Assembly: GCA_964387845.1 (NCBI GenBank) | Contig: CAYLXA010000013.1 | Coordinates: 25,521 to 89,520 of the forward strand | From: an uncultured bacterium | GTDB lineage: Bacteria > Omnitrophota > Omnitrophia > Omnitrophales > Abzuiibacteriaceae | Length of the DNA: 64,000 bases | Reading direction: 5' to 3' | Part shown: one piece after another, positions 1-64,000 of the stretch | Position numbering within the stretch: position 1 is the first letter of the stretch | How the letters are laid out: every line of letters starts with the position of its first letter | The notes under the pieces: model-generated | Database searches by the model: none | Told to the model about the DNA's origin: nothing | The model's input: only the letters and a program-made list of their open reading frames with translations | Program-made: the position numbers and the translations under genes

Positions 1-296
1 TCGTGATAACACTCTAAGATTTGATTTAAAATTTCAAACCGGCCCTTTTCCAAAAGGAGCGAGATGAATTCAATCGTGAGCGCGCTTAGTTTGCCGTGAT
101 TTGTTTTAGCAAGAAGCGATTTTTTTTCTTCAAACGAAATAATTGGATTTTTGAAGAATTGCGCAAATTGCTTATTGTTCTCGATGGCTCCCAGGAAGGC
201 TTTCAGCTCTCCCTCAATCTTCAGCTCGGATTTGGATTGAGCTGCCAATTCAAACAACGCTTTGGCGTATCGGGAGGCAAGTGCGCGGTCTTTCAT
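1..296 (-). CDS. atpH: ATP synthase F1 delta subunit (OSCP), 5' part only. The gene continues past the window start.
   Basis: The reverse-strand translation from the ATG at 296..294 reads MKDRALASRYAKALFELAAQSKSELKIEGELKAFLGAIENNKQF..., which is typical of delta/OSCP. The start overlaps the atpF stop (ATGA). The position after atpF fits the operon order. Confidence 0.7.
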   Translation of the reverse strand, partial: MKDRALASRYAKALFELAAQSKSELKIEGELKAFLGAIENNKQFAQFFKNPIISFEEKKSLLAKTNHGKLSALTIEFISLLLEKGRFEILNQILECYH

Positions 297-811
297 GACT
301 CTACCAGCGGCCCTTTGGTTTCATCGAGTTCCTTGATGAAATCGATAATAAGCTGCTCATCCTTTTTGTCGGTGAGCTTGTCTTTAACGATCCGTTCAGT
401 CGCGGAAAATGCAAGTCCCGCGATTTCCCGGCGCAAAGAAACATGCGCCTTGGCGGTTTCAAGCCGGATATCTTCCTTGGATTTTTCAAGGATTTCCTTG
501 GCTTGATTGCGCGCTTCATCCTGAAGCTGGCGCGATAGTTTTTTGCCTTCCTGGATTACTTGCTCCATTTTGGCGCGCGCTTCTTCTTCGATGTGGCGCA
601 ATTTGTCGTCGTAATCCGACTTCAATTTGGCCAGCTCTGCCTTGGTGGCATCAATTTCGCGAAATCCACCCTCAATTTTCTGTCTTCTGCCTTCGAGCAT
701 TGCCAAAACCGGTTTCCAGACTTTGGCTTTGAGAAACAGAAAAATGATGATGAATGCAAGAAGCTGAACAAAAACTTCTCTTAATTGAATATTCGCTGCG
801 AAAAATTCCAT
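293..811 (-). CDS. atpF: ATP synthase F0 subunit b
   Basis: The 172-aa ORF has one N-terminal TM helix followed by a long charged coiled-coil region rich in E, K, A and R, as in b subunits. It lies in the atpB-atpE-atpF-atpH order. Confidence 0.9.
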   Translation of the reverse strand: MEFFAANIQLREVFVQLLAFIIIFLFLKAKVWKPVLAMLEGRRQKIEGGFREIDATKAELAKLKSDYDDKLRHIEEEARAKMEQVIQEGKKLSRQLQDEARNQAKEILEKSKEDIRLETAKAHVSLRREIAGLAFSATERIVKDKLTDKKDEQLIIDFIKELDETKGPLVES

Positions 812-829
812 GTCAAAGTTTCCGGCAGC

Positions 830-1060
830 TTAGATTTTTCCCATCAATGAAAAGCCAAACACGAGCGCATAAAGCGTCAAAGCTTCGATGAGTGCGCAGC
901 CGGCCATCATGTTAACGAGAATCTTCGTAGAAGCTTCAGGCTGGCGTGCGGTCGCATCCATGGCGGCGGCAACGGCTTTTCCGAGCGCGAAAGCGGAAGC
1001 GAGCGCGGTAACGGCAAGCCCGAGGGGAAGTGCAAATGATAATGCAACTTGAGGTGTCAT
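830..1060 (-). CDS. atpE: ATP synthase F0 subunit c
   Basis: The 76-aa ORF is a two-helix proteolipid. It has a glycine/alanine-rich helix 1, an ARQPE loop and a conserved carboxylate (E) in helix 2. Confidence 0.9.
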   Translation of the reverse strand: MTPQVALSFALPLGLAVTALASAFALGKAVAAAMDATARQPEASTKILVNMMAGCALIEALTLYALVFGFSLMGKI

Positions 1061-1084
1061 GATTTTTATTCTCCTTTATTTTGG

Positions 1085-1945
1085 TTAATGAGCGTGCGCC
1101 GCTTCGGCAGCATGCCCGTGGTGATGATCTTCATGAGGTAAAACAAGTGAAATATACACCGTTGAAAGCAGCATAAACACAAACGCCTGCACCATGCTGA
1201 ACGCAATCGCAAGCACGTTGGCGAATATTTGCAGCAGGAACGGTATTCCCTTAAATAAAACGTTTAACTCCGCAAATTTAAAAAGCAGTTTGTCTTCGCT
1301 GGAAACGTTTGCAAATAAACGAAGCGACAAACTCAGGGGCACGGCAACAAACTCGACTGAAAGATTAATAACGAGCATGAGCGGAATTAAAATGTAGCCA
1401 AACAAATTAGAAGGATTTCCGGCCACATGCTTCAAATAATGCACCGGGCCTTGTGCGCGGATTCCGGTCCATTGAACGTAAGCGGTTGTGAATATTGCAA
1501 GCGCCGCGGTAGTTCCCCAAACCGCCGTTGAAGATTTCATCAGAGGCACTAAACCGCTCCAGTTCATGAGAAGAATGTAAATAAAAACGGTCCCTAAAAA
1601 AGGCACATGCTCGCGGCCCCGGTCTCCGAGAATTCCGGTGACGAAGGTTTCGATGCCTTCAACGAATAATTCCACAAAATTTTGGATGCCTTTCGGGATG
1701 AAGCTTGCTTTTCGGACTGCCGCAACGCCGACGAAAATAATCAATGCCGCCGCTGTCATCGAGAAAATAACGTTTTCCCAGCGGTGCAGGAAATGAACGA
1801 TTTCAGAATCCGGGAAAGTGTTGTTGAGTACGGTAATTAGATTGGCAAGCTCATGATGCGCTTCACCGTGATGGGCGCCGGCCGCTGCGTGATGAACGGC
1901 TTCGGCTGCATGTTCGGCGTGACTTGCGACTTCGTGTTCCGTCAT
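1085..1945 (-). CDS. atpB: ATP synthase F0 subunit a, with unusual histidine-rich N- and C-termini
   Basis: The 286-aa polytopic membrane protein has the conserved a-subunit arginine region (LSLRLFAN). Its N-terminal ~35 aa and C-terminal 16 aa are rich in His and Ala. The true start may be an internal Met. Confidence 0.85.
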   Translation of the reverse strand: MTEHEVASHAEHAAEAVHHAAAGAHHGEAHHELANLITVLNNTFPDSEIVHFLHRWENVIFSMTAAALIIFVGVAAVRKASFIPKGIQNFVELFVEGIETFVTGILGDRGREHVPFLGTVFIYILLMNWSGLVPLMKSSTAVWGTTAALAIFTTAYVQWTGIRAQGPVHYLKHVAGNPSNLFGYILIPLMLVINLSVEFVAVPLSLSLRLFANVSSEDKLLFKFAELNVLFKGIPFLLQIFANVLAIAFSMVQAFVFMLLSTVYISLVLPHEDHHHGHAAEAAHAH

Positions 1946-2145
1946 TTCGAATTCAGATTTTGCTTCAGTTGATGAATTAATTTATATGATTGAAAACCGG
2001 ATCCAACGAGGCCTAAAACCATCAAAATCGGTGTTGTTGGCTTAGGCAGTCCCATATATTTGACAAGCCAAAATTCGCCAAGCAAATATCCGGCCAAAGG
2101 ACCGCTTAAAAGAATCATGGGGAGCGTTATCGCTAACCCCAACAT
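1942..2145 (-). CDS. Small membrane protein upstream of atpB, AtpZ/AtpI-like
   Basis: The ORF-track 147-aa ORF overlaps the upstream permease gene. The plausible start is the internal Met (MLGLAITLPM...), giving ~67 aa with two TM helices. Its stop overlaps the atpB start (ATGA coupling). Confidence 0.45.
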   Translation of the reverse strand: MLGLAITLPMILLSGPLAGYLLGEFWLVKYMGLPKPTTPILMVLGLVGSGFQSYKLIHQLKQNLNSK

Positions 2146-2279
2146 CCACAATAACTTATAAGTATCTTTACTGTTAGTCAAAGGAGCCTTCAAGAAGGTT
2201 TTCAGACCGTCATGAAAGAAGGGTATTATAGTGAAAAAATCAGATAAAAGGAAGTAAAAAAGGAAAAAAGCGCTGATTT

Positions 2280-3686
2280 TTAAAACGTTTCCGGAGCGCC
2301 CGGCATTAAATGAAATTGGGCGTACAAAATAGTCATCGCAACGATGATTGTGATAGTTGATACGACAACACCCGGTTTTATCCAATCCATAAATTTAATA
2401 CTTTGCCCGGTTTCTTTTTCAAGCATACCCATGGCCACAATGTTTGCCGTACTGCCGACCACCGTGAGGTTTCCGTACATGGTGCCGCCGAACAGCATGG
2501 CCCACCAAAACGGAAAGATGTAAACGCCGATTTTTTCGATATCCGCCAGGATCGGGATAAATGTGGCAACCGCCAATACGTTATCCATAAATCCGGTCAA
2601 TAAACAAATTGCAGCCGTAAAAATGTTAAGCAAAAACGTATGGCCGCCGCCGGCGACGCTGATCATGCCTTGCGCGATTTGTTCGGTAACGCCTACGTAT
2701 TTTAAAGTTCCGACGGATGAGAAAAGCGCCAAAAAGAAGGTGAGTGTCCACCAATCTACGCGGCGCATAAAGAATTCACGCGCTTCTCCTGCTTTTAAGA
2801 AAATAGAAACGGCGCCAAAAAAGAGAGCGGTCCCAAGCAGCATCGAATTTTTTTCAAGATGGAGCAATTCCTCAATCGTGTGATGCAGCACAAGGCAGAT
2901 GACGGTGCTCAAAAACAGGATCCAGCACTTCTGAATCCCTGCATTTGTGTAATGCACATGCTTTAATTCGTTCATTTCGCCGCGCTGTTTCTTCATGGCA
3001 TCCTGGAGCTTTTGGATGTCCTTCTTAAAAATGAAGAGGGATAGTCCGATGGTGATCGTTAAAGTCACGACGGAAATAGGCGCTGCCCAGCGGAGAAAAT
3101 CGGCAAACGTAAGGCCGGATCTCATCGCAATCATGACGCCGATCGGGTTGCCGACCGGAGTTGCGCTGGAGCCGATATTGGTTGCAAACACAATCATCAA
3201 AAGAAAGGGAATTGGGTTCACTTTATAGCGCTTGGTGATGTGAAACATGGTGGACATCATGAAAAGGATGGAAGTGACCTCATCCACCAGCGCGGCTGAC
3301 GAAGCGCCTAAGACCATTAAAACCGCCATCATTAGGAATGCTTTTTCGCCGATCCGGTCCACGACTTTCGCAACAACGTACTCAAAAAAGTGGTTTTCTT
3401 CCAAATAACCGATGATTGTCATCATGCCAACTAAAAACAGAATGATGTCTAATCCGGCAAATTCGATGATGTGCGGAGTATCGAGGAGATTGGTGGCCAA
3501 AAGGATTGCAATTCCGGAAAATGCGAACGCAAGCCTGAACTTCCAGTAGAAAAGTGTACCGAGCAGGATTAATAAGAAAATCAGCGTGGCGATGATTTGC
3601 TTTTGGGAAAAAGCAAAATGAGAGAGCGCCAAAGCGGTTCCGATTAAAATTCCGAGTATGATTAAAGGTGTTTTAAGCTTTTCCAT
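2280..3686 (-). CDS. Anion permease of the ArsB/NhaD (DASS/SLC13-like) superfamily
   Basis: The 468-aa polytopic membrane protein has two halves, each with a GSSATPVGNP-type hairpin motif typical of this transporter superfamily. Confidence 0.55.
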   Translation of the reverse strand: MEKLKTPLIILGILIGTALALSHFAFSQKQIIATLIFLLILLGTLFYWKFRLAFAFSGIAILLATNLLDTPHIIEFAGLDIILFLVGMMTIIGYLEENHFFEYVVAKVVDRIGEKAFLMMAVLMVLGASSAALVDEVTSILFMMSTMFHITKRYKVNPIPFLLMIVFATNIGSSATPVGNPIGVMIAMRSGLTFADFLRWAAPISVVTLTITIGLSLFIFKKDIQKLQDAMKKQRGEMNELKHVHYTNAGIQKCWILFLSTVICLVLHHTIEELLHLEKNSMLLGTALFFGAVSIFLKAGEAREFFMRRVDWWTLTFFLALFSSVGTLKYVGVTEQIAQGMISVAGGGHTFLLNIFTAAICLLTGFMDNVLAVATFIPILADIEKIGVYIFPFWWAMLFGGTMYGNLTVVGSTANIVAMGMLEKETGQSIKFMDWIKPGVVVSTITIIVAMTILYAQFHLMPGAPETF

Positions 3687-3780
3687 TTTTTATGCCCAAA
3701 TTCAGAAAGTTAGATTATTACGCGAAAGCAATAAAACGTATCATACGAAAAACTTCTGGGAATGTGAAGAGCTAATTCTC

Positions 3781-5583
3781 TCAGGCCTGCGCGGATTTCG
3801 GGCGCAAGCAAATCAATTCGCTGCCGGCCGGCAGATTGTTATGCGGAATGAGCAACTGAATTCCGTCCGCAGACCATGCAAAAACAGGACAGTCCGGATT
3901 CAGCTTCGTCATTAAATCCTGTGTGATTTTCTGAGAGGATTCTACTTTTTTAACGTAAAGTTCATACTCCCCGCTTTGAAGCAGCCGATCCAAACTGAAT
4001 TGAGTCGGCGCCCCTACCAAAAAGGGTTTTCCCCAAGATGAATCATAATTTTCAGAGGTAACGGCCTGCCAGGAGTCGGTTTTATCCCAAAGCCTGAAGA
4101 CGGAATTTCGGTCTAAATATTTTGTAAACGTTTGGCAGCAGAGAACATTGACTTCATGGTTGGTCGTAACCGCAATCATTTTACCGATGCCTTTTAAGTC
4201 AAGAGACTCAAGAAAATCAATATCAAAGCCGCTGCCCTGATAGATTTCAAGATTTTCGGATCGGGCGCGCTCACAATTAATGAAGCTGACGTCGATCATC
4301 TTGACGTTTACTTTTCGATTTTTGATTTCCCGCGCTAAAAGCAAGCCGGCAGCGGTAGCGCCGACAATCACAATTCCGTTTCGTTTGCCTTCTTTCAGGC
4401 CGAGAATATGCGCAATTAAAATAGAAATAATCGCATAAAAAATAATAGTTCCGGAAATCACAACAAAAGTCAGCGGAAGGAAATAACCTGTGCCGCTCAG
4501 CTCCCTGTGCTCAAATTCGATGGCAAAAAGGGAAGCCAGCGACGCGGAAACAATTCCGCGGGGCGCCATAAAGGACAGGAACGTTTTTTCGCGCCAGTTT
4601 AAAGATTTGTCGGTGGCTGTGCTGATTAAAACAGAGGCCGGGCGAATTAAAAAGATTACAATCGCCGTCAACCAAAGCCCTTCCTGAAAAATATGCTTGG
4701 CTTCCCGGACGGGAACGTTGCTGGCAAGCAGCACGAAGAGAATGGATAAAGCAAACAAAACAACCTGATCTTTGAAATGGTCAATCTGGTCTTTTAGCGG
4801 AACTTTGGCTTGTCCAAAATAAATACCCGCAACCGTTACCGTCACGAGCCCGGATTCTGTCAGCATGAATTCCGAAAATCCATACGAGAGCAAAACCATC
4901 GAAAGCACAAACAAGCCGCCCAACTCTTCACCCTCGGCCCTCAGAAGCCACCGGTTTGTGAGGCCGTTGACCATGACAAACCCTGTGATCCAGCCAAGAA
5001 TCATGCCGAGCGTCAGACGGCCTCCGAGCGCAGCCAGAGAATGCCATATGGTCCCATGCTGCAGGACAAAGAACTCAAAGAGCACGACCGCGACGATGAC
5101 ACCAAGCGGGTCTATTAATATCGCTTCCCATTTTAGAATGTTGTGGATTTTCTCCTGTAATCTCAACCTCCGCAGGATGGGAATCACAACCGTGGGTCCT
5201 GTGACGACCATAATCGCGCCGAAAAGGACGGATTTATCCCACGACAAATGAGCGATGTAATGAGCGCCGGCGGCTGCGCCGACGAGTGTCACGAGCGCGC
5301 CAACAGTCAGCAGGTTCCGCAGAGTTTTCGAAATTTCTCGGAATTGCGAAATCTTCAGGGAAGAACCGCCTTCAAAAAGAATCAAACCGACCAAGAGCGC
5401 AACATAGTCCGGAAAATTAGACTTAAAAACTTGTGGCTGGACCAAATTGGCAAATTCGGGCCCGAGGAGGATACCGAACATGAGAAAGAAAAGAATGCTC
5501 GGGATCCGCATTTTGGAAGCCAAAATGAGCGACAAAATACCGCCGGCAACCGTGAAAATCAGGGTGGTTAAAGGCTGGATCAT
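3781..5583 (-). CDS. Monovalent cation:proton antiporter (CPA1/NhaP-type) fused to a C-terminal RCK/TrkA nucleotide-binding domain
   Basis: The 600-aa protein has an N-terminal ~400-aa multi-TM exchanger domain and a Rossmann-type RCK domain (VIVGATAAGLLLAREI...) at the C-terminus. Confidence 0.75.
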   Translation of the reverse strand: MIQPLTTLIFTVAGGILSLILASKMRIPSILFFLMFGILLGPEFANLVQPQVFKSNFPDYVALLVGLILFEGGSSLKISQFREISKTLRNLLTVGALVTLVGAAAGAHYIAHLSWDKSVLFGAIMVVTGPTVVIPILRRLRLQEKIHNILKWEAILIDPLGVIVAVVLFEFFVLQHGTIWHSLAALGGRLTLGMILGWITGFVMVNGLTNRWLLRAEGEELGGLFVLSMVLLSYGFSEFMLTESGLVTVTVAGIYFGQAKVPLKDQIDHFKDQVVLFALSILFVLLASNVPVREAKHIFQEGLWLTAIVIFLIRPASVLISTATDKSLNWREKTFLSFMAPRGIVSASLASLFAIEFEHRELSGTGYFLPLTFVVISGTIIFYAIISILIAHILGLKEGKRNGIVIVGATAAGLLLAREIKNRKVNVKMIDVSFINCERARSENLEIYQGSGFDIDFLESLDLKGIGKMIAVTTNHEVNVLCCQTFTKYLDRNSVFRLWDKTDSWQAVTSENYDSSWGKPFLVGAPTQFSLDRLLQSGEYELYVKKVESSQKITQDLMTKLNPDCPVFAWSADGIQLLIPHNNLPAGSELICLRPKSAQA

Positions 5584-5589
5584 ATGGCC

Positions 5590-6810
5590 TTAAAGATGAA
5601 TCAGGTCGCCTTCGTGAAAGAGGGAAAGGAATAGGAGTAAGTAATCACGGACGTGGCGAGTCAGAAGAAAATTCTGGCGGACATGTTCACGGCCGTTTTC
5701 GCCTAATTTCTTGGCGTAATCCGGGTTCTGCAAAAGCTGCTTGATTGCATAAGCCGCACCTTCGATACTGTGGCACAGAAGTCCGGAATATTTGTGTGTG
5801 ATTTGAAGCGTAATGCCGCCTACTGCCGATGCAACCATCGGGCAGCCCTTCCATAAAGCTTCCGAAATAGTCAGCCCGAAACCTTCTTTCAAAGACTTTT
5901 GAAGCACCACGGCAGATGCGCGTTGAAGCGCATTAATTTCAAAATCGCTGCCCGAAGGAATTGCAAGAACGTGAATGTCAGGATTGTCCGCCGCCTTCTC
6001 ACGGACTTTGGCGAGGACTTCCATGCCTTCCGGGTCGTCGGTGGCTTCGCCGCCCGCGAGAATCAATTGGCAATCCACATTCCGTCGGACCATTTCGAAT
6101 GCTTCGATGACGCCAACCGGGTCTTTGAGATAATCAAACCTGGAAATTTGTGTCACCATCGGTTTTTCAGGATCCAAATTGAACCGGCTCAAAACACCGT
6201 CAATCTCGTGCTGAGTAAGATCTCTATTTTTCTCACTCAGCGGATCAATGGATGGCGCGATTAAGAATTGATGAATCGGTAATTCCTGGCTGAAAGACGG
6301 CGCCGAAAATACGGAAGCATCGTATTGATTCACAAAAGGCCTTAAAAAATTCCAAACTTGCGGATCCGGATTTGAAACATCAATATGACAGCGCCAAACC
6401 CACTTTCCTTTACGGTCCTTTTTTTGATTAATGAGCGTGATCGGCTGCGGGTCATGAATAAACAAAACATCGCTGTCCATCGGCATGTTTTTGTTATTCA
6501 TTTCGCCGGTTTCAAGAAATACGTCAAAGTCTTCTTTTGTAAAATCTTGCTCTTTTCCGTGAAGCGCGTTGTGGAATTTTTTGGTGACCTTGTAAAATTT
6601 CTCTCCGCCTTTAATCACGTCCCACTTTGCATTAATGCCCAATTCATGAAGCAGGGGAATCATACGGTTTAAAATTTCGGCAACGCCGCCGCCCACAGCC
6701 GTCGAGTTGACATTCTGCACCGTCATGCCCTTTGCTTTTTCGGCAATGACGCGAAGCTCTTCTAATGTTTCAGATCCTACAATTGGTTCGTAGTCTTTCA
6801 AATTCGGCAT
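5590..6810 (-). CDS. treT: Trehalose glycosyltransferring synthase, TreT-like (GT4)
   Basis: The 406-aa protein has motifs I remember from archaeal TreT: NSTAVGGGVAEIL, FHNAL, HDPQP, WRCHID, PSIDPLSEKN, RFDxxKDP, DDPEG and EGFGLTISEALWKG. It is the last gene in the trehalose cluster. Confidence 0.7.
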   Translation of the reverse strand: MPNLKDYEPIVGSETLEELRVIAEKAKGMTVQNVNSTAVGGGVAEILNRMIPLLHELGINAKWDVIKGGEKFYKVTKKFHNALHGKEQDFTKEDFDVFLETGEMNNKNMPMDSDVLFIHDPQPITLINQKKDRKGKWVWRCHIDVSNPDPQVWNFLRPFVNQYDASVFSAPSFSQELPIHQFLIAPSIDPLSEKNRDLTQHEIDGVLSRFNLDPEKPMVTQISRFDYLKDPVGVIEAFEMVRRNVDCQLILAGGEATDDPEGMEVLAKVREKAADNPDIHVLAIPSGSDFEINALQRASAVVLQKSLKEGFGLTISEALWKGCPMVASAVGGITLQITHKYSGLLCHSIEGAAYAIKQLLQNPDYAKKLGENGREHVRQNFLLTRHVRDYLLLFLSLFHEGDLIHL

Positions 6811-6812
6811 CG

Positions 6813-7511
6813 TTATTTGTCCTTTGAATGAGCGGCTGATTTTTGCATGCTTTTCTCTATCAAATGAATAATTTTATCTCTTAAACGCTCAACCGTGTAA
6901 GTGTAAGGATCAAGTTTCGCGATTTTTTTGGCGAGCTCTTTTTCTCCGAGCGAAGTATCAAGCCAATACGAGAAATCGTTGACTCCTTTTTCCAAGCGAA
7001 GACGCGCTTCAAACATATGGAAATAAATAGAATGCACGGTCACTTTTCTTAGAAGCACCGTGAATTCTTCAAGTGAATTGGCGGTATAAGGCGTTTGAAG
7101 AATAAAGCTGACGGATTTAATAAAGTGAAAATCGCGGCCTTCCGGAACATCGTTTAATCGCCTCTTTGATTTTGACAGATAAGTTTCGATGGTGGCGATG
7201 ATTTTTTCCCGCAGCTCTCGAATGGTGTGGTATTCGATGGTGTTAATGCTGGCCAATTTTTCACCCAGCTCTTTGTCGTTTAAAACCTCGCTGACCCAAT
7301 AAGCAAAATCATTCGGCGGTTCCGGGTTTAAAAACTGATGCTGTTTCAGAAAATGATGTGTGTGATGGTAAATCACCGATCCAGGGACGGCCTTGATGTG
7401 TTCGAGGAGTTGAACGAGATTTTTTGCTTTCAAACCCGTCAATTCCGGCAGGTGAACACGCGTATAAAAAGAAAACGGCGCAAGTGCTTTATGCATTTCT
7501 GATTCTGACAT
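6813..7511 (-). CDS. Hypothetical protein with an internal tandem duplication of a ~90-aa domain
   Basis: The 232-aa ORF is wedged between otsB and treT. Its two halves align: FAYWVSEVLNDKELGEKLASINTIEYHTIRELREKII with FSYWLDTSLGEKELAKKIAKLDPYTYTVERLRDKII. An alternative start lies at 7496. Confidence 0.5.
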   Translation of the reverse strand: MSESEMHKALAPFSFYTRVHLPELTGLKAKNLVQLLEHIKAVPGSVIYHHTHHFLKQHQFLNPEPPNDFAYWVSEVLNDKELGEKLASINTIEYHTIRELREKIIATIETYLSKSKRRLNDVPEGRDFHFIKSVSFILQTPYTANSLEEFTVLLRKVTVHSIYFHMFEARLRLEKGVNDFSYWLDTSLGEKELAKKIAKLDPYTYTVERLRDKIIHLIEKSMQKSAAHSKDK

Positions 7512-8334
7512 AGCTTTTTGTCCGGTTGTTTTTAAATTTTCTTAGGTCACGGATTAGTTTTAAAAAATCAGATACTTCAACTGGTGTCGTCAAAAAATAT
7601 TCAGCATGCGTTGATTCGTCTAACCGGTTTGTAACACGAATTCCCAACCCCATTTTGTTTTTTCCCAACACACTGAGCGCGTCTTCGTCGGTCCTGTCAT
7701 CGCCAATATAAATCGGAAACGTTTTCATGCTTGTATGGGCCATCAATCTGGCGATAATCCATAATACCGCAGCACCTTTATTCCATGCAAGCTCTGGCCG
7801 GATTTCCCAGACTTTTTTGCCTTCGGTCAGGACAACATGTTTTTCATTGACATAAGGCCGTACAACTTCCATGAAAATCTGTTTTGCTTTATCAATCTTG
7901 TCATGTGCGAGCAGCCGGTAATGAACGGCGATGCTGAACTTTTTATTTTCTACGATAACGCCCCGCATCTTTATTTTGTTTTTTAATTTCGCCGCAATTT
8001 CTAAAAAGAGCTTCTCTTTGATCACGGCATCCGGGTGGGTGTAAGTGATCCGCGGACCTTGGATTTCAAGGCCGTGATTCCCGACATAAATAATGTCTGG
8101 AACATTTACCAGTTTTTTAACATCATCAACGTGCCGGCCGCTGACGATCGAAACCCGGACGTTCTCGAGTTCGGTCAAATCTTCGAGTACTTGTCGATTC
8201 GGCTTCAATAACTTTGCTTGCCAGGGCTTGTCTTTGATGGCGGTTAAAGTTCCGTCGTAGTCCAAGAAAAGCATCAAGTAACAATTTTGGATTTGACCCG
8301 AAATTTCATTCCAATGTTTGAACAAATGCTTCAT
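7489..8334 (-). CDS. otsB: Trehalose-6-phosphate phosphatase (HAD superfamily)
   Basis: The 281-aa protein has the HAD motif I, LFLDYDGTL, and follows otsA directly. Confidence 0.8.
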   Translation of the reverse strand: MKHLFKHWNEISGQIQNCYLMLFLDYDGTLTAIKDKPWQAKLLKPNRQVLEDLTELENVRVSIVSGRHVDDVKKLVNVPDIIYVGNHGLEIQGPRITYTHPDAVIKEKLFLEIAAKLKNKIKMRGVIVENKKFSIAVHYRLLAHDKIDKAKQIFMEVVRPYVNEKHVVLTEGKKVWEIRPELAWNKGAAVLWIIARLMAHTSMKTFPIYIGDDRTDEDALSVLGKNKMGLGIRVTNRLDESTHAEYFLTTPVEVSDFLKLIRDLRKFKNNRTKSYVRIRNA

Positions 8335-9816
8335 TTATACCTCCTGGAATTCAAATTTCAGGAGCTGTGATAAAATTTTCCCGGTCCAACGGTAAATATT
8401 GTTCTGGGCGACGATTTCGCGCATTTTACGCATGCGTTTCTCTTTTTCCTCCTGCGGCATCGCGAACGCTTGCTCAATCGCATCTGCAAATTGCTCCGAA
8501 TCGTAAGGATTGATCAAAATCGCATCCGACAACTCTCTGGATGCGCCTGTGAATTTTGACAGGATCAGAGCACCGCCCAAATCCTCGCGCGCCGCAACAA
8601 ATTCCTTTGAAACCAAATTCATTCCGTCGTGAAGCGAGCTCACAACACAAACATCCGCCATCCGGTAAAGGGCTAGAATGTCGTCATAACTCACATAAGT
8701 ACGCTTTAATACGATAGGTGCCCACGAATCAGTAGAATGTTTCCAGTTAATTTCCTCTACAAGCCCGTTAATTTCATCATTCAGATGTTTATAGCGAGGA
8801 ATGTGAATTCTTGAGATTTGGCCTATTTGAAGGAAAATAAATTTTTCTTTGTATTGAGGATATTTTTCAAGAAACCGGTCTATCGCGCGCAGTCTTTCGG
8901 GAATGCCCTTAGTGTAATCAATCCGGTCTACGCCGACGATTAATTTCAAATCACCGATTGAATACTCATCACGCAAGTTCTGAATCCGTGACCGGGTTTT
9001 GTCCGACGATGCTTGTTCCGAAATGGCTTCGAAATCAACCGAAATCGGAAATGCGCGTATCAGTGCTTCATGATTTTGAAACGAAACCGAGTCACGTTCA
9101 CGGTCAATCCGGCTTTCAACCTCGCGGTCAACCGTTGCGAAAAAATTATCCATGTGGTAACGAATCTGAAATCCGACAAGGTCGCACGATAAGAATCCTT
9201 CCAAAATTTCCTGTTTTTGCGGGCAAATCCTAAATACTTCCGGATTCGGCCACGGAATATGCCAGAAAATCGATGTGATGATATTCAAACGCCCGGAATC
9301 ACGTAGATATTTGGCAACGAGTGCGAGCTGAAAATCCTGGATCCAGACAAAAGCTTTTTCATTTCCGACTTCTGCTAAAACCGCATCCGCGAACATTTTG
9401 TTTACCTTCTGATAGGATTTCCAGTCGGCGTCGTTAAATAACGGCCTCGTATAAGCCACATGGCACAATGGCCAAAGCCCCTCATTGGAAAAACCGTAAT
9501 AGTATTTGTCACGGTCTTCTTTGCTGAGAAACATGCGTTTTAACTGGTAAGAAGGATTGTGCGGCGGGAGCATGACTTTTGAATTTGCATCGACCGCTTT
9601 TTTGTCGTGCTCACTTGAGGAGGCAGCAATCCAAGTTCCTTGGACGGCTTCCATGACGGGGCTAAGGGCGGTTACGAGGCCGCCCGGTTCGCGCTGACAG
9701 ATTAATTTACCGCTTTGCAGAACATGCTTGAACGGCTGCCGATTGGAGACTACGATGAGTTTATAGTCGGACAAACGTTCTTGTATGGTTTTTTGAAGCG
9801 TTTCTTTGGTCCACAT
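8335..9816 (-). CDS. otsA: Alpha,alpha-trehalose-phosphate synthase (GT20)
   Basis: The 493-aa protein has IVVSNRQP and GGLVTAL and a GT20-like layout. It abuts otsB. Confidence 0.9.
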   Translation of the reverse strand: MWTKETLQKTIQERLSDYKLIVVSNRQPFKHVLQSGKLICQREPGGLVTALSPVMEAVQGTWIAASSSEHDKKAVDANSKVMLPPHNPSYQLKRMFLSKEDRDKYYYGFSNEGLWPLCHVAYTRPLFNDADWKSYQKVNKMFADAVLAEVGNEKAFVWIQDFQLALVAKYLRDSGRLNIITSIFWHIPWPNPEVFRICPQKQEILEGFLSCDLVGFQIRYHMDNFFATVDREVESRIDRERDSVSFQNHEALIRAFPISVDFEAISEQASSDKTRSRIQNLRDEYSIGDLKLIVGVDRIDYTKGIPERLRAIDRFLEKYPQYKEKFIFLQIGQISRIHIPRYKHLNDEINGLVEEINWKHSTDSWAPIVLKRTYVSYDDILALYRMADVCVVSSLHDGMNLVSKEFVAAREDLGGALILSKFTGASRELSDAILINPYDSEQFADAIEQAFAMPQEEKEKRMRKMREIVAQNNIYRWTGKILSQLLKFEFQEV

Positions 9817-9825
9817 GATTTTGCC

Positions 9826-9872
9826 TTAAAATAGAAACCGCCACCTGAATTTTTCATTCAGATGGCGGCCCG
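9826..9872 (-). terminator. Hairpin plus U-tract between nuoN and otsA. It may be an intrinsic terminator or attenuator, read on the minus strand.
   Basis: Arms of 13-15 bp (aaccgccacctgaat / attcagatggcgg, one mismatch) with a 5-nt loop. The minus-strand RNA continues UUUCUAUUUU. The hairpin ends only ~20 nt before the otsA start. Confidence 0.4.
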
Positions 9873-10020
9873 GCCATCACTTCAAATTTAACCTCCGGAA
9901 TATTTCCGGACCCTTTGGCGTAGAAAAGATTTTAAACCGTTTTTAAAATAAGGGCAAGGTTTTTATCCGAGTTTAGGAGAAATTTTCTACGAATTTTATT
10001 TTCGACGGGTGAAAAATATT

Positions 10021-11457
10021 TTAGATTGCGAAGAAATTGACGAGTGCGACCTGGACGAAGGAAATCACGCTGGAAGGAAAAAGGCCGATTGCGACGGTTC
10101 CAAAAAGCGCCACAACAACGCAGGCAATCGCCAAATTGGAAGCCGTAACCGGTGAATGTTTGTCGCTGTGCGTGAGGTACATCGCGCGGACAATTTTGAA
10201 ATAATAAACCGCTGCGATGGCGCTGTTGATGGCGGCTGCAACTGCGAGCATGATGAAACTATGCTGAATCGCACTCGCAAACACAAACCATTTTCCGATA
10301 AATCCCGCAAGCGGTGGAATTCCGGCCAAAGACAACATAAAAATCAGCATGCAGGCCGCTAAAAATGGATTTCGTTTAGAAAGGCCGTTTAACGCCTCAA
10401 TGCGGCTTGAGCCCTCGCTCTCCTCAATGGCGGCAAGCGTCAAAAAAGCGCCCATATTGGTAAAGATGTAGGTGATGATATAAATGAAAACTGCTTCAAC
10501 GCCGGTTCCTGAGGCCGTGGCAAGTCCCATTAATATGTAGCCGGCTTGCGCAACGCTGGAATAGGCCAAAAGGCGTTTGGCACTGGCCTGAGAGACAGCC
10601 GTGATGTTGCCGATCGTCATAGTCAAAATGGAAAGCACAACCAAAATCGAGCTCCATTCGGCGTGGAAATTTTGAAAAGCGCTGAATAAAACACGGCAGA
10701 TCACCAAAAAGCCAATGCCTTTCGGTGCGACGGTCAAAAACGCCGCAATCGGTGTCGGCGCACCTTCATAAACATCCGGCGCCCAGGCATGAAACGGCAC
10801 GGATGAAATCTTGAATCCGAATCCGACCAACAGGAACACAAGCGCTACCTTTGCCGTGGCGATGATGGAAGGGCTTGCGGCTTTAAAAACGGCGTTCATT
10901 TGCGTGAGCTCTAACGTTCCCGTGAGGCCAAACAAAATCGACATGCCGAAAAGCATGCAGGCTGATGAAACGCCGCCGAAGAGAAGGTACTTGAGTGATG
11001 CTTCGCTCGAGCGTTTATCGAATTTACGGAAACCGGTCAATATATAGGAAGACAGCGAAACCGATTCGATCGCGAGGAAAATCATCAGCAAATTGGTGGT
11101 AGAACCCATCAAAACGAGCAGGAATAGCAGAAAAGTGACCAAGAAATAGAATTCTCCCTTTTGCTTTTCCGGAATCAGTTTGGATTGAATCACGGAAGCG
11201 ATGGCAAGGCTTGTCGCAATCGCAAGGCCGATCTGGAGAAAATAGCTGAACACATCGTAATAAAAGAGCCCCGAAAAAAGCGACATGGCTTTTTGCGGAT
11301 AAGGCAAAAGCCAGAGGGAAACCGTAATGCCGATGAGCGCAATGAGGCCGTTCACTTTTTGTTCGAGGCCAAAAAGATCGAGCACCAAAACAAGCAGTGC
11401 AGCGCCAATTAAGACGGCGTGCGGAATAAAATACGGTAAGCTCGCGAGTGCGTCCAT
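10021..11457 (-). CDS. nuoN: NADH-quinone oxidoreductase subunit N
   Basis: The 478-aa polytopic antiporter-like subunit is last in the nuo operon. Confidence 0.9.
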   Translation of the reverse strand: MDALASLPYFIPHAVLIGAALLVLVLDLFGLEQKVNGLIALIGITVSLWLLPYPQKAMSLFSGLFYYDVFSYFLQIGLAIATSLAIASVIQSKLIPEKQKGEFYFLVTFLLFLLVLMGSTTNLLMIFLAIESVSLSSYILTGFRKFDKRSSEASLKYLLFGGVSSACMLFGMSILFGLTGTLELTQMNAVFKAASPSIIATAKVALVFLLVGFGFKISSVPFHAWAPDVYEGAPTPIAAFLTVAPKGIGFLVICRVLFSAFQNFHAEWSSILVVLSILTMTIGNITAVSQASAKRLLAYSSVAQAGYILMGLATASGTGVEAVFIYIITYIFTNMGAFLTLAAIEESEGSSRIEALNGLSKRNPFLAACMLIFMLSLAGIPPLAGFIGKWFVFASAIQHSFIMLAVAAAINSAIAAVYYFKIVRAMYLTHSDKHSPVTASNLAIACVVVALFGTVAIGLFPSSVISFVQVALVNFFAI

Positions 11458-11458
11458 A

Positions 11459-12928
11459 TTACATTAAACTTCCGATTTGGGCCAAAAGCGCGTTCATGCT
11501 CGGCGTCATCACATCAAGAATCAGTTTTGGATAAACGCCCAGGACTAAAATAATCACCATGAGCGGAATAATCGTAAAAAGCTCGCGCGCGTTGATATCC
11601 GTCAGTTTTTCCCACTTCTGGTTAAACGGCCCGAGCAATACTTTTTGAATCATGTAAAGCAGGTAGCAGGCAGCCAAGAGGATTCCGATGCAGGAAATTC
11701 CGGTGATCCAGGGATAAATTTTGAATGCGCCGAGCAATACCATAAATTCACTGACGAAACCGCTCAGGCCCGGCAAACCCATCGAAGCGAACGTTACAAA
11801 AATCAAAACGCCCGAATAAACACTCATTTTCACACCCAAGCCGCCGAAGGCGTTCATGTCGCGTGTATGAGCGCGGTCATATAAAACACCAACCAGCAAG
11901 AAGAGCGCGCCGGTGATGGTTCCGTGGTTGAACATTTGAAGCATGGCGCCGTTTAAGCCGTTTTGCGTAAAAACCGCGAGGCCCAACAGCACAAAACCCA
12001 TGTGGCTGACGCTGGAATAAGCGACCATTTTTTTGAAATCGGTTTGCGCAAACGCTACGAATCCGCCGTAAACGATTCCGATTGCAGCCAAAATGCCCAT
12101 CGCAAGCGAAAACCAATGTGCCCCAAGCGGCAAAATCGGATAGCTGATCCTGAAAAATCCGTAGGTCCCCATTTTAAGAAGCACGGCCGCCAGAATCACG
12201 CTGATCGGTGTCGGCGCTTCAACGTGCGCATCCGGAAGCCACGTGTGGAACGGGAAAACCGGGACTTTGATCGCAAACCCGAGGAAAAACGCGAGAAAAA
12301 TGATTTTTTGGAATTCCAAGCTAAAGGAATTGTTGCGGAGCGCGATCATGTCAAACGTATGCGGCGTGCTCGAGAAAAAGAGCGCCAAAATACCCAGCAG
12401 CATGAACAAACTTCCGGCCAATGTGTAAATAAAAAACTTAATTGCCGCATATTCTTTGCGCGGTCCGCCCCAGATGCCGATCAGGAAATACATCGGAACC
12501 AGCACCACTTCCCAAAAAACGTAAAAAAGGAAAAGATCGAGAGACAAAAATGTGCCGAACATACCGGTTTCAAGCAACAAATAAAGCGCGAAGTATTCTT
12601 TTACGCGGTCTTTGATGCCGTAACTTGCGACACAAGCCAGAAGGGAAATCAAGCCGGTGAGGAAAATCATCGTTACGCTGATGCCGTCGATTCCGAGTGA
12701 ATAAAAAACGTTCAACGGCTCGATCCAGCTGATTTTTTCCGCAAATTGAATGCCGGTGTTGGCGGAGTCAAAGTTAAGCGTGACGTAAGTCGTGAGCAGA
12801 AACACGACTGCGCTAACCGACGTTGCGATGGTCCGGATTAATTTTGTGTTTTCCTTCGGCGCGAGCATCGTCAAAATCATGCCGACGACCGGCAAAAATA
12901 TAATGGAAGACAGAATTGGAAAATTCAT
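11459..12928 (-). CDS. nuoM: NADH-quinone oxidoreductase subunit M
   Basis: The 489-aa antiporter-like subunit has the motifs HTWLPDA and VSHMG. Confidence 0.9.
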   Translation of the reverse strand: MNFPILSSIIFLPVVGMILTMLAPKENTKLIRTIATSVSAVVFLLTTYVTLNFDSANTGIQFAEKISWIEPLNVFYSLGIDGISVTMIFLTGLISLLACVASYGIKDRVKEYFALYLLLETGMFGTFLSLDLFLFYVFWEVVLVPMYFLIGIWGGPRKEYAAIKFFIYTLAGSLFMLLGILALFFSSTPHTFDMIALRNNSFSLEFQKIIFLAFFLGFAIKVPVFPFHTWLPDAHVEAPTPISVILAAVLLKMGTYGFFRISYPILPLGAHWFSLAMGILAAIGIVYGGFVAFAQTDFKKMVAYSSVSHMGFVLLGLAVFTQNGLNGAMLQMFNHGTITGALFLLVGVLYDRAHTRDMNAFGGLGVKMSVYSGVLIFVTFASMGLPGLSGFVSEFMVLLGAFKIYPWITGISCIGILLAACYLLYMIQKVLLGPFNQKWEKLTDINARELFTIIPLMVIILVLGVYPKLILDVMTPSMNALLAQIGSLM

Positions 12929-12942
12929 CGAGTAAATCTCCT

Positions 12943-14853
12943 TTATTTAAAAACTCCGTAAAGAATCCACAAAATTCCGACAAAAACGAAAAATAGATAA
13001 TGATGGATAAATCCGGTTTGGAAAAGCCGCAGCACGGAACTCAAAGTTTGCGTGATCCATCCCGTAAAGTTCACCAAGCCGTCAACGATATGCTGATCGA
13101 TCCAAAATTTTACCCGAGCACTCCATTTGCCGAAGCGGCCCGTATCATTCACGATGCGGTCGACAACTTTTTGATCGAATTGAAATAAGAAATCCGCCTT
13201 CCATTGAAATAAGCGGCCGAATGTGGCGCTATAAATTTCATCGAAATAAAGTTTGTTGAGAGAAACCGTGTAAAGCGGTTTCAGGCTTTGTGCGATTTTA
13301 GCCGGAATGTCGGTTCTCACCAGATAAAACACGTAAGCCATTACAGCACCTAGAGTTGCAACAACTATCGATAGAATCATCAGCGTGTAATTTGGATGAA
13401 TTTCCTCCGGATGGCCGCCGTGCAAAAAGGTTTGAAACCAATGATGCATGAAAGGCGAACCGGGAATACCGGCACCGACCGCAAACACAGCCAAAATCAT
13501 CAAAGGAACCGTCATCGACGCAGGGGATTCGTGCGCGTGAATGTGGCCGCGTGTTTTTCCGAAGAAAGTCAAAAATGTGAGCCGGAACATGTAAAAGGAA
13601 GTTAAAAATGCAGTGATAACAAGCAGCGCCAAGATAACGTAATGCCCGGACTCGTAAGCGCTGAGCAGAATTTCATCTTTGCTCCAAAATCCGGCAAACG
13701 GCGGAATGCCTGCGATTGCGATTGTCGCGATTAAAAATGTCCACGCCGTTTTCGGCATATGCTTGAACAGCCCGCCCATTTCACGAATGTCCTGCGTACC
13801 TGTGCCGTGAATCACGGAACCGGCGCCCAAAAAGAGCAGTGCTTTGAAAAACGCGTGCGTCATTAAATGAAAAGAGCCGGCGCTGAATCCTCCGCAGCCC
13901 AAAGCTGCGATCATATAACCAAGCTGAGAAATCGTTGAATAGGCGAGCACTTTTTTAATATCCGTTTGCGTCAGTGCAATAAAAGCACCGATGCAAGCGG
14001 TTGTGGTTCCGATAACAGCCACAACGTCAGCGGAATTTGGAAACGCTTCATAAAGCGGCGTGAGGCGCGCAACCATGTAAACGCCTGCGGCCACCATTGT
14101 CGCGGCGTGAATCAAAGCACTGACGGGTGTCGGGCCTTCCATCGCATCCGGAAGCCATACGTGAAGCGGAAACTGCGCCGATTTTCCGATGGCACCGCAA
14201 AAGAGGAAAATTCCGGCAATTCCGACAATCCAGGCATTGTGATGATGGAAGAAGTCGTGATTGAAATCCGCGAAAAGTACGGTCCCGGTGGAATAAAAAA
14301 GAAGTGCAATGCCGATGAAAAATCCGACGTCGCCGATCCGGTTTGTGATAAACGCTTTCTTGCTGGCGTCAGAAGCGGATTTCTTTTCAAACCAGAATCC
14401 GATCAAAAAGTAAGAGCAAAGGCCGACAAGCTCCCAGAAAATATACATTTGGACAAGATTGGTTGCGAGCACAAGGCCGAGCATCGAAAATAAAAAGAGC
14501 GCCAAGTAAGCGAAAAAGCGCGAATACCGCGCATCTTCATGCATGTAGCCTGTCGAGTAAATCACGATGAGTGAGCCGATGAATGTGACGACAAAAAGCA
14601 TCATCGCGGTCAAAGGATCCACCATAAATCCGAATTGAAGCGCTTTAGCGCCGAAGGGAAGCCAGTCAAAATTGATGAGAATCGTCTCGCCTTTCAGAAC
14701 CGGCTGAATGACGATCATCGACAAAATAAAAGAACCGACGCTGGCTGCGATGGTGACGAGCGAGGCTTTGTGCTTCAGCGTTTTTCCGAAGAAAATATTA
14801 ATCGTAAACGCCGCGAGCGGAAGTAATGGAATTAAAGCGAGTTGAGTTACCAT
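12943..14853 (-). CDS. nuoL: NADH-quinone oxidoreductase subunit L
   Basis: The 636-aa protein has HVWLPDAMEGPTPVSALIHAATMV and a C-terminal long-helix region. Confidence 0.9.
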   Translation of the reverse strand: MVTQLALIPLLPLAAFTINIFFGKTLKHKASLVTIAASVGSFILSMIVIQPVLKGETILINFDWLPFGAKALQFGFMVDPLTAMMLFVVTFIGSLIVIYSTGYMHEDARYSRFFAYLALFLFSMLGLVLATNLVQMYIFWELVGLCSYFLIGFWFEKKSASDASKKAFITNRIGDVGFFIGIALLFYSTGTVLFADFNHDFFHHHNAWIVGIAGIFLFCGAIGKSAQFPLHVWLPDAMEGPTPVSALIHAATMVAAGVYMVARLTPLYEAFPNSADVVAVIGTTTACIGAFIALTQTDIKKVLAYSTISQLGYMIAALGCGGFSAGSFHLMTHAFFKALLFLGAGSVIHGTGTQDIREMGGLFKHMPKTAWTFLIATIAIAGIPPFAGFWSKDEILLSAYESGHYVILALLVITAFLTSFYMFRLTFLTFFGKTRGHIHAHESPASMTVPLMILAVFAVGAGIPGSPFMHHWFQTFLHGGHPEEIHPNYTLMILSIVVATLGAVMAYVFYLVRTDIPAKIAQSLKPLYTVSLNKLYFDEIYSATFGRLFQWKADFLFQFDQKVVDRIVNDTGRFGKWSARVKFWIDQHIVDGLVNFTGWITQTLSSVLRLFQTGFIHHYLFFVFVGILWILYGVFK

Positions 14854-15155
14854 TTTAAAAGGTCGATTTCGTCTGTGTAAATGGTGTCCTGGTTTCTATA
14901 GATAGAAAGTACGATCGCAAGGCCGACGCCGGCTGCTGCGGCCGCCATCACAATGATAAAGACCGCAAAAATCTGCCCCACTTCCGGGCTTGTATTGGTG
15001 TAGCGCGAGAAGGCGACCAAATTAACATTGACGGAATTAATCATGATTTCGATCGCGATTAAAATTCCGACAATATGGCGGCGCGTCAAAACGCCGTAAA
15101 GCCCGATGCAAAAAAGAATCGAGGTAAACACCAAAATATGCTGAAGCGGTACCAT
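14847..15155 (-). CDS. nuoK: NADH-quinone oxidoreductase subunit K
   Basis: The 102-aa protein has three TM helices. It overlaps nuoL and nuoJ by a few nucleotides. Confidence 0.9.
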   Translation of the reverse strand: MVPLQHILVFTSILFCIGLYGVLTRRHIVGILIAIEIMINSVNVNLVAFSRYTNTSPEVGQIFAVFIIVMAAAAAGVGLAIVLSIYRNQDTIYTDEIDLLKW

Positions 15156-15658
15156 TATTGGTCTCCCCGTGCAATCACAATTGCGCCGATCAAAGCCACG
15201 ACCAAAACAATCGAAATAATTTCAAACGGAAGCACATAATTTCCCATAAACGCTTTTCCGATTGCGACGGCGTCCACGGTGGTCAAGTTGTCTTTCACCG
15301 GCCACGCCGTGTGAGTCATTACTCGGACTAGAAACCCGATTAAAATCGCAATACCGATCGCGACCGGAATTTTTTGCCGGTTCGATGTCGGAATGGAGGT
15401 GTCGCCCATTTTTGAAGTCATCATAACGGCGAAAATAACGAGCGTGACGATGGCGCCCACATACAGCAAAATTTGAATGGCGCCCAGAAATTCGGCGTGC
15501 ATGACAAAATAGGTTCCAGCAACACCCAAAAGTGCAAATACGAGCCCGAGCGCGGCGTGGAAAATATTCCGTACGGTCACCGCAAGAAGCGCTGACAGTA
15601 ACGTGATGCCAAAAATGGCATAGATTCCGTATTTGGTAATCGCTGCTAGTACGTCCAT
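15155..15658 (-). CDS. nuoJ: NADH-quinone oxidoreductase subunit J
   Basis: The 167-aa membrane subunit sits at the right position in the operon. Confidence 0.85.
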   Translation of the reverse strand: MDVLAAITKYGIYAIFGITLLSALLAVTVRNIFHAALGLVFALLGVAGTYFVMHAEFLGAIQILLYVGAIVTLVIFAVMMTSKMGDTSIPTSNRQKIPVAIGIAILIGFLVRVMTHTAWPVKDNLTTVDAVAIGKAFMGNYVLPFEIISIVLVVALIGAIVIARGDQ

Positions 15659-15669
15659 AAATTCCTTAT

Positions 15670-16809
15670 TTATTCTGCGTATCGATAAACCCGCTTCTTG
15701 GGAAGCATCGGTTTATTGATTGCCAGTAAAATAAAAACACTGAAAGCCAAAACAACACCTGTCGTGACAAAGTTCATCGGGAATGCCGAGCTTTTCCAGA
15801 GACAAGCGACAAAAATATTGACTAATGATAACGGAAGCAAAAATTTCCACGCAAAACCCATCAGCTGATCGACGCGCAGGCGCGGAAATGTGCCGCGGAA
15901 CCACATCATCGTGAAAATAAGTGCGTATGTTTTAATCAAAAACCAAACCCAGCTGGGGAGAAGAGGGCCTTGCCAGCCGCCCAGATAAACGGTTGCGACC
16001 AGGGCTGAAACCGTAAACACATTCATAAATTCGGCCATATAAAAGAGCGCGAACTTCATGCCGCTGTATTCCGTGTGAAACCCGGCGATGATTTCGGATT
16101 CGGCTTCCGGAAGGTCAAACGGCGTGCGGTTGACTTCGGCAACGGCACAGAGAAAGAAAATAAAAAATCCGACAATTCCCCAAGGCGAAAATACGAACCA
16201 ATTCATTCCGGTTTGAGCTTCCACGATTTTTACTGTCGAAAAGGAGCCGACCATTAAAAGAACGGGAACCACGGAAAGAATAAACGGAATTTCATACGAA
16301 ATCATTTGTGCGACGGAACGCATTCCGCCTAAAAGTGAAAACTTATTCCGGGAACCCCACGCAGCCGTGAAAATAAAAACGGTTGTGGTGCCTGAAATCG
16401 CGAGGAAAAACAAAACGCCGATATTAAGATCGGCCGCGATCATGTTGCGGCCGAAGGGAAGCACGGCAAACACCAAAAGCGCCGGAATCACAATCGCGAT
16501 CGGCGCCAGCGTGTGCGCAAATTTGTCGGCACCGGTCGGCACGACGTCTTCTTTTGTCATCATTTTAACGCCGTCCGCCAAAGGCTGCAGAAGACCGAAC
16601 GTTCCGACACGGTTTGGGCCGTAACGATTTTGAACACGAGCTAAAATTTTGCGTTCAAACCATGTGAGGTACATCATCGTAAGTGGCCCGAAAATAGCGA
16701 CGCCCACAATCGGAATTAAAATCGCGACAATGACCACAAGCCAATCAGGCAGAATGGGCGTTACGATACTCACAATCCCTGCTTTTAAATTGACGAATAA
16801 TTGATCCAT
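15670..16809 (-). CDS. nuoH: NADH-quinone oxidoreductase subunit H
   Basis: The ORF-track ORF extends to 16947. Its first 46 residues are Lys/Arg-rich and overlap nuoI, so I trimmed the gene to the internal start MDQLFVNLKAG. The rest is typical NuoH/ND1. Confidence 0.85.
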   Translation of the reverse strand: MDQLFVNLKAGIVSIVTPILPDWLVVIVAILIPIVGVAIFGPLTMMYLTWFERKILARVQNRYGPNRVGTFGLLQPLADGVKMMTKEDVVPTGADKFAHTLAPIAIVIPALLVFAVLPFGRNMIAADLNIGVLFFLAISGTTTVFIFTAAWGSRNKFSLLGGMRSVAQMISYEIPFILSVVPVLLMVGSFSTVKIVEAQTGMNWFVFSPWGIVGFFIFFLCAVAEVNRTPFDLPEAESEIIAGFHTEYSGMKFALFYMAEFMNVFTVSALVATVYLGGWQGPLLPSWVWFLIKTYALIFTMMWFRGTFPRLRVDQLMGFAWKFLLPLSLVNIFVACLWKSSAFPMNFVTTGVVLAFSVFILLAINKPMLPKKRVYRYAE

Positions 16810-16810
16810 G

Positions 16811-17407
16811 TTATGAATTTGCCGGCGGAGTTGGTGGTGTTTGTGGAGCAGCTGCAGCCGCTTTCGCTTGGGCCAATTTCGCCGCAGCTTCCTGTGCCTT
16901 TTTGGCCTCTTCTTTTTTACGGCGGTCTTCAGCGATGCGCGTTGCATCGGTCGGCCGTATCTTCATAAAATATTCCGCCGGTTTCAGGAGCCTGTCTTTC
17001 GTGTAATTCAAATCATTGAAACGGCCGTATTCTCCGAGCTCAAACGTGTGGTCCATGTAAATCGCGTCAAACGGGCAAACTTCTTCGCAAATACCGCAGT
17101 TCATGCAGATGGAGTAATCGATATTGAATACTTTCGGGCGCTTCAGCGGTTTGTTTTGCTCATCGGCGTCTTTGACGATGTGAATGCATTTGGGCGGGCA
17201 TTCTTTCGCGCAAATATCGCACGCCACACAGCGAAGATTATCCGGCGTTGCATCATAAATTAAAAAAGGAAAATTGCGAAAACGCTCTTTTTCCGGCAAA
17301 CGCTCTTCCGGAAACTGAACTGTCGTCAAATGATCTTTTGAAAAATAGCTGGCCACAAAGTTTTTAAGCGTGACCGCCATTCCTTTTAATACACCTAACC
17401 CAAACAT
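16811..17407 (-). CDS. nuoI: NADH-quinone oxidoreductase subunit I (2x[4Fe-4S] ferredoxin) with a C-terminal Ala/Lys/Pro-rich extension
   Basis: Two CxxCxxCxxxCP motifs (CVACDICAKECP and CMNCGICEEVCP). The last ~40 aa, KKEEAKKAQEAAAKLAQAKAAAAAPQTPPTPPANS, are low complexity. Confidence 0.9.
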   Translation of the reverse strand: MFGLGVLKGMAVTLKNFVASYFSKDHLTTVQFPEERLPEKERFRNFPFLIYDATPDNLRCVACDICAKECPPKCIHIVKDADEQNKPLKRPKVFNIDYSICMNCGICEEVCPFDAIYMDHTFELGEYGRFNDLNYTKDRLLKPAEYFMKIRPTDATRIAEDRRKKEEAKKAQEAAAKLAQAKAAAAAPQTPPTPPANS

Positions 17408-17411
17408 CTAA

Positions 17412-17488
17412 ACTCCTAGTTGTAAGTTGTAAGTGGTAAGAGATAAGTAAAAAGCTTTTAACTTAACACTTATCACTTACCACTTATG
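17412..17488. repeat. Palindromic intergenic element of the TAAGT-heptad family (family T), sitting inside the nuo operon between nuoD and nuoI
   Basis: gttgtaagtggtaagagataagt ... acttatcacttaccacttat forms inverted arms around an AT-rich loop. It is built of repeated NNTAAGT heptads. Related copies lie at 36990, 37549, 37975 and 46729. Confidence 0.7.
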
Positions 17489-17490
17489 CC

Positions 17491-18654
17491 TTATCTATCA
17501 ACTTCCCCTAAAACGATATCAACACTTCCAAGAATAATGACAGCATCCGCCACTTTGTGGCCGAGGCACATATCTTCTAAAATCGTCAAATTAACAAAGC
17601 TGGGCGCACGGACGTGATAACGATATGGTTTGTTCGTGCCGTCGGAAACCAGATAAAATCCAAGCTCGCCCTTAGGCGCTTCGATGCGGCTGTAAACATC
17701 GCCTTTCGGCGGCTTGAAGTTACGCGGCGTTTTTCCGATTGTGGCACCTTGCTTTGAAATATGCTCACCGGCCGGAATTTCTTTTACGGCCTGCTCCAGA
17801 ATCTTGATACTTTCACGCATTTCCAAAATACGGACATAATAACGGTCATACACATCGCCATGGTCGCCTAGCGGCACGCGGAACTTGAAACGATTATAAA
17901 TTCCGTAACCATCAACTTTGCGAATGTCGTAATCAACACCGGCCGCGCGAAGCATGGGGCCTGTGACACCTGCATTAATTGCCAAATCTTTGGGTAAAAC
18001 ACCGACGCCTTGCGTGCGGGACATTAAAATTTCGTTTTCGGAAAGCAATTTTTCGAATTCATCGAGAAACTTCGGATATTTTTGGATAACTTCTTTCACG
18101 CGAGGCAAAAAATCCTCCGTCACATCCAGTTTTTGTCCGCCGAAGCGGAAATAATTACACATCATGCGTGAGCCGGCAACGCTTTCGAATAAATCGAGAA
18201 TTTTTTCGCGCTCGCGGAATGCATAAAGCACGGGCGTAAAGAATGCGCCCAAGTCATTCAGCAAAAATCCGACGAGGAGCGTGTGATTCACAAGCCGCGT
18301 GAGTTCCGCCATGATGATTCGAATATACTGTGCGCGCTCTGAAACCTCGATTTTGGCGAGTTTTTCAACCGCCATTGCGTAAGAAAAATTGTTGGTCATC
18401 GAGCAGAGATAATCCAAGCGGTCCGTAAAGGGCATCGAGGCCAAGTAAGTCATATTTTCGGCGAGTTTTTCGTGATTGCGGTGCAGATAGCCCATGAAAG
18501 GCTTCAGCTGAACAATGTTTTCGCCGTCGAGTTTAATATCCATCCGGAACACGCCGTGCGTGGAAGGGTGCTGCGGCCCGAGGCTGACTTCGAGCGTTTG
18601 CGTGTCGAGCGTTTTATCGAGTAAATTATGTTCCATATTTATTTTCGTCGTCAT
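17491..18654 (-). CDS. nuoD: NADH-quinone oxidoreductase subunit D (49 kDa)
   Basis: The 387-aa protein has a typical NuoD N-terminus and the C-terminal LGEVDR. Confidence 0.9.
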
Positions 18655-18659
18655 TCTGA

Positions 18660-18710
18660 GGCGCAGCCGAAGAATCTAGATCCTTCGCTTCGCTCAGGAT
18701 GACGATTAAT
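18660..18710. repeat. Palindromic element between nuoC and nuoD, related to the elements at 32738 and 33528 (family G)
   Basis: tcgtcattctgaggcgcagccgaagaatctagatccttcgcttcgctcaggatgacga has a 13-bp outer stem with one mismatch. It shares the gtcatt..gaggcg / cgaag.aatct motifs with the repeats flanking 32893..33522. Confidence 0.55.
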
Positions 18711-18712
18711 TC

Positions 18713-19225
18713 TTATCCTGTCGCCTTCTGGATGACTTCGCTTTGATCATCCGACACATAGTCTTTGCGCATCGGATAAAACTGAAAACCTTCCCACATC
18801 AAAATTCTGCGTAAGTCCGGATGTCCTTCGAATTGAATCCCGAACAAATCGTACGCTTCGCGCTCTTGAAACTCGGCACTCCGCCAAACAGGTGTCACGG
18901 ACGGAATTTTCCCCGTTTCGCGGTCGGTACGGACTTTGATGGCGAGCGGGCCATGTTTTTTTGTCATGGAATACAAATGATAAACCGCTTCAAGATGCGT
19001 GGTGTAGTCAACGCCCGAAACGCTTGAAAGGAAATTAAGCTCATAATCGGGATTTCCCTTAAGAAACATGGCCACTTCAAGCCATTTTTCTTTGGGAACT
19101 ATCAAACTATCCGCTTCAATCGTAATTTGCGAAGACGTACGTGATTCGATGTCTTTTTTAATTTCTTCTAGGGATTTCACGAATACACCGTAATGTCTTT
19201 GCGGGAATTGGCCTGCGGATTCCAA
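18713..19225 (-). CDS. nuoC: NADH-quinone oxidoreductase subunit C (30 kDa)
   Basis: The 170-aa protein has the NuoC-like motifs EAVYHL and [18 protein letters not shown]. Confidence 0.85.
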
Positions 19226-19854
19226 ATTTCAGGATTGTACTTCGGGATTAAACCGTTCGGCCCGTATTCCGGAACCGGAAATTCACGTTTCAGGCCTTTT
19301 TGATACCACTCGGTTTTTTCAATTTCTTGCGAATCGATTTTCTCTTGAAGCTTCATTAAACCATGCAAGAGCGCTTCCGGGCGCGGCGGGCAACCGGGCA
19401 GGTGAACATCGACCGGAATGTAACGATCAATTCCTTTTAACACATTGTATCCGTCGATAAACGGGCCGCCCGAAATGGAACAAGCGCCCATCGTGATGCA
19501 ATATTTCGGCTCCGGCATTTGATTGTAGAGACGAACCACATTCGGCGCCATTTTTTTGGTGACTGTGCCGGCGATGATGATGAGGTCAGCTTGACGCGGC
19601 GAAGCGCGGAAAAGTCCCGCGCCGAATCGATCGATGTCGTAGCGTGCGCAGGCCGTGGCGATCATTTCAATCGCGCAGCAAGCAAGTCCGAACTGGAGCG
19701 GCCAAATAGAAGAGCGGCGGCCCCAATTGTAAAGCGCTTCAAGGGGCGTAATGTAAACGCCCTTTTTTGATAGTTCGTTTTTTAAACCGTCTTCAACTTG
19801 ATTAACATTCGGTGTGAAAGCCATTATTTCCATTCCAGCGCGTGTTTGCGCCAT
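19177..19854 (-). CDS. nuoB: NADH-quinone oxidoreductase subunit B (20 kDa, N2 cluster)
   Basis: The protein has GLACCAIEM and [10 protein letters not shown]. The start is more likely the internal Met near 19824-19833, because the longest ORF overlaps nuoA. Confidence 0.85.
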
Positions 19855-20219
19855 GCGTAGGCAAGCCCGAGAGCAAGAATTGCGATGAAAATTAACATTT
19901 CAATAAAAGCAAAAAGCCCGAGCTGGTTGTAAGCAACCGCCCAAGGGTAGATAAAGACGGTTTCGACATCGAAAATCACGAAAATCAGCGCGAAGATGTA
20001 ATACTGGACCTTAAATTGAATCCATGCGTCACCCTTGGCTTCAAGGCCGCATTCGTAAGAGGCATTTTTTATCTGATTGGGTTTCTTGGGTGCGACGATT
20101 TTGGCTAGTATTATAGGAAGCGCTGGGAAAACAATGGCGACCAGAAGAAACACACCCAGAAACCAATAATTGTATAAATACGAATCGATATTGTTCATCT
20201 GAAATAGGGAATTGGACAA
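19824..20219 (-). CDS. nuoA: NADH-quinone oxidoreductase subunit A
   Basis: The 131-aa protein has three TM helices and is the first gene of the operon. Confidence 0.85.
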
Positions 20220-20241
20220 CGATATCCGTTGATTATAGTTA

Positions 20242-20269
20242 ATCTGTAAGAAGTGTCAACACTGTGCTA
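20242..20269 (-). promoter_or_regulatory. Near-consensus sigma70 promoter for the nuo operon
   Basis: The minus strand reads TTGACA (20269..20264), a 16-nt spacer, then TATAAT (20247..20242). This puts it ~20 nt upstream of the nuoA start. Confidence 0.5.
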
Positions 20270-20370
20270 CTTATATAACGTTGGGAACATTTTCAAAGAA
20301 AGCGCAGGGTAGTCATGACTTCAACTAATTTAACGATTGAAAAATAAAAGGGAAGTCATGGCAACAACAC

Positions 20371-23300
20371 TTAAACCGAGAGAGAAATTGTGGTTGGTGC
20401 TTTCTCGACTAAAATTTCAAAAAGGATTTCGAAAAATGTTTTCACCGGATTTCCGGAAGGTTTTGGGCCGCCGCGCAAACGGATCATTTCGCCGTTGAAT
20501 TTGTCCAATTGCTGTAATGACGCAACGCCGATTTGCAGAGGGGCGACACGGGTTGAGCTTTGGATTAAAGACTTGGCAGTTGAAATCGGTTCATTCTGAA
20601 CTACCGCAGATTCATCAAGCGTTTCCAAACCTCCGGTTATTGTAGCAATTGCACCGGAAACATTTGCTTTTGTATTGGAGGCAGCCTGTCGCGGAACATT
20701 GCCGCTGCCGGATGCTGCCGCAGGCTGTGTTCCAGGGCTTGGGTTATTATAGGGCACAATCACGCCGACAATTCCCGGCGTATAATATCCGCCTGTGTTT
20801 TGAGGATTTGCCGTCTCTTGCGGTGAACCGTTTTCCGGCCCGCCTTCGTCCGGATTGGAATCCGGAGGATTCTGGGTTTCACCGTTGGTAGCGGGGCTTT
20901 CCGGGATAACTGCAAATGTTGCTTCTATCGTATGATCAGAAGTGACGTTATTAAATGTATAACTCGAAACCGCGCCGACGGAGGTTGAATTCACAAGTAC
21001 ATCTTGGATTTCGTAGCGCGAATCGGGCGTAATTGTAAAAGTCGCATTGTCACCTTCGTTGACCACAACATCTCCAACCGGTGAAATTTGGCCGCCTTCC
21101 GAAGCGCTTGCGGTAATTGTGAAGGCTAGTGGATTACATGGAGCGCCTTCCGGGCAAATACACATATCGTTTGCTTCATCGCATTCTTCACCGGTGTCAC
21201 AGGCAGAAGTTCCGGATTGGCATCCTGCTGTTGCATTACAAGTCTCGCTTCCGTTGCAGAATAATCCATCCGAACAAATCGAATCATCCGGCGTATTGGC
21301 GCAGCCGTTTACGGAATCGCAGGAATCATTTGTGCAGGAGACGCCATCATCACACACAAGCGGTGCGCTCGCCTGACAACCTAAGCCGGGGTCACAGGTC
21401 TCCGTACCGTTACACACATTGGCGTCATCGCACACAAGCGGTGTTCCGGCCTGACAGGTATTATTTACACAAGCTTCAGCGCCGTTACATAAATTTCCGT
21501 CGCCACACTCCGAATCACTGATACAAGCAAAACACTGATCATTCGGTTCATCACAATGGTCCGGATCCGAGCAAGGCTCGGTTCCGTTTTGGCAAATTCC
21601 GGCAATACAAATTTCGGCTCCTGTGCAGAATAACCCGTCAGAACAGCTCATACCATCCACAACCGGGGTTGATTCGCAGCCCGTTGCAGGATCACAAGCT
21701 TCCGCGGTGCATGGATTGCCGTCATCACAGACAAGCGGCGCGCCTGTTTGACAACCCAGCGTTGAGTCGCAACTTTCAGGGCCGTTACAGACATTTCCGT
21801 CATCACATGTTAGCGGTATCCCGGATTGGCAACCCAAGGCAGAATCGCAGGTTTCTGTTCCGTTGCAGATGTTGCCATCATCGCAAACGAGAGAAGTTCC
21901 GGCTGTACAGATGCCTGCCTGGCAAGTTTCCGTTCCATTACAAGCGTTGCTGTCATCACAGTCGGAGTCATTAAGGCATCCTGTGCATTGATCGTTTGTT
22001 TCGTCGCAGATCAGGTTTGGTCCTGAGCAAGGTGCCGGATTTGATTGGCAACCCAGAGCGGCGTTGCAGATTTCAGCTCCCGTGCAAAATAATCCGTCCG
22101 AGCAAACCGAATTGTCTGTTGTATGCACACATCCGCTCAAAGAATCGCAGGAATCATTCGTACAAGCAATTCCATCATCACAATTAAGAGGAACACCCGA
22201 TAAACAACCCAAAGTTGGATCGCAAGATTCAATACCGTTACACGCATCGGCGTCTCCGCAGTTTAATGGCGCACCCAACTGACAGCCAAGGACAGAATCA
22301 CAGGTTTCTGTTCCGTTGCAGAGGTTGCCGTCATCGCAAGCAAGCGGAGTTCCTGGCTGGCATGAACCCGAGACGCAGGTTTCTGTGCCATTACAGGTAT
22401 TGTTGTCTGAGCAATTTGCATCGGTTAAACATGCTTGCACTACGATAGTGATTGCCGGTGAAAATCCGCTGCCGAAACCGCCATCCTGAGGCGGCTGGGA
22501 CCAAGCCTGTACACGGGCGTAGTAAGTTCCGGTTTGTGAAATTACAAACGGTTCAAAAATTCCCGATGGCCAGCGTTCATCGATATTCTGTACAAAATTT
22601 GGATCCGGCGACAATTGTACTTGATAGATCGCAGCGCCCGGAACCGCGTCCCATTCCAAATTGAATGCTCCTAAATTCGGCGAAGGCGGATTTGCGCTCA
22701 CGCCGGGCGGCGCCGAGAAATTCACGGAAATCATAATATCGTCGGAACCTGTGAGCATCGAGTCATCTGCGGTCAACCGTAATTGATAAGAACCCGGATG
22801 CGAAAATGTAACGGACGTGCTGGTATTGTTCGGCGGATTGAATGTGGCGATACCGCCGGAGCTGGTTACTTGCGACCAGCTGACCGTCACCGCACCGGGC
22901 GGATTCGGCAGACCATCATCCGTCACGCCGCCGTTAATGATTGCCGAAGTGCCGAAAGCGACGGTTTGATCATTTCCAAGGTCAACGGTTGGATTTTCAT
23001 TCTGTAAAGTCGATTGGTACTCATACGGACCGATGTCGGTTTGCGCATCGCGCGGGCGGTCTCTGACGTCGGTATGCAAATTCGGCATCGGAAATCCCGC
23101 GTCAATGGCGGCTGATTCGCTGTGCAAATCGTAATCGTTGACCGAAGGAGCTTCTGAAAAATTAACCATCAACACATCCGTTGCGGTTTGCAGGCTCGAA
23201 TATGTGTCGACGCCGTTGAGAAATGACCGCCAGTTGTTGAAATTGGTTATGGGATCTGGTGACGACCACTCGATCCCGCCGGCTGCGAAATACTGACAGT

Positions 23301-26300
23301 CGATATAGATATTGTTGTTGTGCTGAATCGCCGCAAAATCTGTGTAGTTGAAGTAAGCTGCGCAATAAGCCGGCGCCGCTTCTTTTTTGTAAACGATGTT
23401 GTTTAAGAACTGAATGTTGGGGGCGCTTGACGGACTTGCCTCTGCGCCGATGAGGACCACGTAACTATCGTATCCGTTGCCGATCAGTAAATTGTTATAG
23501 AATCGGCCGTTTTCTTGGACGTTGTCCAAAGACAAAGCTTTTCCGATCGATGCGTCTACCACGTTATTAAAGAATTCAATGTTGGAACCTATGCCGCCGA
23601 CCGTGCCGTTGATGTAATTGTTGTAATAGCGGCTGTTACGGTTGAGTTGAAGTGCGCCCGAAAGGCCGGCGTTGATCGTTATGTTGTTCGAAAATAAATT
23701 GCCAGCAGCATGTCCATAAATCACATGGCCGTATCGGTCATAGGTGTATTGCCAAGGATCTGATATTTCTGAAAGGCATATCTCAACAGGATAGCTGGAG
23801 TCGTCGGCAATGACGAGAGGCCCGATATTTTCAAATCGGTTGTTCTGATAAGTAAAATAGTTATCAATTGTCGGGTGGGGCGTTAGATCCGCGATACCCA
23901 TGCTATTAAGGCTTCTGAGAGTACTGTCATAAACTTCGATATATTGACCGGGATTTCCGCCGGGCAGCGGGTTCATTTTAATACCTTCCTCGCCATGCTG
24001 AATGGTTAAGCCGATGAAACGGATGTAGGATGCTGACGTGTAAAACCGGTTTTGTCCGGGAAAGTAAAACGAATGTTCTGACGGGTTGGTCCCGGACGGG
24101 AGGCGAATGTATAAGCGCCCACTTGTGCAATCGATAAAATAAGCGTTGAATGAAGTATTGGAATTCGGGATTGTTAATACATCAAGCATATCTTGATGAC
24201 GGAGCATGCGGCTGAAGGGCCGTTCAAGATCCATGATTATGCCTCTCGGATAATTTCCTTCACCGCCGTTTGCGTTAGGATCGTATGTTCCAAGCGATGT
24301 ATCAGTCCACCAGATTGAATAATTGCCCGCGTTTTCTGAAAATGTCCAGTTTGAAGGAATGCTTGCTCCCGAATCAATGACCGGTGTTTCGCCGGGATAG
24401 TTTCGAATGGTTACCCACTGATTCGGCGCTCCGCCGCGATCCATAAGGTTGTAGGATCCAAACGGCTGTGTTCCACCGCGGATGTAAACCGTATCTCCAG
24501 GATTGAGCTGATCAAACGTTGCGCTTACATTGCAAATCGGCTGGGCAAGAGATCCGGGGCCGCTGTTGCTGCACGCCGGATTATTTGCATCAACTACGTA
24601 GTAATTTCCCGCGCAATCGTTTGAACAATCAAAATGGCTTTCACGCCGGAGATCACAGTAACCGTCACCGCAAGTCCCGGCGCAATCCTGCGAGCAGGTT
24701 TGAACCGTCTCTGGCGCTTCACAAATACCGTCGCCGCAAAGTGCGGTAGTGGTAACCGAAAAAGACGCTTCAATGGTGTGGGTTGTTTGTACGTTGTTAA
24801 ACGTATAACTGGAAATAGCGCCTTGCGAAACGCTGTCGACGAGCACATCCGTAATTTCGTAACCGATATTGGGCGTGATTGTAAATATTTGATCGCTGCC
24901 TTCGGCAACATTGACCGTGCCGTTCGGTACAATGTAGCCGCCGTTATTTGCTGTTGCATTAATTGAATGTGAAGGGCCTTCTACTTGGCAGATTGAGCTG
25001 CAGCCGTCGCCGCTTGCCGTATTGCCGTCGTCGCAAGTTTCATTGCCGACGACTAAACCGTCACCGCAAATTGGATTACATTCTGGGTTGCTGCCGGGAT
25101 TTACAGTGTCAACGGAACAGGTCCAACCGGCCTCGTAATAAATCGTGTCTTGCATAATGGCCGAAATGTTTCCAACACTATCAATCAATCTGGCAAACAC
25201 TGTCCGTTCACCGCTCGGCCCGCTGGCAAGTTTCCAGCGCATGACGTTTTCATACGGAGTCGGGTCACTCCAAATTGTTCCGTTATTAGAAAATATTACG
25301 GATGTGATCGAGGATCCGCCTGAGTCAGAAACCGTTAAGTAGATATGCGAGTCTAACGAATAAGTAACCGCCGCGTCATTCTCAATCAGTATTGTTCCGC
25401 TCGGCGGTTCAAGATCAACGACAAACTGAACCACATTGGAATATTCGGTTGGGTTCCGCCCAAGTTGAAACGGCGGCACGGGCGGTGATTCCCATCCGCG
25501 CACGCGGGCGTGATAAGTATTTGAGGTGCTCAACGAAACAGGAACAAACGTATCGTTTGACCAAAGAGTCGTAACATTGGAAGCAAAATTAGGGTCGGTT
25601 GAAATTTTGATTTCGTAAGCATTTGAGCCCAGCGACGGAGTCCAAGCGAGATTAAAATCGCCGTCATTGGGCGTTGCGGGTTGCGCCAGAACAGGCTGGA
25701 CGGCGGCTTGTGACGCAAAAGCCCCAATGTGGCAGCCTGTGCTTCCGGTTGGCGTGACGGAAACATTAAAACCGTTTTCGATGACATTAAGGCACATGCC
25801 CGAGTGGCTTGCAGGACTGCCCGGTTGAAGATTGAAATCAGCGTTTGCGAGATCCACAAATTGCGGATCTGCTTGAATATTTGAATCTGCCAGATTGAAG
25901 TTATTAAAATCAGCTACTGAGTAAAGCCCGCTCACCACGATTTGCCCGTTTCCGCCGCCATCTTTTAAAGCTCTAATAACCGAAGTTTCGTGGGCCGGAT
26001 TAGACGAGTAAATCAAATTATTTCGAATGTCATCGCCGTATCCGCCAAAATTCGTATCAACATATTCCAGCGGATCGTAATGAAGCATTAGTAGCTCAGC
26101 ATTGAAAGTATTGCCGAAAGAGACTGGTGAAACATAATCATGGTTGGCATCCATCAAAATATTGTTCCAGATGCGGACATTATATATAGCATTCAGGGCG
26201 TCCGGAGGATTCCAGTTGAAATTGGCAGTATAAATTCCACGCGGCCCCGGACTGTGAATGGTATTGTTAAAGATGTATACGTCCTGAATTAAATTTTGGT

Positions 26301-29300
26301 CAGCAACATTTGCAACGAGCGTGATTCCGGTAGAATCGTTAAATCCGTCATAAATAACGTTATTGTAAATGTAAAGTCGTTCTGTTTTTCCGGGCCCGAT
26401 TTGAATTGCGCCGCCGCGGTGATTTGATTCTGAAGGGAATTGGTTGGTTCCAAAAAACGTGTTATTTCGAATAATCGTATTTTGTGAAATGCCGGGATTT
26501 CCGTCAATTGAACCGATGCCGAATGAAGTGTGAAACCGATTTCGGAATGTATTATTCTCTATTAAAACATTTTCAGAATTCCGGAAACCGACAGTTCCAT
26601 GTCCGCAATCACCGAACCAGCTGTTTTTAATAGTCGTATTTCTTGCATCATCGCCAACAATTCCGTCAACGCCGCCGCCGTTCATCAGAAGCAAGCTCGG
26701 GCTTGCCGTGCAATTTAAATTTAAATTGTCAATCTCTACTCCATCGGTATCGAGAACTTTAATTCCGTTTGCCCAAGGTTCCGCGTAACTTTGCTCCGGC
26801 GGCCAGCGGTGGCCAATGCCGATATCATCATTTCCGGTGAATGAAGTGACTGATATATTTTTGAGCTTGACGCCATTTGACCGTTGAATGCCAAGCACGT
26901 AGGGTGCATACAATCTTCCGCCTGCGGTATCGATATGCCCAATGAAATTTAATGAATCAAAAGTAATGTCGTTTGCCAAATAAGTTGTCAGCATATATAT
27001 GCCGATATTGCTGCCTTGAGCCGTCATACTGCTGCCGTGTAAATTCACGGTTTCATTCGGATAGCCGCGAATCGTAATCGGGTTTGCCTCAGTTCCCGAA
27101 CTTCGGATGACAATAAAATTGTTTGCATCAATGTAGGGGAGGAAGTAATCGCCGCCCCGAATGTAAACCGTATCGCCGATATTTAATTTTTCATAAGGAG
27201 ACGTTTCACGAAGCGCTCTCGGCGTGCACCACGGCGTATTGGGATCGAGTGCTTGAGTTCTTGAGTAACTGTCCGAACAGTCACAATTATTTTGATCAAT
27301 GAAAAGCATATTAGTTCCGTTCGCAAGCTCTTGCGGGTCGGAACTGCCGACCGTGCATCCGCCTTCGGATTGGCTTGTATATTCAAATGCGCCGGGCGCG
27401 CAACTTCCGCTTTCAGGACGCGGATTTCCGTCAAAATCCACCGCAACTTCCGGAAGACAAGGGACCGAGCCGATCGCAGGGCTGTCCTGCTGTAAATGAA
27501 AATCGCCGATACCAGCGTTTACGAAAAGCGGGTTGCCGTCTACGTTGTCTTCGGCGAATGACAGTGCATTAAATTCGTCGATGGTGTAGTGATAACGCTG
27601 CGTGTTCCGATTGTTGGTGCTTTGGACCGGGTCTTCGGCAGGATTGAGTTCTTTGACCCAGTTATTTTCAAACACATTTCCATAGCCATTTTGGCCTTCA
27701 AAATCCCAGCCGCCCAGCCGGATTTCGCCGTGAATTTGTTCTCCTTCGCCCGTATAAGTTTGAATTCCGTAGAAAATATTATTTTTGATTTGATTATTAT
27801 TGGCCCAATTATTTTGGCCGAAAACGCCGTTATTGCCGACGCTCATGTTGGCGTAGCCTGTGTTGTAAACCGTGTTGTGAAAGATTTTATTGTTGTTGGC
27901 TTCAAAGAATCCGGTGCCGGGCCCGTTTTGATCCTGAGAATTGGCAATCGAAATTCCGTTTCCATTTAATGCGCCGTTGTAAATCACATTGTTATAAATC
28001 AGGTTGTCACTGGCCCCCAAAATCTGAATGCTGTTTGCGCGAAGCGTGGTCTCCGAAGGAATTGAATTGTAAGTATGAAACGTGTTATTCCGGATGATGT
28101 TATCGTGAGAACCGACACCAACGGCGATATTGGTATGGAGCGTATTTGAAAAATCATTATTTTGCACCAAAACGTCATGCGTATTAAAACGAAGCACAAG
28201 TAGAATGTGGCCGCAGTCACGGAATGTATTGTTTTCGATTAAGCCGCCCGAGACATAATCCATCATGATGCCATCGCCGGAATAGCGGTTGTCCGGGTTA
28301 ATTTGATCGTTAACTTGCATGCATCGGAAAAAACTATTCTTCACTGTGATGTTGCTTGCATTATCAAATTCGATGCCGTTGCCATAAGGTGCATTAGGAG
28401 CGCGATCGTCGTAGCCGATGTCATCGGTGCCTTTGAAGTCAACAACCGAAATGCTGTCAAATACAATATCGCTGCTTCCGCTGACAACCTCAATGACTCG
28501 CGGGCCATACAATTTTCCGTTTGGGTTACCAACATCCACGTTGCCGACAAAATGAAGATTTTCAAATGTGATGAAATGAACGTCATTCAGAACAAATGTG
28601 CGTTCGAACGCTGTGTGCGCACCGCGGATGACTGCCGTTTCGCCGGGATATGAAGTGAATGTAATTCGGTTGCTATCGCTTGTGCCCGATGAATTGATTC
28701 TGACTGTGGTATCGACGATCGGATATTCACCGCCGCGAATATAAACGGTGTCGCCTGCGTTTAATTTGTGATTGGGCCGGTTTTCATGAAAGCCAAGAGG
28801 CGAACACCAGGGTGTATAAGGATCGCGTGCCGCATACCGGTCTCCAGCGTCGCTGCAGTTGCAATTATTTTTATCCACAAAGAGAACATTGGCGCCGTTG
28901 GCAAGCCCTTGCGGGTCAGAGCTTCCGGCTATGCAGCCTCCGAGCTCTGATGGGTGATTGTTGGGATCGTTGGGATTAAATCCGCCTGCAAATTCTTCAC
29001 CGTCTGAGTAGCCGTCACCGTCTGTGTCCGGATTATTAGGATCCGTGCCGTTTTGAAATTCCTGCAGATTGATAAATTGATCATTGTCCGGGTCATCCGT
29101 GCCGTTTTGATTGAGATTGCCGAAGTGCAGCATTTCCCAAACGTCCGGCAAACCGTCTTGATCTGTATCTGAAGTGTCGTTGTAAACATACTCGAATGGA
29201 CCGATGTCGCAGGCAGCGCCTTGCGGCCGGATATGGTTGTCAAAATCAAAATCTACTTCAGGAACACAGATTCCGGCATCCACTGCCGAGCTTTGCTCGG

Positions 29301-31257
29301 TTGGGTGAAAATCGTGATTCTGCGGATCGACAAATAAAGGCACGGTTCCGAGATTATCTACGATTGTTCCAGTCCCAAAAAGGTTATCCAGATTTTGAAG
29401 TGTGTAATCAAAGTGTATATACGGAGGATTGGAAGTTCCAAAATTTCGCGTAGACATCACAAATCCGCCCGGGTTGTCAGTCACCAGCAAATTATTTTTG
29501 ATTTCATTTCCGTAACCCTGATTGGGTTCGAAGCCATAAATATCAAAGAAAATAGGACGGTTGAGATAATACGCATATGTCTGAGAGTAAGGTCCGTCGG
29601 CAGCTCCGCCGGTTTTAAGCTGGATGATATTGTTTTGCACTTTGTTGTCATGCACATAATTGGTATTTGGCAACAGGACGTCATTTATATCCGGACGATT
29701 ATTAAACTCAATCGCTTTTACCATAGAGTTGTGCGTGGTTGCTGTCGGGTCGTCCATATAAATTAAATTATGATAAACCTGGTTCCGGTCGGAATTCGAA
29801 TCGCCGTTTCCGATAAAAGTAATGCCGTGCAAGGAACGCCGCCTCGGCTCGTCAGCGTCGTAGTAAATGATGTTGTTGTGGATTTGGCTGTCGGAAGCCG
29901 AGAGCATTTCAATGGCATGGCCGCCTTGGTTTCCCGTGGTCGGGTACACATTCCAGTTGTAAATCAAATTATTTTTAATAGTCATTTGACTGCCGCCGAA
30001 TGCAAAGCAGGTATGAAGTTCGTTATTACAGGAATTATTTTCAACCGTTATGTTGTCAGACCATCTAACCGTTAAGCTGATATGTCCGCAATTTCCAAAA
30101 GTACTATTTTTTACGCTGCCACCGGATACGCGATTAAATTGAATCCCGTCGCCCGAGAAGCGAAAATCTTCGGTCGGGCGCTCAGAGTATTCAGAGCAGC
30201 TGACAGATGCATTCTCGATTTTAATATTAGAAACGTCATCAAATTGTATTGCACTCCCCCAAGTTTCATAGTCTTCCCCGGTTTTCCGCCACCTAAAGCC
30301 GTAACCGATGTCATTGAGGCTTTGAAAATTAAGAACGCTTGTATCTAAAATTTGAATATCTTGGGCTGGATTTCCAACAGTCCCGCTAATTCTCAACGGA
30401 TTCGGCATGTAAAGTCTGCCTTCCGGCGTATCTTCATAGGCAATAAAATTAAGCCCCTTTAACGTAATGTAGCTGGCGTTATTCAAGATCAGAATCCACG
30501 AATAATTATAAGAGCCGCCGCGTATGGTAACCGGCTCATAACCACTCGGTTCAGTTTGAGAGGGATATGCTTGGATCGTGATCCGCTGCGCAGGCCCGGC
30601 GCCGGACGTATTAACGCTCGCATTATGTTCCGTATAGTCGCCGCGGCGAATGAAGACTGTATCGCCCGGATTCAATTTATGGTTTGGCCTGTATTCGGTT
30701 AACCCGCGCAAACTACACCACGGTGTTGCGGGATTTAAGGCTTCCGGGCGTTCACGGTTATCGCGGCAATTACAATTGCTCTGATCGACAAACAGAACAT
30801 TCAGCCCATTTGCCAAATTCAAAGGATCTGTATTGTTGTCACACTGACGAAGTGGAATACTGCTTGCGTTGGTCGGGCTACTGCCTAATCTGATCTCGTC
30901 GTCATCATTGACGCCATCTCCGTCTGTGTCATATCCGATGTTTCCGTTGCCCACAGTTGGATTGGTATTAAAAGCAACTTCCCGAAAGTTGGGCACTCCG
31001 TCTCTATCCGGATCGTCGTATTGATCATAACTTGTGATATCGCCAAAGTATTGAATTTCCCAATCATCTGAAAGGCCATCAAAATCAGTGTCAATTTCAC
31101 CGGCGGCAATTTGGGGAAGGGGAATGCCCATGAAGACGAGCGTGAAAATAATGATCAAAGAAACAAAATCAGAAAGAAATTTGGAAACAACTTTCTTGAA
31201 CTGCCGGGATTTTATTTTTTTTTTGTGTGATTTATCTGATTCGGAGCTTCGTCCCAT
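20371..31257 (-). CDS. Giant secreted multidomain surface protein (3628 aa). It has TSP3-like Ca-binding repeats, four pectate-lyase-type beta-helix modules, FN3/PKD-like domains, InlB-B-type repeats, a Myxococcus-type Cys-rich repeat and a Dictyostelium/EGF-like Cys-repeat region.
   Basis: A single uninterrupted ORF with an N-terminal signal/anchor ([18 protein letters not shown]). It has DxDxDGxxDxxE motifs and repeated NxxxN/right-handed beta-helix signatures. The module-start motif LANGxNVLF(V/I)DxxNC(N/D)C...TPWC...GDTVYIRGG occurs three times. A CGDGxxxxxExCDDGNxxSGDGCSxxC unit is present. About 20 CxxGxxxxxCDDGNxCTxDxC-like units lie between ~22435 and ~21130. Confidence 0.85.
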   Translation of the reverse strand: [3628 protein letters not shown]

Positions 31258-31485
31258 TTTAGCTGTTCTGCTTTCTTCTTAACTGATAAAAGTTTATCAT
31301 CTTATTAAAGCATTTACAAAAGATTACAAAACTATTTTAAAAATAATTAGTATATCCGGATATTAAGGAAATATAAGCGGTTTTGAATTTTGAATTAGCC
31401 GTCGTGGGCGCTAAAAATTAGACGACAGGGTACTATTCCATAGGCTTGAAAATGCCAAATTCTATGCTAAATTTTGCCTTCTAAA

Positions 31486-31512
31486 TTGACACAAAACGCG
31501 TGCTGTGATAAT
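31486..31512 (+). promoter_or_regulatory. Candidate promoter for the peroxiredoxin gene
   Basis: TTGACA at 31486..31491, then an extended -10-like tgtGATAAT at 31504..31512. The spacer is short at 15-16 nt. An RBS GGAGG precedes the ATG at 31577. Confidence 0.3.
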
Positions 31513-31576
31513 TTCAATGGCTCCAAAGCAATTTTAACTGGATATTAATAGCAGTTTGAGTCATCAGGAGGTTGTT

Positions 31577-32101
31577 ATGTCAGTACAAGTAGGTTCACCC
31601 GCGCCCGATTTTAAAATGCAGGCCGTTGTGGATGGCGGAAAGTTCCAAGATGTAAAGTTGAGCGATTACAAAGGAAAATGGGTGGTGCTGTATTTTTATC
31701 CGCTCGATTTTACCTTTGTTTGCCCGACGGAAATCACGGCTTTTCGTGAAAAATTGGAAGAGTTTAAAAAGTTAAATACTGTCATTGTTGGAGCCAGTAT
31801 TGACAGCGTTTATTCGCACAAAGCTTGGATCGAGCAGCAGCTCAAGGATTTACACTATCCTTTGGCAAGCGATCTTTCAAAGGATGTTTCACGTCGCTAT
31901 GGAATTCTCTTGGAAGAAAAGGGAATTACACTTCGCGGAACTTTCATCATCGATCCGAACGGTATTTTGAAATGGCAGCTTGTCAACGATCTCGGAATCG
32001 GACGCAATGTGGATGAGGTTTTGAGAGTGCTCCAAGCGCTTCAGACCGGCGAGCTTTGCCAGGCCAACTGGAAGCCGGGCCAAAAGACCTTAGGCAAATA
32101 A
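31577..32101 (+). CDS. Peroxiredoxin (typical 2-Cys Prx/AhpC family)
   Basis: It has FTFVCPTEI around the peroxidatic Cys and a resolving Cys near the C-terminus. The start is set at the Met after the RBS, which gives MSVQVGSPAPDFK. Confidence 0.85.
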   Translation: MSVQVGSPAPDFKMQAVVDGGKFQDVKLSDYKGKWVVLYFYPLDFTFVCPTEITAFREKLEEFKKLNTVIVGASIDSVYSHKAWIEQQLKDLHYPLASDLSKDVSRRYGILLEEKGITLRGTFIIDPNGILKWQLVNDLGIGRNVDEVLRVLQALQTGELCQANWKPGQKTLGK

Positions 32102-32285
32102 ACTAGTTCAGATTTTAAAAAAATAGCCCACGCAAAGAAAAAGCGTGGGTTATTTTTTTGTGTCCTTTTGCTACATTTTTAGGTGTAGTTTAAGGAAAAA
32201 CCAGATCAAAATTCGCCGTAAAAATCTTTTATTCACTTGCCAATTTAGGCGCGGTCGGTATAATAACCGCCCTTTTGAGGAAACC

Positions 32286-32729
32286 ATGATTAAAGTAGCC
32301 AGAACAAGAAAACCAAAGAAACAGCACGTCGAAGCGGTTGCGGCGTTAATCCGCAACGAAAAGGACGGTTCTTTCTTTATTACCCAGCGGCACTTGGATG
32401 ATTTTTTAGGGGGGCTTTGGGAATTTCCGGGCGGAAAGCGCCGCCGCGGTGAAAGCTTTGAGCAAGCACTTCGCCGGGAAGTCAAAGAAGAAACTGACTT
32501 GATCATTGAAGTGGGCGCCCGTCACCGCGCGTCGTCATTCGAATATCCTGACCGTGTTGTAAATCTTTATTTCTATTGGGCTCGTGTTTTAAAGGGAAAG
32601 CCCAGAGCGATTGGCTGCCGCGATTTTAAGTGGGTCCAGCCTGCCGAACTTCTCAATTATACGTTCCCGCCGGCAGATGCCGAGTTGATTTTGGAACTTT
32701 CCAAGCCGACTGAGCTATTCTGCAACTAA
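32286..32729 (+). CDS. Nudix hydrolase (MutT-like)
   Basis: It has the Nudix box GGLWEFPGGKRRRGESFEQALRREVKEETDL. The start is placed at the internal Met MIKVART. The upstream part of the longest ORF looks noncoding. Confidence 0.7.
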   Translation: MIKVARTRKPKKQHVEAVAALIRNEKDGSFFITQRHLDDFLGGLWEFPGGKRRRGESFEQALRREVKEETDLIIEVGARHRASSFEYPDRVVNLYFYWARVLKGKPRAIGCRDFKWVQPAELLNYTFPPADAELILELSKPTELFCN

Positions 32730-32737
32730 GCTAGTAC

Positions 32738-32830
32738 TGTCATTGCGAGATACGTTATTTGGTATCGAAGCAATCTCGGTACTTAGATTGCTTCGGCACT
32801 GCACAACGCGCCTCGCAATGACGACTTGAC
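32738..32830. repeat. ~90-bp palindromic intergenic repeat (family G), copy 1
   Basis: gtcattgcgag ... agattgcttcggc ... aacgcgcctcgcaatgac. The outer arms are inverted repeats of each other. About 40 nt are near-identical to the copy at 33586..33625. Confidence 0.7.
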
Positions 32831-32892
32831 CTTCCTTAGCAATTTGACGATAATCAATTCATCGATTTTTTGATAACCAGGAGGAGGAAAAT

Positions 32893-33522
32893 ATGGCGTT
32901 GTCCGATCTTTATAGCAATTTTCATTTGTTTTTCAGATGGCTTCACGTATTTGTCGGTATTATTTGGATCGGCCATCTGTATTTTTTCAATTTTGTGAAC
33001 GTCCCGCTTCAAGCCTCACTAGATGATGCCGGCAAGAAAGTCGTCAACCCAAAACTGATGCCGCGCGCACTTTGGTGGTTCCGCTGGGGCGCCATGCTCA
33101 CGTTTATTTCCGGGTTGATTCTTTATACGATGATTTACATGTATACGCCGGGAGCCGGATTTGGCCCTTCATCCGCGTTTCGTGATCTTTTCGGTAATAT
33201 TACGGGTAGATCAATTTGGATTTTAATCGGAATGTTATTTGGCACGATTATGTGGTTCAACGTGTGGTTTATTATTTGGCCTGCTCAGAAAGCTCTTTTA
33301 TCCGGAAAAGTTCCGGCCGATCAAGCCGCCGGCGTTCGCCGCAGAGCCTATTTGGCGTCACGTACAAATACCTATCTGTCGGGCCCCATGCTTTATGGTA
33401 TGTTGGCTCCGGGGCATTACGGCGCGTTTAGCTGGGTGACGTTTTTGGTGTTTGGTTTGGTGGCGGTGGCCTTGATTTTCCACGCCATTCAGAAATCCCC
33501 CAAAGTCGGTACGTCAGTTTGA
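32893..33522 (+). CDS. Polytopic membrane protein, possibly of the HemJ/UPF0093-like family
   Basis: The 209-aa protein has 4-5 TM helices. Its first helix has the F-W-L-H-x-F-V-G-I-I-W-I-G-H-L-Y-F pattern, reminiscent of HemJ-type proteins. An RBS GGAGGAGG sits 6 nt upstream. Family G repeats flank the gene on both sides. Confidence 0.55.
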   Translation: MALSDLYSNFHLFFRWLHVFVGIIWIGHLYFFNFVNVPLQASLDDAGKKVVNPKLMPRALWWFRWGAMLTFISGLILYTMIYMYTPGAGFGPSSAFRDLFGNITGRSIWILIGMLFGTIMWFNVWFIIWPAQKALLSGKVPADQAAGVRRRAYLASRTNTYLSGPMLYGMLAPGHYGAFSWVTFLVFGLVAVALIFHAIQKSPKVGTSV

Positions 33523-33527
33523 TCTAA

Positions 33528-33625
33528 TCGTTATTGCGAGGCGCCTTAATCAGCGTCGCGGCAATCCCTGTTCTGAGATTGCTTCGGCGTTAATCAACGC
33601 GCCTCGCAATGACAGTTCAATTTAT
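33528..33625. repeat. ~95-bp palindromic intergenic repeat (family G), copy 2
   Basis: ttattgcgaggcgcc ... agattgcttcggcgttaatcaacgcgcctcgcaatgac. It has the same architecture as copy 1 and sits between convergent genes. Confidence 0.7.
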
Positions 33626-33634
33626 ACTTTAAAA

Positions 33635-33892
33635 TTATTCTAATTCCTGCAAAAACGAATTCCGGCTTTTCAAATCGACAAACACAACCTGGTCTGGATA
33701 ATTTAACCCCGCTTCACTGACAAATACTGTGGTGCCGTTGATCTGAAACGCCATTACCTCGCAACCCTCGATGGGAAGTTTGTTCCCGCCCCCTATGATT
33801 TTATCGACAATTTCCTGGCTTACGGCTTTGGCTTTTTGGCCGCGCGCGTCGAGGTAATTCACCAGGATTGTCTTTAGGTCTTGGATTGTCAT
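33635..33892 (-). CDS. Small hypothetical protein (85 aa)
   Basis: An ORF with a LacI-type palindromic operator 29 nt upstream. I recognise no family. It does not end in GG, so it is not a ThiS/CysO-type carrier. Confidence 0.45.
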   Translation of the reverse strand: MTIQDLKTILVNYLDARGQKAKAVSQEIVDKIIGGGNKLPIEGCEVMAFQINGTTVFVSEAGLNYPDQVVFVDLKSRNSFLQELE

Positions 33893-33920
33893 TGTTATTT
33901 CCTCTTTTCTCCGGTTTTAT

Positions 33921-33934
33921 TGTAACCGGTTACA
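33921..33934. promoter_or_regulatory. Perfect 14-bp palindrome TGTAACCGGTTACA. It looks like a LacI-family operator, upstream of the 85-aa gene.
   Basis: It matches the LacI/GalR operator pattern TGnAAnCGnTTnCA and is identical to the site at 34983..34996. Confidence 0.55.
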
Positions 33935-33952
33935 TAAAAATTAAAAAAAATA

Positions 33953-34966
33953 TCAATCCGATTTTCTTATAACCAATTCCGGATCAAATTTGGTTTGAAC
34001 AGGAGCTTTTACCTTATTTGTCACTAAGTTAATTAGAGTTTCGCATGCAGTGCGTCCCATGGTTTCGAGTGGTTGGCGCACGGAAGTAAGCGGCGGCGTG
34101 AACGTTTCGTTTTTAGGCGAGTCATCAAAGCCGGCGATGGCTACATCATCCGGGATGCGAAGCCTCGCTTCTTTGATAGCACGGACAGCTCCCCGTGCCA
34201 AATCATCATTGGCGCAGAAAATCGCGCGCGGCAGTTTCTTATTTTTAATCCAATTTGCAGTTACGACAAAACCATCTTGTTCGTCAAACCGGGCCGCTTG
34301 CGGTAAAAATTCATCACGAAGCTTAAATTTTAGATTTCTTGAAGCGGATTTAAATGCTTTGAATCGGGCTCTTGCGTCCAGGGAAATATACTCCGGCCCT
34401 CTGAGCATCCCGATGGTTCGGTAACCCCGCCTGATGAATCGTGAACAGATGGCTTCGACTCCGCTTTGATTACTGCAGTAAACGATACTGGATTTAACGC
34501 TAGGCTCATAGTCATTAATGAGCACGACGGGAAGTTTTGAATGAGTTTCGATTTCCCGGATTAATTTTGGGAAGAGGCGCCAGGTCAAAAAAATGATGCC
34601 ATCAACAGCGTGTTTCTGCAGAAGGTCTTTGAGGTTGCATTGTTCAATTTCAGCATCGCGGATCATGATCCATTTCAAATCATATGTGCAAGCGTACATT
34701 CCTGTGATGATTCCCGAAATAAGGCCTTCATAGTAATTGCTTTTCACAAGATCGGTTGAAAATGGCGTCACCATGCCGACCGTGTTGGTGGTTTGCTTGC
34801 TCAGCGCGCGCGCAGATTGACTGGGAATGTAATTGAGTTTACGAATTACTTTTTCAATTTGTTTTTGCGTTTCGGAGTGCACAAGGTGCTTTTTGTCGGG
34901 ATCCATGTAGCGGGATATGCTTGCTACCGAAACTCCCGCTTGCTTTGCCACATCTCTGATTGTTGC
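33953..34966 (-). CDS. LacI-family transcriptional regulator
   Basis: The N-terminal HTH reads MATIRDVAKQAGVSVASISRYM, followed by a periplasmic-binding-protein-like sugar-binding core. The start is set at this Met (track residue 22). Confidence 0.8.
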   Translation of the reverse strand, partial: ATIRDVAKQAGVSVASISRYMDPDKKHLVHSETQKQIEKVIRKLNYIPSQSARALSKQTTNTVGMVTPFSTDLVKSNYYEGLISGIITGMYACTYDLKWIMIRDAEIEQCNLKDLLQKHAVDGIIFLTWRLFPKLIREIETHSKLPVVLINDYEPSVKSSIVYCSNQSGVEAICSRFIRRGYRTIGMLRGPEYISLDARARFKAFKSASRNLKFKLRDEFLPQAARFDEQDGFVVTANWIKNKKLPRAIFCANDDLARGAVRAIKEARLRIPDDVAIAGFDDSPKNETFTPPLTSVRQPLETMGRTACETLINLVTNKVKAPVQTKFDPELVIRKSD

Positions 34967-34982
34967 CATAAAGCTCCTTTTT

Positions 34983-34996
34983 TGTAACCGGTTACA
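34983..34996. promoter_or_regulatory. Second identical palindrome TGTAACCGGTTACA, 17 nt upstream of the LacI-family gene start. Likely an autoregulatory operator.
   Basis: An exact copy of the 33921 site, in the divergent region between the regulator and the sulfite reductase gene. Confidence 0.55.
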
Positions 34997-35255
34997 TTGG
35001 AAAGGTAGCACAGCTTTGCCCTTTGTCAAGGTGCCGATTTATGAGTGCGCCGCGTTTTTGAAAAACAGGTTGGCCGGTCGATATATTCGGCCGGATTGTC
35101 GGATATGCGGGAGATGTATTTTTTAAGTTTATCGAGATAAGCCTATAACTGACTATATTAGTCGGAATTTGGTTTGACAGTTCCGCCGAAGTGGACTATG
35201 ATAGGCGTCACTTTCAGCAAGATTCCAAGCCGAGAGTCCCCAAATAAGGTGAAAA

Positions 35256-36983
35256 ATGCTCGATAAATTGGTATTGCCTTCAGAAATTAAGAAGTTTGAG
35301 GAGATGGTGATTAAGCTCGAAAAGGGCGAAATCTCATCCGATGAATTCAAAAAATTCCGCCTCAATAATGGTGTCTACGGAATCCGCAATTCTGACGACA
35401 CCCACATGATCCGCATTAAAATCCCGTTCGGCGCTTTGAGTTCCGAACAGCTGGAAGCCATTGCAGATGCGACCGAGAAATACGCGCCGCTGAAGATGGG
35501 GCACGTCACGACCCGTCAATGTATTCAGGTTCACAAGATCAAGCGCGAAGATGTTGCTAAATATTTGGATATCATCGGAAAAGCCGGTGTCACGAGCCGT
35601 GAAGCGTGCGGCAACACAGTTCGAAATGTGACCGCATGTCCCTACGCAGGTGTTTCAAAATCCGAAGCTTTTGACGTGAGGCCCTACGCTGAAGTCATAG
35701 TCGAATATTTTCTGCGCAATCCGCTCAATCAAAATTTACCGCGGAAATTCAAAATCGCACTCGAAGGATGCCCGGAAGATCACGCACGCACGCCGATTCA
35801 TGATTTGGGGCTTGTGGCTGCGATTCGCAAGGTGAACGGAAAAGAAGAGCGCGGCTTTAAAATTTATGCGGGCGGCGGCTTGGGAAGCCACCCGGTCAGC
35901 GCCGTGCTGCTCGAACCTTTCACGCCGATGGAACTCGTTTTGCCGACGTGCGATGCGACGGTCCGCATTTTTGAGCGCCACGGAGACCGCAAGAACCGTT
36001 CACGTGCTCGGATTAAGTTTTTGCTTGAAGATTGGGGCGAAGAAAAATTCCGCAAAGCGATTTTAGATGAGCGGGCTGCTGTTCTTTTCACACGATCGGG
36101 CCTAGCGTATCCTAAATTTGATATTCAGGACGAAAAACCGCCGGTTGTAAAAGAAAAGGCTGAAAAAGTGACATCGCCTGCGTTCGAAAAGTGGCGAAAG
36201 ACCAACGCGGTTGAACAAAAACAAAAAGGTTTTTACTCGGTCGCAATCCGCTGCCCGCTGGGTGATGTGACGGTTTCCCAGATGCGCGATATCGCAAAAA
36301 TCGCGCGCAAATTCTGCGGAGGCAGAATTGTAACTACTATCACACAAAATTTCATATTCGCGTGGGTGCACGAAAATTATCTGGGGTCTGTTTATAAAGA
36401 GCTCGAAAAAATTAATCTCGCATTTGATGGCGCCGAGCGCTTCATTGATGTGACGCGCTGCCCGGGAGCTGACACTTGTAATCTCGCGATTACAAAATCG
36501 CGCGGGCTTGCGCAGGCAGTCGATCAGCTTTTCAATAACGGATTGAGCCCGCTTTCAGATCTCGAGGGAATCGACATTAAAATTTCAGGCTGCCCGAATT
36601 CTTGCGGCCAGCACCATATTGCTTCGATGGGTTTTTACGGAACTGCCCGGAATGTAAACGGAAAACTCGTGCCGCACTATGAATTAATGATCGGCGGCGG
36701 AACGGTAGAGGGAAAAGCCACGTTTGGCGTTGCCACGATCCGGATCCCTGCGCGCAAGACGCCGGATGCCGTCAAACACTTGGCCGGCATTTATCAAAAG
36801 GAAAAAAAGTCGGACGAGACATTTAATCAATTCGCTGCCCGCATCGGAAACGAGCGGATCAAGAAAGAGCTCGAACCGTTTACGCATTTGGAAGCGTATG
36901 ATACCGATCCCGAAAACTATCAGGATTGGACCGACGAAGCACCGTTTAAACTTCAGGTCGGCAAGGGCGAATGTGCAGCTTAA
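35256..36983 (+). CDS. sir: Ferredoxin-dependent sulfite (or nitrite) reductase hemoprotein (siroheme-[4Fe-4S])
   Basis: The 575-aa protein has two NiR/SiR repeats. Cluster-ligand motifs are CPGADTCNLAITKSRG and GCPNSCGQHH. Confidence 0.8.
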   Translation: MLDKLVLPSEIKKFEEMVIKLEKGEISSDEFKKFRLNNGVYGIRNSDDTHMIRIKIPFGALSSEQLEAIADATEKYAPLKMGHVTTRQCIQVHKIKREDVAKYLDIIGKAGVTSREACGNTVRNVTACPYAGVSKSEAFDVRPYAEVIVEYFLRNPLNQNLPRKFKIALEGCPEDHARTPIHDLGLVAAIRKVNGKEERGFKIYAGGGLGSHPVSAVLLEPFTPMELVLPTCDATVRIFERHGDRKNRSRARIKFLLEDWGEEKFRKAILDERAAVLFTRSGLAYPKFDIQDEKPPVVKEKAEKVTSPAFEKWRKTNAVEQKQKGFYSVAIRCPLGDVTVSQMRDIAKIARKFCGGRIVTTITQNFIFAWVHENYLGSVYKELEKINLAFDGAERFIDVTRCPGADTCNLAITKSRGLAQAVDQLFNNGLSPLSDLEGIDIKISGCPNSCGQHHIASMGFYGTARNVNGKLVPHYELMIGGGTVEGKATFGVATIRIPARKTPDAVKHLAGIYQKEKKSDETFNQFAARIGNERIKKELEPFTHLEAYDTDPENYQDWTDEAPFKLQVGKGECAA

Positions 36984-36989
36984 TTTAGT

Positions 36990-37028
36990 GATAAGTTGTA
37001 AGTGGTAAGTGCTAAGTTAACTGCCAAG
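36990..37028. repeat. Family T (TAAGT-heptad) repeat between sir and mec
   Basis: tagtgataagttgtaagtggtaagtgctaagttaa. Confidence 0.6.
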
Positions 37029-37548
37029 CAAGTTCCAAAAAATCTTTCTTCGTAGAATCCCAGCCGAATAATTTCGCACCGCGGGCTTTACCCCTGACTC
37101 GAACGGAGTCAGGGACTGCGTCGGCCGCGAAGCGATCGGCTTCGCTGTCCGCGCTGTCTTTTGTAACGTCGACTACTAAATAATTCACATCAGGCATCAG
37201 AGGGCTGCCATCAAACGTCGCTTGTTTTTTATCTTCGTCCGAAAAATAAGAACCGACATCAACGTGAGAATGATAAATAATCCGGATGACCTCGTCTTTT
37301 GTACGGGCGACTTTTTCGATATTCAAAAGGTCTTTGGGATCTAAAAAGTAGGCAGTTTTGCTTGTTCGCGGAAACTTTTGAGGGTCGCTTGCGTGCATTT
37401 CATCCTGCAAATTCCGGCAGGGAAACGAGTTTTCAAGACTTGCGGGAATCCCTTTTTTGCCGGTAATGATACCGCAACATTCGGAAGGATAGGCTGAAAT
37501 AGCATGGCGATAAACCGCGTCTATGATTCGTTTTTTGATTGTAACCAT
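37012..37548 (-). CDS. mec: JAMM/MPN+ metalloprotease (Mec-like CysO-cysteine peptidase)
   Basis: The JAMM motif IIYHSHVDVGSYFSDED (HxHx7Sx2D) is present, along with a conserved Glu and a Cys-Cys near the N-terminus. Genomic context is next to moeZ and cysM. Confidence 0.75.
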   Translation of the reverse strand: MVTIKKRIIDAVYRHAISAYPSECCGIITGKKGIPASLENSFPCRNLQDEMHASDPQKFPRTSKTAYFLDPKDLLNIEKVARTKDEVIRIIYHSHVDVGSYFSDEDKKQATFDGSPLMPDVNYLVVDVTKDSADSEADRFAADAVPDSVRVRGKARGAKLFGWDSTKKDFLELAWQLT

Positions 37549-37585
37549 AGTTGTAAGTGGTAAGCGCTAAGTGTTAAGTAAAAGG
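37549..37585. repeat. Family T repeat upstream-flanking the four-helix-bundle gene
   Basis: accatagttgtaagtggtaagcgctaagtgttaagt. It is in inverted orientation relative to the copy at 37975..38012. Confidence 0.6.
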
Positions 37586-37935
37586 GATTTTTGAAAACCG
37601 CAAAGCATTCTTCCGACCTCATCACAATTTTCTGAAATTAGTTCAAACTTTTCATGACTAATATAAGCCAAATCAAAGCCTAATAACAGATGATATTTAG
37701 TTTCTTCTAGAGAGCTATCAGCTAAGTTTAGAAAATGCAGAAATTCTTTCCTGCTTTTTCTCTTTTGTCCTTCTACGATGTTTGTAGAAATGGAAGCGGC
37801 AGCTCTGCGTAATTGACTAGATAATCCGAATTTTTCGTCTGACGGGAAGCTTTTAGTAATTTTATAAACTTCCAAAACCAATCGATGAGCTTTTTGCCAG
37901 ACTTTTAAATCACGAAATGTACTAATTTTATTCAT
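37567..37935 (-). CDS. Four-helix-bundle protein (the family often found in 23S rRNA intervening sequences)
   Basis: The 122-aa protein reads MNKISTFRDLKVWQKAHRLVLEVYKITKSFPSDEKFGLSSQLRRAAASISTNIVEG, the characteristic signature of that family. A strong RBS AGGAGGG is present. Inverted family T repeats flank the gene. Confidence 0.8.
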   Translation of the reverse strand: MNKISTFRDLKVWQKAHRLVLEVYKITKSFPSDEKFGLSSQLRRAAASISTNIVEGQKRKSRKEFLHFLNLADSSLEETKYHLLLGFDLAYISHEKFELISENCDEVGRMLCGFQKSLLLNT

Positions 37936-37974
37936 AAACCCTCCTTGAATTAATATGATTATTTAATTCGTGGA

Positions 37975-38012
37975 GGGAAAAACTTATCACTTACAACTTA
38001 CCACTTAAAACT
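37975..38012. repeat. Family T repeat in inverted orientation, downstream flank of the four-helix-bundle gene
   Basis: acttatcacttacaacttaccacttaaaacttag, which is the reverse complement of the TAAGT-heptad unit. Confidence 0.6.
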
Positions 38013-39184
38013 TAGTACCTTGCCATGCTCGGATCAACGCGCTCAGCCCACACATCGATTCCGCCGGTCAGGTTTTTCAACTTCTTAAACCCGCGCGATT
38101 GAAGGATTTGCAGCGCTTTCATGCTGCGCCCTCCGTGATGGCATTGCAGCACAATCTCTTTTGAGGGATCAAGCTCTCCGGTTCGATTTTGAATTTCACC
38201 CAGCGGAATGAGTTTTGAACCTTCAATGTGGCAAATGTCGTATTCAAACGGCTCGCGAACATCAATCAAAACCACTTCTTTCCTGTCGAGTCTCTTTTTG
38301 AGTTCTTCAACCGTGATTTCAATCGAATCGCCTTTTCCTTTTGCTGCATCTTCACCGACAGATTCCTGGCCGATCCGCAGGCCGCAAAATTGTTCGTAAT
38401 CGATTAATTTTTTAATCGTCGGATTTTTTCCGCAGATGGGGCACTCCGGATCTTTTCTTAGTTTCAATTCGTGAAAGCGCATCTTGAGCGCGTTAAATGT
38501 GAGAAGCCTTCCGATGAGCGGAGTGCCTTGGCCCGTGATGAGTTTTACGGTTTCGGTGGCTTGAATCACACCGACAACGCCGGGAAGAATTCCCAAAACT
38601 CCGCCTTCTGCGCAGCTCGGGACCATTCCGGGCGGCGGCGGTTCGGGATAAAGGCAGCGATAACAGGGCCCGCGTGTTGAATCAAAAACGGAAGCCTGGC
38701 CTTCAAATCGGAAAATACTGCCGTAAGCGTTTGGTTTGCCGAGCAAAACGCAGGCATCGTTTACGAGATAACGCGTCGGAAAATTATCGGTTCCGTCTGC
38801 GACGATGTCGTATTGTTTGATGATTTCCATCGCGTTCGAGGAATCCAGTTTGGTTTCGTGCTCGATCACATTGACGTTCGGATTAATCTCGCGAAGCCGA
38901 GCTGCAGCCGTACCGACTTTGGATTTTCCGATATCTTTGGTGCCGAACAAAACCTGGCGCTGCAAATTGGTGTGATCGACGACGTCAAAATCAATCAGCC
39001 CGAGCGTTCCGATGCCGGCGGCTGCGAGATATAAGGAAAGCGGGGAGCCAAGGCCGCCCGTGCCGACACACAGGACTTTTGCGGCTTTTAGCTTTTTTTG
39101 CCCTTCGACGCCGATTTCAGGCAATATCAGATGGCGTGAGTAGCGCTTCAGCTCTTCAGTTGATAGATTTACTTCTTTTCCCAT
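38012..39184 (-). CDS. moeZ: Sulfur-carrier-protein adenylyltransferase/sulfurtransferase (MoeZ/MoeB-type E1 with a C-terminal rhodanese domain)
   Basis: It has a ThiF/MoeB Rossmann fold (VLCVGTGGLGSP), a CxxC pair and a rhodanese domain with the active-site motif CHHGGRS. Confidence 0.85.
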   Translation of the reverse strand: MGKEVNLSTEELKRYSRHLILPEIGVEGQKKLKAAKVLCVGTGGLGSPLSLYLAAAGIGTLGLIDFDVVDHTNLQRQVLFGTKDIGKSKVGTAAARLREINPNVNVIEHETKLDSSNAMEIIKQYDIVADGTDNFPTRYLVNDACVLLGKPNAYGSIFRFEGQASVFDSTRGPCYRCLYPEPPPPGMVPSCAEGGVLGILPGVVGVIQATETVKLITGQGTPLIGRLLTFNALKMRFHELKLRKDPECPICGKNPTIKKLIDYEQFCGLRIGQESVGEDAAKGKGDSIEITVEELKKRLDRKEVVLIDVREPFEYDICHIEGSKLIPLGEIQNRTGELDPSKEIVLQCHHGGRSMKALQILQSRGFKKLKNLTGGIDVWAERVDPSMARY

Positions 39185-40094
39185 TGTTTTTGTCCTTTAA
39201 TTCCCAGAAGGAGTCGTTCATATAGCGATCGCCGCCGTCAGGGAAAACAGTCACGATTTTACCAGATTTAATTTTTTGAGCAAGTTTGAGCGCAGCGCAC
39301 ATGGCCGCACCGGCTGAAACACCTGCAAAAAGCCCTTCTTCACTAGCCAGCCGAATTGTCATTTCGTATGCGTCTTCGGTTGCGACATCAATGATTTCAT
39401 CAGGCTGTTTCGGGTCATAAATCCCGGGATTTAAGTTGGTCTGCATGTGTTTCCAGCCCTCAAGGCCGTGGAAAGTCGAGTCCGGCTGAGCGGCGATCGC
39501 TCGAATCTTGGAATTTATTTTCTTTAAGTACCGGCTCGTTCCCATAAAAGTTCCGCTGGTGCCCATGCCGGCCACAAAATGCGTCACTTCGCCGTTCGTT
39601 TGTTTCCAAATTTCAGGCCCCGTCGTTTCGAAATGTGCCTTCCAATTTTCATCATTATTGTATTGATCCGGAAAGAAGTATTTATCCGGATTGGATCTAT
39701 AAGTCTCCTGGCATTTTTCAATTGCACCATCAGAACCTTTCAAAGGGTCGCTGAAGATCAACTCAGCGCCGTAGGCCGTGATCATTACTTTTCGCTCATG
39801 GCAGATATTTTTCGGTACGACGAGATTGACTTTGTAACCTTTACGCGCACCGATCATTGCGTAGGCGATTCCGGTATTTCCGGAGGTTGCGTCGAGAATT
39901 ACTTTGCCTGGTTTTAATTTTCCGGATTTTTCACCCATCGCAATCATGCGTGACGCAGCGCGGTCTTTCACGGATCCGCCGGGATTAAACCACTCAAGCT
40001 TCGCAAAAATCCGGGCCGGAGAGACGGATTTTGTGATTTTTTTGATTTCTACGAGCGGCGTATTGCCTATTTTTGATAAAAGATCATCCAACAT
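39156..40094 (-). CDS. cysM: Cysteine synthase (PLP-dependent; CysM/CysK family)
   Basis: It has the PLP-lysine region NPGGSVKDRAA, a GTSGTF glycine loop and the motif SAGAA. Confidence 0.85.
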   Translation of the reverse strand: MLDDLLSKIGNTPLVEIKKITKSVSPARIFAKLEWFNPGGSVKDRAASRMIAMGEKSGKLKPGKVILDATSGNTGIAYAMIGARKGYKVNLVVPKNICHERKVMITAYGAELIFSDPLKGSDGAIEKCQETYRSNPDKYFFPDQYNNDENWKAHFETTGPEIWKQTNGEVTHFVAGMGTSGTFMGTSRYLKKINSKIRAIAAQPDSTFHGLEGWKHMQTNLNPGIYDPKQPDEIIDVATEDAYEMTIRLASEEGLFAGVSAGAAMCAALKLAQKIKSGKIVTVFPDGGDRYMNDSFWELKDKNNGKRSKSIN

Positions 40095-40153
40095 AGCTCG
40101 CCATTGTATAAAACCAAACGCGGAAAGTAAAGGAATGCGCCAAATCGAGATGG

Positions 40154-40182
40154 TTGAATCTGCGGAACCGTCAGGATATAAT
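40154..40182 (+). promoter_or_regulatory. Near-consensus sigma70 promoter reading into the lipoprotein-like gene
   Basis: TTGAAT (40154..40159), a 17-nt spacer, then TATAAT (40177..40182). The predicted TSS is only ~5 nt before the ATG at 40194, so the mRNA would be nearly leaderless. Confidence 0.5.
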
Positions 40183-40193
40183 GCGCCACTTCC

Positions 40194-40883
40194 ATGAAGA
40201 AATCAGCGGGATTTTTTTATCTGTTATTTGTGTATATTTTTGCGGCTCTTGTGATTTTGCCGGCTGCCTTCGCGGAAGAATCCGTGAAAGACGATGCGAA
40301 AAAAAAGGAAGAGCCGCCGAAAAAAGTAATCGGTTTCATTCCGATTCAAAAAACATTTCCATATCCGGTTTATTTGTCAACCGAGCCGAATGCTTTTGAT
40401 GTTATCAAGCGTTTATTTCAGGACAAACGGCTTAATTTACAAAAGCAGGTTGACTACGATCCGCGTTATGTGCCGGCGCTGCTCGAGGAATTGATTTCCG
40501 AGAAGCTTTTCGACAGCGGTTATTTGGTGTATACGCCGGAGCAAATCGAGCCGCATTTTGAACAGCTGACGCTTTTTAAAGAAGAGTTTCCGATTGAACA
40601 ATTGAAAGAATATTTTGATGCCGGCGCATTTTTGAACGTGACACTCACGGAATGGAACGCCGATGATTTTGATAAGAAAGGCACTCTTAGAGTTGGTTTC
40701 CAAGCGGTTTTGGTGGACGTACAAACGAAGAACGTGGTATGGTCTAGCCAGGCTGCCGGCATGAAAATCAAAACGCCGTCGGATGATTTTCTTTATTCTA
40801 AATATCAGCGCGATGTATTAAATGATTTAGCCAAACGGATTCTCAAAGGTTTTCCGAAAAACGACTGGATTGTCAATTCATGA
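40194..40883 (+). CDS. Hypothetical secreted protein with a signal peptide
   Basis: The 229-aa protein has an N-terminal hydrophobic signal (FFYLLFVYIFAALVILPAAFA) and then a charged region. I recognise no family. Confidence 0.5.
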   Translation: MKKSAGFFYLLFVYIFAALVILPAAFAEESVKDDAKKKEEPPKKVIGFIPIQKTFPYPVYLSTEPNAFDVIKRLFQDKRLNLQKQVDYDPRYVPALLEELISEKLFDSGYLVYTPEQIEPHFEQLTLFKEEFPIEQLKEYFDAGAFLNVTLTEWNADDFDKKGTLRVGFQAVLVDVQTKNVVWSSQAAGMKIKTPSDDFLYSKYQRDVLNDLAKRILKGFPKNDWIVNS

Positions 40884-41758
40884 AAACACTTTCGCCCGCC
40901 AAAGAAAAAGCCATGCTGAAATCCTTGCTCAAAAATCGAAGCAGAGAATTTGTAAAAAACATCGGCCTTGTTCAGAAGGGCAAAATAGAAAAAGCTTTCG
41001 AACCGGCGCTTTGGGCATGCCGCGGCCTTCAGGGTTTCAACGGAGTGTTTACTTCTTACTTTGCGAATCCGGTTTCCGCAGAAGTGTCCGGCGCGGTCGA
41101 TCAGGCCGAAGCTTTGCTCGAAAAAATAAAAATTCACCGCGCATTTCGTTATTTGACCAACAAACTCTCGAAAGCAAGCGCCAAAGAAAAAATCTCGGGA
41201 TTTTCCCAGCTTGTGGCGGATATTCAAAATGACGCGGACAAAAACATCAAAAAATTGTCGGCCGAAGTGAAGTACGTTAAAACTAAGAAGGCCGCCAAGC
41301 TTTCGGATCAGCTTCAGTCGAATTGTGCGGGCGTTGTACCGCATTTAATGAAAGCGCTCAACCGTGACCGCAAGGAATTGTTTGATCAAGTAGTGCGGAT
41401 GATTCAAACCTCTCGGCGCGAAGAGTTGGATGAGCTCTGGCTTGAAGTCGGGCGGTTTTGCGCGATTTTAGAACTCGCTGTGGAATCGGGATTTCAAAAA
41501 GGAAAGCGCCTTTTGCAAACACTCGAAGTGCTCCATAAACGCCTCGAAGAGGTTCGTATTGAGGAGTTATTCCGCAGGTATATAGAAGAGCTGGAAAAAG
41601 AGCGTGAAAGACATCACGAAACCGTCCGCGATGTCCAGCTGATTCGCATTCTTAAGATTCAGCTCGGTATTTCTCAAGCGGCCGCGATCCAAAATTTACA
41701 TTCTCAACTTCCTCCGTCACTTCAACTCCTAAAACGCCCTCTCAACTGGACGTTTTAA
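40880..41758 (+). CDS. Hypothetical alpha-helical protein
   Basis: The 292-aa ORF overlaps the upstream gene by 4 nt and has coiled-coil-like composition. I recognise no family. Confidence 0.45.
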   Translation: MKTLSPAKEKAMLKSLLKNRSREFVKNIGLVQKGKIEKAFEPALWACRGLQGFNGVFTSYFANPVSAEVSGAVDQAEALLEKIKIHRAFRYLTNKLSKASAKEKISGFSQLVADIQNDADKNIKKLSAEVKYVKTKKAAKLSDQLQSNCAGVVPHLMKALNRDRKELFDQVVRMIQTSRREELDELWLEVGRFCAILELAVESGFQKGKRLLQTLEVLHKRLEEVRIEELFRRYIEELEKERERHHETVRDVQLIRILKIQLGISQAAAIQNLHSQLPPSLQLLKRPLNWTF

Positions 41759-42024
41759 CCCCTAAAAAGCCTCGTAGACAAAACCGCGAAGTTTTAGTAC
41801 ACTCACTCAGAGTAACCATGACTTTCATTTAAGCAGTAAAGGCGTTTATCTATGGAAAGTCATGATAATCCCAACGCTTTTTGTTAATGGAATATTTATA
41901 ATTCTAATGATGCGTTGGGACAACCCAAATTCCTGCCAAACCGGTATAAATCCCTCAAAATTGGCTAGGGAGGGTGTTTAGCATTCATATATGATAAAAG
42001 CAGTCAGAATTTTTCAAGCTATAA

Positions 42025-43428
<1,404 letters not shown>

Positions 43429-44361
43429 ATGAGCAGCAGAATTTATAACTCCATCGAAGAAGAAATTGCGGCGCTGAAAAAAGAGCGAAACGCGATTATT
43501 CTGGCGCACAATTATCAAGTCGGCGAAATCCAGGACATCGCGGATTTCACGGGTGATTCGCTTAAACTTTCTCAGCAAGCGGCCAAAACGGATGCGGATG
43601 TTATTGTTTTTTGCGGCGTTCATTTTATGGCTGAGACTGCGAGTATTTTATCGCCCAACAAAAAAGTTCTGATCCCTGATATGGACGCCGGATGTTCACT
43701 TTCCGGAATGATTAAGCCCGAAGACGTTCGCAAATGGAAAGAAGCACATCCCAATGGTGTGGTTGTGACTTATGTCAATACCTCCGCGCAAGTCAAAGCC
43801 GAGTCTGACTATTGCTGCACGTCCTCCAATGCTGTGAAAGTGGTTGAAAGCATTCCGCGCGATAAAGAAATTCTGTTCGTTCCTGATTTTTATTTGGGAT
43901 CTTACGTTAAAAAGCAAACCGGCCGCACCAACATGACGGTTTGGAACGGTTATTGCCACGTTCACGTGATGATCAGCTCCCAAAAAATCGATGAAATGCG
44001 CCACGAACATCCGAAGGCGGAAGTTTTGATGCATCCGGAATGCAGCTGCATGACGAAAGTGATGGATAAAGCGGATCAAGTTTTATCAACGGAAGGCATG
44101 GTGAAGCATGTCCGTGATTCCAAGAAAAACGAATTTGTGATTGCGACTGAAACGGGCGTTATTCACAAAATGGAAAAAGAAAATCCCGGCAAAAAGTTTT
44201 ATCCGGCGGTTCAGCAGGCCGTTTGCGGTTACATGAAGCTCAACACGCTTGAGAAAATTGTACGCACACTTGAGAAATTGCAGTACGAAGTAAAAGTCCC
44301 GGAAGATATTGCGCGCCGAGCGCGTATTCCGATCGAAAGGATGCTTCAAATAGTTCCATAA
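43429..44361 (+). CDS. nadA: Quinolinate synthase
   Basis: The 310-aa NadA fold has three repeats. It starts directly at the thiC stop. Confidence 0.9.
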   Translation: MSSRIYNSIEEEIAALKKERNAIILAHNYQVGEIQDIADFTGDSLKLSQQAAKTDADVIVFCGVHFMAETASILSPNKKVLIPDMDAGCSLSGMIKPEDVRKWKEAHPNGVVVTYVNTSAQVKAESDYCCTSSNAVKVVESIPRDKEILFVPDFYLGSYVKKQTGRTNMTVWNGYCHVHVMISSQKIDEMRHEHPKAEVLMHPECSCMTKVMDKADQVLSTEGMVKHVRDSKKNEFVIATETGVIHKMEKENPGKKFYPAVQQAVCGYMKLNTLEKIVRTLEKLQYEVKVPEDIARRARIPIERMLQIVP

Positions 44362-44468
44362 ACTTAAATTCAAATATCAAATTTCAAATATCAAAATTTC
44401 GCTTGTTTCGAATTTTAAATTTTTGTGATTTGAATTTGTTTTTAATTTTGAAATTTGGATTTTGATAT
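44362..44468. repeat. AT-rich ~100-bp imperfect-palindrome repeat (family F), copy 1, upstream of ispG
   Basis: caaatatcaaatttcaaatatcaaaatttcgcttgtttcgaattttaaatttttgtgatttgaatttgtttttaattttgaaatttggattttgatatt. It is ~90% identical to the copy at 45535..45640. Confidence 0.7.
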
Positions 44469-45534
44469 TATGAATAAACGACGCAAATCCAGACAAGTTA
44501 CGATCGGCGGTTTAACGCTTGGCGGCAATGCCCCGATCCGAATTCAATCCATGACCACCACGCACACGCGCGATGTGGCCGCAACGGTGAAACAAATCAA
44601 TGAACTTGCTGAAGCCGGCTGCGAAATGGTCCGCGTCGCATGTCCCACGGAAGAAGATGCCAAATCACTTGGCGCTATCAAGAAGCAAATCAAAGTTCCG
44701 CTCATTGCAGATATTCATTTTAATTATAAACTCGCGTTAATTGCGCTTGAAGAAGGTGTTGATAAATTGCGCCTGAACCCGGGCAACATCGGCGGCCGAG
44801 ACCGCGTTGAAGCAGTTGTCGCAAAAGCCAAAGAGCGCAAAGTGCCGATCCGGATCGGCGTCAATGGCGGTTCGCTCGAGAAAGATTTGATGGAAAAATA
44901 TGGGCCGGTTCCGCAAGCGATTGTGGAAAGCGCGCTTCGCCACATCAAAATTTTAGAAGACGTTGATTTTCACGACATCATCGTATCGCTCAAAGCGAGC
45001 GATGTTCCGACGATGATTGAGAGTTACCGTCTGGCGGCCAAAGCATTTGATTATCCGCTTCATTTAGGTGTTACGGAAGCCGGAACATTACTTCGCGGCT
45101 CGGTCTATAACGCGATCGGCGTCGGAAGTTTGCTCTATGACGGTATCGGCGACACCATTCGAATTTCTCTCACGGCGGAATCTGTGGAAGAAGTGAAAGT
45201 TGCGCGTTTTATATTGGAAGCCATCGGCCACCGGAAATTCGGACCGCGCGTGATTGCGTGCCCGAGCTGCGGCCGTGCGGAAGTCGATGTCTTTAAACTC
45301 GCGAATGAAGTCGAAAACCGTGCGATGAAATTGAAAGACCCGATGGTGATTTCCGTTTTAGGCTGTGTCGTCAACGGCCCCGGCGAAGCGCACGAATCTG
45401 ATTTCGGCATCACGGGCGGGAAAGACAAAGGCATGGTTTATATTGATGGTCAGCAGCACAAAACAGTTCCCGAAGAAAAGTTGGTCGATGAACTTTTTAA
45501 CGAAATCGAAAAGAGAAAGAAAAAGCAACCGTAA
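44455..45534 (+). CDS. ispG: 4-hydroxy-3-methylbut-2-en-1-yl diphosphate synthase (MEP pathway)
   Basis: The 359-aa GcpE protein starts QVTIGGLTLGGNAPIRIQSMT and has the C-terminal Cys triad CPSCGR...GCVVNGPGE. Confidence 0.9.
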   Translation: MDFDIMNKRRKSRQVTIGGLTLGGNAPIRIQSMTTTHTRDVAATVKQINELAEAGCEMVRVACPTEEDAKSLGAIKKQIKVPLIADIHFNYKLALIALEEGVDKLRLNPGNIGGRDRVEAVVAKAKERKVPIRIGVNGGSLEKDLMEKYGPVPQAIVESALRHIKILEDVDFHDIIVSLKASDVPTMIESYRLAAKAFDYPLHLGVTEAGTLLRGSVYNAIGVGSLLYDGIGDTIRISLTAESVEEVKVARFILEAIGHRKFGPRVIACPSCGRAEVDVFKLANEVENRAMKLKDPMVISVLGCVVNGPGEAHESDFGITGGKDKGMVYIDGQQHKTVPEEKLVDELFNEIEKRKKKQP

Positions 45535-45640
45535 TATCAAAATTCAAATTTCAAATATCAAAATTTCGTTCGTTTCGAATTTTAAATTTTATAATTTGAA
45601 TTTGTTTTGAATTTTGATACTTGAGTTTTGAATTTATAAA
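45535..45640. repeat. AT-rich ~100-bp imperfect-palindrome repeat (family F), copy 2, downstream of ispG
   Basis: tatcaaaattcaaatttcaaatatcaaaatttcgttcgtttcgaattttaaattttataatttgaatttgttttgaattttgatacttgagttttgaattt. Confidence 0.7.
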
Positions 45641-46728
45641 TGAATTCAATCTTCCATAACCCTGAACTCTCCGATATCGCAGAAAAAGTCCGCAGCCAGA
45701 CGCGTCTTTCGTTCGAGGACGGTGTCCGGCTCTTCAAATCCAATGATCTTCCCTTGATTGGAAGATTGGCCCACGAAGTCAGAACGCGTCTTCACGGCAA
45801 AAAAGTTTTCTATTCCATAAACCTGCACATGAATCACACAAATGTTTGTACGGCCCGCTGTTTGTTTTGCGCGTTTGCGCGCAGGCCCCATGAAGAAGGC
45901 GGCTACACTTTTTCAGTCGAACAAATCAAAGATGCGGTCCGAAAAGCTGTTGAGCGCTACCACATTAATGAAGTTCATATTGTGGGCGGCTTAAATCCCG
46001 ATTTGGATTTCAATTATTACCTCGATCTTTTCCGGATGATTCACACGAATTGGCCGAATTTATTTATCAAAGCACTCACAGCGGTTGAGATCGATGACCT
46101 CGCCGTTAGGTTCAATATGAGCTGGGAAGATGTTTTGCAGCAACTCAAAGATGCCGGGTTAAGCGGGCTTCCGGGCGGGGGAGCCGAGATTTTCCAGGAA
46201 GAGCGGCGCAAACGGATTTGCGCGGATAAAACCACTTCCAAAAATTGGCTCGAAATTCACCGGATTGCGCACCGCCTCGGGCTTGATTCCAACTGTACGA
46301 TTCTCTACGGACATATTGAATCCATCGAAGACCGCGTGGATCACATTCTACGTTTACGCGCGCTTCAGGACGAAACAAGCGGCTTTAATTCATTCATTCC
46401 GCTCGCGTTTAACGCGGAAAATACGCCGATTGAGAAATTGGGCGAACCGGACGGCTTTACAGATTTAAAAATGTGTGCCATCGCGCGGCTTCTATTTGAT
46501 AATGTTCCGCACATCAAGCTGCACTGGACATCACTCGATTTAAAAATGGCATCCGTCGGCCTTTATTTTGGTGCCGATGATTTGGGCGGAACCAATATTA
46601 ATGAAAAAATCATGCACGATGCCGGTAACGAAACGCCGGTCGATATGACGGAAGAAAAATTTCGCGCGTTCATCGAAAAATCCGGTTTTGAGCCGGTTCT
46701 TGTGGATAGTTCTTATCAAACCGTTTAG
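45640..46728 (+). CDS. Radical SAM enzyme of the MqnE/MqnC/CofG/CofH family. It is probably a futalosine-pathway menaquinone synthase.
   Basis: The 362-aa protein has the CxxxCxFC cluster motif (CTARCLFCAF) and the family's TIM-barrel layout. The assignment within the family is uncertain. Confidence 0.65.
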   Translation: MNSIFHNPELSDIAEKVRSQTRLSFEDGVRLFKSNDLPLIGRLAHEVRTRLHGKKVFYSINLHMNHTNVCTARCLFCAFARRPHEEGGYTFSVEQIKDAVRKAVERYHINEVHIVGGLNPDLDFNYYLDLFRMIHTNWPNLFIKALTAVEIDDLAVRFNMSWEDVLQQLKDAGLSGLPGGGAEIFQEERRKRICADKTTSKNWLEIHRIAHRLGLDSNCTILYGHIESIEDRVDHILRLRALQDETSGFNSFIPLAFNAENTPIEKLGEPDGFTDLKMCAIARLLFDNVPHIKLHWTSLDLKMASVGLYFGADDLGGTNINEKIMHDAGNETPVDMTEEKFRAFIEKSGFEPVLVDSSYQTV

Positions 46729-46800
46729 GGCAAGTTGTAAGTGGTAAGTGATAAGTGTTAAGTTAATCAAATTACTTAGCACTTACAACTTAGCACTTAG
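46729..46800. repeat. Family T (TAAGT-heptad) palindromic element between the two radical SAM genes
   Basis: gttgtaagtggtaagtgataagtgttaagttaatcaaattacttagcacttacaacttagcacttagcac. Confidence 0.65.
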
Positions 46801-46812
46801 CACTGGAAAAAA

Positions 46813-47913
46813 ATGTGGTCTCAAATCGAATCAAAAATTAATTCTGGCGAAAGTCTGACGGAATTCGAAGCCCAGTGGCTTTTGGAGCGCGAGGAAGCTT
46901 CCGATTTAGAGCGTTTGTACTCTCTCGCCGGAAAGGTGAATGATCGGCTCAACGGAAATGTTGTGTCGTTCATCCACAACATGAACGTTAATTACACCAA
47001 TATTTGTGAATATCGCTGCACATTCTGTGAGTTTAAGAAGTCGCCAATCTCGAAAGACGCTTATATCCTCAGCTTTGACGATGTGAAGCACCGTTTGGAG
47101 CATGCCGACGGAAAAATCTCGGAAATTACCTATCAAGGCGGCCTTTCACCGGAAGTGACTTTCCATCAGGCGCTTGATTTGATGCACAAAATTAAAAGCG
47201 CTTATCCGCATATTCATTTTCACGCTTTTTCACCGGAAGAAATTGATTTTTATGCGGATGCAAACGGCCTGTCTTATCGCGAAACGATTCAGGAATGCCA
47301 AAAAGCCGGCATGGATTCGATGTGCGGAACGGCTGCCGAAGTTCTGGATGATGAAATCCGCCGGAAAATTTGCTGGGAGAAAATTTCGAGTGATGAATGG
47401 GTCGAAATTATCAAGACCGGCCACGAGCTCGGCATGAATTCCACAGCGACGATTCTTTTTGGCCATCTCGAAAAACCTGAAAATGTCGCACGTCATTTCA
47501 GACGGCTTCGTGATTTGCAGCGCGAAACGCGCGGGCTCACGGAATTTATCCCGCTTTTATTCATGCCGGACCGCACCAAACTCGGACGCGTTGTGGATCC
47601 GGAATTAGACAGAATTGAATATGCTTTCAAAATGATGGCTACGGCACGGCTTTATTTTATGAACGATATCCGCAATGTTCAAGTCAGCTGGGTCAAAATG
47701 GGATGGGAAAATGCGTTACTCGCTTTAAATCGCGGCGCCAACGACATGGGCGGAACACTTTACTACGAAAATATTACGCGTGAAGCCGGCGGCACGAACG
47801 GCGAATACACACCGGTTTCCAAATTTGTCTCCGAACTTTCCCGCATCGGCAAAATTCCCCAAGAGCGCGATACAACTTACTCCTTTCAAGAATCTTCTGC
47901 AATTACAAAGTAA
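46813..47913 (+). CDS. Second radical SAM enzyme of the MqnE/MqnC/CofG/CofH family, a paralog of the upstream gene
   Basis: The 366-aa protein has the cluster motif CEYRCTFCEF and the same domain layout as its neighbour. Confidence 0.65.
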   Translation: MWSQIESKINSGESLTEFEAQWLLEREEASDLERLYSLAGKVNDRLNGNVVSFIHNMNVNYTNICEYRCTFCEFKKSPISKDAYILSFDDVKHRLEHADGKISEITYQGGLSPEVTFHQALDLMHKIKSAYPHIHFHAFSPEEIDFYADANGLSYRETIQECQKAGMDSMCGTAAEVLDDEIRRKICWEKISSDEWVEIIKTGHELGMNSTATILFGHLEKPENVARHFRRLRDLQRETRGLTEFIPLLFMPDRTKLGRVVDPELDRIEYAFKMMATARLYFMNDIRNVQVSWVKMGWENALLALNRGANDMGGTLYYENITREAGGTNGEYTPVSKFVSELSRIGKIPQERDTTYSFQESSAITK

Positions 47914-47916
47914 AAT

Positions 47917-47950
47917 GGAGCTAGATTTAACCCAGCTCCATTTTTTAAAC
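47917..47950 (+). terminator. Putative intrinsic terminator after the radical SAM pair
   Basis: aatggagctagatttaacccagctccatttttt has an 8-9-bp stem followed by a T-run. Confidence 0.5.
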
Positions 47951-47984
47951 CTGGCACCTGTAGAACAGGCACCGATTTACCAAT

Positions 47985-48233
47985 TTAAATGCAGGGCGGA
48001 GGGCAAGCGCCACCACTATTACATTGTGCGCACAAATCTTTTGGATCTGCTCTTGTAATTGCGGGACATCCTTCTCTTGTGTAATCAAGTTCGAAAAAAT
48101 TTATTAGACCACATTTCAGCGGCCCTACAAACTCGGCTGCCATTAAAGTATTGGGTGCAATAATCAAACTGCCCATCAAAACTGGTAAAGCAACCAGCGC
48201 AATTACAACAATTCTTAAAGCAGTTTTTCTCAT
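47985..48233 (-). CDS. Small Cys-rich secreted or membrane protein (hypothetical)
   Basis: Counting from the internal Met it is 82 aa: MRKTALRIVVIALVALPVLMG, a signal-like helix, then a C-terminal CAQCNSGGACPPPC. Confidence 0.3.
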   Translation of the reverse strand: MRKTALRIVVIALVALPVLMGSLIIAPNTLMAAEFVGPLKCGLINFFELDYTREGCPAITRADPKDLCAQCNSGGACPPPCI

Positions 48234-48435
48234 TGTTATTTCCTCATTTCTTAAAGCTCGCGTAGTCAATGTCTTTCTAAAATCATTAACTTACTTAGCC
48301 AAAATTTAGCATTCAATTTTTTTTTGCAACCTATCGAGCTAAAATAGTTTGGGTCATCTAATTTTCCGGTTTCATTTAATGGATTGAGCGGTCGAACGGG
48401 AGCTTTTAAAAAGTGACGGTCGGGACTTTTTAAAA

Positions 48436-48476
48436 GTAGAGGCGGATCAGCGTATAGCGTATAGCGTATAGAAAGC
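48436..48476. repeat. GCGTATAG-type repeat (family R), a tandem 7-mer array
   Basis: gcggatcagcgtatagcgtatagcgtatagaaagcg. It is related to the elements at 52704 and 54094. Confidence 0.55.
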
Positions 48477-48521
48477 GTTTTGAGGTTAAATTTCATGACT
48501 TGACACTCGTTGAGTAGGGTG

Positions 48522-48546
48522 ATACATTGTATATACATTGTATACA
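48522..48546 (+). promoter_or_regulatory. Tandem TATAC-ATT-GTATA palindromes overlapping the -10/TSS of the TA operon. Candidate antitoxin operator.
   Basis: atacattgtatatacattgtataca lies just upstream of the RBS GGAGGG. A -35 TTGACA sits at 48500..48505. Confidence 0.5.
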
Positions 48547-48558
48547 AGGAGGGATCTT

Positions 48559-48786
48559 ATGGTTAAGCATTTAACCCAGCATGGCAACAGTGCGGCATTA
48601 ATCATTGAGAAGCCGGTACTCGAGCTTCTAAATATCACCTTTGAAACTCCTCTGGAAATTGCTACGGATGGCAAAAATTTGATTATTTCGCCTATTTCGA
48701 AAGCGATACGTGAAAAGCAATTTCAAAAGGCGCTTGCGAGTGTTAATAAACGCCACGCAAAAACTTTAAAGCGTCTCGCTCGTTAA
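48559..48786 (+). CDS. AbrB/SpoVT-type (Phd-like) antitoxin
   Basis: The 75-aa protein reads MVKHLTQHGNSAALIIEKPVLELL, a swapped-hairpin AbrB-like N-terminus. It sits immediately upstream of doc. Confidence 0.65.
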   Translation: MVKHLTQHGNSAALIIEKPVLELLNITFETPLEIATDGKNLIISPISKAIREKQFQKALASVNKRHAKTLKRLAR

Positions 48787-48792
48787 TTTCCG

Positions 48793-49188
48793 GTGAAGGC
48801 GCCCAATTTTCTAACACTTGCCGAAATTCTCGAAATCCATAAAAATCAAATTGAACTTTATGGCGGGGAGACCGGTATGCGTGATTTAGGTCTTCTCGAG
48901 TCAGCTATTAATCAGCCGGAAGCAAGTTTTGGCGGTGAATGGCTGCATAAAACTATTTTTGAAATGGCAGCTGCTTACGCTTTTCATATTGCCAAGAATC
49001 ATCCGTTTGTCGATGGAAATAAACGCGCGGCGCTTGCGAGCGCTCTTGTGTTTCTTGAACTAAACGGAATTTCTGTTCGAGATTCAAAGGGAAAGTTGTA
49101 TGATGTCATGATTAAGCTTACGACTTCTCAAATCTCAAAACAAGAATTTGGAAAAATTTTGAAAAAAATGGAAAAGAAAAGTAAATGA
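48793..49188 (+). CDS. doc: Doc (death-on-curing) toxin of the Fic family
   Basis: It has the Fic/Doc motif [11 protein letters not shown]. The protein is 131 aa, starts at a GTG and begins 6 nt after the antitoxin stop. Confidence 0.8.
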
Positions 49189-50744
49189 ACAAAACTCCAC
49201 TCGCGGGCCAAACGATCGCGGAAGCCAAACATTCCGCGGAGGAAATCCAGAATTGTATCGATATCCTGAATCATCTGGTTGAAAATGCTTCGGAGTTTGC
49301 GCATTTATCAAAAGAACAAAGAATCGCACTTTTGAAAGCCTCGGGGCTGCTGTCGCATCCCAACAAGCATGAACTGAAAAACCGCTCTAAAAACTCGCTG
49401 AAACTTAAAAAACAAAGAATTGTCCGTTACGAACGAAGCGCACGCAAAGCCACCGGAATCCGAAGCGCCCGCGAAGCGTCGGTTTTTACGGCGCCGAAAC
49501 AAATTGCTGATCCGTCTCATTTGAAAAGTGTGGAGCTCGTGAATCCGAAGGATTGTTATGTGTGCAAAACCAAATATACAAAGCTTCACTTTTTTTACGA
49601 TGCGATGTGCCCAAGCTGCGCGGAATTTAATTACAATAAGCGTTTTCAAACCGCATCTTTGAAGGGACAAATCGCTTTAATTACGGGTTCGCGCCTTAAA
49701 ATCGGCTATCAATCATCACTCATGATGCTTCGGGCCGGTGCGCGCGTCATCGCGACCACGCGCTTTCCGGTCGATTCGGCGCTCCGGTATTCAAAAGAAG
49801 AGGATTTTGCGGATTGGAAAGACCGGCTTCATATCTATGGACTCGATCTTCGACACACGCCGAGTGTGGAGATTTTCTGCAATTACATTGAGCAAAAATA
49901 TCCGCGGCTTGATATTTTGATCAACAATGCGGCTCAAACGGTCCGCCGCCCGCCCGGATTTTATGCGCACATGCTTCCTAATGAATTACTTCAATTTCAG
50001 GATTTGCCTGAAAATGCGCGGTTACTTTTACAGTCGTTTGAGGAATGTAAACAGCAGATTTTACCTCGCCGGAATCCGGAACTTGCAAACGAAACGGTTC
50101 CCGCGGTCGGCTGGCACGGGAAAATGATCGGCATGGGGCTTGCAAAATCAGCCGAGCTTTCCCAAATTCCGTATGTGCACGACGATACTTTGGCGGTCGA
50201 GAAAATATTCCCCGTCGGAAAATTGGACGCCGACTTGCAGCAAATTGACCTGCGCGCAACCAATAGCTGGCGTCTTAAGTTGGGCGATATTGAAACTTCG
50301 GAAATGATCGAACTTCAACTTGTGAACGCTATCGCGCCTTTTGTGCTTTGTAACCGGCTTTCCAGAATAATGAAACGCGACAATACAGGAAGAAAACATA
50401 TTGTGAATGTTTCTGCGATGGAAGGGAAGTTTCACCGCTTCACAAAAACCGACCGGCATCCGCATACCAACATGGCGAAAGCAGCGCTCAACATGCTCAC
50501 GCACACTTCCGCGAGCGACCTTGCGACATACGGTATTTTTATGAACGCGGTCGACACGGGCTGGGTGACGGATGAGGACCCTTTTATGCTTTCCTTGCGC
50601 AAACAGGAAGAGCATGATTTTCAGCCGCCGCTCGATATTGTTGACGGCGCGGCGCGTGTTTGCGATCCATTTTTCGACGGTATTTTGACAGGCAAGCATT
50701 GGTGTGGTAAATTCCTCAAAGATTATTTTCCAGTCGACTGGTAA
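49185..50744 (+). CDS. SDR-family oxidoreductase with a ~170-aa N-terminal extension containing a CxxC...CxxC zinc-ribbon-like motif
   Basis: The 519-aa protein has a Rossmann motif [11 protein letters not shown] and an NNAAQ SDR motif. The N-terminal region has [22 protein letters not shown]. It overlaps the doc stop by 4 nt. Confidence 0.65.
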
Positions 50745-50897
50745 CCTGAGTCGGCTCGGCTAATTATTCATTTATAATCGTAAACAATTTATGGAAACCC
50801 TTGCGCTACTTAGCATAAGAATCAGGACAATTTTTAATGAAAGCGCAAGGGTGGTCATGATTTGATGGACATACAATCGGGCCAATTATAAGAAATC

Positions 50898-52706
50898 ATG
50901 ACCAAAGCACTATTACAAATTAAAGATATTCATAAAAGTTACGGGCCCACCGTGATTTTAGACGGCGCAAGCGCCACGCTTTCAACCGACCAGAAGATCG
51001 GCATGATCGGCCGGAATGGGGCGGGCAAGTCCACGCTCTGCAAAATTATCACGGGCCACGAGCAGGCCGACAGCGGTGAAATATCAAAAAGTGCCGACCT
51101 GAAACTCAGTTATCTGGAACAGCAGGACCCTTACAAGGAAGCAGAGACGGTTCTCGAGTTTTTAATGCGCTACACCGGCAAAGAAGAATGGCAATGCGGT
51201 GAAATGGCGCACCGGTTTCAAATCTCAAACGAGATGCTTGCTCATCCGATCAGCGCGCTTGCGGGCGGATACAGAACGCGCGTCAAGCTTGCGGCCATGC
51301 TTCTTAACGATCCAAACTTTTTAATTTTGGATGAACCGACGAACTATCTCGATCTCAGCACGCTGATTCTGCTCGAAAATTTCCTTCAGGATTTCCGAGG
51401 CGGATTTTTAATTGTGTCGCACGACCGCGAGTTTTTAAAGCGCACGTGTGAACATACACTCGAGGTTGAAGCCGGCGACCTGACGCTCTATCCGGGTTCC
51501 ATCGAGGAATATTTCACATTTAAAGAAGAACAGCGTGTCCAAAAAACAGCGCACAACAAATCTATTGAGAAAAAAAGAGAGCAGCTTCAGGCTTTCGTCG
51601 ATCGTTTCCGCGCGAAAGCCTCTACGGCGTCGCGGGCAAAATCCAAGCAAAAACAGATGGAAAAACTGAAAACCATCGAAATTGAACATCCGATGTCGAA
51701 TGTCAAAATCCGTGTGCCGCGCGTGGAGCGTAAATCAGGAATTGCGCTATTTTGCGATGACCTTGCGATCGGATATCCCGAGAAACTGGTGGCCAACAAA
51801 ATTCACATGGATGTTGACCGGGGCGCGCATGTGGCGGTTTTGGGCGATAACGGGCAGGGAAAAACTACTTTTTTGAGGACAATTGCGAATGATTTGGCAC
51901 TGAAAGGCGGAAAATTCCGATGGGGAACCGGGCTCGATATCGGCTATTACGCTCAGCACGTATTTGGCACGCTGAACGGCGAGGAAGAGATTTTTAATTA
52001 CCTGCAGCGCCACGCAACTGACGGCGTTTTGACTCAGGATATTCTCGACATGGCAGGGAGTTTCTTATTTAAAGGAAACGACGTCCGCAAACAAATCAAG
52101 GTCCTGAGCGGCGGCGAACGCGCGCGGCTTGTGTTGGCCGGACTTTTACTCACGAAGTGCCATGTATTGCTTTTGGACGAACCGACCAACCATCTGGATT
52201 TTGAAACTGTCGAAGCTTTAGGGAGAGCGCTTCGGGAATTTGCGGGCACGCTATTCTTTATCAGTCACGACCGGACATTTGTGAATTTGGTCGCGACCGA
52301 GATTATTGAAGTCAAAAATGGCTGCGTAAAAAAATATCCCGGCACATATGAAGATTATGTTTATCATTTGGAACAGGAAGCCCAAGGCATCCAGCAGAAA
52401 GAAAATAAATTACACGAACTTCATGTGAAAGAGCATAGCAAAAAATCGGAAGAGAAAAAAGAAACTGCTCCCAAAAATAATCCGGAAATTGCAAAACAAA
52501 AAGACAAGATCAAGAAATCAGAAAACCGGCTGAAGCAATTTACGGTTGAGAAGGAAAAGATTCTCGAAGAAATGCGTGCCAATCCGTTTCATTTTTCTAA
52601 AGATAGAAATAAGCGCTTAAAAGATTTAGAGGTTTTGATCGAAAATGAAGAAACAGATTGGCTGAAGTTTCAATCTGAACTCGAAGCTTTTAAATCTAGC
52701 GGATAG
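50898..52706 (+). CDS. ABC-F family ATPase (Uup-like; tandem ABC domains plus a C-terminal coiled coil)
   Basis: The 602-aa protein has two Walker A motifs (GRNGAGKST and GDNGQGKTT), two LSGGxR signatures, no TM domain and a Lys/Glu-rich C-terminal coiled coil. Confidence 0.85.
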   Translation: MTKALLQIKDIHKSYGPTVILDGASATLSTDQKIGMIGRNGAGKSTLCKIITGHEQADSGEISKSADLKLSYLEQQDPYKEAETVLEFLMRYTGKEEWQCGEMAHRFQISNEMLAHPISALAGGYRTRVKLAAMLLNDPNFLILDEPTNYLDLSTLILLENFLQDFRGGFLIVSHDREFLKRTCEHTLEVEAGDLTLYPGSIEEYFTFKEEQRVQKTAHNKSIEKKREQLQAFVDRFRAKASTASRAKSKQKQMEKLKTIEIEHPMSNVKIRVPRVERKSGIALFCDDLAIGYPEKLVANKIHMDVDRGAHVAVLGDNGQGKTTFLRTIANDLALKGGKFRWGTGLDIGYYAQHVFGTLNGEEEIFNYLQRHATDGVLTQDILDMAGSFLFKGNDVRKQIKVLSGGERARLVLAGLLLTKCHVLLLDEPTNHLDFETVEALGRALREFAGTLFFISHDRTFVNLVATEIIEVKNGCVKKYPGTYEDYVYHLEQEAQGIQQKENKLHELHVKEHSKKSEEKKETAPKNNPEIAKQKDKIKKSENRLKQFTVEKEKILEEMRANPFHFSKDRNKRLKDLEVLIENEETDWLKFQSELEAFKSSG

Positions 52707-52786
52707 CGTTTAGGGGATAGAGCCGAATAACGTTTTGGGATTTCTATACGCTACCCGCTCTACGCTAAACGCTATTTTTTATGTTC
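52704..52786. repeat. Family R palindromic element between convergent ABC-F and queF. Possible terminator for ABC-F.
   Basis: tagcggatagcgtttagggg...ctatacgctacccgctctacgctaaacgctatttttt. The inverted arms atagcgtttag / ctaaacgctat are followed by a T6 run. The element overlaps the last codons of queF. Confidence 0.45.
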
Positions 52787-53125
52787 TGCGGTAACTACAG
52801 TGTGGATCCCGCCTCGCACAAAAAAATCACCGACGACTTTCATGCTGCGTGGCTTTGTGGCTTTCACAAGATCATCTAAAATTTTGTTGGTGACCGCTTC
52901 GTGAAAAGCGCCTTCGTTGCGATAGGACCAAAGGTATAACTTGAGCGATTTTAATTCCACGCAAAACTTGTCCGGCACATATTCAATCCGAATTGTTGCA
53001 AAGTCCGGCTGGCCGGTTTTAGGGCAAACACAGGTGAATTCCGGGCATTCGAAATTAATCACATAATCCCTTTCAGGATTTGGATTTGCGAATGTCTCCA
53101 GGTTTTTTGAAGGTTTCGAAGGCAT
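52772..53125 (-). CDS. queF: NADPH-dependent 7-cyano-7-deazaguanine reductase
   Basis: The 117-aa type I QueF has the Cys motif [16 protein letters not shown] and the E(S/L)K(S/L)(K/Y)(L/Y)(Y/W) motif. Confidence 0.85.
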
Positions 53126-53190
53126 GCGGTACTATATCAAATCGCCTTCATTTTTTCCATGCTTTGTGTTAATTTGATCGCAGGCAAAGC

Positions 53191-53225
53191 AGGGGTCAGT
53201 TCTCAACATTCAAGAACTGACCCCT
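53191..53225. other. Perfect 13-bp stem-loop in the queF/greA divergent region
   Basis: aggggtcagttct caacattca agaactgacccct. No T-run follows on either strand. Confidence 0.6.
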
Positions 53226-53259
53226 CTGTGACGTAAACCAAATTATTCAACAAAGGTCA

Positions 53260-53739
53260 ATGAAAATGGGCGAAGTAGTTTTATTTACACCGGAAGGTTA
53301 TGAAAAGTTAAAGGCAGAACTCAAATACTTAAAGGAAGTAAAGCGTGTCGAAGTTGCCAATCAGCTTGAGGTAGCGCGGGCGCACGGTGATTTGCGGGAA
53401 AACGCAGATTATGACGCAGCGAAAAATGCCAAATCCCATTTGGAAGGCCAGATAGCCAGGCTTGAAGAGAAGCTGATCAACGCAAAAGTGGTTGATGCCA
53501 AAGACGCACCGACAGACAAAATCTACTTTGGAACTTCCGCGGAACTAATGAATCACAAAACCAAGCAAAAGGTTGTGTTTTCATTTGTTGCGCAAGATGA
53601 AGCGGATATTGCAAAAAATAAAATCTCAATTAGTTCACCTATCGGAAAAGCGCTTTTAGGCCATGCGCCCGGCGAAAAAGTGAATGTCACGGTACCGGCC
53701 GGCGTTATTACATTCGAAATCCTTAAAATTTGGCGGTGA
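53260..53739 (+). CDS. greA: Transcription elongation factor GreA
   Basis: The 159-aa protein has the N-terminal coiled-coil motif AHGDLRENADYDAAK and a C-terminal FKBP-like domain. Confidence 0.85.
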   Translation: MKMGEVVLFTPEGYEKLKAELKYLKEVKRVEVANQLEVARAHGDLRENADYDAAKNAKSHLEGQIARLEEKLINAKVVDAKDAPTDKIYFGTSAELMNHKTKQKVVFSFVAQDEADIAKNKISISSPIGKALLGHAPGEKVNVTVPAGVITFEILKIWR

Positions 53740-53740
53740 A

Positions 53741-54091
53741 ATGAATCACAAATTACCAACCCTTCTCTTTCTTTCCGTCTTTTTATTGTCATTTGCTTCG
53801 CCTTCTTCCGCTATTCCTCCCCAAGTTGAAAAATTAAAACGCGGTGCTTGCAACATGATTTTAGGCGGTGTTGAAGTTCCGAAATATATGATCATCGAAG
53901 CGGCCAACGCCGAAAAGCCCCGATGGGCATCTTTGCGCGGTGTTTTCTATGGTTCGTTTAAAGGTGCAATTAAAGGCACTAAGCGGATTTTATCAGGCGC
54001 TTATGATGTACTTACATTTCCCATCAACTACCCAGATCATTATTCTTCGTTGGTTTCTCCCGATTATTTCACGTTTTCGGATATTGATTAA
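53741..54091 (+). CDS. Small secreted protein with a signal peptide (hypothetical)
   Basis: The 116-aa protein starts at the internal Met MNHKLPTLLFLSVFLLSFASPSSA. It carries two RG-containing Gly-rich motifs (KRGACNMILGG and LRGVFYGSFKG) and starts 2 nt after the greA stop. Confidence 0.5.
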   Translation: MNHKLPTLLFLSVFLLSFASPSSAIPPQVEKLKRGACNMILGGVEVPKYMIIEAANAEKPRWASLRGVFYGSFKGAIKGTKRILSGAYDVLTFPINYPDHYSSLVSPDYFTFSDID

Positions 54092-54093
54092 CA

Positions 54094-54172
54094 GCGTATA
54101 GTGTTTAGCGGATAGCATATAGGAATGATCAGAAAAATGGTTTTTTCTATCCACTCTACGCTATCCGCTAGC
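54094..54172. repeat. Family R palindromic element upstream of the pilin operon
   Basis: agcgtatagtgtttagcggatagcatatagg...ctatccactctacgctatccgcta has 11-bp perfect outer arms, tagcggatagc / gctatccgcta. Confidence 0.55.
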
Positions 54173-54240
54173 CAAAATTTGAACATTTCTCCCGCCCATG
54201 TTAACTTTTGATTAATAGAAGTCGTACTTAATGAATGATT

Positions 54241-54750
54241 ATGAAAACTCAATGTTCCAAAAAGGGCTTTACGTTGGCCGAAGTTTTGATCACGATCGCG
54301 CTGCTCGGCATTCTTGCTGCAATGGTGTTGCCACGTTTGACGGGGCAAACTGATAAGGCTAGAGCTGCTGAGGCGATTAATATGCTTGGTGCTATCCGAC
54401 AGGCCGAGATTTCTTACCGAAATGGTCCTGCAGGTGAATATCTTGGAATTCTTAACACAACTGACGGCGGCTGGTCTTGTGCGGATCCGGCTCTTTGGGC
54501 ACGTTTGGGCATTGGTGATCCAAATGGAAATCCCAATTCTTTATTTGGGTATTGTATAGACTGGACAGATGATCCTACTAGCGGTCCGGTTATATTTCGA
54601 GCAGTTGCGAGACGACTTAGTGCTGCAAATGCTGACGATGAAGTGATTACTTTAAATCAAGATGGAATTTGGGATGGTAATAGTCCCCATGTTCCTCAAA
54701 ATGAAGGTGGAGCAGATTGCGAGTCTAACTGGTTTCCTTGTTGGCCGTAG
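54241..54750 (+). CDS. Type IV pilin or pseudopilin (prepilin-type N-terminus)
   Basis: It has a class III signal, KKGF-TLAEVLITIALLGILAA, with F+1 and E+5 and a variable C-terminal domain. The start is set at MKTQ. Confidence 0.75.
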   Translation: MKTQCSKKGFTLAEVLITIALLGILAAMVLPRLTGQTDKARAAEAINMLGAIRQAEISYRNGPAGEYLGILNTTDGGWSCADPALWARLGIGDPNGNPNSLFGYCIDWTDDPTSGPVIFRAVARRLSAANADDEVITLNQDGIWDGNSPHVPQNEGGADCESNWFPCWP

Positions 54751-54759
54751 GATTTAAAT

Positions 54760-55230
54760 ATGCAAAATTCAAATAAAGGTTTTACGCTAACCGAACTTTT
54801 GATTACGATTGCTATCATTGGTATTTTGGCGGCAATTACGCTCCCGCGCTACTTTCAAACCGAAGCCGCGCGGGTTTCAGAAGCAACCTCTATGCTATCA
54901 ATGATACGTTTAGCAGAGGAAAGTTTTCAGGATCAAAATGGCTGCTATGCTTTAGTGGGTTCGTCAGGGACTTCATGCCCGACGCTCGGGGCCACTTGGA
55001 ATGCACTTGGAATAGAAATTCCTGCCAATAACTATTTTGATTACGAAATTGAAGCCGCCTCAGACACCACCTTTTGTGCATCTGCTACAAGAAATGGCAC
55101 AGGAAGTCCACCTGAAGAATATGAAGGTACTACAATTTGTATTGATGAAACCGGAGCTTTTTACGGTGACCATCCCAATGGGCCAAGCATTGGTTCGGCA
55201 TCGACAGGTGGTTGTAATACATTTTGCTAA
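54760..55230 (+). CDS. Type IV pilin or pseudopilin (prepilin-type N-terminus)
   Basis: [21 protein letters not shown] with E+5. The mature domain is 156 aa with Cys pairs. Confidence 0.75.
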   Translation: [156 protein letters not shown]

Positions 55231-55422
55231 TCAGGCATTTATTTTCTAGTATTTCCGGTCATTTTTTCTGTATAACTTCCATATAGCGCTTAAATAAGAT
55301 AATTCACACCGATTTCTCCGCATTGTTTTCATCTTCTGCCATGTTAAACTTTGTACAGGTTTGGCGGAAAGTAGAAATATAAGCTGTTTAAGGATTTCAG
55401 TTTTTATCAACTTTTACAAACT

Positions 55423-55944
55423 ATGACGCCAATAAGAAAAAATAAAAATTCAGAAAAAGGATTTACGCTGCTTGAAGTGATGGTTTCAGCGCTGGTTGTG
55501 TTAACTGCCGCCGCGATCAGCATGCAGCTTTTGCTTGCACCCAAAGAAAAAGTTGTAGAGCTTGAAATGCGCGCCGAAGTATCGCGCTATTTAAATACGC
55601 GCATTCAGGAAGTAAAAGACATGTCTTCGTTTCCGACAACAGGAATTGATGAACAGCACTATTGCAATCCAGGAACCGGGACTGGTTCTTGTAATGCCAA
55701 TATCTGTGGGAATATTTGTAATGCATACAGCAGCAAATGTGGCAGCGCATTAACGGATGATGCGCGGTTACGTGATATGATCAGCCGGATTCCGTCAATG
55801 TGTTTTGTCCACGTTGAAATGAACTTTGATTGCGGAGAACCAGTAGACAGTAGCGAAGCGACCCAGGTTTGTATCAAAGCAGAGTGGCCGAAGAAAGGAA
55901 GCGAGTATTATGAAGAAGCGCTCACTGCTTTTTTGGTTAAATAA
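55423..55944 (+). CDS. Minor pilin (PilV/FimT-like; prepilin N-terminal methylation domain)
   Basis: EKGF-TLLEVMVSALVVL with E+5. The 173-aa protein has a Cys-rich C-terminus. Confidence 0.65.
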   Translation: MTPIRKNKNSEKGFTLLEVMVSALVVLTAAAISMQLLLAPKEKVVELEMRAEVSRYLNTRIQEVKDMSSFPTTGIDEQHYCNPGTGTGSCNANICGNICNAYSSKCGSALTDDARLRDMISRIPSMCFVHVEMNFDCGEPVDSSEATQVCIKAEWPKKGSEYYEEALTAFLVK

Positions 55945-56572
55945 GTTGTTTTCGAGATCTGAAAGAGGCTTGAGTTTAATCGAGCTCATGGTCGCGATCA
56001 GCATTGTGCCGACCGTGATTTTCGCGTCATCTAATTTTCAGCTCTACTCCAGCAAAATCATGAACAATACCTACGACCGTGGTATGCGCTTGTCCGAACA
56101 AATTGTTATATTTCAATACCTAGAACGGACGATGATCAATGGCTCTTCTGCTATTACTCCAGTCGATTATCAAGGGTATCAAGCTTATACCGCGTGCCCA
56201 AATTCTAGTGATTTTAGTTGGAATAATAGATTGGTTATCAATTTGCCTACTAGTAGCGGTGCTGGCCAACCACCGGTTATTTATGATTTTCTGAAAAATT
56301 GTGGGGACACCGCTGCTCTTCTGCAAGTTACCTATGACATGAACGGAGATAGCCTGATTACGGCAAGCGAATTTACCAAAATTTCGTATTTTGGATCTGT
56401 TGATTATCCGGATGAAACTCCAGGTTTTACGGGAAGCAACAACGTGCCGTTTGTTTATGATACAGACAATAAAAAAGTTACAGTGAGACTTGGATTTAAG
56501 TCAACCGATCCAAATAGCCCGAAAATTACGGTTCCTTTGGAAATTAAATTGAGCGGAGGAAGCGGAACATGA
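55910..56572 (+). CDS. Minor pilin (PilW-like; prepilin N-terminal methylation domain)
   Basis: ERGL-SLIELMVAISIV with E+5. The 220-aa protein overlaps its neighbours in the way minor-pilin operons do. Confidence 0.6.
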   Translation: MKKRSLLFWLNKLFSRSERGLSLIELMVAISIVPTVIFASSNFQLYSSKIMNNTYDRGMRLSEQIVIFQYLERTMINGSSAITPVDYQGYQAYTACPNSSDFSWNNRLVINLPTSSGAGQPPVIYDFLKNCGDTAALLQVTYDMNGDSLITASEFTKISYFGSVDYPDETPGFTGSNNVPFVYDTDNKKVTVRLGFKSTDPNSPKITVPLEIKLSGGSGT

Positions 56573-59500
56573 AATTAATTCATCGCCGAGAATCCGGTTA
56601 TGCGCTTGCGGTGGTGATGTTTGTCCTCGCATTGTGGATTCCGGCTAGCTTAATTCAGGGTTATTTGAAGAATGCCCACATGATCAAGAACCTGTCAAAA
56701 CAGATTTCGGATACCAATCTTAAGTGGGCCACAGAATCAATTGCTAATCGCGCAATGTTTAATTTAAAAAATGCCATTCAGAACAACGGCCTTGATGATT
56801 GCATGTTTTGTCCGCCGACGGACGCAAATCCTCTTTGCGGTAGTTCAACACCTTCCGGCGGAGGAGGATGCCATGTGGCCGGTGTCGAGACTAATTCATT
56901 GGAATGGTTTAACGATATTGATGATACGGTGCCCGGCGTTGGTTTTCAGCAGTCGTTTTTAAATTTTCTTACACCAAACTCAGCATATCTTGCTTCCACA
57001 GTGCAAAGTACCGAAGTTTTGGAATTAAGTGTGAGAGCACTTGAAAATCCTTCACCGGCATCCGGTGTTGCAGTTTTTGATATTGGTGCGAAAGTAAAAC
57101 TTTCGGACCAGGTTGGAAATTTAACGTCCGGTATCAATCAACAATTTAGAATCCGATCGTCTAATATAGCAAGCTTTTCAATTTTCCTTGCTTGCGGCCA
57201 AGATTTTGTGGTGTCTCCGGGCACCAATACGCGTTTGGAAGGACCTATTTACGTTTGTGAAAATGCATTTTTAACACCCAACAAGAACACGGCACTGACC
57301 ATTGCATGTCCGGATTGCGATCGAAATAATCCCGATCCAAACATGTATGCATTGAAAACCAGCGGATCTATTATGTGGGGCGGGCCGGTAAAGATTGGCC
57401 AAACGCCGCCTACCCAAAATAATGCTACAAAACCTTATGAAACAGACGTGTACGGAAAACCCGTTCGTTATCAATTTTTGAGTAATATTGATTCGGGGTG
57501 GACGGGATTTGATACGACTCCGGGAATTGATGGGGCAGAAGCATTGAAGACAAGTATCATTGAAGTGCAAGATGTCCACGGAACCCAAGCAAGTCCTCAA
57601 TTTACGAGATTGATCGGCATGAATACAGCCACAGATCCCATTAGAGCTCCTCCGATTAAATTTGAATTTCTACGCGGCCCTGATCAGCACGTGCCGCCAA
57701 CCACCGCCCATACACCATTGGCTAATTTAAATACGGCGCCTTCCAATACAAACGTTCCAGCTAATAATGTTGTTGTTAATACTTCGCTTGCTTATGACTC
57801 GTTGAATCCAGAGCTTGTAGCGCCATTTATGAGCTCTGAAAATCAAATCTGGCGAAACTTTTTGGATAGTCATTTCCGGACCAGTGTAACGGATATTTAT
57901 TTTTTAGAAGACAAAGCCGCTCTCAGGACTTTGCAAATCGGTTCCGCAAATCCGCGAGATTTAATTGAGTTTGCATCTGATTCTGACAACAGTATTCTTA
58001 AAAATGTAAAGTTTCAATGGGTTGCATTCAACGCGCATAGATATGATCCGAATTTACCGGATCCGCATATTGCCAATTCATCCAGTGATTTTGCGGGTAT
58101 CTCGCTTGATTTTAGAAAGTACGGCTGTACCGGGTCTGTATGCACCGATACAACTACTATTAAAGGAGAAAACCCAACCAATTGGGGGGGCGCGAACGGA
58201 TTTTTGAATTTCCCATCAGTTACTTATCAAGACTGGCGGCGCGGACAATTTCCCATTAAAATTGTCGAATTGGATGTTGGAGCGCTAAAAGATTTGATCG
58301 TTCTGCCGGATGCGGATCCTCCTTCACCAAACGCTACGTATCCATTTCCCCGAAAACCTTTTGTTTTGTATATTGGTTTTGATACCAATTTATCCGCCCC
58401 ATATCATATTTTAAATTCGGTGTTGCGGATCAAGAATGCAGCTGAGTTGCCAGTGAACGGTTTAACCATCGCAACAAATGGATTTGTCCAAATTCAGGGT
58501 GATTACAATATAACAGGCACACCGCCCAGCCATGGCCCCGGCTCAGGGGATGTGTGCGGCATGATTCCGGCTGCGGTTGTGGCAGATCAAATCATGGTTC
58601 TTTCGAATAGCTGGCAGGATTGGACCAATTCAGGGCCGAATGCTCCGGCTTCGTTCGAAGATCCCTTTGTTGGCCCTGGTACAACTTTTCCGGCAGTTGA
58701 CAGTAATCCTAACCTGACGGGTATTCAGCCTTATCCAAAGCATAATTTCAGGTCGCATGTGATTTATCCAAACAAAAATGTGACAGTCAATGCTGTCTTG
58801 GTAGCCGGCGGTCTTAATGAGAAGTTGGAGCCTATGGATGTAGCAAGTTCTTTAGCGCGTTCTTTTGATGTAAATCCATTAACAGGATATTCATATGGAC
58901 AGCTTATGTTAAATAATCTCGTATTTCCATGGACTCGGTTTCCATATTTGAGAAATCGGCGCTTATCACAGGATAATACAGGCGTTTGTCCATTTTCTCC
59001 GGGCATTTTTCCGGAAGTTGGAACGCCGCCAACGGCTGCTACTAACCCCGAGTGTTTTGATGTTTCCGGTATCACGAGAATTAAAAGCAATAATTGGAGA
59101 AACACAAGAGTCCAAATCATTGATTATGAACCGCCTGCCGGAAGTTGTAATGGAAATTCACCTTGTATTATTGATTTGGGCCCTATCGGCGATGTTGCTA
59201 CTGCCATTACTATCGGAAGCCAAACTTACAAAGGCTTTTTATATGGCTGTACTTCTTGTAATGGTATGCCAGGCTATACTAGCGCAGCTGATCTTAACGA
59301 TAATATACCGCTTTATATTAAAGTAGATGAAAATGGACGCCATGTGGCGCCTTGTAATCCGGATGGTTTTACGCCTGCCGGAACAGTTGCCTGCGATGAT
59401 CCTTCTGTTGCTGGGTTTTTAAACACGTCTGTGGTTAGTTTGGAAACTGCACATCTTATAACAAAAGTAGAAAATGTTAGCGGAAGCTGGGTCGTGACTT

Positions 59501-60375
59501 CTCCCGATATAGTTCCGGTACCAAATTCACCAGTGAGTCCCAGTGAATACGACTATACGCAGGTGAAGCCAGGCGCCCGGTTTGCAGCTTTTGCACGGCA
59601 CACTTATGATCCTGCGTATCCAAATAATGCGCGCCGCTTGATCATGCCCGATAGTATCACTTTAGGTTGTTGCACAACAAGCGGAGGGTCAACCAGCTGC
59701 CCTTACGTATGTGACGGAAACCCTCCCGGATGCAGCGTAGGTAATATTGGTTCAAACTGTAGTTATTCAACTTATTGTCCGAGTTGTGCCGCAAATATCT
59801 GTGGTGGTGAGGGATGTACGCAATCACCACAAGTGAATCCAAGCTCACTGACCTGCACTGGCATGGGATGGCAATGTCCAACAGCTACAAACGGTTTAGG
59901 CACCTGTTCTACTAGCTGTGCAGTTTCCGGACAAAGTGTTCCAAACCCATACCCCGTGATTCGATATTCAAAAGGAGGTAATACCAGACAAATGGCAGCT
60001 GATCCCTTCAGTGTAACGGCAATGAAATTTGTCTATCTCCCTTATTATGTGCAAAGATACAGCGGCGGGTTTGAAAATATGATCCGTTTTGGGGAAGATT
60101 GGGTTTCTTGGAATTGTTCCGGAAATCCTGCGTCTTGTACGCCATTAACAACCTCAAGGTCGGTAGAATTAAACGGTTCAGTTCATAAGCTTTGGGAATC
60201 TGTAACGCTCAAGAAAGCGGATAACACTTCATTTGCATATTGGGCTCCTGATACATACACGGCACCGAACAGAATTTTCCAATATTCGAGTGAGCTGAAA
60301 CATGAAGAATGCGTGCCACCGGCTATGCCGCGCGCAACGCCTGAAAGCGAAGATTTGAATGTGAGGAGATTTTAA
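56569..60375 (+). CDS. Large pilus-associated protein with a PilX-like N-terminal anchor (1268 aa). Possibly a tip adhesin.
   Basis: The N-terminus is RRESGYALAVVMFVLALWI, a PilX-N-like hydrophobic segment without E+5. It is followed by a long extracellular region that is Cys-rich toward the C-terminus. It sits at the pilX/pilY1 position of a fimU-pilVWXY1E-like operon. Confidence 0.55.
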   Translation: MKLIHRRESGYALAVVMFVLALWIPASLIQGYLKNAHMIKNLSKQISDTNLKWATESIANRAMFNLKNAIQNNGLDDCMFCPPTDANPLCGSSTPSGGGGCHVAGVETNSLEWFNDIDDTVPGVGFQQSFLNFLTPNSAYLASTVQSTEVLELSVRALENPSPASGVAVFDIGAKVKLSDQVGNLTSGINQQFRIRSSNIASFSIFLACGQDFVVSPGTNTRLEGPIYVCENAFLTPNKNTALTIACPDCDRNNPDPNMYALKTSGSIMWGGPVKIGQTPPTQNNATKPYETDVYGKPVRYQFLSNIDSGWTGFDTTPGIDGAEALKTSIIEVQDVHGTQASPQFTRLIGMNTATDPIRAPPIKFEFLRGPDQHVPPTTAHTPLANLNTAPSNTNVPANNVVVNTSLAYDSLNPELVAPFMSSENQIWRNFLDSHFRTSVTDIYFLEDKAALRTLQIGSANPRDLIEFASDSDNSILKNVKFQWVAFNAHRYDPNLPDPHIANSSSDFAGISLDFRKYGCTGSVCTDTTTIKGENPTNWGGANGFLNFPSVTYQDWRRGQFPIKIVELDVGALKDLIVLPDADPPSPNATYPFPRKPFVLYIGFDTNLSAPYHILNSVLRIKNAAELPVNGLTIATNGFVQIQGDYNITGTPPSHGPGSGDVCGMIPAAVVADQIMVLSNSWQDWTNSGPNAPASFEDPFVGPGTTFPAVDSNPNLTGIQPYPKHNFRSHVIYPNKNVTVNAVLVAGGLNEKLEPMDVASSLARSFDVNPLTGYSYGQLMLNNLVFPWTRFPYLRNRRLSQDNTGVCPFSPGIFPEVGTPPTAATNPECFDVSGITRIKSNNWRNTRVQIIDYEPPAGSCNGNSPCIIDLGPIGDVATAITIGSQTYKGFLYGCTSCNGMPGYTSAADLNDNIPLYIKVDENGRHVAPCNPDGFTPAGTVACDDPSVAGFLNTSVVSLETAHLITKVENVSGSWVVTSPDIVPVPNSPVSPSEYDYTQVKPGARFAAFARHTYDPAYPNNARRLIMPDSITLGCCTTSGGSTSCPYVCDGNPPGCSVGNIGSNCSYSTYCPSCAANICGGEGCTQSPQVNPSSLTCTGMGWQCPTATNGLGTCSTSCAVSGQSVPNPYPVIRYSKGGNTRQMAADPFSVTAMKFVYLPYYVQRYSGGFENMIRFGEDWVSWNCSGNPASCTPLTTSRSVELNGSVHKLWESVTLKKADNTSFAYWAPDTYTAPNRIFQYSSELKHEECVPPAMPRATPESEDLNVRRF

Positions 60376-63056
60376 TGAAGTGGCTCCAGCGGTTTAAACT
60401 GATAAAAGGAATCACGTTATTCGAATTGATCGTTGTTATTGCGATCATTGGAATATTGGCAGCCGTCGGTGTTCCAAGTTTTGAAAGCATGATCAAAAAG
60501 CGTGAGCTCAAGAATGCAAGCGAAAATCTTTTCTCCATTCTAAACGGAATTCGTTCATGGGAACTCCAGCATCCTCAATCTTTATTCCCCGGAGAAGTGT
60601 ACGATGCTGATTTTTGGGTAAATAATTGGAAGTCTAATTTAACGTCCCAATATCTCAGCAAAATGAACGACAAAACACCCGATAACCCTCTTTTACTTAC
60701 ATTGGAAAGTGGGGTTCGGAAAATAGAGTACTATTTAGCGCCTCATGCGGCTGATTTTCTCCACATTTATGGTACATATTCGGTAAATAATAATCCGCAG
60801 GGTTTTGTTTATCTAACTTATGACGGAATTTTGAGTACCGAATCAGTCGTGCCAGGCACATGTCCTAACGGAGTGTTGGGCCCTGGAGAGCAATGCGAAA
60901 ATGATTTTCATTGCGCTGGTGTAGCGACCTGTAACACAGCGACATGCACTTGTTCGGGCGGGGGCGGTTCATGCGGAGATGGGACTGTCAATAACGGTGA
61001 ACAATGCGATGATAACAACACTATATCCGGCGATGGCTGCAGCTCAACGTGTCGAGATGAAGTCTGCGGTGACGGCATTAAACAGGATGACGAGGGTTGC
61101 GATGGCAACCCAAATCAGTGTCCTCCGATTGCGGGTAATAATGTAGTTTGTACAACTGCCTGCGAATGTTCTTATAGTCCGATTGGAAATGCTTTGTGCG
61201 GTGACGGAACTGTTACTGCTCCGGAATTGTGTGACCGTGGAAATTTGCCGATTATTCCAGCTATTGGATGTCCTGTTGGATCGGTTTGTGCTGGCGATTG
61301 CAAGTCTTGTTGTGGTGACGGTATTTTAACGCCATCTAGTTCAGAAGTTTGCGATATCGGTGTCGGGTGCGGAGCAATCACGGGTTCTGTTTGTAATTCA
61401 ACTTGTTCTGCCTGCGAATGTCCGTCGGGAGAAAGTGAGAATCCGCCGGGTTCAGGCCATTGTTGTCCGACGGGAACCTCATGGAACGGATCAAGCTGCA
61501 GCGCTTGCGGGAATAACGCGCTGGATGTTGGCGAGATTTGCGACGAGTCGGCTTTTCCCAACGGCTGTCCGTTTGATCAGGAGTGTAACGCTGCTTGTAA
61601 TGCATGTTCCTGTCCGGCCGGAACTGCTTTGAGCAATTATCATTGCTGCCCGGTCGGTTCAGTGTGGAACGGCCATGACTGTACGACTTGCGGTGACGGC
61701 GTAAAATCCGGCTGGGAACAGTGCGATCCAACCGATCCTGATGCAGCAGATCAAACGTGTACGCCTTACACGCCGTCCGGCCTACCGGGTTGCGGCATGA
61801 TGGGAAAATCCGAACGTTACTCTTTGCAAAGCGGTTCAGTTGAAGAAATTTTATCCGAACAAATGTCTTATTATAACCTTTCTAAATCAGGCCCGGCACC
61901 GATGGCAGACCCTTGTCCGCCTGGTTCGCCTCAACCGAGATATTGTCAGGAGTGCTTATGTGTTCCCGGATCAGGCGGAATTTGCGGCAATAATCTTCTG
62001 GAAACAGGCGAGCAATGCGACGACGGCAATACAACTTCAGGTGATGGCTGCAGTGCAAGCTGTCAGCAGGAATATTGTGGTGACTCAGTCATTCAACCTG
62101 GTTTAAATGAGCAGTGCGACAATAGCGCTTGTGCCCCCAATCCGAACCCTCCTCCGCTTGGGACACCTCTATTTTGTATGAACTGTCAATGCCAGTGTGT
62201 GCCATTTTTGTGTAGTCAGGGCAGTGTTCCTAATATGGAAACTTGTTCGTGCGATCCGATGCCTTGTGATAGTACATCCGATTGCGATGATCAAAATGAA
62301 TGTACGGATGATAGCTGTGATTTAACCGCGGGGCATTGCGTATTTGATGGCACCGGCATGAACGGTCTGGCTTGCGATGATGGAGATATCTGCACAACAG
62401 GTGAACAATGCGACGCCGGAATTTGTATCGGCGGAACAGCCACATCGTGCGATGACGGAAATCCGTGCACAACCGACGTATGTGATTATGATACCGGCTG
62501 TATAAATCAAAATTTACCGAATGGAACTTCCTGCGCTGACGCAGATTTGTGTGATGGCGATGAAGTTTGTGATAACTTTGGCGTTTGTCAACCCGGAGTG
62601 TCGGTGGTCTGCACAGCGCTGGATCAATGTCATGACGTTGGCGTTTGCGATCCGGGAACCGGTGTCTGCTCGAATCCTATCAAAGCCGACGGCACAAGTT
62701 GTGTTCATCCGAATTCAAGCCAAACGTGGGATCATGACGGTAATCCCGGCACTCCTGAAATCCCGGTGTATGATAACGAATGTTATCTCCAGGAATGTAT
62801 CGCTGGCGCATGTCAATTTACAACCGGTTTATATGATTCAAATGAATGTGATTATGATGGACTACCGCAAAGCGGCTGTAACTATGAAACATGCAGCGCT
62901 GGATGGTGTATTCCGGATACTCCCGGCTGTCCCGGCGGCAGTTGCGTAGATTGTCCCAACCAAATCGGATCGCCAATTGCAGCATGCGGCGGCTCTCTTT
63001 GCGCTCAGTCTTCTGCCGATCCGCTTGACCCCAGTTTGGGGTATTGCTGCGCATAA
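60375..63056 (+). CDS. Giant type IV pilin (893 aa). A prepilin N-terminus is fused to a ~740-aa Cys-rich repeat domain made of Myxococcus-type and Dictyostelium/EGF-like repeats.
   Basis: [20 protein letters not shown] with E+5. Myxococcus-type units: [27 protein letters not shown] at ~60969..61075 and [27 protein letters not shown] at ~61982..62088. A Dictyostelium/EGF-like unit [13 protein letters not shown] is also present. This gene is last in the operon. Confidence 0.7.
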   Translation: [893 protein letters not shown]

Positions 63057-63102
63057 TACGGCTAATCGCCGATTTACACCTAAAAATAATCTAAAAATAA
63101 TG

Positions 63103-63131
63103 TTGACATAGATTTTATCTAATCATATAAT
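63103..63131 (+). promoter_or_regulatory. Perfect consensus sigma70 promoter, TTGACA-17-TATAAT
   Basis: ttgaca at 63103..63108, a 17-nt spacer, then tataat at 63126..63131. It lies 335 nt upstream of the 16S 5' end. Confidence 0.6.
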
Positions 63132-63277
63132 CTCTCACTTTTGGGAGAGGCTCTGAGTAGTAATTCCTACCATAGTTGTAAGTCCCATACGGTCATTAAT
63201 AAATTAAATTTTGTGATTGCAGAAGACGATAAATTGGTTCGTCGTCTTTATTGAAAACTTTTGTCTTAAAAATAAAG

Positions 63278-63330
63278 GACGCCCTTACTTAGAAAAGGGC
63301 GTCCTTTATTTTCTGTTTTTTTGCTCTTTC
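63278..63330 (+). promoter_or_regulatory. boxB-like hairpin followed by a boxA-like TGCTCTTTC in the rRNA leader. Alternatively it is an intrinsic terminator.
   Basis: aaaggacgccctt acttagaa aagggcgtccttt is a perfect 13-bp stem. It is followed by attttctgtttttt, then tgctctttctta, which resembles the boxA consensus GCTCTTTAACAA. Confidence 0.45.
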
Positions 63331-63437
63331 TTATAGTTTGAATTTGTGCGAGGGTCAATGTCTCAACATATGAGTCCAAGTCAGTTGAGCTTCATATATA
63401 TGTATGAAGTTTGATTGACGAAAGATTCAAATACTAA

Positions 63438-64000
<563 letters not shown>

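What the first reader, a model, noticed from the sequence alone, without database searches (positions are those of the whole stretch)
17412..46800. Dispersed TAAGT-heptad palindromic repeat family (family T), including copies inside operons
Elements built from NNTAAGT heptads (gttgtaagtggtaagtgataagt and its reverse complement) occur at 17412..17488, 36990..37028, 37549..37585, 37975..38012 and 46729..46800. A shorter shared 15-mer accatagttgtaagt recurs at 63166.

Two copies are full imperfect palindromes with an AT-rich loop. They sit between co-oriented genes of the same operon (nuoD|nuoI, and the radical SAM pair), where they would be transcribed as stem-loops. This resembles REP/MITE-type elements that can act as mRNA-stability or processing sites.
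Basis: seen in the sequence. Interest (0 to 1): 0.55.

Follow-up and report, generated by a model that had tools for sequence, protein, structure and literature searches.

The report
Heptad-armed hairpin elements inside operons
The TAAGT repeats are real and are the paired arms of an element like the intervening sequences of 23S rRNA, one copy carrying a small four-helix-bundle gene and two copies empty, wedged exactly between genes of operons; the same design turns out to surround this gene family in many bacterial phyla.

Summary
NNTAAGT heptad arrays occur at five places, against none in shuffled sequence. Two are complete hairpins: nuoD|nuoI-like, and between two radical-SAM genes.

They enclose a gene (37567-37935, minus strand) of Pfam PF05635, the "23S rRNA intervening-sequence protein" (IVP/S23p, Avd-like).

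I then tested 80 metagenomic and 33 distinct viral-contig IVP loci.
- Most are flanked by inverted repeats: 47 of 74 metagenomic loci exceed the 99th percentile of a control.
- The arms are mostly period-7 arrays whose unit differs by locus.
- The G-rich arm lies 5' of the C-rich arm.
- The gene runs in the sense of its neighbours.
- The arms start at the upstream stop codon and end at the downstream start codon.

The Coxiella 23S IVS has the same parts and is cut by RNase III.

In a close relative the orthologous radical-SAM spacer holds a different palindrome, and the ThiF-JAB slot holds other cargo or none. The elements therefore turn over.

Best reading: an IVS-like, looped-out insertion transcribed with its host operon. 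RNase III processing is inferred, not shown. The mode of spread is unknown. This is a new variant of a known kind.

The parts
17417..17493 (-). ORF-less heptad hairpin 1, between nuoD (17491-18654, minus strand) and a NuoI-like 4Fe-4S gene (16811-17407, minus strand). On the + strand: TAAGT-type arm 17417-17448, loop 17449-17460, ACTTA-type arm 17461-17493.
   Evidence: (I3). The nuoD stop codon TAA (17491-17493) is the first three bases of the sense-strand G-rich arm. The AGGAG ribosome-binding site of the next gene lies just 3' of the stem foot.
46731..46803 (+). ORF-less heptad hairpin 2, between two Radical_SAM/CofH_C (MqnC/MqnE-like) genes at 45640-46728 and 46813-47913. Arm 46731-46763, loop 46764-46773, arm 46774-46803.
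   Evidence: (I6, I7, I13). The upstream stop codon TAG is at 46726-46728. The downstream ATG is at 46813.
37982..38014 (-). 5' (G-rich, TAAGT-type in gene sense) arm of the IVP cassette. It overlaps the ThiF-rhodanese stop codon (38012-38014).
   Evidence: (I15, 84% complementary to 37549-37579).
37936..37981 (-). Leader of the IVP gene. A local hairpin pairs CCCUCC with the Shine-Dalgarno sequence AAGGAGGG.
   Evidence: minimum-free-energy and centroid structures.
37567..37935 (-). Cargo gene: 122-aa four-helix-bundle protein (PF05635 23S_rRNA_IVP, TIGR02436; distant Avd homologue). Its last codons and its stop codon lie inside the 3' arm.
   Evidence: E 1.7e-41. (TIGR02436, E 3.3e-38; DGR Avd model 60.6 bits, below its 80-bit cut-off). 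(PDB 2GSC and 2RLD, five chains each). (pI 9.1).
37549..37579 (-). Proximal 3' (ACTTA-type in gene sense) arm of the cassette. It directly abuts the ATG of the Prok-JAB gene (37012-37548, minus strand).
   Evidence: (I15).
36985..37017 (-). Distal solo arm (ACTTA-type in the sense of the JAB gene), between the convergent sulfite reductase (35256-36983, plus strand) and JAB genes. It contains the JAB stop codon. In a 1051-nt transcript it is the predicted partner of the 5' arm.
   Evidence: (I25, 89% complementary to 37982-38008).
63169..63183 (-). Relic: the outer terminus of an arm (ACTTACAACT on the minus strand) plus ATGGT, identical to the arm-JAB junction. It lies about 255 nt upstream of the 16S rRNA gene.
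   Evidence: (2 exact matches, 0 expected).

Best explanation
The TAAGT-heptad repeats are the terminal inverted arms of an element of the same build as the ORF-containing intervening sequences (IVS) of 23S rRNA. Here the element sits in the spacers of protein-coding operons.

One copy is complete: G-rich arm, SD-masked leader, PF05635 (IVP/S23p) gene, C-rich arm. It is inserted exactly at the ThiF|JAB gene junction. Two copies are ORF-less hairpins, one is a solo arm, and one is a relic.

Proposed mechanism:
- The element has no promoter of its own and is transcribed with the host operon.
- The two arrays pair in the RNA into a stem of about 30-35 bp. Because the arms are repeats, they can pair in several registers.
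- The foot of the stem brings the upstream stop codon next to the downstream RBS or start codon. The insertion is therefore looped out of the operon's logic and tolerated.
- Such a stem is the kind of substrate that RNase III cuts in the rRNA-borne relatives. Cutting would release the loop RNA (the IVP mRNA) and separate the flanking cistrons.

Shown here: the anatomy, the family relationship of the copies, the generality of the IVP/heptad-arm design, its geometry and orientation, and turnover between relatives.

Inferred: RNA pairing in vivo, RNase III cleavage, any effect on translational coupling or mRNA stability, and the way the element spreads.
For: 1. The arms at 37549-37579 and 37982-38014 are inverted repeats around a PF05635 gene. 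The 486-nt sense RNA is predicted to close with these arms (-134.5 kcal/mol, z -6.5).

2. The ORF-less hairpins share up to 29/29 bases with each other and 81-89% with the cassette arms. The loop-proximal ...TAAGTAAAA junction is also shared by hairpin 1 and the cassette's 37549 arm (I4-I7, D4).

3. Generality in metagenomic IVP loci:
- 47 of 74 have flanking inverted repeats above the 99th percentile of a mismatched-flank control.
- Period 7 is the best lag in 41/74 upstream and 33/73 downstream flanks, against 3/109 control regions.
- The result is replicated in IMG/VR loci.
- It is also seen in Nostoc punctiforme PCC 73102 and Anabaena variabilis ATCC 29413 plasmids.

4. The same TAAGT...IVP...ACTTA architecture occurs in an Elusimicrobiota MAG (L017). 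IVP abuts TAAGT-type arrays in L003 and L061.

5. ORF-less arrays with the same unit lie near IVP cassettes in L173, L154 and pNPUN02.

6. IVP is co-oriented with both neighbours in 31/43 loci and antisense to both in 1/43. The G-arm starts a median of 0 nt after the upstream stop codon. The C-arm ends a median of 4 nt before the downstream start. In the window, the nuoD and ThiF stop codons are the first bases of the arm.

7. Published precedent (PMC4990558): the Coxiella 23S IVS has an S23p ORF, a 28-bp terminal inverted-repeat stem, and tandem heptameric repeats (GACAGAT) of variable number. [quoted passage not shown]

8. Turnover: the ThiF-JAB slot is empty in L208, holds a methyltransferase in L204 and a VanZ-like gene in L207. 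The radical-SAM spacer of L204 holds a GTCATTGCGAG palindrome in place of the TAAGT hairpin.
Against: - No RNA data exist for this organism, so pairing and cleavage are not shown.
- A test for RNA-strand-specific wobble pairs was neutral: G:U 69 against A:C 70 over 52 cassettes, and 2 against 3 in the window. The pairing constraint could therefore act on DNA as well as on RNA.
- The defining location of an IVS, inside 23S rRNA, is not met.
- Most TAAGT arrays found in other genomes have no IVP gene nearby. Only 3 of 120 loci have an IVP gene next to the array, and 101 of 144 arrays have no detectable partner arm. Many heptad arrays may therefore have an independent life.
- The AT-rich heptad hairpins of the same window have the opposite arm polarity.
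- No mobility enzyme was identified.
Confidence: 0.6

Rival explanations
1. REP/REPIN- or MITE-type non-autonomous elements, mobilised in trans by a transposase encoded elsewhere in the genome (a RAYT, an IS200/IS605-type Y1 enzyme, or a DDE enzyme). On this view the IVP gene is an accidental passenger in one copy.
For: The family is dispersed, palindromic and extragenic but transcribed. TAAGT arrays in other genomes lie mostly between tandem (63) or convergent (20) genes and rarely between divergent ones (7), as REPs do. The element occupying a given slot turns over between relatives.
Against: The only genes bracketed by arms are IVP and JAB. No consistent target-site duplication is visible at the three elements (read directly). 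The arms are arrays of a variable 7-nt unit, not one conserved palindrome. The IVP association is systematic across about 110 independent loci, not accidental.
Confidence: 0.15
2. The arrays act on DNA, not RNA. They would be binding-site arrays or cruciform or hairpin structures recognised by a protein, possibly the basic, pentameric Avd-like IVP itself. Their role would be recombination, replication or maintenance of the element.
For: There is no excess of G:U over A:C mismatches, so no signature of RNA-specific selection. The strict 7-nt periodicity with a conserved 5-nt core suggests a repeated recognition unit. The solved homologues 2GSC and 2RLD each have five chains. Arms here have about five units. 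Avd homologues bind nucleic acid (established knowledge of DGRs, recalled and not tested here).
Against: The heptad unit differs between the closest IVP homologues at 50-58% identity. A conserved protein-DNA code would not predict this. The sense orientation in operons and the stop/start geometry point to RNA and translation. RNase III cleavage of the homologous rRNA element is experimentally established (PMC4990558).
Confidence: 0.12
3. The arrays arose in place as microsatellite-like heptanucleotide expansions by replication slippage (comparable to cyanobacterial STRR). They would have no mobility and no function.
For: Heptad number varies between copies and loci, and arrays can expand to hundreds of bases (L120, L043, L069). 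Coxiella strains differ in repeat number.
Against: Copies 29 kb apart share the same order of unit variants (29/29). Arms come in inverted pairs with a fixed polarity: the TAAGT arm comes first for 27 of 28 hairpin arms, and the G-rich arm is 5' in 47/52 cassettes. Slippage alone does not produce this.
Confidence: 0.05
4. The hairpins are intrinsic, possibly bidirectional, transcription terminators or attenuators.
For: They are strong hairpins in intergenic DNA. One arm lies between convergent genes.
Against: The stems are AT-rich, have no U-tract, and lie inside operons. The terminator scan finds nothing at any of the elements.
Confidence: 0.03

Closest known systems
ORF-containing intervening sequences (IVS) of 23S rRNA (Leptospira; Coxiella burnetii S23p IVS; PMC4990558)
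   Same: A PF05635 ORF sits in the loop. Terminal inverted repeats form a long stem. The 5' region contains tandem heptameric repeats of variable number. The element is transcribed as part of a host transcript. ORF-less versions also exist (the short IVSs of Salmonella and others, as cited in that paper).
   Different: The location is between protein-coding genes of operons, not in helix 9, 25 or 45 of 23S rRNA. Both whole arms are heptad arrays. Excision by RNase III has not been shown here. Here the stem foot joins a stop codon to a start codon rather than two rRNA segments.
REP/BIME elements of enterobacteria and REPINs (from memory)
   Same: They are short, dispersed, imperfect palindromes in transcribed intergenic spacers of operons. 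They can stabilise or punctuate mRNAs. They are rare between divergent genes.
   Different: No RAYT association was found. The arms are internally repetitive with a 7-nt unit. One copy carries a gene. The unit sequence is not conserved across hosts.
Correia/NEMIS elements of Neisseria (from memory: transcribed MITEs whose terminal inverted repeats form hairpins cut by RNase III)
   Same: It is a precedent for an inserted repeat, co-transcribed with host genes, acting as an RNase III site in mRNA.
   Different: Correia elements have defined TIRs and a TA target duplication and carry no gene. None of these features is seen here.
Cyanobacterial STRR heptanucleotide repeats (from memory: Mazel et al. 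1990)
   Same: Both are tandem 7-nt units in intergenic DNA. TAAGT arrays and IVP genes are both frequent in Nostocales.
   Different: The STRR units I recall (CCCCAGT, TTGGTCA, CAACAGT) were not the units found next to the Nostoc and Anabaena IVP genes (AGTCAGG, TCAGAAN). The link remains an untested lead.
Avd, the accessory protein of diversity-generating retroelements
   Same: The cargo protein is a distant homologue: PF22296 bAvd at E 3.7e-13, and the NCBIfam Avd model at 60.6 bits.
   Different: It scores below the Avd cut-off of 80 bits. No reverse transcriptase, template repeat or variable repeat lies nearby.

Membership tests
23S rRNA IVS element (S23p/IVP type) | Inserted in the 23S rRNA gene (helix 9, 25 or 45) | tested here: not met
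   All copies lie between protein-coding genes. The only rRNA in the window is the 5' part of 16S at 63438-64000.
23S rRNA IVS element (S23p/IVP type) | Terminal inverted repeats that form a long closing stem | tested here: met
   (I3, I15), 22, 50: predicted closing stems spanning about 24-35 nt of each arm with a few internal mismatches, z -5 to -6.5.
23S rRNA IVS element (S23p/IVP type) | PF05635 ORF in the loop (long IVS), or no ORF (short IVS) | tested here: met
   E 1.7e-41 for the gene at 37567-37935(-). The two hairpins have no ORF.
23S rRNA IVS element (S23p/IVP type) | Tandem heptameric repeats at the 5' end (described for Coxiella) | tested here: met
   PMC4990558.
23S rRNA IVS element (S23p/IVP type) | Excised from the transcript by RNase III | not testable with these tools
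   This needs RNA-end mapping or an in vitro cleavage assay.
REP / REPIN | Association with a RAYT (Y1 transposase) gene flanked by the repeats | tested here: not met
   The genes flanked by arms are IVP and Prok-JAB. The neighbours are nuoD, a NuoI-like gene, ThiF, sulfite reductase and radical-SAM genes. The rest of the genome was not available.
REP / REPIN | A single conserved imperfect palindrome of 20-40 nt, in hundreds of copies per genome | tested here: inconclusive
   Each arm is 30-35 nt and is made of about five 7-nt units. Only 64 kb could be counted: 3 loci plus 1 relic.
MITE | Terminal inverted repeats plus a target-site duplication, derived from a known transposon | tested here: not met
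   Reading the flanks of the three elements shows no consistent direct duplication. No parent transposon is present in the window.
Intrinsic terminator | GC-rich stem followed by a U-tract | tested here: not met
   no terminator-like hit at any element.
DGR (Avd + RT + TR/VR) | Reverse transcriptase and template/variable repeats next to the Avd-like gene | tested here: not met
   The neighbours are the ThiF and JAB genes of a conserved sulfur-carrier operon, also seen in L204-L208. The Avd model scores below its cut-off.
Any Rfam family | Match at the gathering threshold | tested here: not met
   the only hits are SSU rRNA and nhaA-I, both elsewhere in the window.

The most novel reading that the evidence does not exclude
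Inverted heptad arrays together with a PF05635 gene form a pan-bacterial class of operon-embedded, self-looping-out cassettes. The basic, pentameric, Avd-like IVP protein would be the element's own factor. It would recognise the roughly five-unit heptad arrays, as RNA or DNA, and mediate maintenance or spread, possibly with a reverse transcriptase acting in trans. ORF-less derivatives of such cassettes would then account for many unexplained heptanucleotide repeats, such as the cyanobacterial STRRs.
Probability: 0.15. Interest if true: 0.85.

Novelty: new variant of a known kind. Interest (0 to 1): 0.62.

Why it matters
The function and mobility of 23S rRNA intervening sequences and of their S23p/IVP proteins have been open since the early 1990s. 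The family is very large: a single-sequence search found at least 24,033 clusters at 50% identity.

If the rRNA IVS is only the best-known site of a general element that lives between genes of operons, three things follow.
- Thousands of 'four helix bundle protein' genes, and many heptanucleotide repeats, gain a common structural context.
- Operon annotation should expect looped-out insertions that supply stop codons and abut start codons.
- The biology becomes testable in tractable hosts. Nostoc punctiforme PCC 73102 and Anabaena variabilis ATCC 29413 carry the same design on plasmids.

The design is also a natural example of an insertion that may keep neighbouring cistrons functionally adjacent.

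In the papers I could search, only the Coxiella IVS study mentions the heptamers. I cannot exclude a description in journals outside that library.

Tried and rejected
1. Stop codons in all frames. The idea was that a 7-nt period, coprime to 3, places a stop codon in every frame. This is true for TAAGT. As a general rule it fails: 22/41 upstream units contain a sense stop, against 45% expected for that composition.

2. RNA-strand-specific wobble pairing. G:U against A:C was 69 against 70, and 2 against 3 in the window. The test is neutral and gives no support.

3. The TAAGT unit as a marker of one horizontally transferred IVP clade. This is rejected. The closest IVP homologues (50-58% identity) have other units: CTGTNCA, CAGTTGG, GAGTTNT, TTAGTGA.

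4. Arm polarity as evidence of gene orientation. This is rejected on logic. A G-arm...C-arm palindrome reads the same on both strands, so the 47/52 and 27/28 results describe one property of the palindrome and say nothing about gene orientation.

5. Rfam gave no match. PADLOC gave none for IVP or JAB. The promoter and terminator scans found nothing at the elements.

6. Strain variants of the source. Only identical Logan contigs were found, and the NuoI-like protein is not on record.

7. Identity with STRR. The Nostoc and Anabaena units differ from the STRR units I recall, so this is left as a lead.

8. The methyltransferase in the ThiF-JAB slot of L204 has no flanking arrays. That slot's variability is therefore not all due to this element.

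9. Six literature searches (one further call failed on syntax) found no general description.


Full report
**1. The observation**

I read the five loci and the 63.1-kb site directly. Each contains arrays of the 7-nt unit NNTAAGT or its complement.

Exact TAAGT or ACTTA motifs spaced 7 nt apart form runs of 2-5 units only at these loci. The three-unit pattern with up to 1 mismatch gives 18 overlapping matches, all at these five loci. It gives none in 100 dinucleotide-preserving shuffles, and none in 30 Markov simulations.

Two loci are complete hairpins:
- Hairpin 1: arms 17417-17448 and 17461-17493.
- Hairpin 2: arms 46731-46763 and 46774-46803.

Their loops are AT-rich. Predicted sense-strand energies are -30.8 and -31.5 kcal/mol, with z near -5 to -6. 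Arms 29 kb apart are complementary over 29/29 bases (I6).

The 15-mer lies at 63169-63183, not 63166, and is not expected by chance.

Pfam confirms the neighbours: nuoD and a NuoI-like 2x[4Fe-4S] protein, and two Radical_SAM/CofH_C genes.

**2.

The three 'single' arms near 37 kb are not independent. Arms 37549-37579 and 37982-38014 are an inverted pair, 84% complementary (I15). They enclose the gene at 37567-37935 on the minus strand.

That gene is a clear member of PF05635, '23S rRNA intervening sequence protein' (E 1.7e-41). It also matches TIGR02436, 'four helix bundle protein'. It resembles DGR Avd only weakly, below that model's cut-off. Its solved homologues, 2GSC and 2RLD, each have five chains.

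The cassette sits between a ThiF-rhodanese gene and a Prok-JAB gene of a sulfur-carrier operon. A third arm (36985-37017) follows JAB.

The coding ends are interlocked with the arms:
- The TAA stop codons of nuoD and ThiF are the first three bases of the G-rich arm.
- The TAG stop codons of IVP and JAB lie inside C-rich arms.
- The JAB ATG directly abuts an arm.

The 486-nt sense RNA is predicted to close with the two arms around the IVP ORF (-134.5 kcal/mol, z -6.5). The IVP Shine-Dalgarno sequence is paired with an upstream CCCUCC. In a 1051-nt RNA the 5' arm is instead predicted to pair with the distal arm, which would enclose both IVP and JAB.

**3. Is the link between IVP genes and heptad arms general?**

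The hits span many phyla: Bacteroidota, Cyanobacteriota, Patescibacteria, Elusimicrobiota, Omnitrophota, Acidobacteriota, Pseudomonadota and others.
- Most arrays are intergenic. They lie between tandem (63) or convergent (20) genes and rarely between divergent ones (7).
- 43 of 144 arrays have a detectable inverted partner arm. In hairpins the TAAGT arm is almost always 5' (27 of 28 arms).
- In an Elusimicrobiota MAG (L017) the architecture is exactly that of the window. IVP also abuts the arrays in L003 and L061.

I then turned the question round and fetched 80 metagenomic loci encoding IVP relatives.
- 47 of 74 with usable flanks have an inverted repeat between the two flanks above the 99th percentile of a mismatched-flank control.
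- The arms are nearly all arrays of a locus-specific 7-nt unit, for example AGGGACT, AGTGGNT, GTCGCGN, GAGTTNT, TTAGTGA, AGGATTG.
- Period 7 is the best self-match lag in 41/74 upstream and 33/73 downstream flanks, and period 8 in another 10-12. Only 3/109 control regions 800 nt away show period 7.
- Second IVP paralogues in the same loci have their own arm pairs.
- ORF-less arrays with the same unit lie nearby in L173 and L154.

The pattern is replicated elsewhere:
- 33 distinct IMG/VR loci show it.
- Plasmids of Nostoc punctiforme PCC 73102 (unit AGTCAGG) and Anabaena variabilis ATCC 29413 show it.
- In Nostoc a same-unit solo array lies 7 kb away in another spacer.

The protein family is very large, with at least 24,033 clusters at 50% identity.

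**4. Geometry and polarity**

- In 47 of 52 cassettes the 5' arm is G-rich and the 3' arm C-rich. Such a palindrome reads the same on both strands, so this is a property of the palindrome and not of gene orientation.
- Gene orientation is nevertheless strongly biased. IVP runs with both neighbours in 31 of 43 loci and against both in 1. This suggests that it relies on host transcription.
- The G-arm starts a median of 0 nt after the upstream stop codon. The C-arm ends a median of 4 nt before the downstream start. The window's copies follow the same rule.
- When the arms pair, the foot of the stem therefore places the upstream stop codon beside the downstream RBS or start codon.

**5. Turnover**

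ThiF homologues point to Omnitrophota as the nearest named relatives, at about 69% identity. Syntenic loci were recovered.
- In L208, ThiF and JAB are directly adjacent.
- In L204, whose ThiF is 91% identical, a methyltransferase fills the slot.
- In L207 the slot holds a VanZ-like gene.
- The orthologous spacer between the radical-SAM genes in L204 holds a palindrome of a different family (GTCATTGCGAG...CTCGCAATGAC), in the same position from just after the stop codon to the GGAAAA before the ATG.
- In its 21 kb, L204 has one heptad hairpin, with another unit (ACAGAGN).

The elements are therefore gained, lost or replaced on a short evolutionary scale.

**6. Comparison with what is known**

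The Coxiella burnetii 23S IVS (PMC4990558) has these parts:
- an S23p (PF05635) ORF;
- a 28-bp stem made by terminal inverted repeats;
- tandem heptameric repeats (GACAGAT) whose number varies between strains.

[quoted passage not shown] That is the same set of parts.

That paper also records the old, unresolved ideas that an IVS is a transposition remnant, or a mobile element whose ORF aids mobility.

The elements here fail the defining location of an IVS, since they are not in 23S rRNA. I therefore file them as a variant of that kind, not as members.

REP, MITE, terminator, DGR and Rfam memberships were each tested and not met. I found no general description of heptad-armed IVP cassettes outside rRNA in the searchable literature. 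Absence from that library is not proof of novelty.

**7. Mechanism and its limits**

I commit to a looped-out, IVS-like insertion.
- It is transcribed with the operon.
- Its repetitive arms pair robustly in the RNA.
- The stem foot keeps the flanking cistrons adjacent.
- The stem is a likely RNase III substrate, and cleavage would free the IVP mRNA.

The anatomy, generality, geometry and turnover are shown. Pairing in vivo, cleavage, any effect on coupling or stability, and the means of spread are inferred.

Two ideas failed:
- The all-frame-stop rationale for a period of 7 is not general.
- There is no excess of G:U over A:C mismatches. A DNA-level role cannot be excluded.

Most TAAGT arrays elsewhere lack both a partner arm and an IVP gene. 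The AT-rich heptad hairpins of this same window have the reverse polarity. The class is therefore broader and less uniform than the cassette model alone.

**8. Verdict**

It is a local instance of a widespread and, as far as I can find, undescribed extension of the IVS design into operons.

- Novelty: new variant of a known kind.
- Interest: 0.62.
- Confidence in the structural identification: about 0.8.
- Confidence in the full mechanistic statement: 0.6.

Noticed in passing
window 44360-44478 and 45527-45644: This is a second family of heptad-based hairpins, AT-rich, with unit WTCAAAT / ATTTGAW. The two copies are 80-88% alike and flank the ispG (GcpE) gene on both sides. They fold with z -4.5 and -3.6. 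Their arm polarity (C-containing arm first) is the reverse of the TAAGT family and of most IVP cassettes.
   Followed up: partly
window 32736-32829 and 33523-33616; L204 2291-2391 and 4641-4745: This is a third palindromic family, GTCATTGCGAG...CTCGCAATGAC, about 85-95 nt long, with z -5.6 and -7.5. It flanks a Urate_ox_N-like membrane protein gene (32893-33522). The same family fills several operon spacers in the 91%-ThiF relative, including the slot that holds the TAAGT hairpin here. L204 also carries GTCATTCCCGCGAAAGCGGGAATC-type palindromes.
   Followed up: partly
window 37936-37981 (minus strand): The IVP leader is predicted to pair CCCUCC with the gene's own Shine-Dalgarno sequence AAGGAGGG. 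If so, translation of the cargo gene may be masked until the structure is opened or cut.
   Followed up: no
L204 11128-11916; L207 2010-2519; L206 5164-5703; L208 5094: The ThiF|JAB junction is a variable slot across relatives. It is empty with overlapping stop and start in L208, holds a methyltransferase in L204 and a VanZ-like gene in L207, and is an uncalled 540-nt stretch in L206 that resembles the L207 gene. The non-IVP cargos examined have no heptad arms.
   Followed up: partly
window 9860-9913 (minus strand): An nhaA-I riboswitch matches above the Rfam gathering score (44.1 bits against 37).
   Followed up: no
window 63438-64000: This is the 5' 541 model positions of a bacterial 16S rRNA gene, cut by the window end. 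The arm relic at 63169-63183 lies about 255 nt upstream of it, on the opposite strand.
   Followed up: no
window 20371-31257 (minus strand): This is a giant 3628-aa ORF with many internal repeats spaced about 78 nt and multiples apart (families D1-D3). The orthologue in L204 carries Beta_helix, DUF4215 and Flg_new hits.
   Followed up: no
L120 6860-7320 (Arcticibacter sp. MXS-1): TAAGT heptads form part of a higher-order satellite. Blocks of 3-7 TAAGT units alternate with GAGTTGC AAGTTGT GGGTTTT units for more than 450 nt. Heptad arrays can therefore expand far beyond hairpin size. The IVP gene 3 kb away has its own GCTAACA-type arrays.
   Followed up: no
L001 ends (window 36989 and 44393): A short-read (Logan) contig of the same sample ends inside the solo TAAGT arm and inside the AT-rich heptad hairpin. 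This is consistent with these repeats breaking assemblies.
   Followed up: no

What the first reader, a model, noticed from the sequence alone, without database searches (positions are those of the whole stretch)
20371..31257. Single 10.9-kb ORF encoding a 3628-aa multi-beta-helix, Cys-rich surface protein directly upstream of the nuo operon
The frame is uninterrupted and carries an N-terminal signal/anchor. It has calcium-binding Asp-rich (TSP3-like) linkers and four parallel beta-helix (pectate-lyase-like) modules. FN3/PKD-like domains and two InlB-B-type repeats ([57 protein letters not shown]) are present. A ~435-aa region holds about 20 EGF/Dictyostelium-like Cys repeats (~22435..21130). 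The 170-aa C-terminal tail is low complexity and has no sorting signal I recognise.

Multi-beta-helix giant proteins are typical of polysaccharide-binding or polysaccharide-degrading surface machinery. The gene sits between the peroxiredoxin promoter region and the nuo promoter, with no obvious terminator of its own.
Basis: partly seen in the sequence, partly recalled or inferred. Interest (0 to 1): 0.75.

Follow-up and report, generated by a model that had tools for sequence, protein, structure and literature searches.

The report
Large multi-beta-helix surface protein, Omnitrophota
A real 3,628-residue secreted protein of an uncultured Omnitrophota bacterium carries four sugar-polymer-recognising beta-helix heads plus adhesion and cysteine-rich stalk domains; it is an ordinary, mid-sized example of the large surface proteins already known from this phylum, and its position next to the nuo operon comes from a recent gene insertion.

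Summary
Window 20371..31257 (-) is one uninterrupted 3,628-codon ORF.
- Sec-type signal peptide and bacterial TSP3 calcium-binding linkers
- three paralogous right-handed beta-helix modules plus a fourth divergent one
- PKD, DUF4215 and two InlB-B-type domains
- about 17 four-Cys Dicty_CTDC-type units

The host is a Candidatus Omnitrophota MAG, a phylum already known for large and giant surface proteins.

A close relative (NuoD 93% identical) has a syntenic 3,181-aa orthologue. It has the same N-terminus, the same three heads and the same C-terminal ~69 residues, but a reshuffled distal half. More distant relatives have ahpC and nuoA back to back with no such gene. The gene is therefore a lineage-specific insertion between two divergent promoters and is not functionally tied to nuo.

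Best reading: an exported, disulfide- and Ca2+-stabilised, multivalent glycan-binding and possibly glycan-cleaving adhesin or depolymerase. Whether it is an enzyme or only an adhesin is unresolved.

The C-terminal tail is not just low complexity. Its last ~69 aa are conserved but have no other homologue among 1.84 billion representatives.

Verdict: new member of a known kind, modest interest.

The parts
31291..31319 (-). Candidate promoter of the large gene: TTGTAA-17-TAAACT with a TG extended -10. The -10 ends 33 nt before the ATG.
   Evidence: Sequence read. It is 27/29 identical in the JGI orthologue's upstream region. It scores 8/12, below the threshold of the consensus scan, so one search did not list it. 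Function is inferred, not shown.
31102..31257 (-). aa 1-52: basic n-region, the protein's single hydrophobic segment (aa ~23-50) and an A-x-A-type cleavage site. This is a Sec signal peptide.
   Evidence: A Kyte-Doolittle scan finds this as the only hydrophobic peak in 3,628 aa. The orthologue has ...PIPAFA|DTD at the same place.
30847..31101 (-). aa 53-137: first bacterial TSP3 (Ca2+-binding, Asp-rich) linker, with D-x-D-x-DG motifs at aa 56, 82 and 110. It is the best-conserved part of the protein.
   Evidence: TSP3_bac 33 bits with two stretches. 87% identical to the orthologue, dN 0.074. Motif positions.
29182..30846 (-). aa 138-692: beta-helix module A1. It has a disulfide-bearing N-terminal cap, a right-handed beta-helix and a choice-of-anchor-Q-type C-terminal cap.
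   Evidence: Beta_helix. choice_anch_Q at aa 650-690. 40% identical to A2.
28942..29181 (-). aa 693-772: second TSP3 Ca2+-binding linker.
   Evidence: TSP3_bac 36.5 bits and Binary_toxB Ca-binding 23 bits.
27370..28941 (-). aa 773-1296: beta-helix module A2, with family-invariant D946, R952, H1017 and H1041.
25708..27369 (-). aa 1297-1850: beta-helix module A3.
   Evidence: Beta_helix 28.4 bits. Disaggr_assoc 22.5 bits, just under its 22.6 cut-off. 44-49% identical to A2.
   Evidence: Copy 1 is 42% identical to aa 2853-2940, and both domains are present in the orthologue. No Pfam or PDB sequence hit. The fold label is unverified.
24754..25116 (-). aa 2048-2168: DUF4215/myxo_disulf_rpt Cys motif plus InlB-B-type (Flg_new_2) domain, copy 1.
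   Evidence: DUF4215 40.6 bits and TIGR02232 42.6 bits. Flg_new_2 only 14.4 bits, but 62% identical to copy 2.
22993..24609 (-). aa 2217-2755: fourth, divergent beta-helix module B, preceded by a short CGDG-type Cys linker at aa 2169-2216 (nt 24610..24753).
22438..22977 (-). aa 2761-2940: K319L-like PKD domain (aa 2761-2845) plus copy 2 of the ~90-aa 'FN3-like' domain (aa 2853-2940).
   Evidence: K319L-like_PKD 27.9 bits against a cut-off of 27. Repeat pair.
21133..22434 (-). aa 2942-3375: Cys-rich array with 70 Cys in about 17 four-Cys Dicty_CTDC-type units, arranged as three ~151-aa super-repeats.
   Evidence: Dicty_CTDC 49 bits. Super-repeats 59-70% identical. Cys spacing 6-6-6-8. No solved homologue.
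20905..21120 (-). aa 3380-3451: InlB-B-type (Flg_new_2) domain, copy 2.
   Evidence: Flg_new_2 24.1-24.2 bits against a cut-off of 23.6.
20581..20904 (-). aa 3452-3559: Pro/Gly/Ser/Asn-rich low-complexity spacer, poorly conserved.
   Evidence: Alignment with the orthologue.
20374..20580 (-). aa 3560-3628: conserved orphan C-terminal segment (...STRVAPLQIG.ASL.QL.KFN...IR.RGGP..SGNP..TFF.IL.EI...KA.T.ISLSV).
   Evidence: 68% identical to the orthologue. The only true hit among 1.84 billion cluster representatives is that orthologue (P0256, E 1e-25). The other two hits are repeat artefacts.
20232..20259 (-). The nuo operon's own promoter, TTGACA-16-TATAAT (12/12), between the large gene's stop codon and nuoA. 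It is not part of the large gene but shows the two are separable units.
   Evidence: The same element lies downstream of a strong terminator in the JGI relative.

Best explanation
The ORF is a genuine gene for an exported, cell-surface or secreted, multivalent glycan-recognition protein of a Candidatus Omnitrophota bacterium.

**Proposed mechanism**
1. A Sec signal peptide takes the chain out of the cytoplasm. The domain evidence is shown; export itself is inferred.
2. 116 cysteines and five D-x-D-x-DG calcium loops stabilise it outside the cell (inferred).
3. Three paralogous right-handed beta-helix heads (A1-A3) and a fourth divergent one (B) each present a long groove of the pectin-lyase-like type, which binds and possibly cuts or modifies a polysaccharide. 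The fold is shown; substrate and chemistry are inferred.
4. The heads are spaced by TSP3 linkers. They are followed by Ig-like/PKD/InlB-B adhesion domains and a rigid Dicty_CTDC-type disulfide stalk.
5. The conserved N-terminal TSP3 segment and the conserved orphan C-terminal ~69 residues are the likeliest attachment or sorting ends, while the middle is shuffled between close relatives. The conservation pattern is shown; the role is inferred.

**Context.** This phylum contains many ultra-small, host-dependent cells and has documented large adhesion or cell-wall-attacking proteins. The most likely job is therefore to hold on to, and perhaps locally digest, the surface glycans of another cell or a polysaccharide matrix. 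The gene was inserted recently between the divergent ahpC and nuo promoters and is not part of the nuo system.
For: **Gene reality.** ORF and translation. Identical sequence from a second assembler. No nucleotide repeats. Open orthologue with saturated dS and dN of 0.16-0.31, against 0.04-0.10 for the well-conserved neighbours NuoB/C/D, AhpC, NUDIX and NirA-like.

**Export.** One N-terminal hydrophobic segment with an A-x-A site that is conserved in the orthologue.

**Domains.**

**Conserved polar set.** D946, R952, H1017 and H1041 are invariant in all 15 family members: six Omnitrophota modules plus nine single-module homologues. An acidic residue at aa 995 is conserved in every row shown. 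The two His lie one helical rung (24 residues) apart.

**Homologue context.** A module-B homologue carries a peptidoglycan-binding domain and sits next to a GHL15 + PG_binding gene.

**Related modules in the window.** The same Cys-rich modules occur on an 893-aa pilin-like protein 29 kb away.

**Host.** NuoD is 74-82% identical to named Omnitrophica/Omnitrophota MAG proteins.

**Literature.** Large and giant Omnitrophota ORFs are proposed as adhesins or surface-polysaccharide degraders (PMC10066038; bioRxiv 10.1101/2023.11.21.568195). TSP3-repeat scaffolds in the phylum are described in bioRxiv 10.64898/2026.06.07.730766.

**Insertion.**
Against: - No expression, localisation or activity data exist.
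- No CAZy or Pfam family-level enzyme assignment was obtained. Identity to every solved beta-helix is 8-20%, and sequence-profile hits are weak.
- The best sequence match of the central region is the pneumococcal adhesin PfbA, which shares the 'GH' motif, so the conserved residues need not be catalytic.
- I could not superpose the model on AlgE4. The HMM alignment to AlgE4 is out of register with its catalytic Tyr149/Asp152/His154/Asp178.
- The route across an outer membrane is unknown. No secretion genes flank the gene.
- No recognised sorting signal is present.
- The orphan C-terminal segment has only one homologue, so its role is a guess.
Confidence: 0.7

Rival explanations
1. It is specifically a multi-catalytic polysaccharide depolymerase, lyase or epimerase. 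Each beta-helix head is an active enzyme that uses the conserved acidic/His/His/Arg set, like a string of tailspike depolymerases. The cell uses it to digest host or prey envelope polymers or environmental exopolysaccharide.
For: - D946, R952, H1017 and H1041 are invariant across 15 sequences, and an acidic residue at aa 995 is conserved in every row shown.
- The D-x-x-H motif followed by His one rung (24 residues) later resembles the spacing of AlgE Asp152/His154 and Asp178 (residues from PMC7385640). The equivalence is my inference, not tested.
- A3 and homologue P0005 touch the Disaggr_assoc model.
- A module-B homologue has PG_binding_1 and a GHL15 neighbour.
- The literature proposes cell-wall degradation for Omnitrophota giants.
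Against: - No hit to any curated lyase or hydrolase family above threshold.
- Pel9A-like appears only in the precomputed list, not in my scan.
- The GH87 alignment does not conserve the motif.
- The PfbA adhesin shares the GH motif.
- Activity, substrate and metal dependence are untested.
Confidence: 0.35
2. It is a purely structural adhesin or coat (S-layer-like) protein. The beta-helices act as rigid, non-catalytic binding or spacer rods, as in PfbA, Vag8 or filamentous haemagglutinin.
For: - PfbA is the best sequence hit of the central region.
- There are abundant Ig-like, PKD and InlB-B domains and a Cys-rich stalk.
- The orthologue replaces head B and the stalk with at least 7 Flg_new_2 domains, as expected for a reach or adhesion scaffold.
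- Evolution is fast, with domain shuffling.
Against: - The strictly conserved polar residue set across phyla is unusual for a mere spacer.
- Most structural neighbours are enzymes.
Confidence: 0.3
3. The ORF is an assembly or annotation artefact, meaning a chimeric join or collapsed repeats, or else a decaying pseudogene.
For: - The sequence is a short-read MAG.
- The protein is a singleton 90% cluster.
- The second assembly probably uses the same reads.
Against: - No nucleotide repeats of 30 nt or more.
- An independent metagenome (JGI 3300028648) has a collinear open orthologue with the same two ends and the same flanks.
- dN is far below the saturated dS.
- All modules keep their family-invariant residues.
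Confidence: 0.03
4. The gene is functionally coupled to the nuo operon, either co-transcribed or acting as an accessory to complex I.
For: - Same strand, with only 151 bp between its stop codon and nuoA.
- No canonical terminator in this window.
Against: - nuoA has its own perfect TTGACA-16-TATAAT promoter.
- The orthologue has a -32.8 kcal/mol terminator before that promoter.
- Relatives with NuoD 82-83% identical have ahpC directly divergent from nuoA and no such gene.
Confidence: 0.03

Closest known systems
Large and giant surface ORFs of Omnitrophota: 'Archaeovorin-type', 'Dockerin-type' and TSP3 tandem-repeat scaffolds (West-Roberts et al. 2023 bioRxiv 10.1101/2023.11.21.568195; Seymour et al. 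2023 PMC10066038; Nielsen & Lui 2026 bioRxiv 10.64898/2026.06.07.730766)
   Same: - Same phylum.
- Extracytoplasmic, repeat-rich and poorly conserved.
- Fast-evolving, with conserved domain types but divergent sequence.
- Carries bacterial TSP3 repeats and carbohydrate-related or adhesion domains.
- The proposed role is attachment to, and digestion of, other cells' surfaces.
   Different: - Only 3,628 aa (10.9 kb). This is below the 20-kb and 10,000-aa thresholds used in those studies.
- One N-terminal hydrophobic segment instead of many TM helices.
- No dockerin (PF00404), SecA-DEAD or C39 peptidase domain.
- Its beta-helices are the classical right-handed parallel type, not the novel antiparallel beta-helix tubes described there.
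- Not adjacent to a type II secretion-like locus. The flanks are ahpC and nuo, and a pilin cluster lies 23 kb away.
Single-module 'right-handed parallel beta-helix repeat-containing proteins' of Patescibacteria/CPR, for example P0003 from a Candidatus Nomurabacteria MAG, GCA_020847275.1
   Same: - 48-52% identity over the whole A2 module.
- Same Cys-bearing N-cap and the same invariant D/R/H/H set.
- Same C-terminal cap followed by a DUF4215-like Cys motif.
   Different: - About 900 aa with one head.
- A Big_7 domain before the head and a C-terminal transmembrane anchor.
- A conserved housekeeping-like position, GroEL-LemA-[gene]-peptidase M48.
- The Omnitrophota protein has three tandem copies and no C-terminal TM.
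Mannuronan C5-epimerase AlgE4 A-module (2pyg), PL6 alginate and chondroitin lyases, and phage tailspike or capsule depolymerases
   Same: - Calcium-associated extracellular proteins.
- Polar residues stacked on successive rungs.
   Different: - 8-20% sequence identity.
- No family HMM hit.
- AlgE catalytic residues Tyr149, Asp152, His154 and Asp178 could not be aligned in register.
- Nothing is known about oligomeric state.
PfbA, the beta-helix surface adhesin of Streptococcus pneumoniae (3zpp/4mr0)
   Same: - Best sequence-level PDB match of the central helix region, sharing the F-K-D-x-x-G-H motif (E 2e-7).
- A surface-displayed beta-helix used for adhesion.
   Different: - PfbA is LPXTG-anchored with a single head in a monoderm.
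- The present protein has no LPXTG and four heads, and its host belongs to the PVC group.

Membership tests
Right-handed parallel beta-helix / pectin-lyase-like superfamily (Pfam Beta_helix PF13229) | HMM match above the curated threshold | tested here: met
   77.3 bits against a cut-off of 25.9, with three stretches on the whole protein. Each of A1, A2 and A3 passes on its own at 28-36 bits.
Right-handed parallel beta-helix / pectin-lyase-like superfamily | Predicted three-dimensional fold is a right-handed beta-helix | tested here: met
   [not shown]
Specific polysaccharide lyase, hydrolase or epimerase families (PL1, PL6, PL9/Pel9A, GH28, GH87, AlgE/AlgG) | Family-level HMM match and conservation of that family's catalytic or Ca2+-binding residues | tested here: inconclusive
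   - No such Pfam or NCBIfam hit up to E = 1 in my scans.
- Pel9A-like_beta_helix appears only in precomputed annotations.
- PDB profile hits are weak and mostly confined to caps.
- The AlgE4 alignment is out of register with the catalytic site.
- A different conserved D/R/H/H set exists.
Omnitrophota giant proteins (Archaeovorin- or Dockerin-type) | Length of at least 10,000 aa (or an ORF over 20 kb) | tested here: not met
   3,628 aa and 10.9 kb. Thresholds are as stated.
Omnitrophota giant proteins (Archaeovorin- or Dockerin-type) | Dockerin (PF00404), SecA DEAD-like or C39 peptidase domains, and multiple or C-terminal TM anchors | tested here: not met
   None of these domains was found. 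The N-terminal hydrophobic segment is the only one.
Omnitrophota giant proteins (Archaeovorin- or Dockerin-type) | Bacterial TSP3 repeats (PF18884) | tested here: met
   TSP3_bac 33 and 36.5 bits on the two linkers.
Omnitrophota giant proteins (Archaeovorin- or Dockerin-type) | A type II secretion-like locus immediately upstream | tested here: not met
   The flanks are ahpC/NUDIX and nuoA-N. A type IV pilin-like cluster lies at 54.2-63.1 kb, about 23 kb away.
Dictyostelium-type Cys repeat (Dicty_CTDC PF00526) | HMM match above threshold and a regular four-Cys periodicity | tested here: met
   49 bits against a cut-off of 27 on the segment. 70 Cys with 6-6-6-8 spacing, about 17 units.
Choice-of-anchor Q domain proteins (NF041518) | Domain HMM match | tested here: met
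   80.5 bits against a cut-off of 25, three stretches, one at the end of each of A1-A3.
Choice-of-anchor Q domain proteins (NF041518) | A recognised C-terminal sorting signal (PEP-CTERM, LPXTG, T9SS CTD and the like) | tested here: not met
   No Pfam or NCBIfam hit in aa 3452-3628. The tail has no homologue other than the orthologue.
InlB B-repeat / Flg_new_2 (PF18998) | HMM match above threshold | tested here: met
   Copy 2 scores 24.1-24.2 bits against a cut-off of 23.6. Copy 1 scores 14.4 bits, below cut-off, but is 62% identical to copy 2.
Type I-secreted RTX giant adhesins (LapA/MpIBP type) | No Sec signal, RTX nonapeptide repeats, a C-terminal T1SS signal and few cysteines | tested here: not met
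   A Sec-type N-terminus is present, there are 116 Cys, and no RTX/HemolysinCabind hit was found.
Autotransporter or two-partner-secretion beta-helix adhesins | A C-terminal beta-barrel translocator or an N-terminal TPS domain | tested here: not met
   No such Pfam hit. Vag8 similarity is limited to the passenger beta-helix fold.

The most novel reading that the evidence does not exclude
The A-type beta-helix module carries an invariant Asp/Arg/His/His set. I found it as single-headed, membrane-anchored proteins in Patescibacteria, probably in an archaeal contig, and triplicated here. It may define an uncharacterised family of host-surface glycan-cleaving enzymes that spreads by horizontal transfer among ultra-small episymbiotic prokaryotes. 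The Omnitrophota version would then be a multi-headed 'cellular tailspike' that is tethered by a new, lineage-specific C-terminal sorting segment.
Probability: 0.15. Interest if true: 0.6.

Novelty: new member of a known kind. Interest (0 to 1): 0.3.

Why it matters
If the best reading is right, this is one more piece of the attachment or attack equipment of Omnitrophota, a widespread uncultured phylum thought to live on other microbes.

Its practical value is as a tractable example. At 3.6 kaa it is small enough to express module by module, unlike the 30-150 kaa giants. It has well-folded heads with a clear conserved residue set to mutate. Two natural variants show which parts are kept (both ends and heads A1-A3) and which are swapped.

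The ahpC/nuoA comparison also gives a clean, datable insertion. About 11 kb was placed into a 30-60-nt gap between divergent promoters, and this shows how such genes enter streamlined genomes.

None of this overturns current views.

Tried and rejected
- **Whole-protein homology search.** It timed out, so I searched modules instead.
- **Genome-collection scan with the whole protein.** It returned only generic TSP3-motif matches in PVC and Desulfobacterales contigs. No orthologue was found among GTDB species representatives.
- **Metagenome scan with the module alignment.** It fell back on one generic pattern (xGDTVYxRGG) and returned distant beta-helix proteins. It did not enlarge the orthologue set.
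- **C-terminal tail as a widespread sorting domain.** Rejected. Only the orthologue matches among 1.84 billion representatives, and the other two hits are repeat artefacts.
- **Rfam on 18-34 kb.** Nothing found.
- **Tandem and direct DNA repeats in the ORF.** None found.
- **Module B structure.** The model is low confidence, so I relied on profile-PDB matches.
- **'FN3' and the Cys array against solved structures.** No hits.
- **Mapping AlgE catalytic residues onto the family by sequence profile.** The alignment to 2pyg falls at chain residues 235-295, not 149-178, so it is uninformative.
- **dN/dS.** Synonymous sites are saturated, so only dN is usable.
- **Sample provenance.** The accessions do not occur in the paper library.
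- **Amuc_1099 pilus-like family.** The hit is 21 bits against a cut-off of 50 and covers only a TSP3 motif. Rejected.
- **Co-function with nuo.** Rejected.


Full report
**1. Observation**

Window 20371..31257 on the minus strand is a single ATG-initiated ORF of 3,628 codons, and its translation has no internal stop. It is the largest ORF in the window. GC content across it is 0.45-0.50, similar to the flanks.

Tandem Repeats Finder and a direct-repeat search (seed 14, minimum 30 nt) find nothing in the ORF. The protein-level repeats are therefore old and diverged at the DNA level, and repeat collapse is unlikely.

The exact protein also occurs on an 18.3-kb Logan contig from run SRR15237813. 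That contig is 100% identical to window 18675..37015. This is a second assembler, probably on the same reads. The window itself is part of an 89.5-kb NCBI MAG contig, and the protein is a singleton at 90% clustering.

**2. Anatomy**

HMM scans of the whole protein and of nine segments, chunked self-BLAST and a hydropathy scan give the following layout.

| Residues | Feature |
|---|---|
| 1-52 | Basic n-region plus the protein's only hydrophobic segment, ending in an A-x-A-type site. The orthologue reads ...PIPAFA\|DTD at the same place. |
| 53-137 | TSP3_bac Ca-binding linker |
| 138-692 | Beta-helix module A1 |
| 693-772 | Second TSP3 linker |
| 773-1296 | Module A2 |
| 1297-1850 | Module A3 |
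| 1856-1947 | ~90-aa domain, repeated at 2853-2940 (42% identity) |
| ~1948-2045 | Ig-like-looking domain |
| 2048-2097 | DUF4215/myxo_disulf_rpt |
| 2098-2168 | InlB-B-type domain, copy 1 |
| 2169-2216 | Short CGDG-type Cys linker |
| ~2217-2755 | Fourth beta-helix, module B |
| 2761-2845 | K319L-like PKD |
| 2853-2940 | ~90-aa domain, copy 2 |
| 2942-3375 | Cys-rich array |
| 3380-3451 | InlB-B-type domain, copy 2 |
| 3452-3628 | 177-aa tail |

Further details:
- A1, A2 and A3 are 28-49% identical to each other. Each ends in a choice-of-anchor-Q motif.
- The Cys-rich array holds 70 Cys with 6-6-6-8 spacing. That is about 17 four-Cys Dicty_CTDC-type units, organised as three ~151-aa super-repeats that are 59-70% identical.
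- The protein has 116 Cys and five D-x-D-x-DG motifs.
- The 'FN3' label could not be verified.

**3. The beta-helix heads**

- many capsule depolymerases;

Sequence identity to all of these is only 8-20%.

*Conserved residues.* I aligned 15 sequences: the six A-type modules of this protein and its orthologue, plus nine single-module homologues. D946 (in 'DDIGY'), R952, H1017 ('CGH') and H1041 ('HT') are invariant, along with an Asn ladder. An acidic residue at 995 is conserved in every row shown. The two His are 24 residues apart, which is one rung.

This looks like a functional centre. AlgE epimerases use Tyr149/Asp152/His154 plus Asp178, which also sit one rung apart (PMC7385640). However, a profile of the central region aligns to AlgE4 out of register. 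Its best PDB sequence hits are the adhesin PfbA, which shares F-K-D-x-x-G-H, and GH87, which does not. Enzyme versus binder therefore stays open.

**4. Who carries it**

NuoD from the window is 74-82% identical to proteins named 'Candidatus Omnitrophica/Omnitrophota bacterium'. The start of a 16S gene lies at 63438..64000.

Omnitrophota are mostly ultra-small, host-dependent cells. Giant ORFs over 20 kb are common in them and have been proposed to act as adhesins or to degrade target-cell surface polysaccharides (PMC10066038). West-Roberts et al. describe Archaeovorin- and Dockerin-type giants next to type II secretion-like loci. A 2026 preprint catalogues 916 proteins of at least 10 kaa, including TSP3 tandem-repeat scaffolds.

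The present protein shares the phylum, the TSP3 repeats and the general logic with those proteins. It differs in four ways:
- It is three- to forty-fold shorter.
- It has one hydrophobic segment only.
- It lacks dockerin, SecA and C39 domains.
- It is not beside a secretion locus.

**5. Orthologue and evolution**

A JGI metagenome contig (3300028648, Ga0268299_1000036, 525 kb) comes from a close relative. Its NuoD is 93% identical, and shared housekeeping genes elsewhere in the window are 81-85% identical at the nucleotide level. It has a 3,181-aa gene in the same place, which I reassembled from loci L013 and L016.

*What is shared*:
- The ends and the heads are collinear.
- The signal-peptide region is 27% identical but keeps the same shape.
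- The TSP3 linker is 87% identical.
- A1 is 61%, A2 70% and A3 76% identical.
- The tail is 52% identical overall and 68% over the last 69 residues.

*What differs:*
- The relative has an extra 'FN3-like', Ig-like and short Cys block between A1 and A2.
- It has an extra DUF4215 after A3.
- In place of head B, PKD and the Cys array, it has at least 7 Flg_new_2 and 2 Flg_new domains.

Non-synonymous divergence of the modules is dN 0.16-0.31. For NuoB, NuoC, NuoD, AhpC, NUDIX and the NirA-like gene it is 0.04-0.10, and for the Urate_ox_N-like neighbour it is 0.16. Synonymous sites are saturated. This is a real, selected, fast-evolving and modular gene.

The tail (aa 3486-3628) was searched against 1.84 billion cluster representatives. 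It finds only this orthologue (E 1e-25) plus two repeat artefacts. The conserved C-terminal ~69 aa are therefore a lineage-specific orphan.

**6. Genomic position**

In three more distant Omnitrophota contigs (NuoD 82-83% identical), ahpC and nuoA are directly divergent, 230-266 bp apart, with no gene between them. An ahpC-side TTGACAC box and the nuo -35 box lie only about 30-63 nt apart there.

In the window the same two boxes are at 31486 (+) and 20259 (-), 11.2 kb apart. The large gene was therefore inserted between two back-to-back promoters in the common ancestor of the window organism and the JGI relative.

nuoA keeps a perfect TTGACA-16-TATAAT promoter (20259..20232), and this is conserved in the relative. 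The relative has a 22-bp-stem terminator (-32.8 kcal/mol, z -7.6) between the large gene and that promoter. The window has only a 9-bp stem with a 29-nt loop and no U-tract.

A candidate promoter for the large gene, TTGTAA-17-TAAACT with a TG extension at 31319..31291, is 27/29 conserved in the relative. It falls below the scan threshold. Rfam finds nothing in 18-34 kb.

**7. Relatives of the modules elsewhere**

The best hits to A2 (48-52% identity over 84% of the query) are ~900-aa proteins with a signal or TM segment, a Big_7 domain, one head, a DUF4215-like Cys motif and a C-terminal TM anchor.
- One of these is annotated Candidatus Nomurabacteria.
- Two of them occupy the same GroES/GroEL-LemA-[gene]-peptidase M48 neighbourhood.
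- A 38%-identical homologue (P0005) sits among genes that look archaeal, namely a Hel308-type helicase domain and SepF. That attribution is my inference.
- A module-B homologue (P0258, 34% identity) carries PG_binding_1. It is followed by a GHL15 + PG_binding_1 gene in a contig that carries five pilin-like (N_methyl) genes.

These contexts weakly favour a role on cell-envelope glycans.

**8. Mechanism, with status of each step**

*Shown:*
- the domain composition;
- the right-handed beta-helix fold of the heads;
- conservation of both ends and of a polar residue set;
- modular reshuffling between orthologues;
- the insertion history;
- separate promoters.

*Inferred:*
- Sec export and signal-peptide cleavage;
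- disulfide and Ca2+ stabilisation outside the cytoplasm;
- glycan binding in the helix grooves;
- the surface of another cell, or a polysaccharide matrix, as the target.

*Open:*
- catalysis;
- the substrate;
- the route across an outer membrane;
- how the protein is retained.

Candidates for retention are the highly conserved N-terminal TSP3 segment, which is a dockerin-like Ca2+ loop, and the orphan C-terminal segment.

I put 0.7 on the general reading, an exported multivalent glycan-recognition adhesin or depolymerase. Within that reading, enzymatic heads (0.35) and purely adhesive heads (0.30) are roughly equally likely. Artefact and nuo-coupled readings are each about 0.03.

**9. Novelty and score**

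The finding is correct and well described, but it belongs to a known kind. Large, repeat-rich, fast-evolving surface proteins with TSP3 repeats and carbohydrate-related domains are characteristic of Omnitrophota, and tandem beta-helix/Ig/Cys-repeat surface proteins are common in the PVC group.

The new points are modest:
- the triplicated head family with an invariant D/R/H/H set, shared with Patescibacteria;
- the orphan conserved C-terminus;
- the clean insertion between divergent promoters.

Interest is 0.3.

Noticed in passing
window 54235..63056 (+): A cluster of type IV pilin-like genes. Four small N_methyl prepilins (171, 156, 173 and 220 aa) are followed by a 1,268-aa protein with no Pfam or NCBIfam hit. 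Then comes an 893-aa protein with a prepilin N-terminus, 100 Cys, two DUF4215 and two Dicty_CTDC domains. The 893-aa protein shares its Cys modules with the 3,628-aa protein at 30-42% identity, with one short 31-residue match at 65%. It could be a giant minor pilin or tip adhesin.
   Followed up: partly
window 9860..9913 (-): An Rfam nhaA-I riboswitch motif (44.1 bits, gathering score 37) lies immediately upstream of the trehalose-6-phosphate synthase gene (8335..9816, -). This suggests ion-responsive control of osmolyte synthesis.
   Followed up: no
window 63438..64000 (+): The first ~541 positions of a bacterial 16S rRNA gene run off the end of the window. This could place the organism precisely within Omnitrophota.
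   Followed up: no
window 10021..20219 (-): The nuo operon has 11 genes in the order A-B-C-D-I-H-J-K-L-M-N. The ferredoxin-like NuoI comes before NuoH, and no NuoE, F or G is present in the operon. The same order is seen in the relatives.
   Followed up: partly
window 20232..20259 (-), and L016 about 8325..8352: A perfect 12/12 sigma-70 consensus promoter (TTGACA-16-TATAAT) precedes nuoA. The JGI relative has the same TTGACA-16-TATAAT element, with a few differences in the spacer.
   Followed up: yes
window 35256..40094, and L013 10001..15075: A conserved cluster: a NirA-type sulfite/nitrite reductase, Prok-JAB, a methyltransferase, a MoeZ-like ThiF-rhodanese and a PALP enzyme. It resembles a sulfur-carrier (CysO/CysM-type) cysteine biosynthesis set.
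   Followed up: no
L015 8001..10694, L101 8001..10706, L102 8001..10415: The closest homologues of the beta-helix head are single-headed proteins with a C-terminal TM anchor. In Patescibacteria they are syntenic next to GroEL, LemA and peptidase M48. One more distant homologue sits on a contig with archaeal-looking neighbours. This may reflect cross-phylum spread among ultra-small symbionts.
   Followed up: partly
L016 8251..8330: The orthologue's 3' end carries a very strong intrinsic terminator with a 22-bp stem (-32.8 kcal/mol). This has degenerated in the window organism.
   Followed up: yes

What the first reader, a model, noticed from the sequence alone, without database searches (positions are those of the whole stretch)
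25750..30850. Internal triplication of a ~520-aa beta-helix module inside the giant gene
Three consecutive modules start with nearly the same signature. Copy 1, near 30850, reads LANGLNVLFVDQSNCNCRDNRERPEALNPATPWCSLRG...GDTVFIRRGDY. Copy 2, near 28945, reads LANGANVLFVDKNNCNCSDAGDRYAARDPYTPWCSPLG...GDTVYIRGGEY. Copy 3, near 27370, reads LANGTNMLFIDQNNCDCSDSYSRTQALDPNTPWCTPRA...GDTVYIRGGDY.

The modules are separated by Asp-rich calcium-binding linkers, which indicates that the gene grew by tandem duplication. The conserved NCxC...WC cysteines at each module start suggest a disulfide-stabilised cap.
Basis: seen in the sequence. Interest (0 to 1): 0.5.

Follow-up and report, generated by a model that had tools for sequence, protein, structure and literature searches.

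The report
Three old beta-helix modules, one gene
A 3,628-residue secreted protein of an Omnitrophota bacterium carries three full-length, anciently diverged copies of a sugar-enzyme-like beta-helix module plus a fourth distant one; this is real, but it is an ordinary architecture for long surface proteins of this phylum.

Summary

- Asp-rich TSP3 linkers precede M1 and M2. M3 follows M2 after about 7 residues.
- A fourth, distant Pel9A-like beta-helix module (aa 2205-2755) was missed.
- The copies are ancient. There is no DNA similarity, dS is saturated and dN is 0.61-0.72.
- M2 and M3 are closer to single-module proteins of Patescibacteria, archaea and a Rickettsiales-labelled MAG than to their sister modules (clade support 292-300/300). 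M1 has no such supported partner. Monophyly of the in-gene copies got 0/300.
- The same M1..M2-M3 order occurs in the syntenic ortholog.
- Whether the copies arose by in-gene tandem duplication or by fusion of diverged paralogs is unresolved.
- The disulfide-cap idea is supported by paired cysteine gain and loss.

The likely role is a surface protein with several glycan-acting modules. This is an inference.

The parts
20371..31257 (-). Giant ORF, 3628 aa, the secreted multi-domain protein that carries the modules
   Evidence: ORF list and translation. The N-terminus has a charged segment, a hydrophobic segment and an AxA-like site (read from the sequence). The syntenic ortholog P0028 lies between AhpC and nuoA in L002.
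30853..31092 (-). TSP3-a: Asp-rich linker with three DxDxDGxxDxxE motifs (aa 56, 82, 110) preceding M1
   Evidence: Regex. Pfam TSP3_bac 33.2 bits against cut-off 25. Paralogous to the linker before M2 (56-200~697-837, 47% identity, 3e-33).
29158..30852 (-). Module M1 (aa 136-700): N-cap, beta-helix and choice-of-anchor-Q C-terminal subdomain
   Evidence: Self-BLAST and MAFFT. Pfam Beta_helix 30.6 bits against 25.9. NCBIfam choice_anch_Q best stretch aa 650-690. 61% identical to the ortholog module in P0028.
28942..29157 (-). TSP3-b: Asp-rich linker between M1 and M2 with three DxDxDGxxDxxE motifs (aa 697, 722, 744)
   Evidence: Pfam TSP3_bac at aa 744-765, 26.8 bits against 25.
27364..28941 (-). 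Module M2 (aa 773-1298)
25696..27363 (-). Module M3 (aa 1299-1854), which abuts M2 with no Asp-rich linker
   Evidence: Beta_helix 28.8 bits. Junction sequence ...GAFEYTSQSEGGCTVGSSDPQELANG. Groups with P0030 in 298-300/300 bootstraps.
30634..30843 (-). M1 N-terminal cap (aa 139-208): C...LANG..NCNC...PWC...GDTVFIRRGDY
   Evidence: Cys co-occurrence.
28723..28935 (-). M2 N-terminal cap (aa 775-845) with four Cys (775, 799, 801, 818)
   Evidence: pLDDT is 91-95 over M2 residues 11-50, which hold three of the four cap Cys; the first Cys lies in the 79 block.
27145..27357 (-). M3 N-terminal cap (aa 1301-1371)
   Evidence: This is the only stretch with detectable DNA similarity to another module (M2/M3, first 218 nt, 66%).
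22993..24645 (-). Module M4 (aa 2205-2755): a fourth, distantly related (Pel9A-like) beta-helix that shares the cap, the first turns and the C-terminal motif
   Evidence: BLAST 153-263~2218-2313 (6e-8) and 645-690~2704-2747 (1e-5). It has its own homologs, P0291 and P0292, which carry PF22842. The AF2 model is low-confidence (pLDDT 58), but all its Foldseek hits are beta-helix GH/PL enzymes.

Best explanation
The region encodes three colinear paralogous modules (M1, M2, M3) inside a 3,628-aa secreted protein of an Omnitrophota bacterium. Each module consists of a cysteine-bonded N-terminal cap, a right-handed parallel beta-helix and a choice-of-anchor-Q C-terminal subdomain. A fourth, distantly related beta-helix (M4) lies downstream.

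Shown here:
- The copies are homologous along their whole length.
- They are ancient. They belong to three separate subfamilies, and the M2 and M3 subfamilies have single-module relatives in other phyla and in archaea.
- The M1..M2-M3 order is conserved in the syntenic ortholog of a related genome, while the rest of the architecture is reshuffled.

Inferred:
- The gene is a concatenation of functionally diverged glycan-binding or glycan-cleaving units. It was built either by an old duplication or by fusion and shuffling of already diverged paralogs.
- The units are displayed outside the cell. TSP3 repeats act as calcium-rigidified spacers, and disulfides stabilise each module.
- All three modules keep the family's conserved polar cluster (D in DDIG, R, H in CGH, H in LHT). 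Each is therefore probably functional, and the modules probably differ in substrate specificity. This parallels the multi-A-module AlgE epimerases and the multi-catalytic polysaccharide depolymerases.
For: - Full-length colinear similarity with E down to 1e-42, and 33-39% identity over about 500 aa.
- Pfam Beta_helix above cut-off for each module. Choice-of-anchor-Q 80.5 bits in 3 stretches.
- AF2 model of M2 with pLDDT 86.9 and pTM 0.91, all-beta.
- Age: no tandem or direct DNA repeats. dS is undefined or saturated. dN is 0.61-0.72 between paralogs against 0.16-0.31 between orthologs.
- Subfamilies: body identity of M2 is 50-52% to P0001/P0004 against 32-33% to M1/M3. Body identity of M3 is 42% to P0030 and 39% to P0005 against 28-32% to M1/M2. 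The NJ clades M2+P0001-4 (292-297/300) and M3+P0030 (298-300/300) are well supported, and monophyly of the Omnitrophota modules appears in 0/300.
- The ortholog P0028 is syntenic (AhpC | giant | nuoA-D). It has M1, M2 and M3 in the same order, an extra insert between M1 and M2, and no M4.
- P0029 has another N-terminal domain followed by TSP3, M2 and a different second module.
- Conserved polar cluster present in M1-M3. Cysteine pair co-variation.
- The organism is Omnitrophota, from the NuoD hits.
- A literature survey found that repeated Pfam domains occur in 65% of long Omnitrophota proteins and reasons that the copies have diverged by accumulated substitutions (bioRxiv 10.64898/2026.06.07.730766).
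Against: - No biochemical evidence exists for any member of this subfamily. Enzymatic activity as opposed to pure binding or adhesin function is not decided.
- The AlgE-type catalytic motif (DPH) is absent.
- The tree is neighbour-joining on corrected p-distances, not maximum likelihood. The deep branching among the three subfamilies is unresolved (28% support), so the order and place of the duplications cannot be read from it.
- M1 has no supported partner outside Omnitrophota.
- The single-module relatives could descend from an old multi-module gene by fission and transfer. In that case an in-gene tandem origin would still be correct, only very old.
- Disulfide geometry could not be measured, because model coordinates are not returned.
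- The M4 model is of low confidence.
Confidence: 0.72

Rival explanations
1. The gene grew by in-place tandem triplication of one [linker + module] unit, and the three copies then diverged within this lineage.
For: - The three modules are adjacent, colinear and in the same orientation.
- M1 and M2 share the whole [3xTSP3 + module] unit (56-200~697-837, 47% identity).
- M2 and M3 abut directly, and that junction is conserved in three Omnitrophota proteins.
- The M2 and M3 caps still show 66% DNA identity over 218 nt.
Against: - Monophyly of the in-gene copies appears in 0/300 bootstraps. M2 and M3 each group with single-module proteins from other phyla or domains at 292-300/300.
- The bodies of the modules are only 28-33% identical to each other, against 39-52% to the outside proteins that group with M2 and M3.
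- M2-type and M3-type single-module genes sit at separate loci in contigs of one archaeal-looking assembly.
- The 3xTSP3 + module unit also exists in the single-module protein P0006.
- Architecture around the modules differs between syntenic orthologs.

A very old tandem event followed by export of single modules is not excluded.
Confidence: 0.2
2. The modules are non-enzymatic. The protein is an adhesin or structural surface fibre, in which the beta-helices serve only as rigid binding or spacer rods, as in the PfbA, Vag8 or Pmp type of protein.
For: - The protein also has many binding-type domains: InlB B-repeat, PKD, Fn3-like and Cys-rich repeats.
- No known catalytic motif was identified.
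Against: - Most of the top structural and sequence-profile matches are glycoside hydrolases, lyases or epimerases.
- A cluster of D, R, H, H is conserved in 24-28 of 28 family modules and in all of M1-M3. This is more typical of an active or ligand site than of a spacer.
Confidence: 0.3
3. Artefact. The apparent repeat comes from mis-assembly or collapse, or from chance similarity of Asn-rich low-complexity beta-helix turns.
For: The modules are Asn-rich (65-71 N per module), and beta-helix turns are internally repetitive.
Against: - The copies are about 49% identical at DNA level, too diverged to confuse an assembler.
- The same three modules occur in the same order in independently assembled JGI and Logan contigs of a related genome.
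- The similarity is colinear from cap to C-terminal subdomain, with E-values down to 1e-42 under composition-based statistics.
Confidence: 0.01

Closest known systems
AlgE-type secreted mannuronan C-5 epimerases of Azotobacter vinelandii. They are built from A-modules (beta-helix) and Ca-binding R-modules, and AlgE1 and AlgE3 carry two A-modules. The domain make-up is from my own knowledge of Ertesvag et al.
   Same: - Both are secreted proteins with several paralogous beta-helix modules in one chain, interspersed with calcium-binding repeat modules.
   Different: - Only 16% sequence identity.
- The epimerase active-site motif YG(F/I)DPH(D/E) is absent, and no DPH occurs anywhere in the protein.
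- The Ca-binding spacers here are TSP3 repeats, not RTX-like R-modules.
- The modules here have a disulfide-bonded cap and a choice-of-anchor-Q C-terminal subdomain.
- There are three modules plus a fourth of another subfamily.
Pfam Beta_helix (PF13229) / pectin-lyase-fold carbohydrate-active enzymes: GH136 lacto-N-biosidase, GH120 XylC, GH87, PL6, PL9 Pel9A and phage tailspike depolymerases
   Same: - Same fold, with Pfam and profile matches.
- The GDTVYIRGGxY first-turn motif aligns with the N-terminus of XylC.
- Homologs carry PF22842 Pel9A-like_beta_helix.
   Different: - No assignment to any CAZy family is possible from these data. Identities are 11-20%.
- Catalytic residues of those families were not mapped.
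- Nearly all full-length relatives found are single-module; only P0028 and P0029 are multi-module.
Uncharacterised single-module 'right-handed parallel beta-helix repeat-containing proteins' of Patescibacteria (Ca. Nomurabacteria, P0003), of archaeal contigs (P0004, P0005) and of a Rickettsiales-labelled MAG (P0030)
   Same: - Same subfamily: cap, helix and C-terminal subdomain over the full length.
- 48-52% identity to M2.
- 39-42% body identity of P0005 and P0030 to M3.
- The same cysteine pairs.
   Different: - They have one module per protein, followed by a DUF4215-type Cys-rich region and a C-terminal membrane anchor.
- They are not concatenated and are not in a giant gene.
Giant proteins of Omnitrophota: Archaeovorins and Dockerin-type proteins (West-Roberts et al., bioRxiv 10.1101/2023.11.21.568195), and long multi-repeat proteins of the phylum (bioRxiv 10.64898/2026.06.07.730766)
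   Same: - Same phylum.
- A long extracellular protein with repeated domains and bacterial TSP3 repeats.
- The survey reports that repeated Pfam domains are the rule in long proteins of the phylum and that substitutions have accumulated between copies.
   Different: - 3,628 aa, not 30,000 aa or more.
- No HEAT, SecA or dockerin domains were found by Pfam.
- The antiparallel beta-helix tube described there is a different structure from the parallel beta-helix here.

Membership tests
Right-handed parallel beta-helix (Pfam Beta_helix PF13229, pectin-lyase fold) | Profile match above the gathering score in each module | tested here: met
   M1 30.6, M2 35.8 and M3 28.8 bits against cut-off 25.9. 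Whole protein 77.3 bits in 3 stretches. M4 has no Pfam hit.
Right-handed parallel beta-helix (Pfam Beta_helix PF13229, pectin-lyase fold) | Three-dimensional fold of stacked three-strand turns that matches solved beta-helices | tested here: met
   [not shown]
NCBIfam choice-of-anchor Q domain (NF041518) | Profile match above cut-off at the C-terminal end of each module | tested here: met
   80.5 bits against 25, in 3 stretches, best at aa 650-690. The motif P.F(V).....DF.L...SPA......C....DF.....R......C..G.FE is present in M1-M3.
Bacterial thrombospondin type 3 repeat (PF18884), calcium-binding | DxDxDGxxDxxE motif and a profile match above cut-off | tested here: met
   Six motifs at aa 56, 82, 110, 697, 722 and 744. 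TSP3_bac 26.8 and 33.2 bits against 25. None lies between M2 and M3. Calcium binding itself cannot be tested with these tools.
AlgE/AlgG mannuronan C-5 epimerases | Catalytic YG(F/I)DPH(D/E) / DPHD motif (from knowledge of the family) | tested here: not met
   [not shown]
CAZy families GH136, GH120, GH87, PL6 and PL9 | Conservation of the family-specific catalytic residues and metal sites | not tested
   Only fold-level and weak profile matches were obtained. Residue-level superposition is not available, because coordinates are not returned.
Omnitrophota giant proteins (Archaeovorin or Dockerin-type) | 30,000 aa or more, with HEAT/SecA-helicase content (Archaeovorin) or dockerin/EF-hand repeats (Dockerin-type) | tested here: not met
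   3,628 aa. Pfam finds none of these domains. The definitions are taken from bioRxiv 10.1101/2023.11.21.568195.
Product of recent in-gene tandem duplication | The copies are each other's closest relatives, with residual nucleotide similarity | tested here: not met
   0/300 bootstraps give monophyly of the in-gene copies. TRF finds nothing. blastn finds only the cap-coding 218 nt at 66%. dS is saturated.

The most novel reading that the evidence does not exclude
The three modules are a toolkit of envelope-glycan-attacking or glycan-binding units that has moved horizontally between ultra-small, host-dependent lineages sharing groundwater-type habitats: Omnitrophota, Patescibacteria and small-genome archaea. 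In Omnitrophota, three specificities were fused into one secreted polypeptide, with the cap region homogenised by intragenic conversion. Two observations point to such conversion or shuffling. The P0028 M2 cap is 72% identical to M3 caps but 63% to its own ortholog's cap. The second module of P0029 has an M3-type cap (72%) on an unrelated body (28%). The concatenated gene would then be a marker of how these organisms attach to, or breach, different host surfaces.
Probability: 0.2. Interest if true: 0.55.

Novelty: new member of a known kind. Interest (0 to 1): 0.3.

Why it matters
This is a clean worked example of what an internal repeat in a long Omnitrophota surface protein really is. It is not a young tandem expansion. 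It is a string of anciently diverged beta-helix paralogs, two of which have closest relatives that are stand-alone genes in other phyla and in archaea.

It defines a small, uncharacterised beta-helix subfamily. Only 49 representative proteins score E<=1e-30 among 1.84 billion, and about 30 of them are full-length. The subfamily has a diagnosable two-disulfide cap, a conserved D/R/H/H cluster and a choice-of-anchor-Q end. This gives concrete targets for expression and glycan screening.

If the modules are glycanases of different specificity, the gene bears on how putatively host-dependent Omnitrophota interact with other cells. Otherwise the finding is an ordinary multi-domain surface protein.

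Tried and rejected
- Whole-protein self-BLAST returned only the identity hit. It was replaced by windowed queries against a masked subject.
- An exact look-up of the giant protein found nothing, so the source contig is not indexed under this exact product. A 100% NuoD match does exist on an NCBI 89.5-kb contig.
- The genome-contig scan with the cap patterns gave one relative only (L001, a Rickettsiales-labelled MAG). The source species is apparently not among the representative genomes.
- The cluster look-up gave no names.
- No paper mentions PDB 9rx2.
- TRF and the direct-repeat search in the gene found nothing for the modules. They found only short motif-coding matches and the younger Cys-rich repeats.
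- M4: Pfam finds nothing, and hhalign aligns only the cap. The AF2 model is weak (pLDDT 58), so the fourth-module call rests on its homologs' PF22842 annotation and on consistent but low-TM fold hits.
- The AlgE-type catalytic motif was sought and is absent.
- Mis-assembly and low-complexity explanations were considered and rejected.
- The Archaeovorin and Dockerin-type giant classes were considered and rejected.
- My first regex for the cap cysteines mislabelled positions. It was redone.
Full report
**The gene and where it sits**

The finding lies inside one ORF, window 20371..31257 on the minus strand, 3,628 aa.
- Directly downstream are nuoA, nuoB, nuoC, nuoD and nuoH (17491-20219 and beyond).
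- Upstream, on the other strand, are AhpC, a NUDIX protein, a urate-oxidase-N-like protein, a LacI regulator and a sulfite/nitrite reductase.
- A bacterial 16S gene begins at 63438.
- The NuoD protein has a 100% match on an NCBI contig, and its named relatives are all Candidatus Omnitrophica/Omnitrophota. The window is therefore chromosomal DNA of an Omnitrophota bacterium.
- The N-terminus of the giant protein has a charged stretch, a hydrophobic stretch and an AxA-like site (read from the sequence). The protein is most likely exported.

**Check of the observation**

- The three quoted signatures are present exactly. LANG starts at aa 148, 785 and 1311 (window 30816, 28905, 27327). GDTV[FY]IR starts at aa 198, 835 and 1361.
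- Windowed self-BLASTP against a masked copy gives an unbroken colinear chain of matches between aa 136-700 (M1), 773-1298 (M2) and 1299-1854 (M3), with E-values down to 9e-42.
- A MAFFT alignment gives 38.8%, 33.1% and 39.2% identity over about 500 residues.
- The start motif overstates the relatedness. The first 75 residues (the cap) are 53-63% identical and the remaining body 28-33%. The body similarity is nevertheless highly significant and colinear to the very end, through the P.FV..DF.L..SPA...C...DF...R...C..G.FE motif.

**What the modules are**

- Each module alone passes Pfam Beta_helix.
- The C-terminal 55-60 residues of each match NCBIfam choice-of-anchor Q (80.5 bits, 3 stretches).
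- An AlphaFold2 model of M2, built on a 15-sequence alignment, has mean pLDDT 86.9 and pTM 0.91. It consists of regular short strands.
- Foldseek ranks GH136 lacto-N-biosidases first.
- A sequence profile reaches PDB 9rx2 ("parallel beta-helix repeat protein", 6e-22), XylC, alginate lyase and GH136.
- The beta-helix call is therefore correct. The nearest characterised relatives are overwhelmingly glycan-acting enzymes, with a few adhesins (PfbA, Vag8).

**A fourth module**

Aa 2205-2755 (window 22993-24645) shares the cap, the GDTVYIRGG first turn and the C-terminal motif with M1-M3. Its middle is different. Its own homologs, P0291 and P0292 (31-34% identity by BLASTP), carry Pel9A-like_beta_helix, and P0291 also carries a peptidoglycan-binding domain. 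Its AF2 model is weak (pLDDT 58). Even so, every significant Foldseek hit is a beta-helix hydrolase or lyase. The protein thus has four beta-helix modules, three of one subfamily group and one distant.

**Linkers**

The motif DxDxDGxxDxxE occurs six times: at aa 56, 82 and 110 before M1, and at 697, 722 and 744 before M2. Pfam TSP3_bac scores above cut-off in both places. Between M2 and M3 there are only about seven residues and no Asp-rich stretch.

The unit [3xTSP3 + module] is shared by M1 and M2 (47% identity across linker and cap). The same unit also precedes the single module of P0006 and the M2-type module of P0029. It is therefore an old feature of the family and not evidence for duplication inside this gene.

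**Cysteines**

M1-M3 share eight cysteine positions. Across 29 full-length family modules:
- C207 and C243 (M2 numbering) are absent in exactly the same seven sequences.
- C495 and C514 are absent in exactly the same seven, a different set.
- C29 and C46 are lost together in four.

In a census of 44 caps:
- All 17 with NCxC...PxC also have a cysteine about 22-25 residues upstream.
- 14 of 20 with only the second cysteine lack that upstream cysteine.
- Seven lack all cap cysteines.

This pattern implies four disulfides. Two of them lie in the cap: the upstream Cys pairs with the first Cys of NCxC, and the second Cys of NCxC pairs with the Cys of PWC. Direct geometry could not be checked, because coordinates are not returned.

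**Age and origin of the copies**

- DNA level. TRF finds nothing in the gene. Direct-repeat search finds only short motif-coding matches for the modules. blastn finds only the first 218 nt of M2 and M3 at 66%.
- Substitution rates. In codon alignments, third-position identity between paralogs is 33-35%. dS is undefined (saturated) and dN is 0.61-0.72. Orthologous modules of the window and the related genome L002 have dN 0.16-0.31, while NuoD of the two genomes is 93% identical.
- Distribution of relatives. A profile search of 1.84 billion representative proteins found 49 hits at E<=1e-30. Only two are multi-module: P0028 with three modules and P0029 with two. About 30 others are full-length single-module proteins.
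- The ortholog. P0028 is the positional ortholog (NIR_SIR, LacI, urate-ox-N, NUDIX, AhpC | giant | nuoA-D...). It has M1, M2 and M3 in the same order, at 61%, 70% and 76% identity to the window's modules. The three modules therefore predate that species split.
- Body identities. The M2 body is 50-52% identical to the single-module proteins P0001 and P0004, but 32-33% to M1 and M3. The M3 body is 42% identical to P0030 and 39% to P0005, but 28-32% to M1 and M2.
- Tree. In neighbour-joining trees (503 columns, or 428 body-only columns) the clade M2+P0001-P0004 appears in 292-297 of 300 bootstraps. The clade M3+P0030 appears in 298-300. A clade of all Omnitrophota modules appears in 0 of 300. M1 groups only with its P0028 ortholog, so it has no supported partner outside the phylum.
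- Sources of the relatives.
  - P0003 is labelled Candidatus Nomurabacteria.
  - P0030 lies in a MAG labelled uncultured Rickettsiales.
  - P0004 (M2-type) and P0005 (M3-type) lie on two different contigs of one NCBI assembly. Their neighbours are an archaeal RecJ equivalog scoring above its cut-off and a Hel308-type helicase.

The three copies are therefore members of three old subfamilies, and the M2 and M3 subfamilies also exist as separate genes in distant organisms. The data do not tell whether they first arose as a tandem array that later shed modules, or as separate genes that were later fused.

Three observations make me lean towards shuffling or fusion:
- The syntenic orthologs differ in architecture. 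L002 has an extra 230-aa insert between M1 and M2, lacks M4 and the Cys-rich block, and has many more InlB B-repeats.
- P0029 has a different N-terminal domain and a different second module.
- Cap and body are mosaic. The second module of P0029 has an M3-type cap at 72% on a body at 28%. The P0028 M2 cap is closer to M3 caps than to its own ortholog's cap.

**How it most likely works (inference)**

The protein is exported and exposes four rigid beta-helix rods. TSP3 repeats act as calcium-stiffened spacers, and disulfides stabilise each rod.

All of M1-M3 keep the residues that are nearly invariant across the family and are not Asn-ladder or glycine positions: D in (D)DIG (28/28), a nearby R (24/28), H in CGH (27/28) and H in LHT (26/28). 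This argues that each module still has a functional ligand or active site.

By analogy with its structural neighbours, the most likely activity is binding and cleavage or modification of a polysaccharide, with the paralogs differing in specificity. The AlgE epimerase motif is absent, so this is not an AlgE family member. A pure adhesin role is the main rival.

**Comparison and novelty**

Multi-module beta-helix secreted proteins with calcium-binding spacers are known (the AlgE enzymes). A recent survey reports that repeated Pfam domains occur in 65% of long Omnitrophota proteins and argues that substitutions have accumulated between copies. The protein does not belong to the described Archaeovorin or Dockerin-type giant classes.

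It is a new member of a known kind. The subfamily itself is small and uncharacterised. The cross-domain distribution of its module subtypes is the one mildly surprising element.

**Verdict**

- It needs correction on three points: the linkers, the number of modules, and the tandem-duplication inference.
- Interest is modest.

Noticed in passing
window 21133-22437 (-), aa 2941-3375 of the giant ORF; also ORF 60375-63056 (+): A block of about 26-aa cysteine-rich repeats (Dicty_CTDC / DUF4215-like, 70 Cys in 435 aa) is organised in about 150-aa super-repeats that are 52-68% identical at protein level. The repeats are still visible at DNA level (families D1-D3), so this is a much younger expansion than the beta-helix modules. 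The same repeat type occurs in a separate 893-aa ORF at 60375-63056.
   Followed up: partly
window 24646-25707 and 20878-22992 (-): There are further internal duplications in the same gene. An Fn3-like domain occurs twice (aa 1856-1926 ~ 2853-2923, 42%). A [Cys-rich repeat + InlB B-repeat] unit also occurs twice (aa 2048-2182 ~ 3312-3464, 43-54%).
   Followed up: no
window 20374-20580 (-), last ~70 aa of the giant ORF: The C-terminal tail (…TRVAPLQIG.ASL.QL.KFN…IR.RGGP..SGNP..TFF.IL.EI…ISLSV) is conserved with the ortholog P0028 and weakly with P0029. It has no Pfam or NCBIfam match and could be an undescribed sorting or anchoring signal.
   Followed up: no
L002 8001-17546 compared with window 20371-31257: The syntenic ortholog in a closely related genome (NuoD 93% identical) is only 61-76% identical in the shared modules. 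It also has a different domain content: an extra insert between M1 and M2, no M4 and no Cys-rich block, and many more InlB B-repeats. The gene therefore evolves fast and is modularly plastic.
   Followed up: partly
P0028 aa 966-1040 and P0029 aa 1425-1500 (L002, L005): Cap and body have different histories. The P0028 M2 cap is 72% identical to M3-type caps but 63% to the window's M2 cap. The second module of P0029 has an M3-type cap (72%) on an unrelated body (28%). This suggests intragenic conversion or recombination at module starts.
   Followed up: partly
L004 6001-8415 and L007 5001-7226 (NCBI GCA_013328915.1): M3-type (P0005) and M2-type (P0004) single-module genes lie on two contigs of one assembly. 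Their neighbours are archaeal: a RecJ_archaeal equivalog above its cut-off, a Hel308-like helicase, SepF and KaiC-type proteins. M2 is about 50% identical to P0004, which implies cross-domain transfer of this module family.
   Followed up: partly
window 9860-9913 (-): An Rfam nhaA-I RNA (riboswitch class, 44.1 bits against 37) lies immediately upstream of a GT20 (trehalose-6-phosphate-synthase-type) ORF at 8335-9816.
   Followed up: no
window 56569-60375 (+): A 1,268-aa ORF has no Pfam match at E<=1e-5. It is directly followed by the Cys-rich-repeat ORF at 60375-63056.
   Followed up: no
window 63438-64000 (+): The 5' 541 positions of a bacterial 16S rRNA gene, cut by the window end.
   Followed up: no
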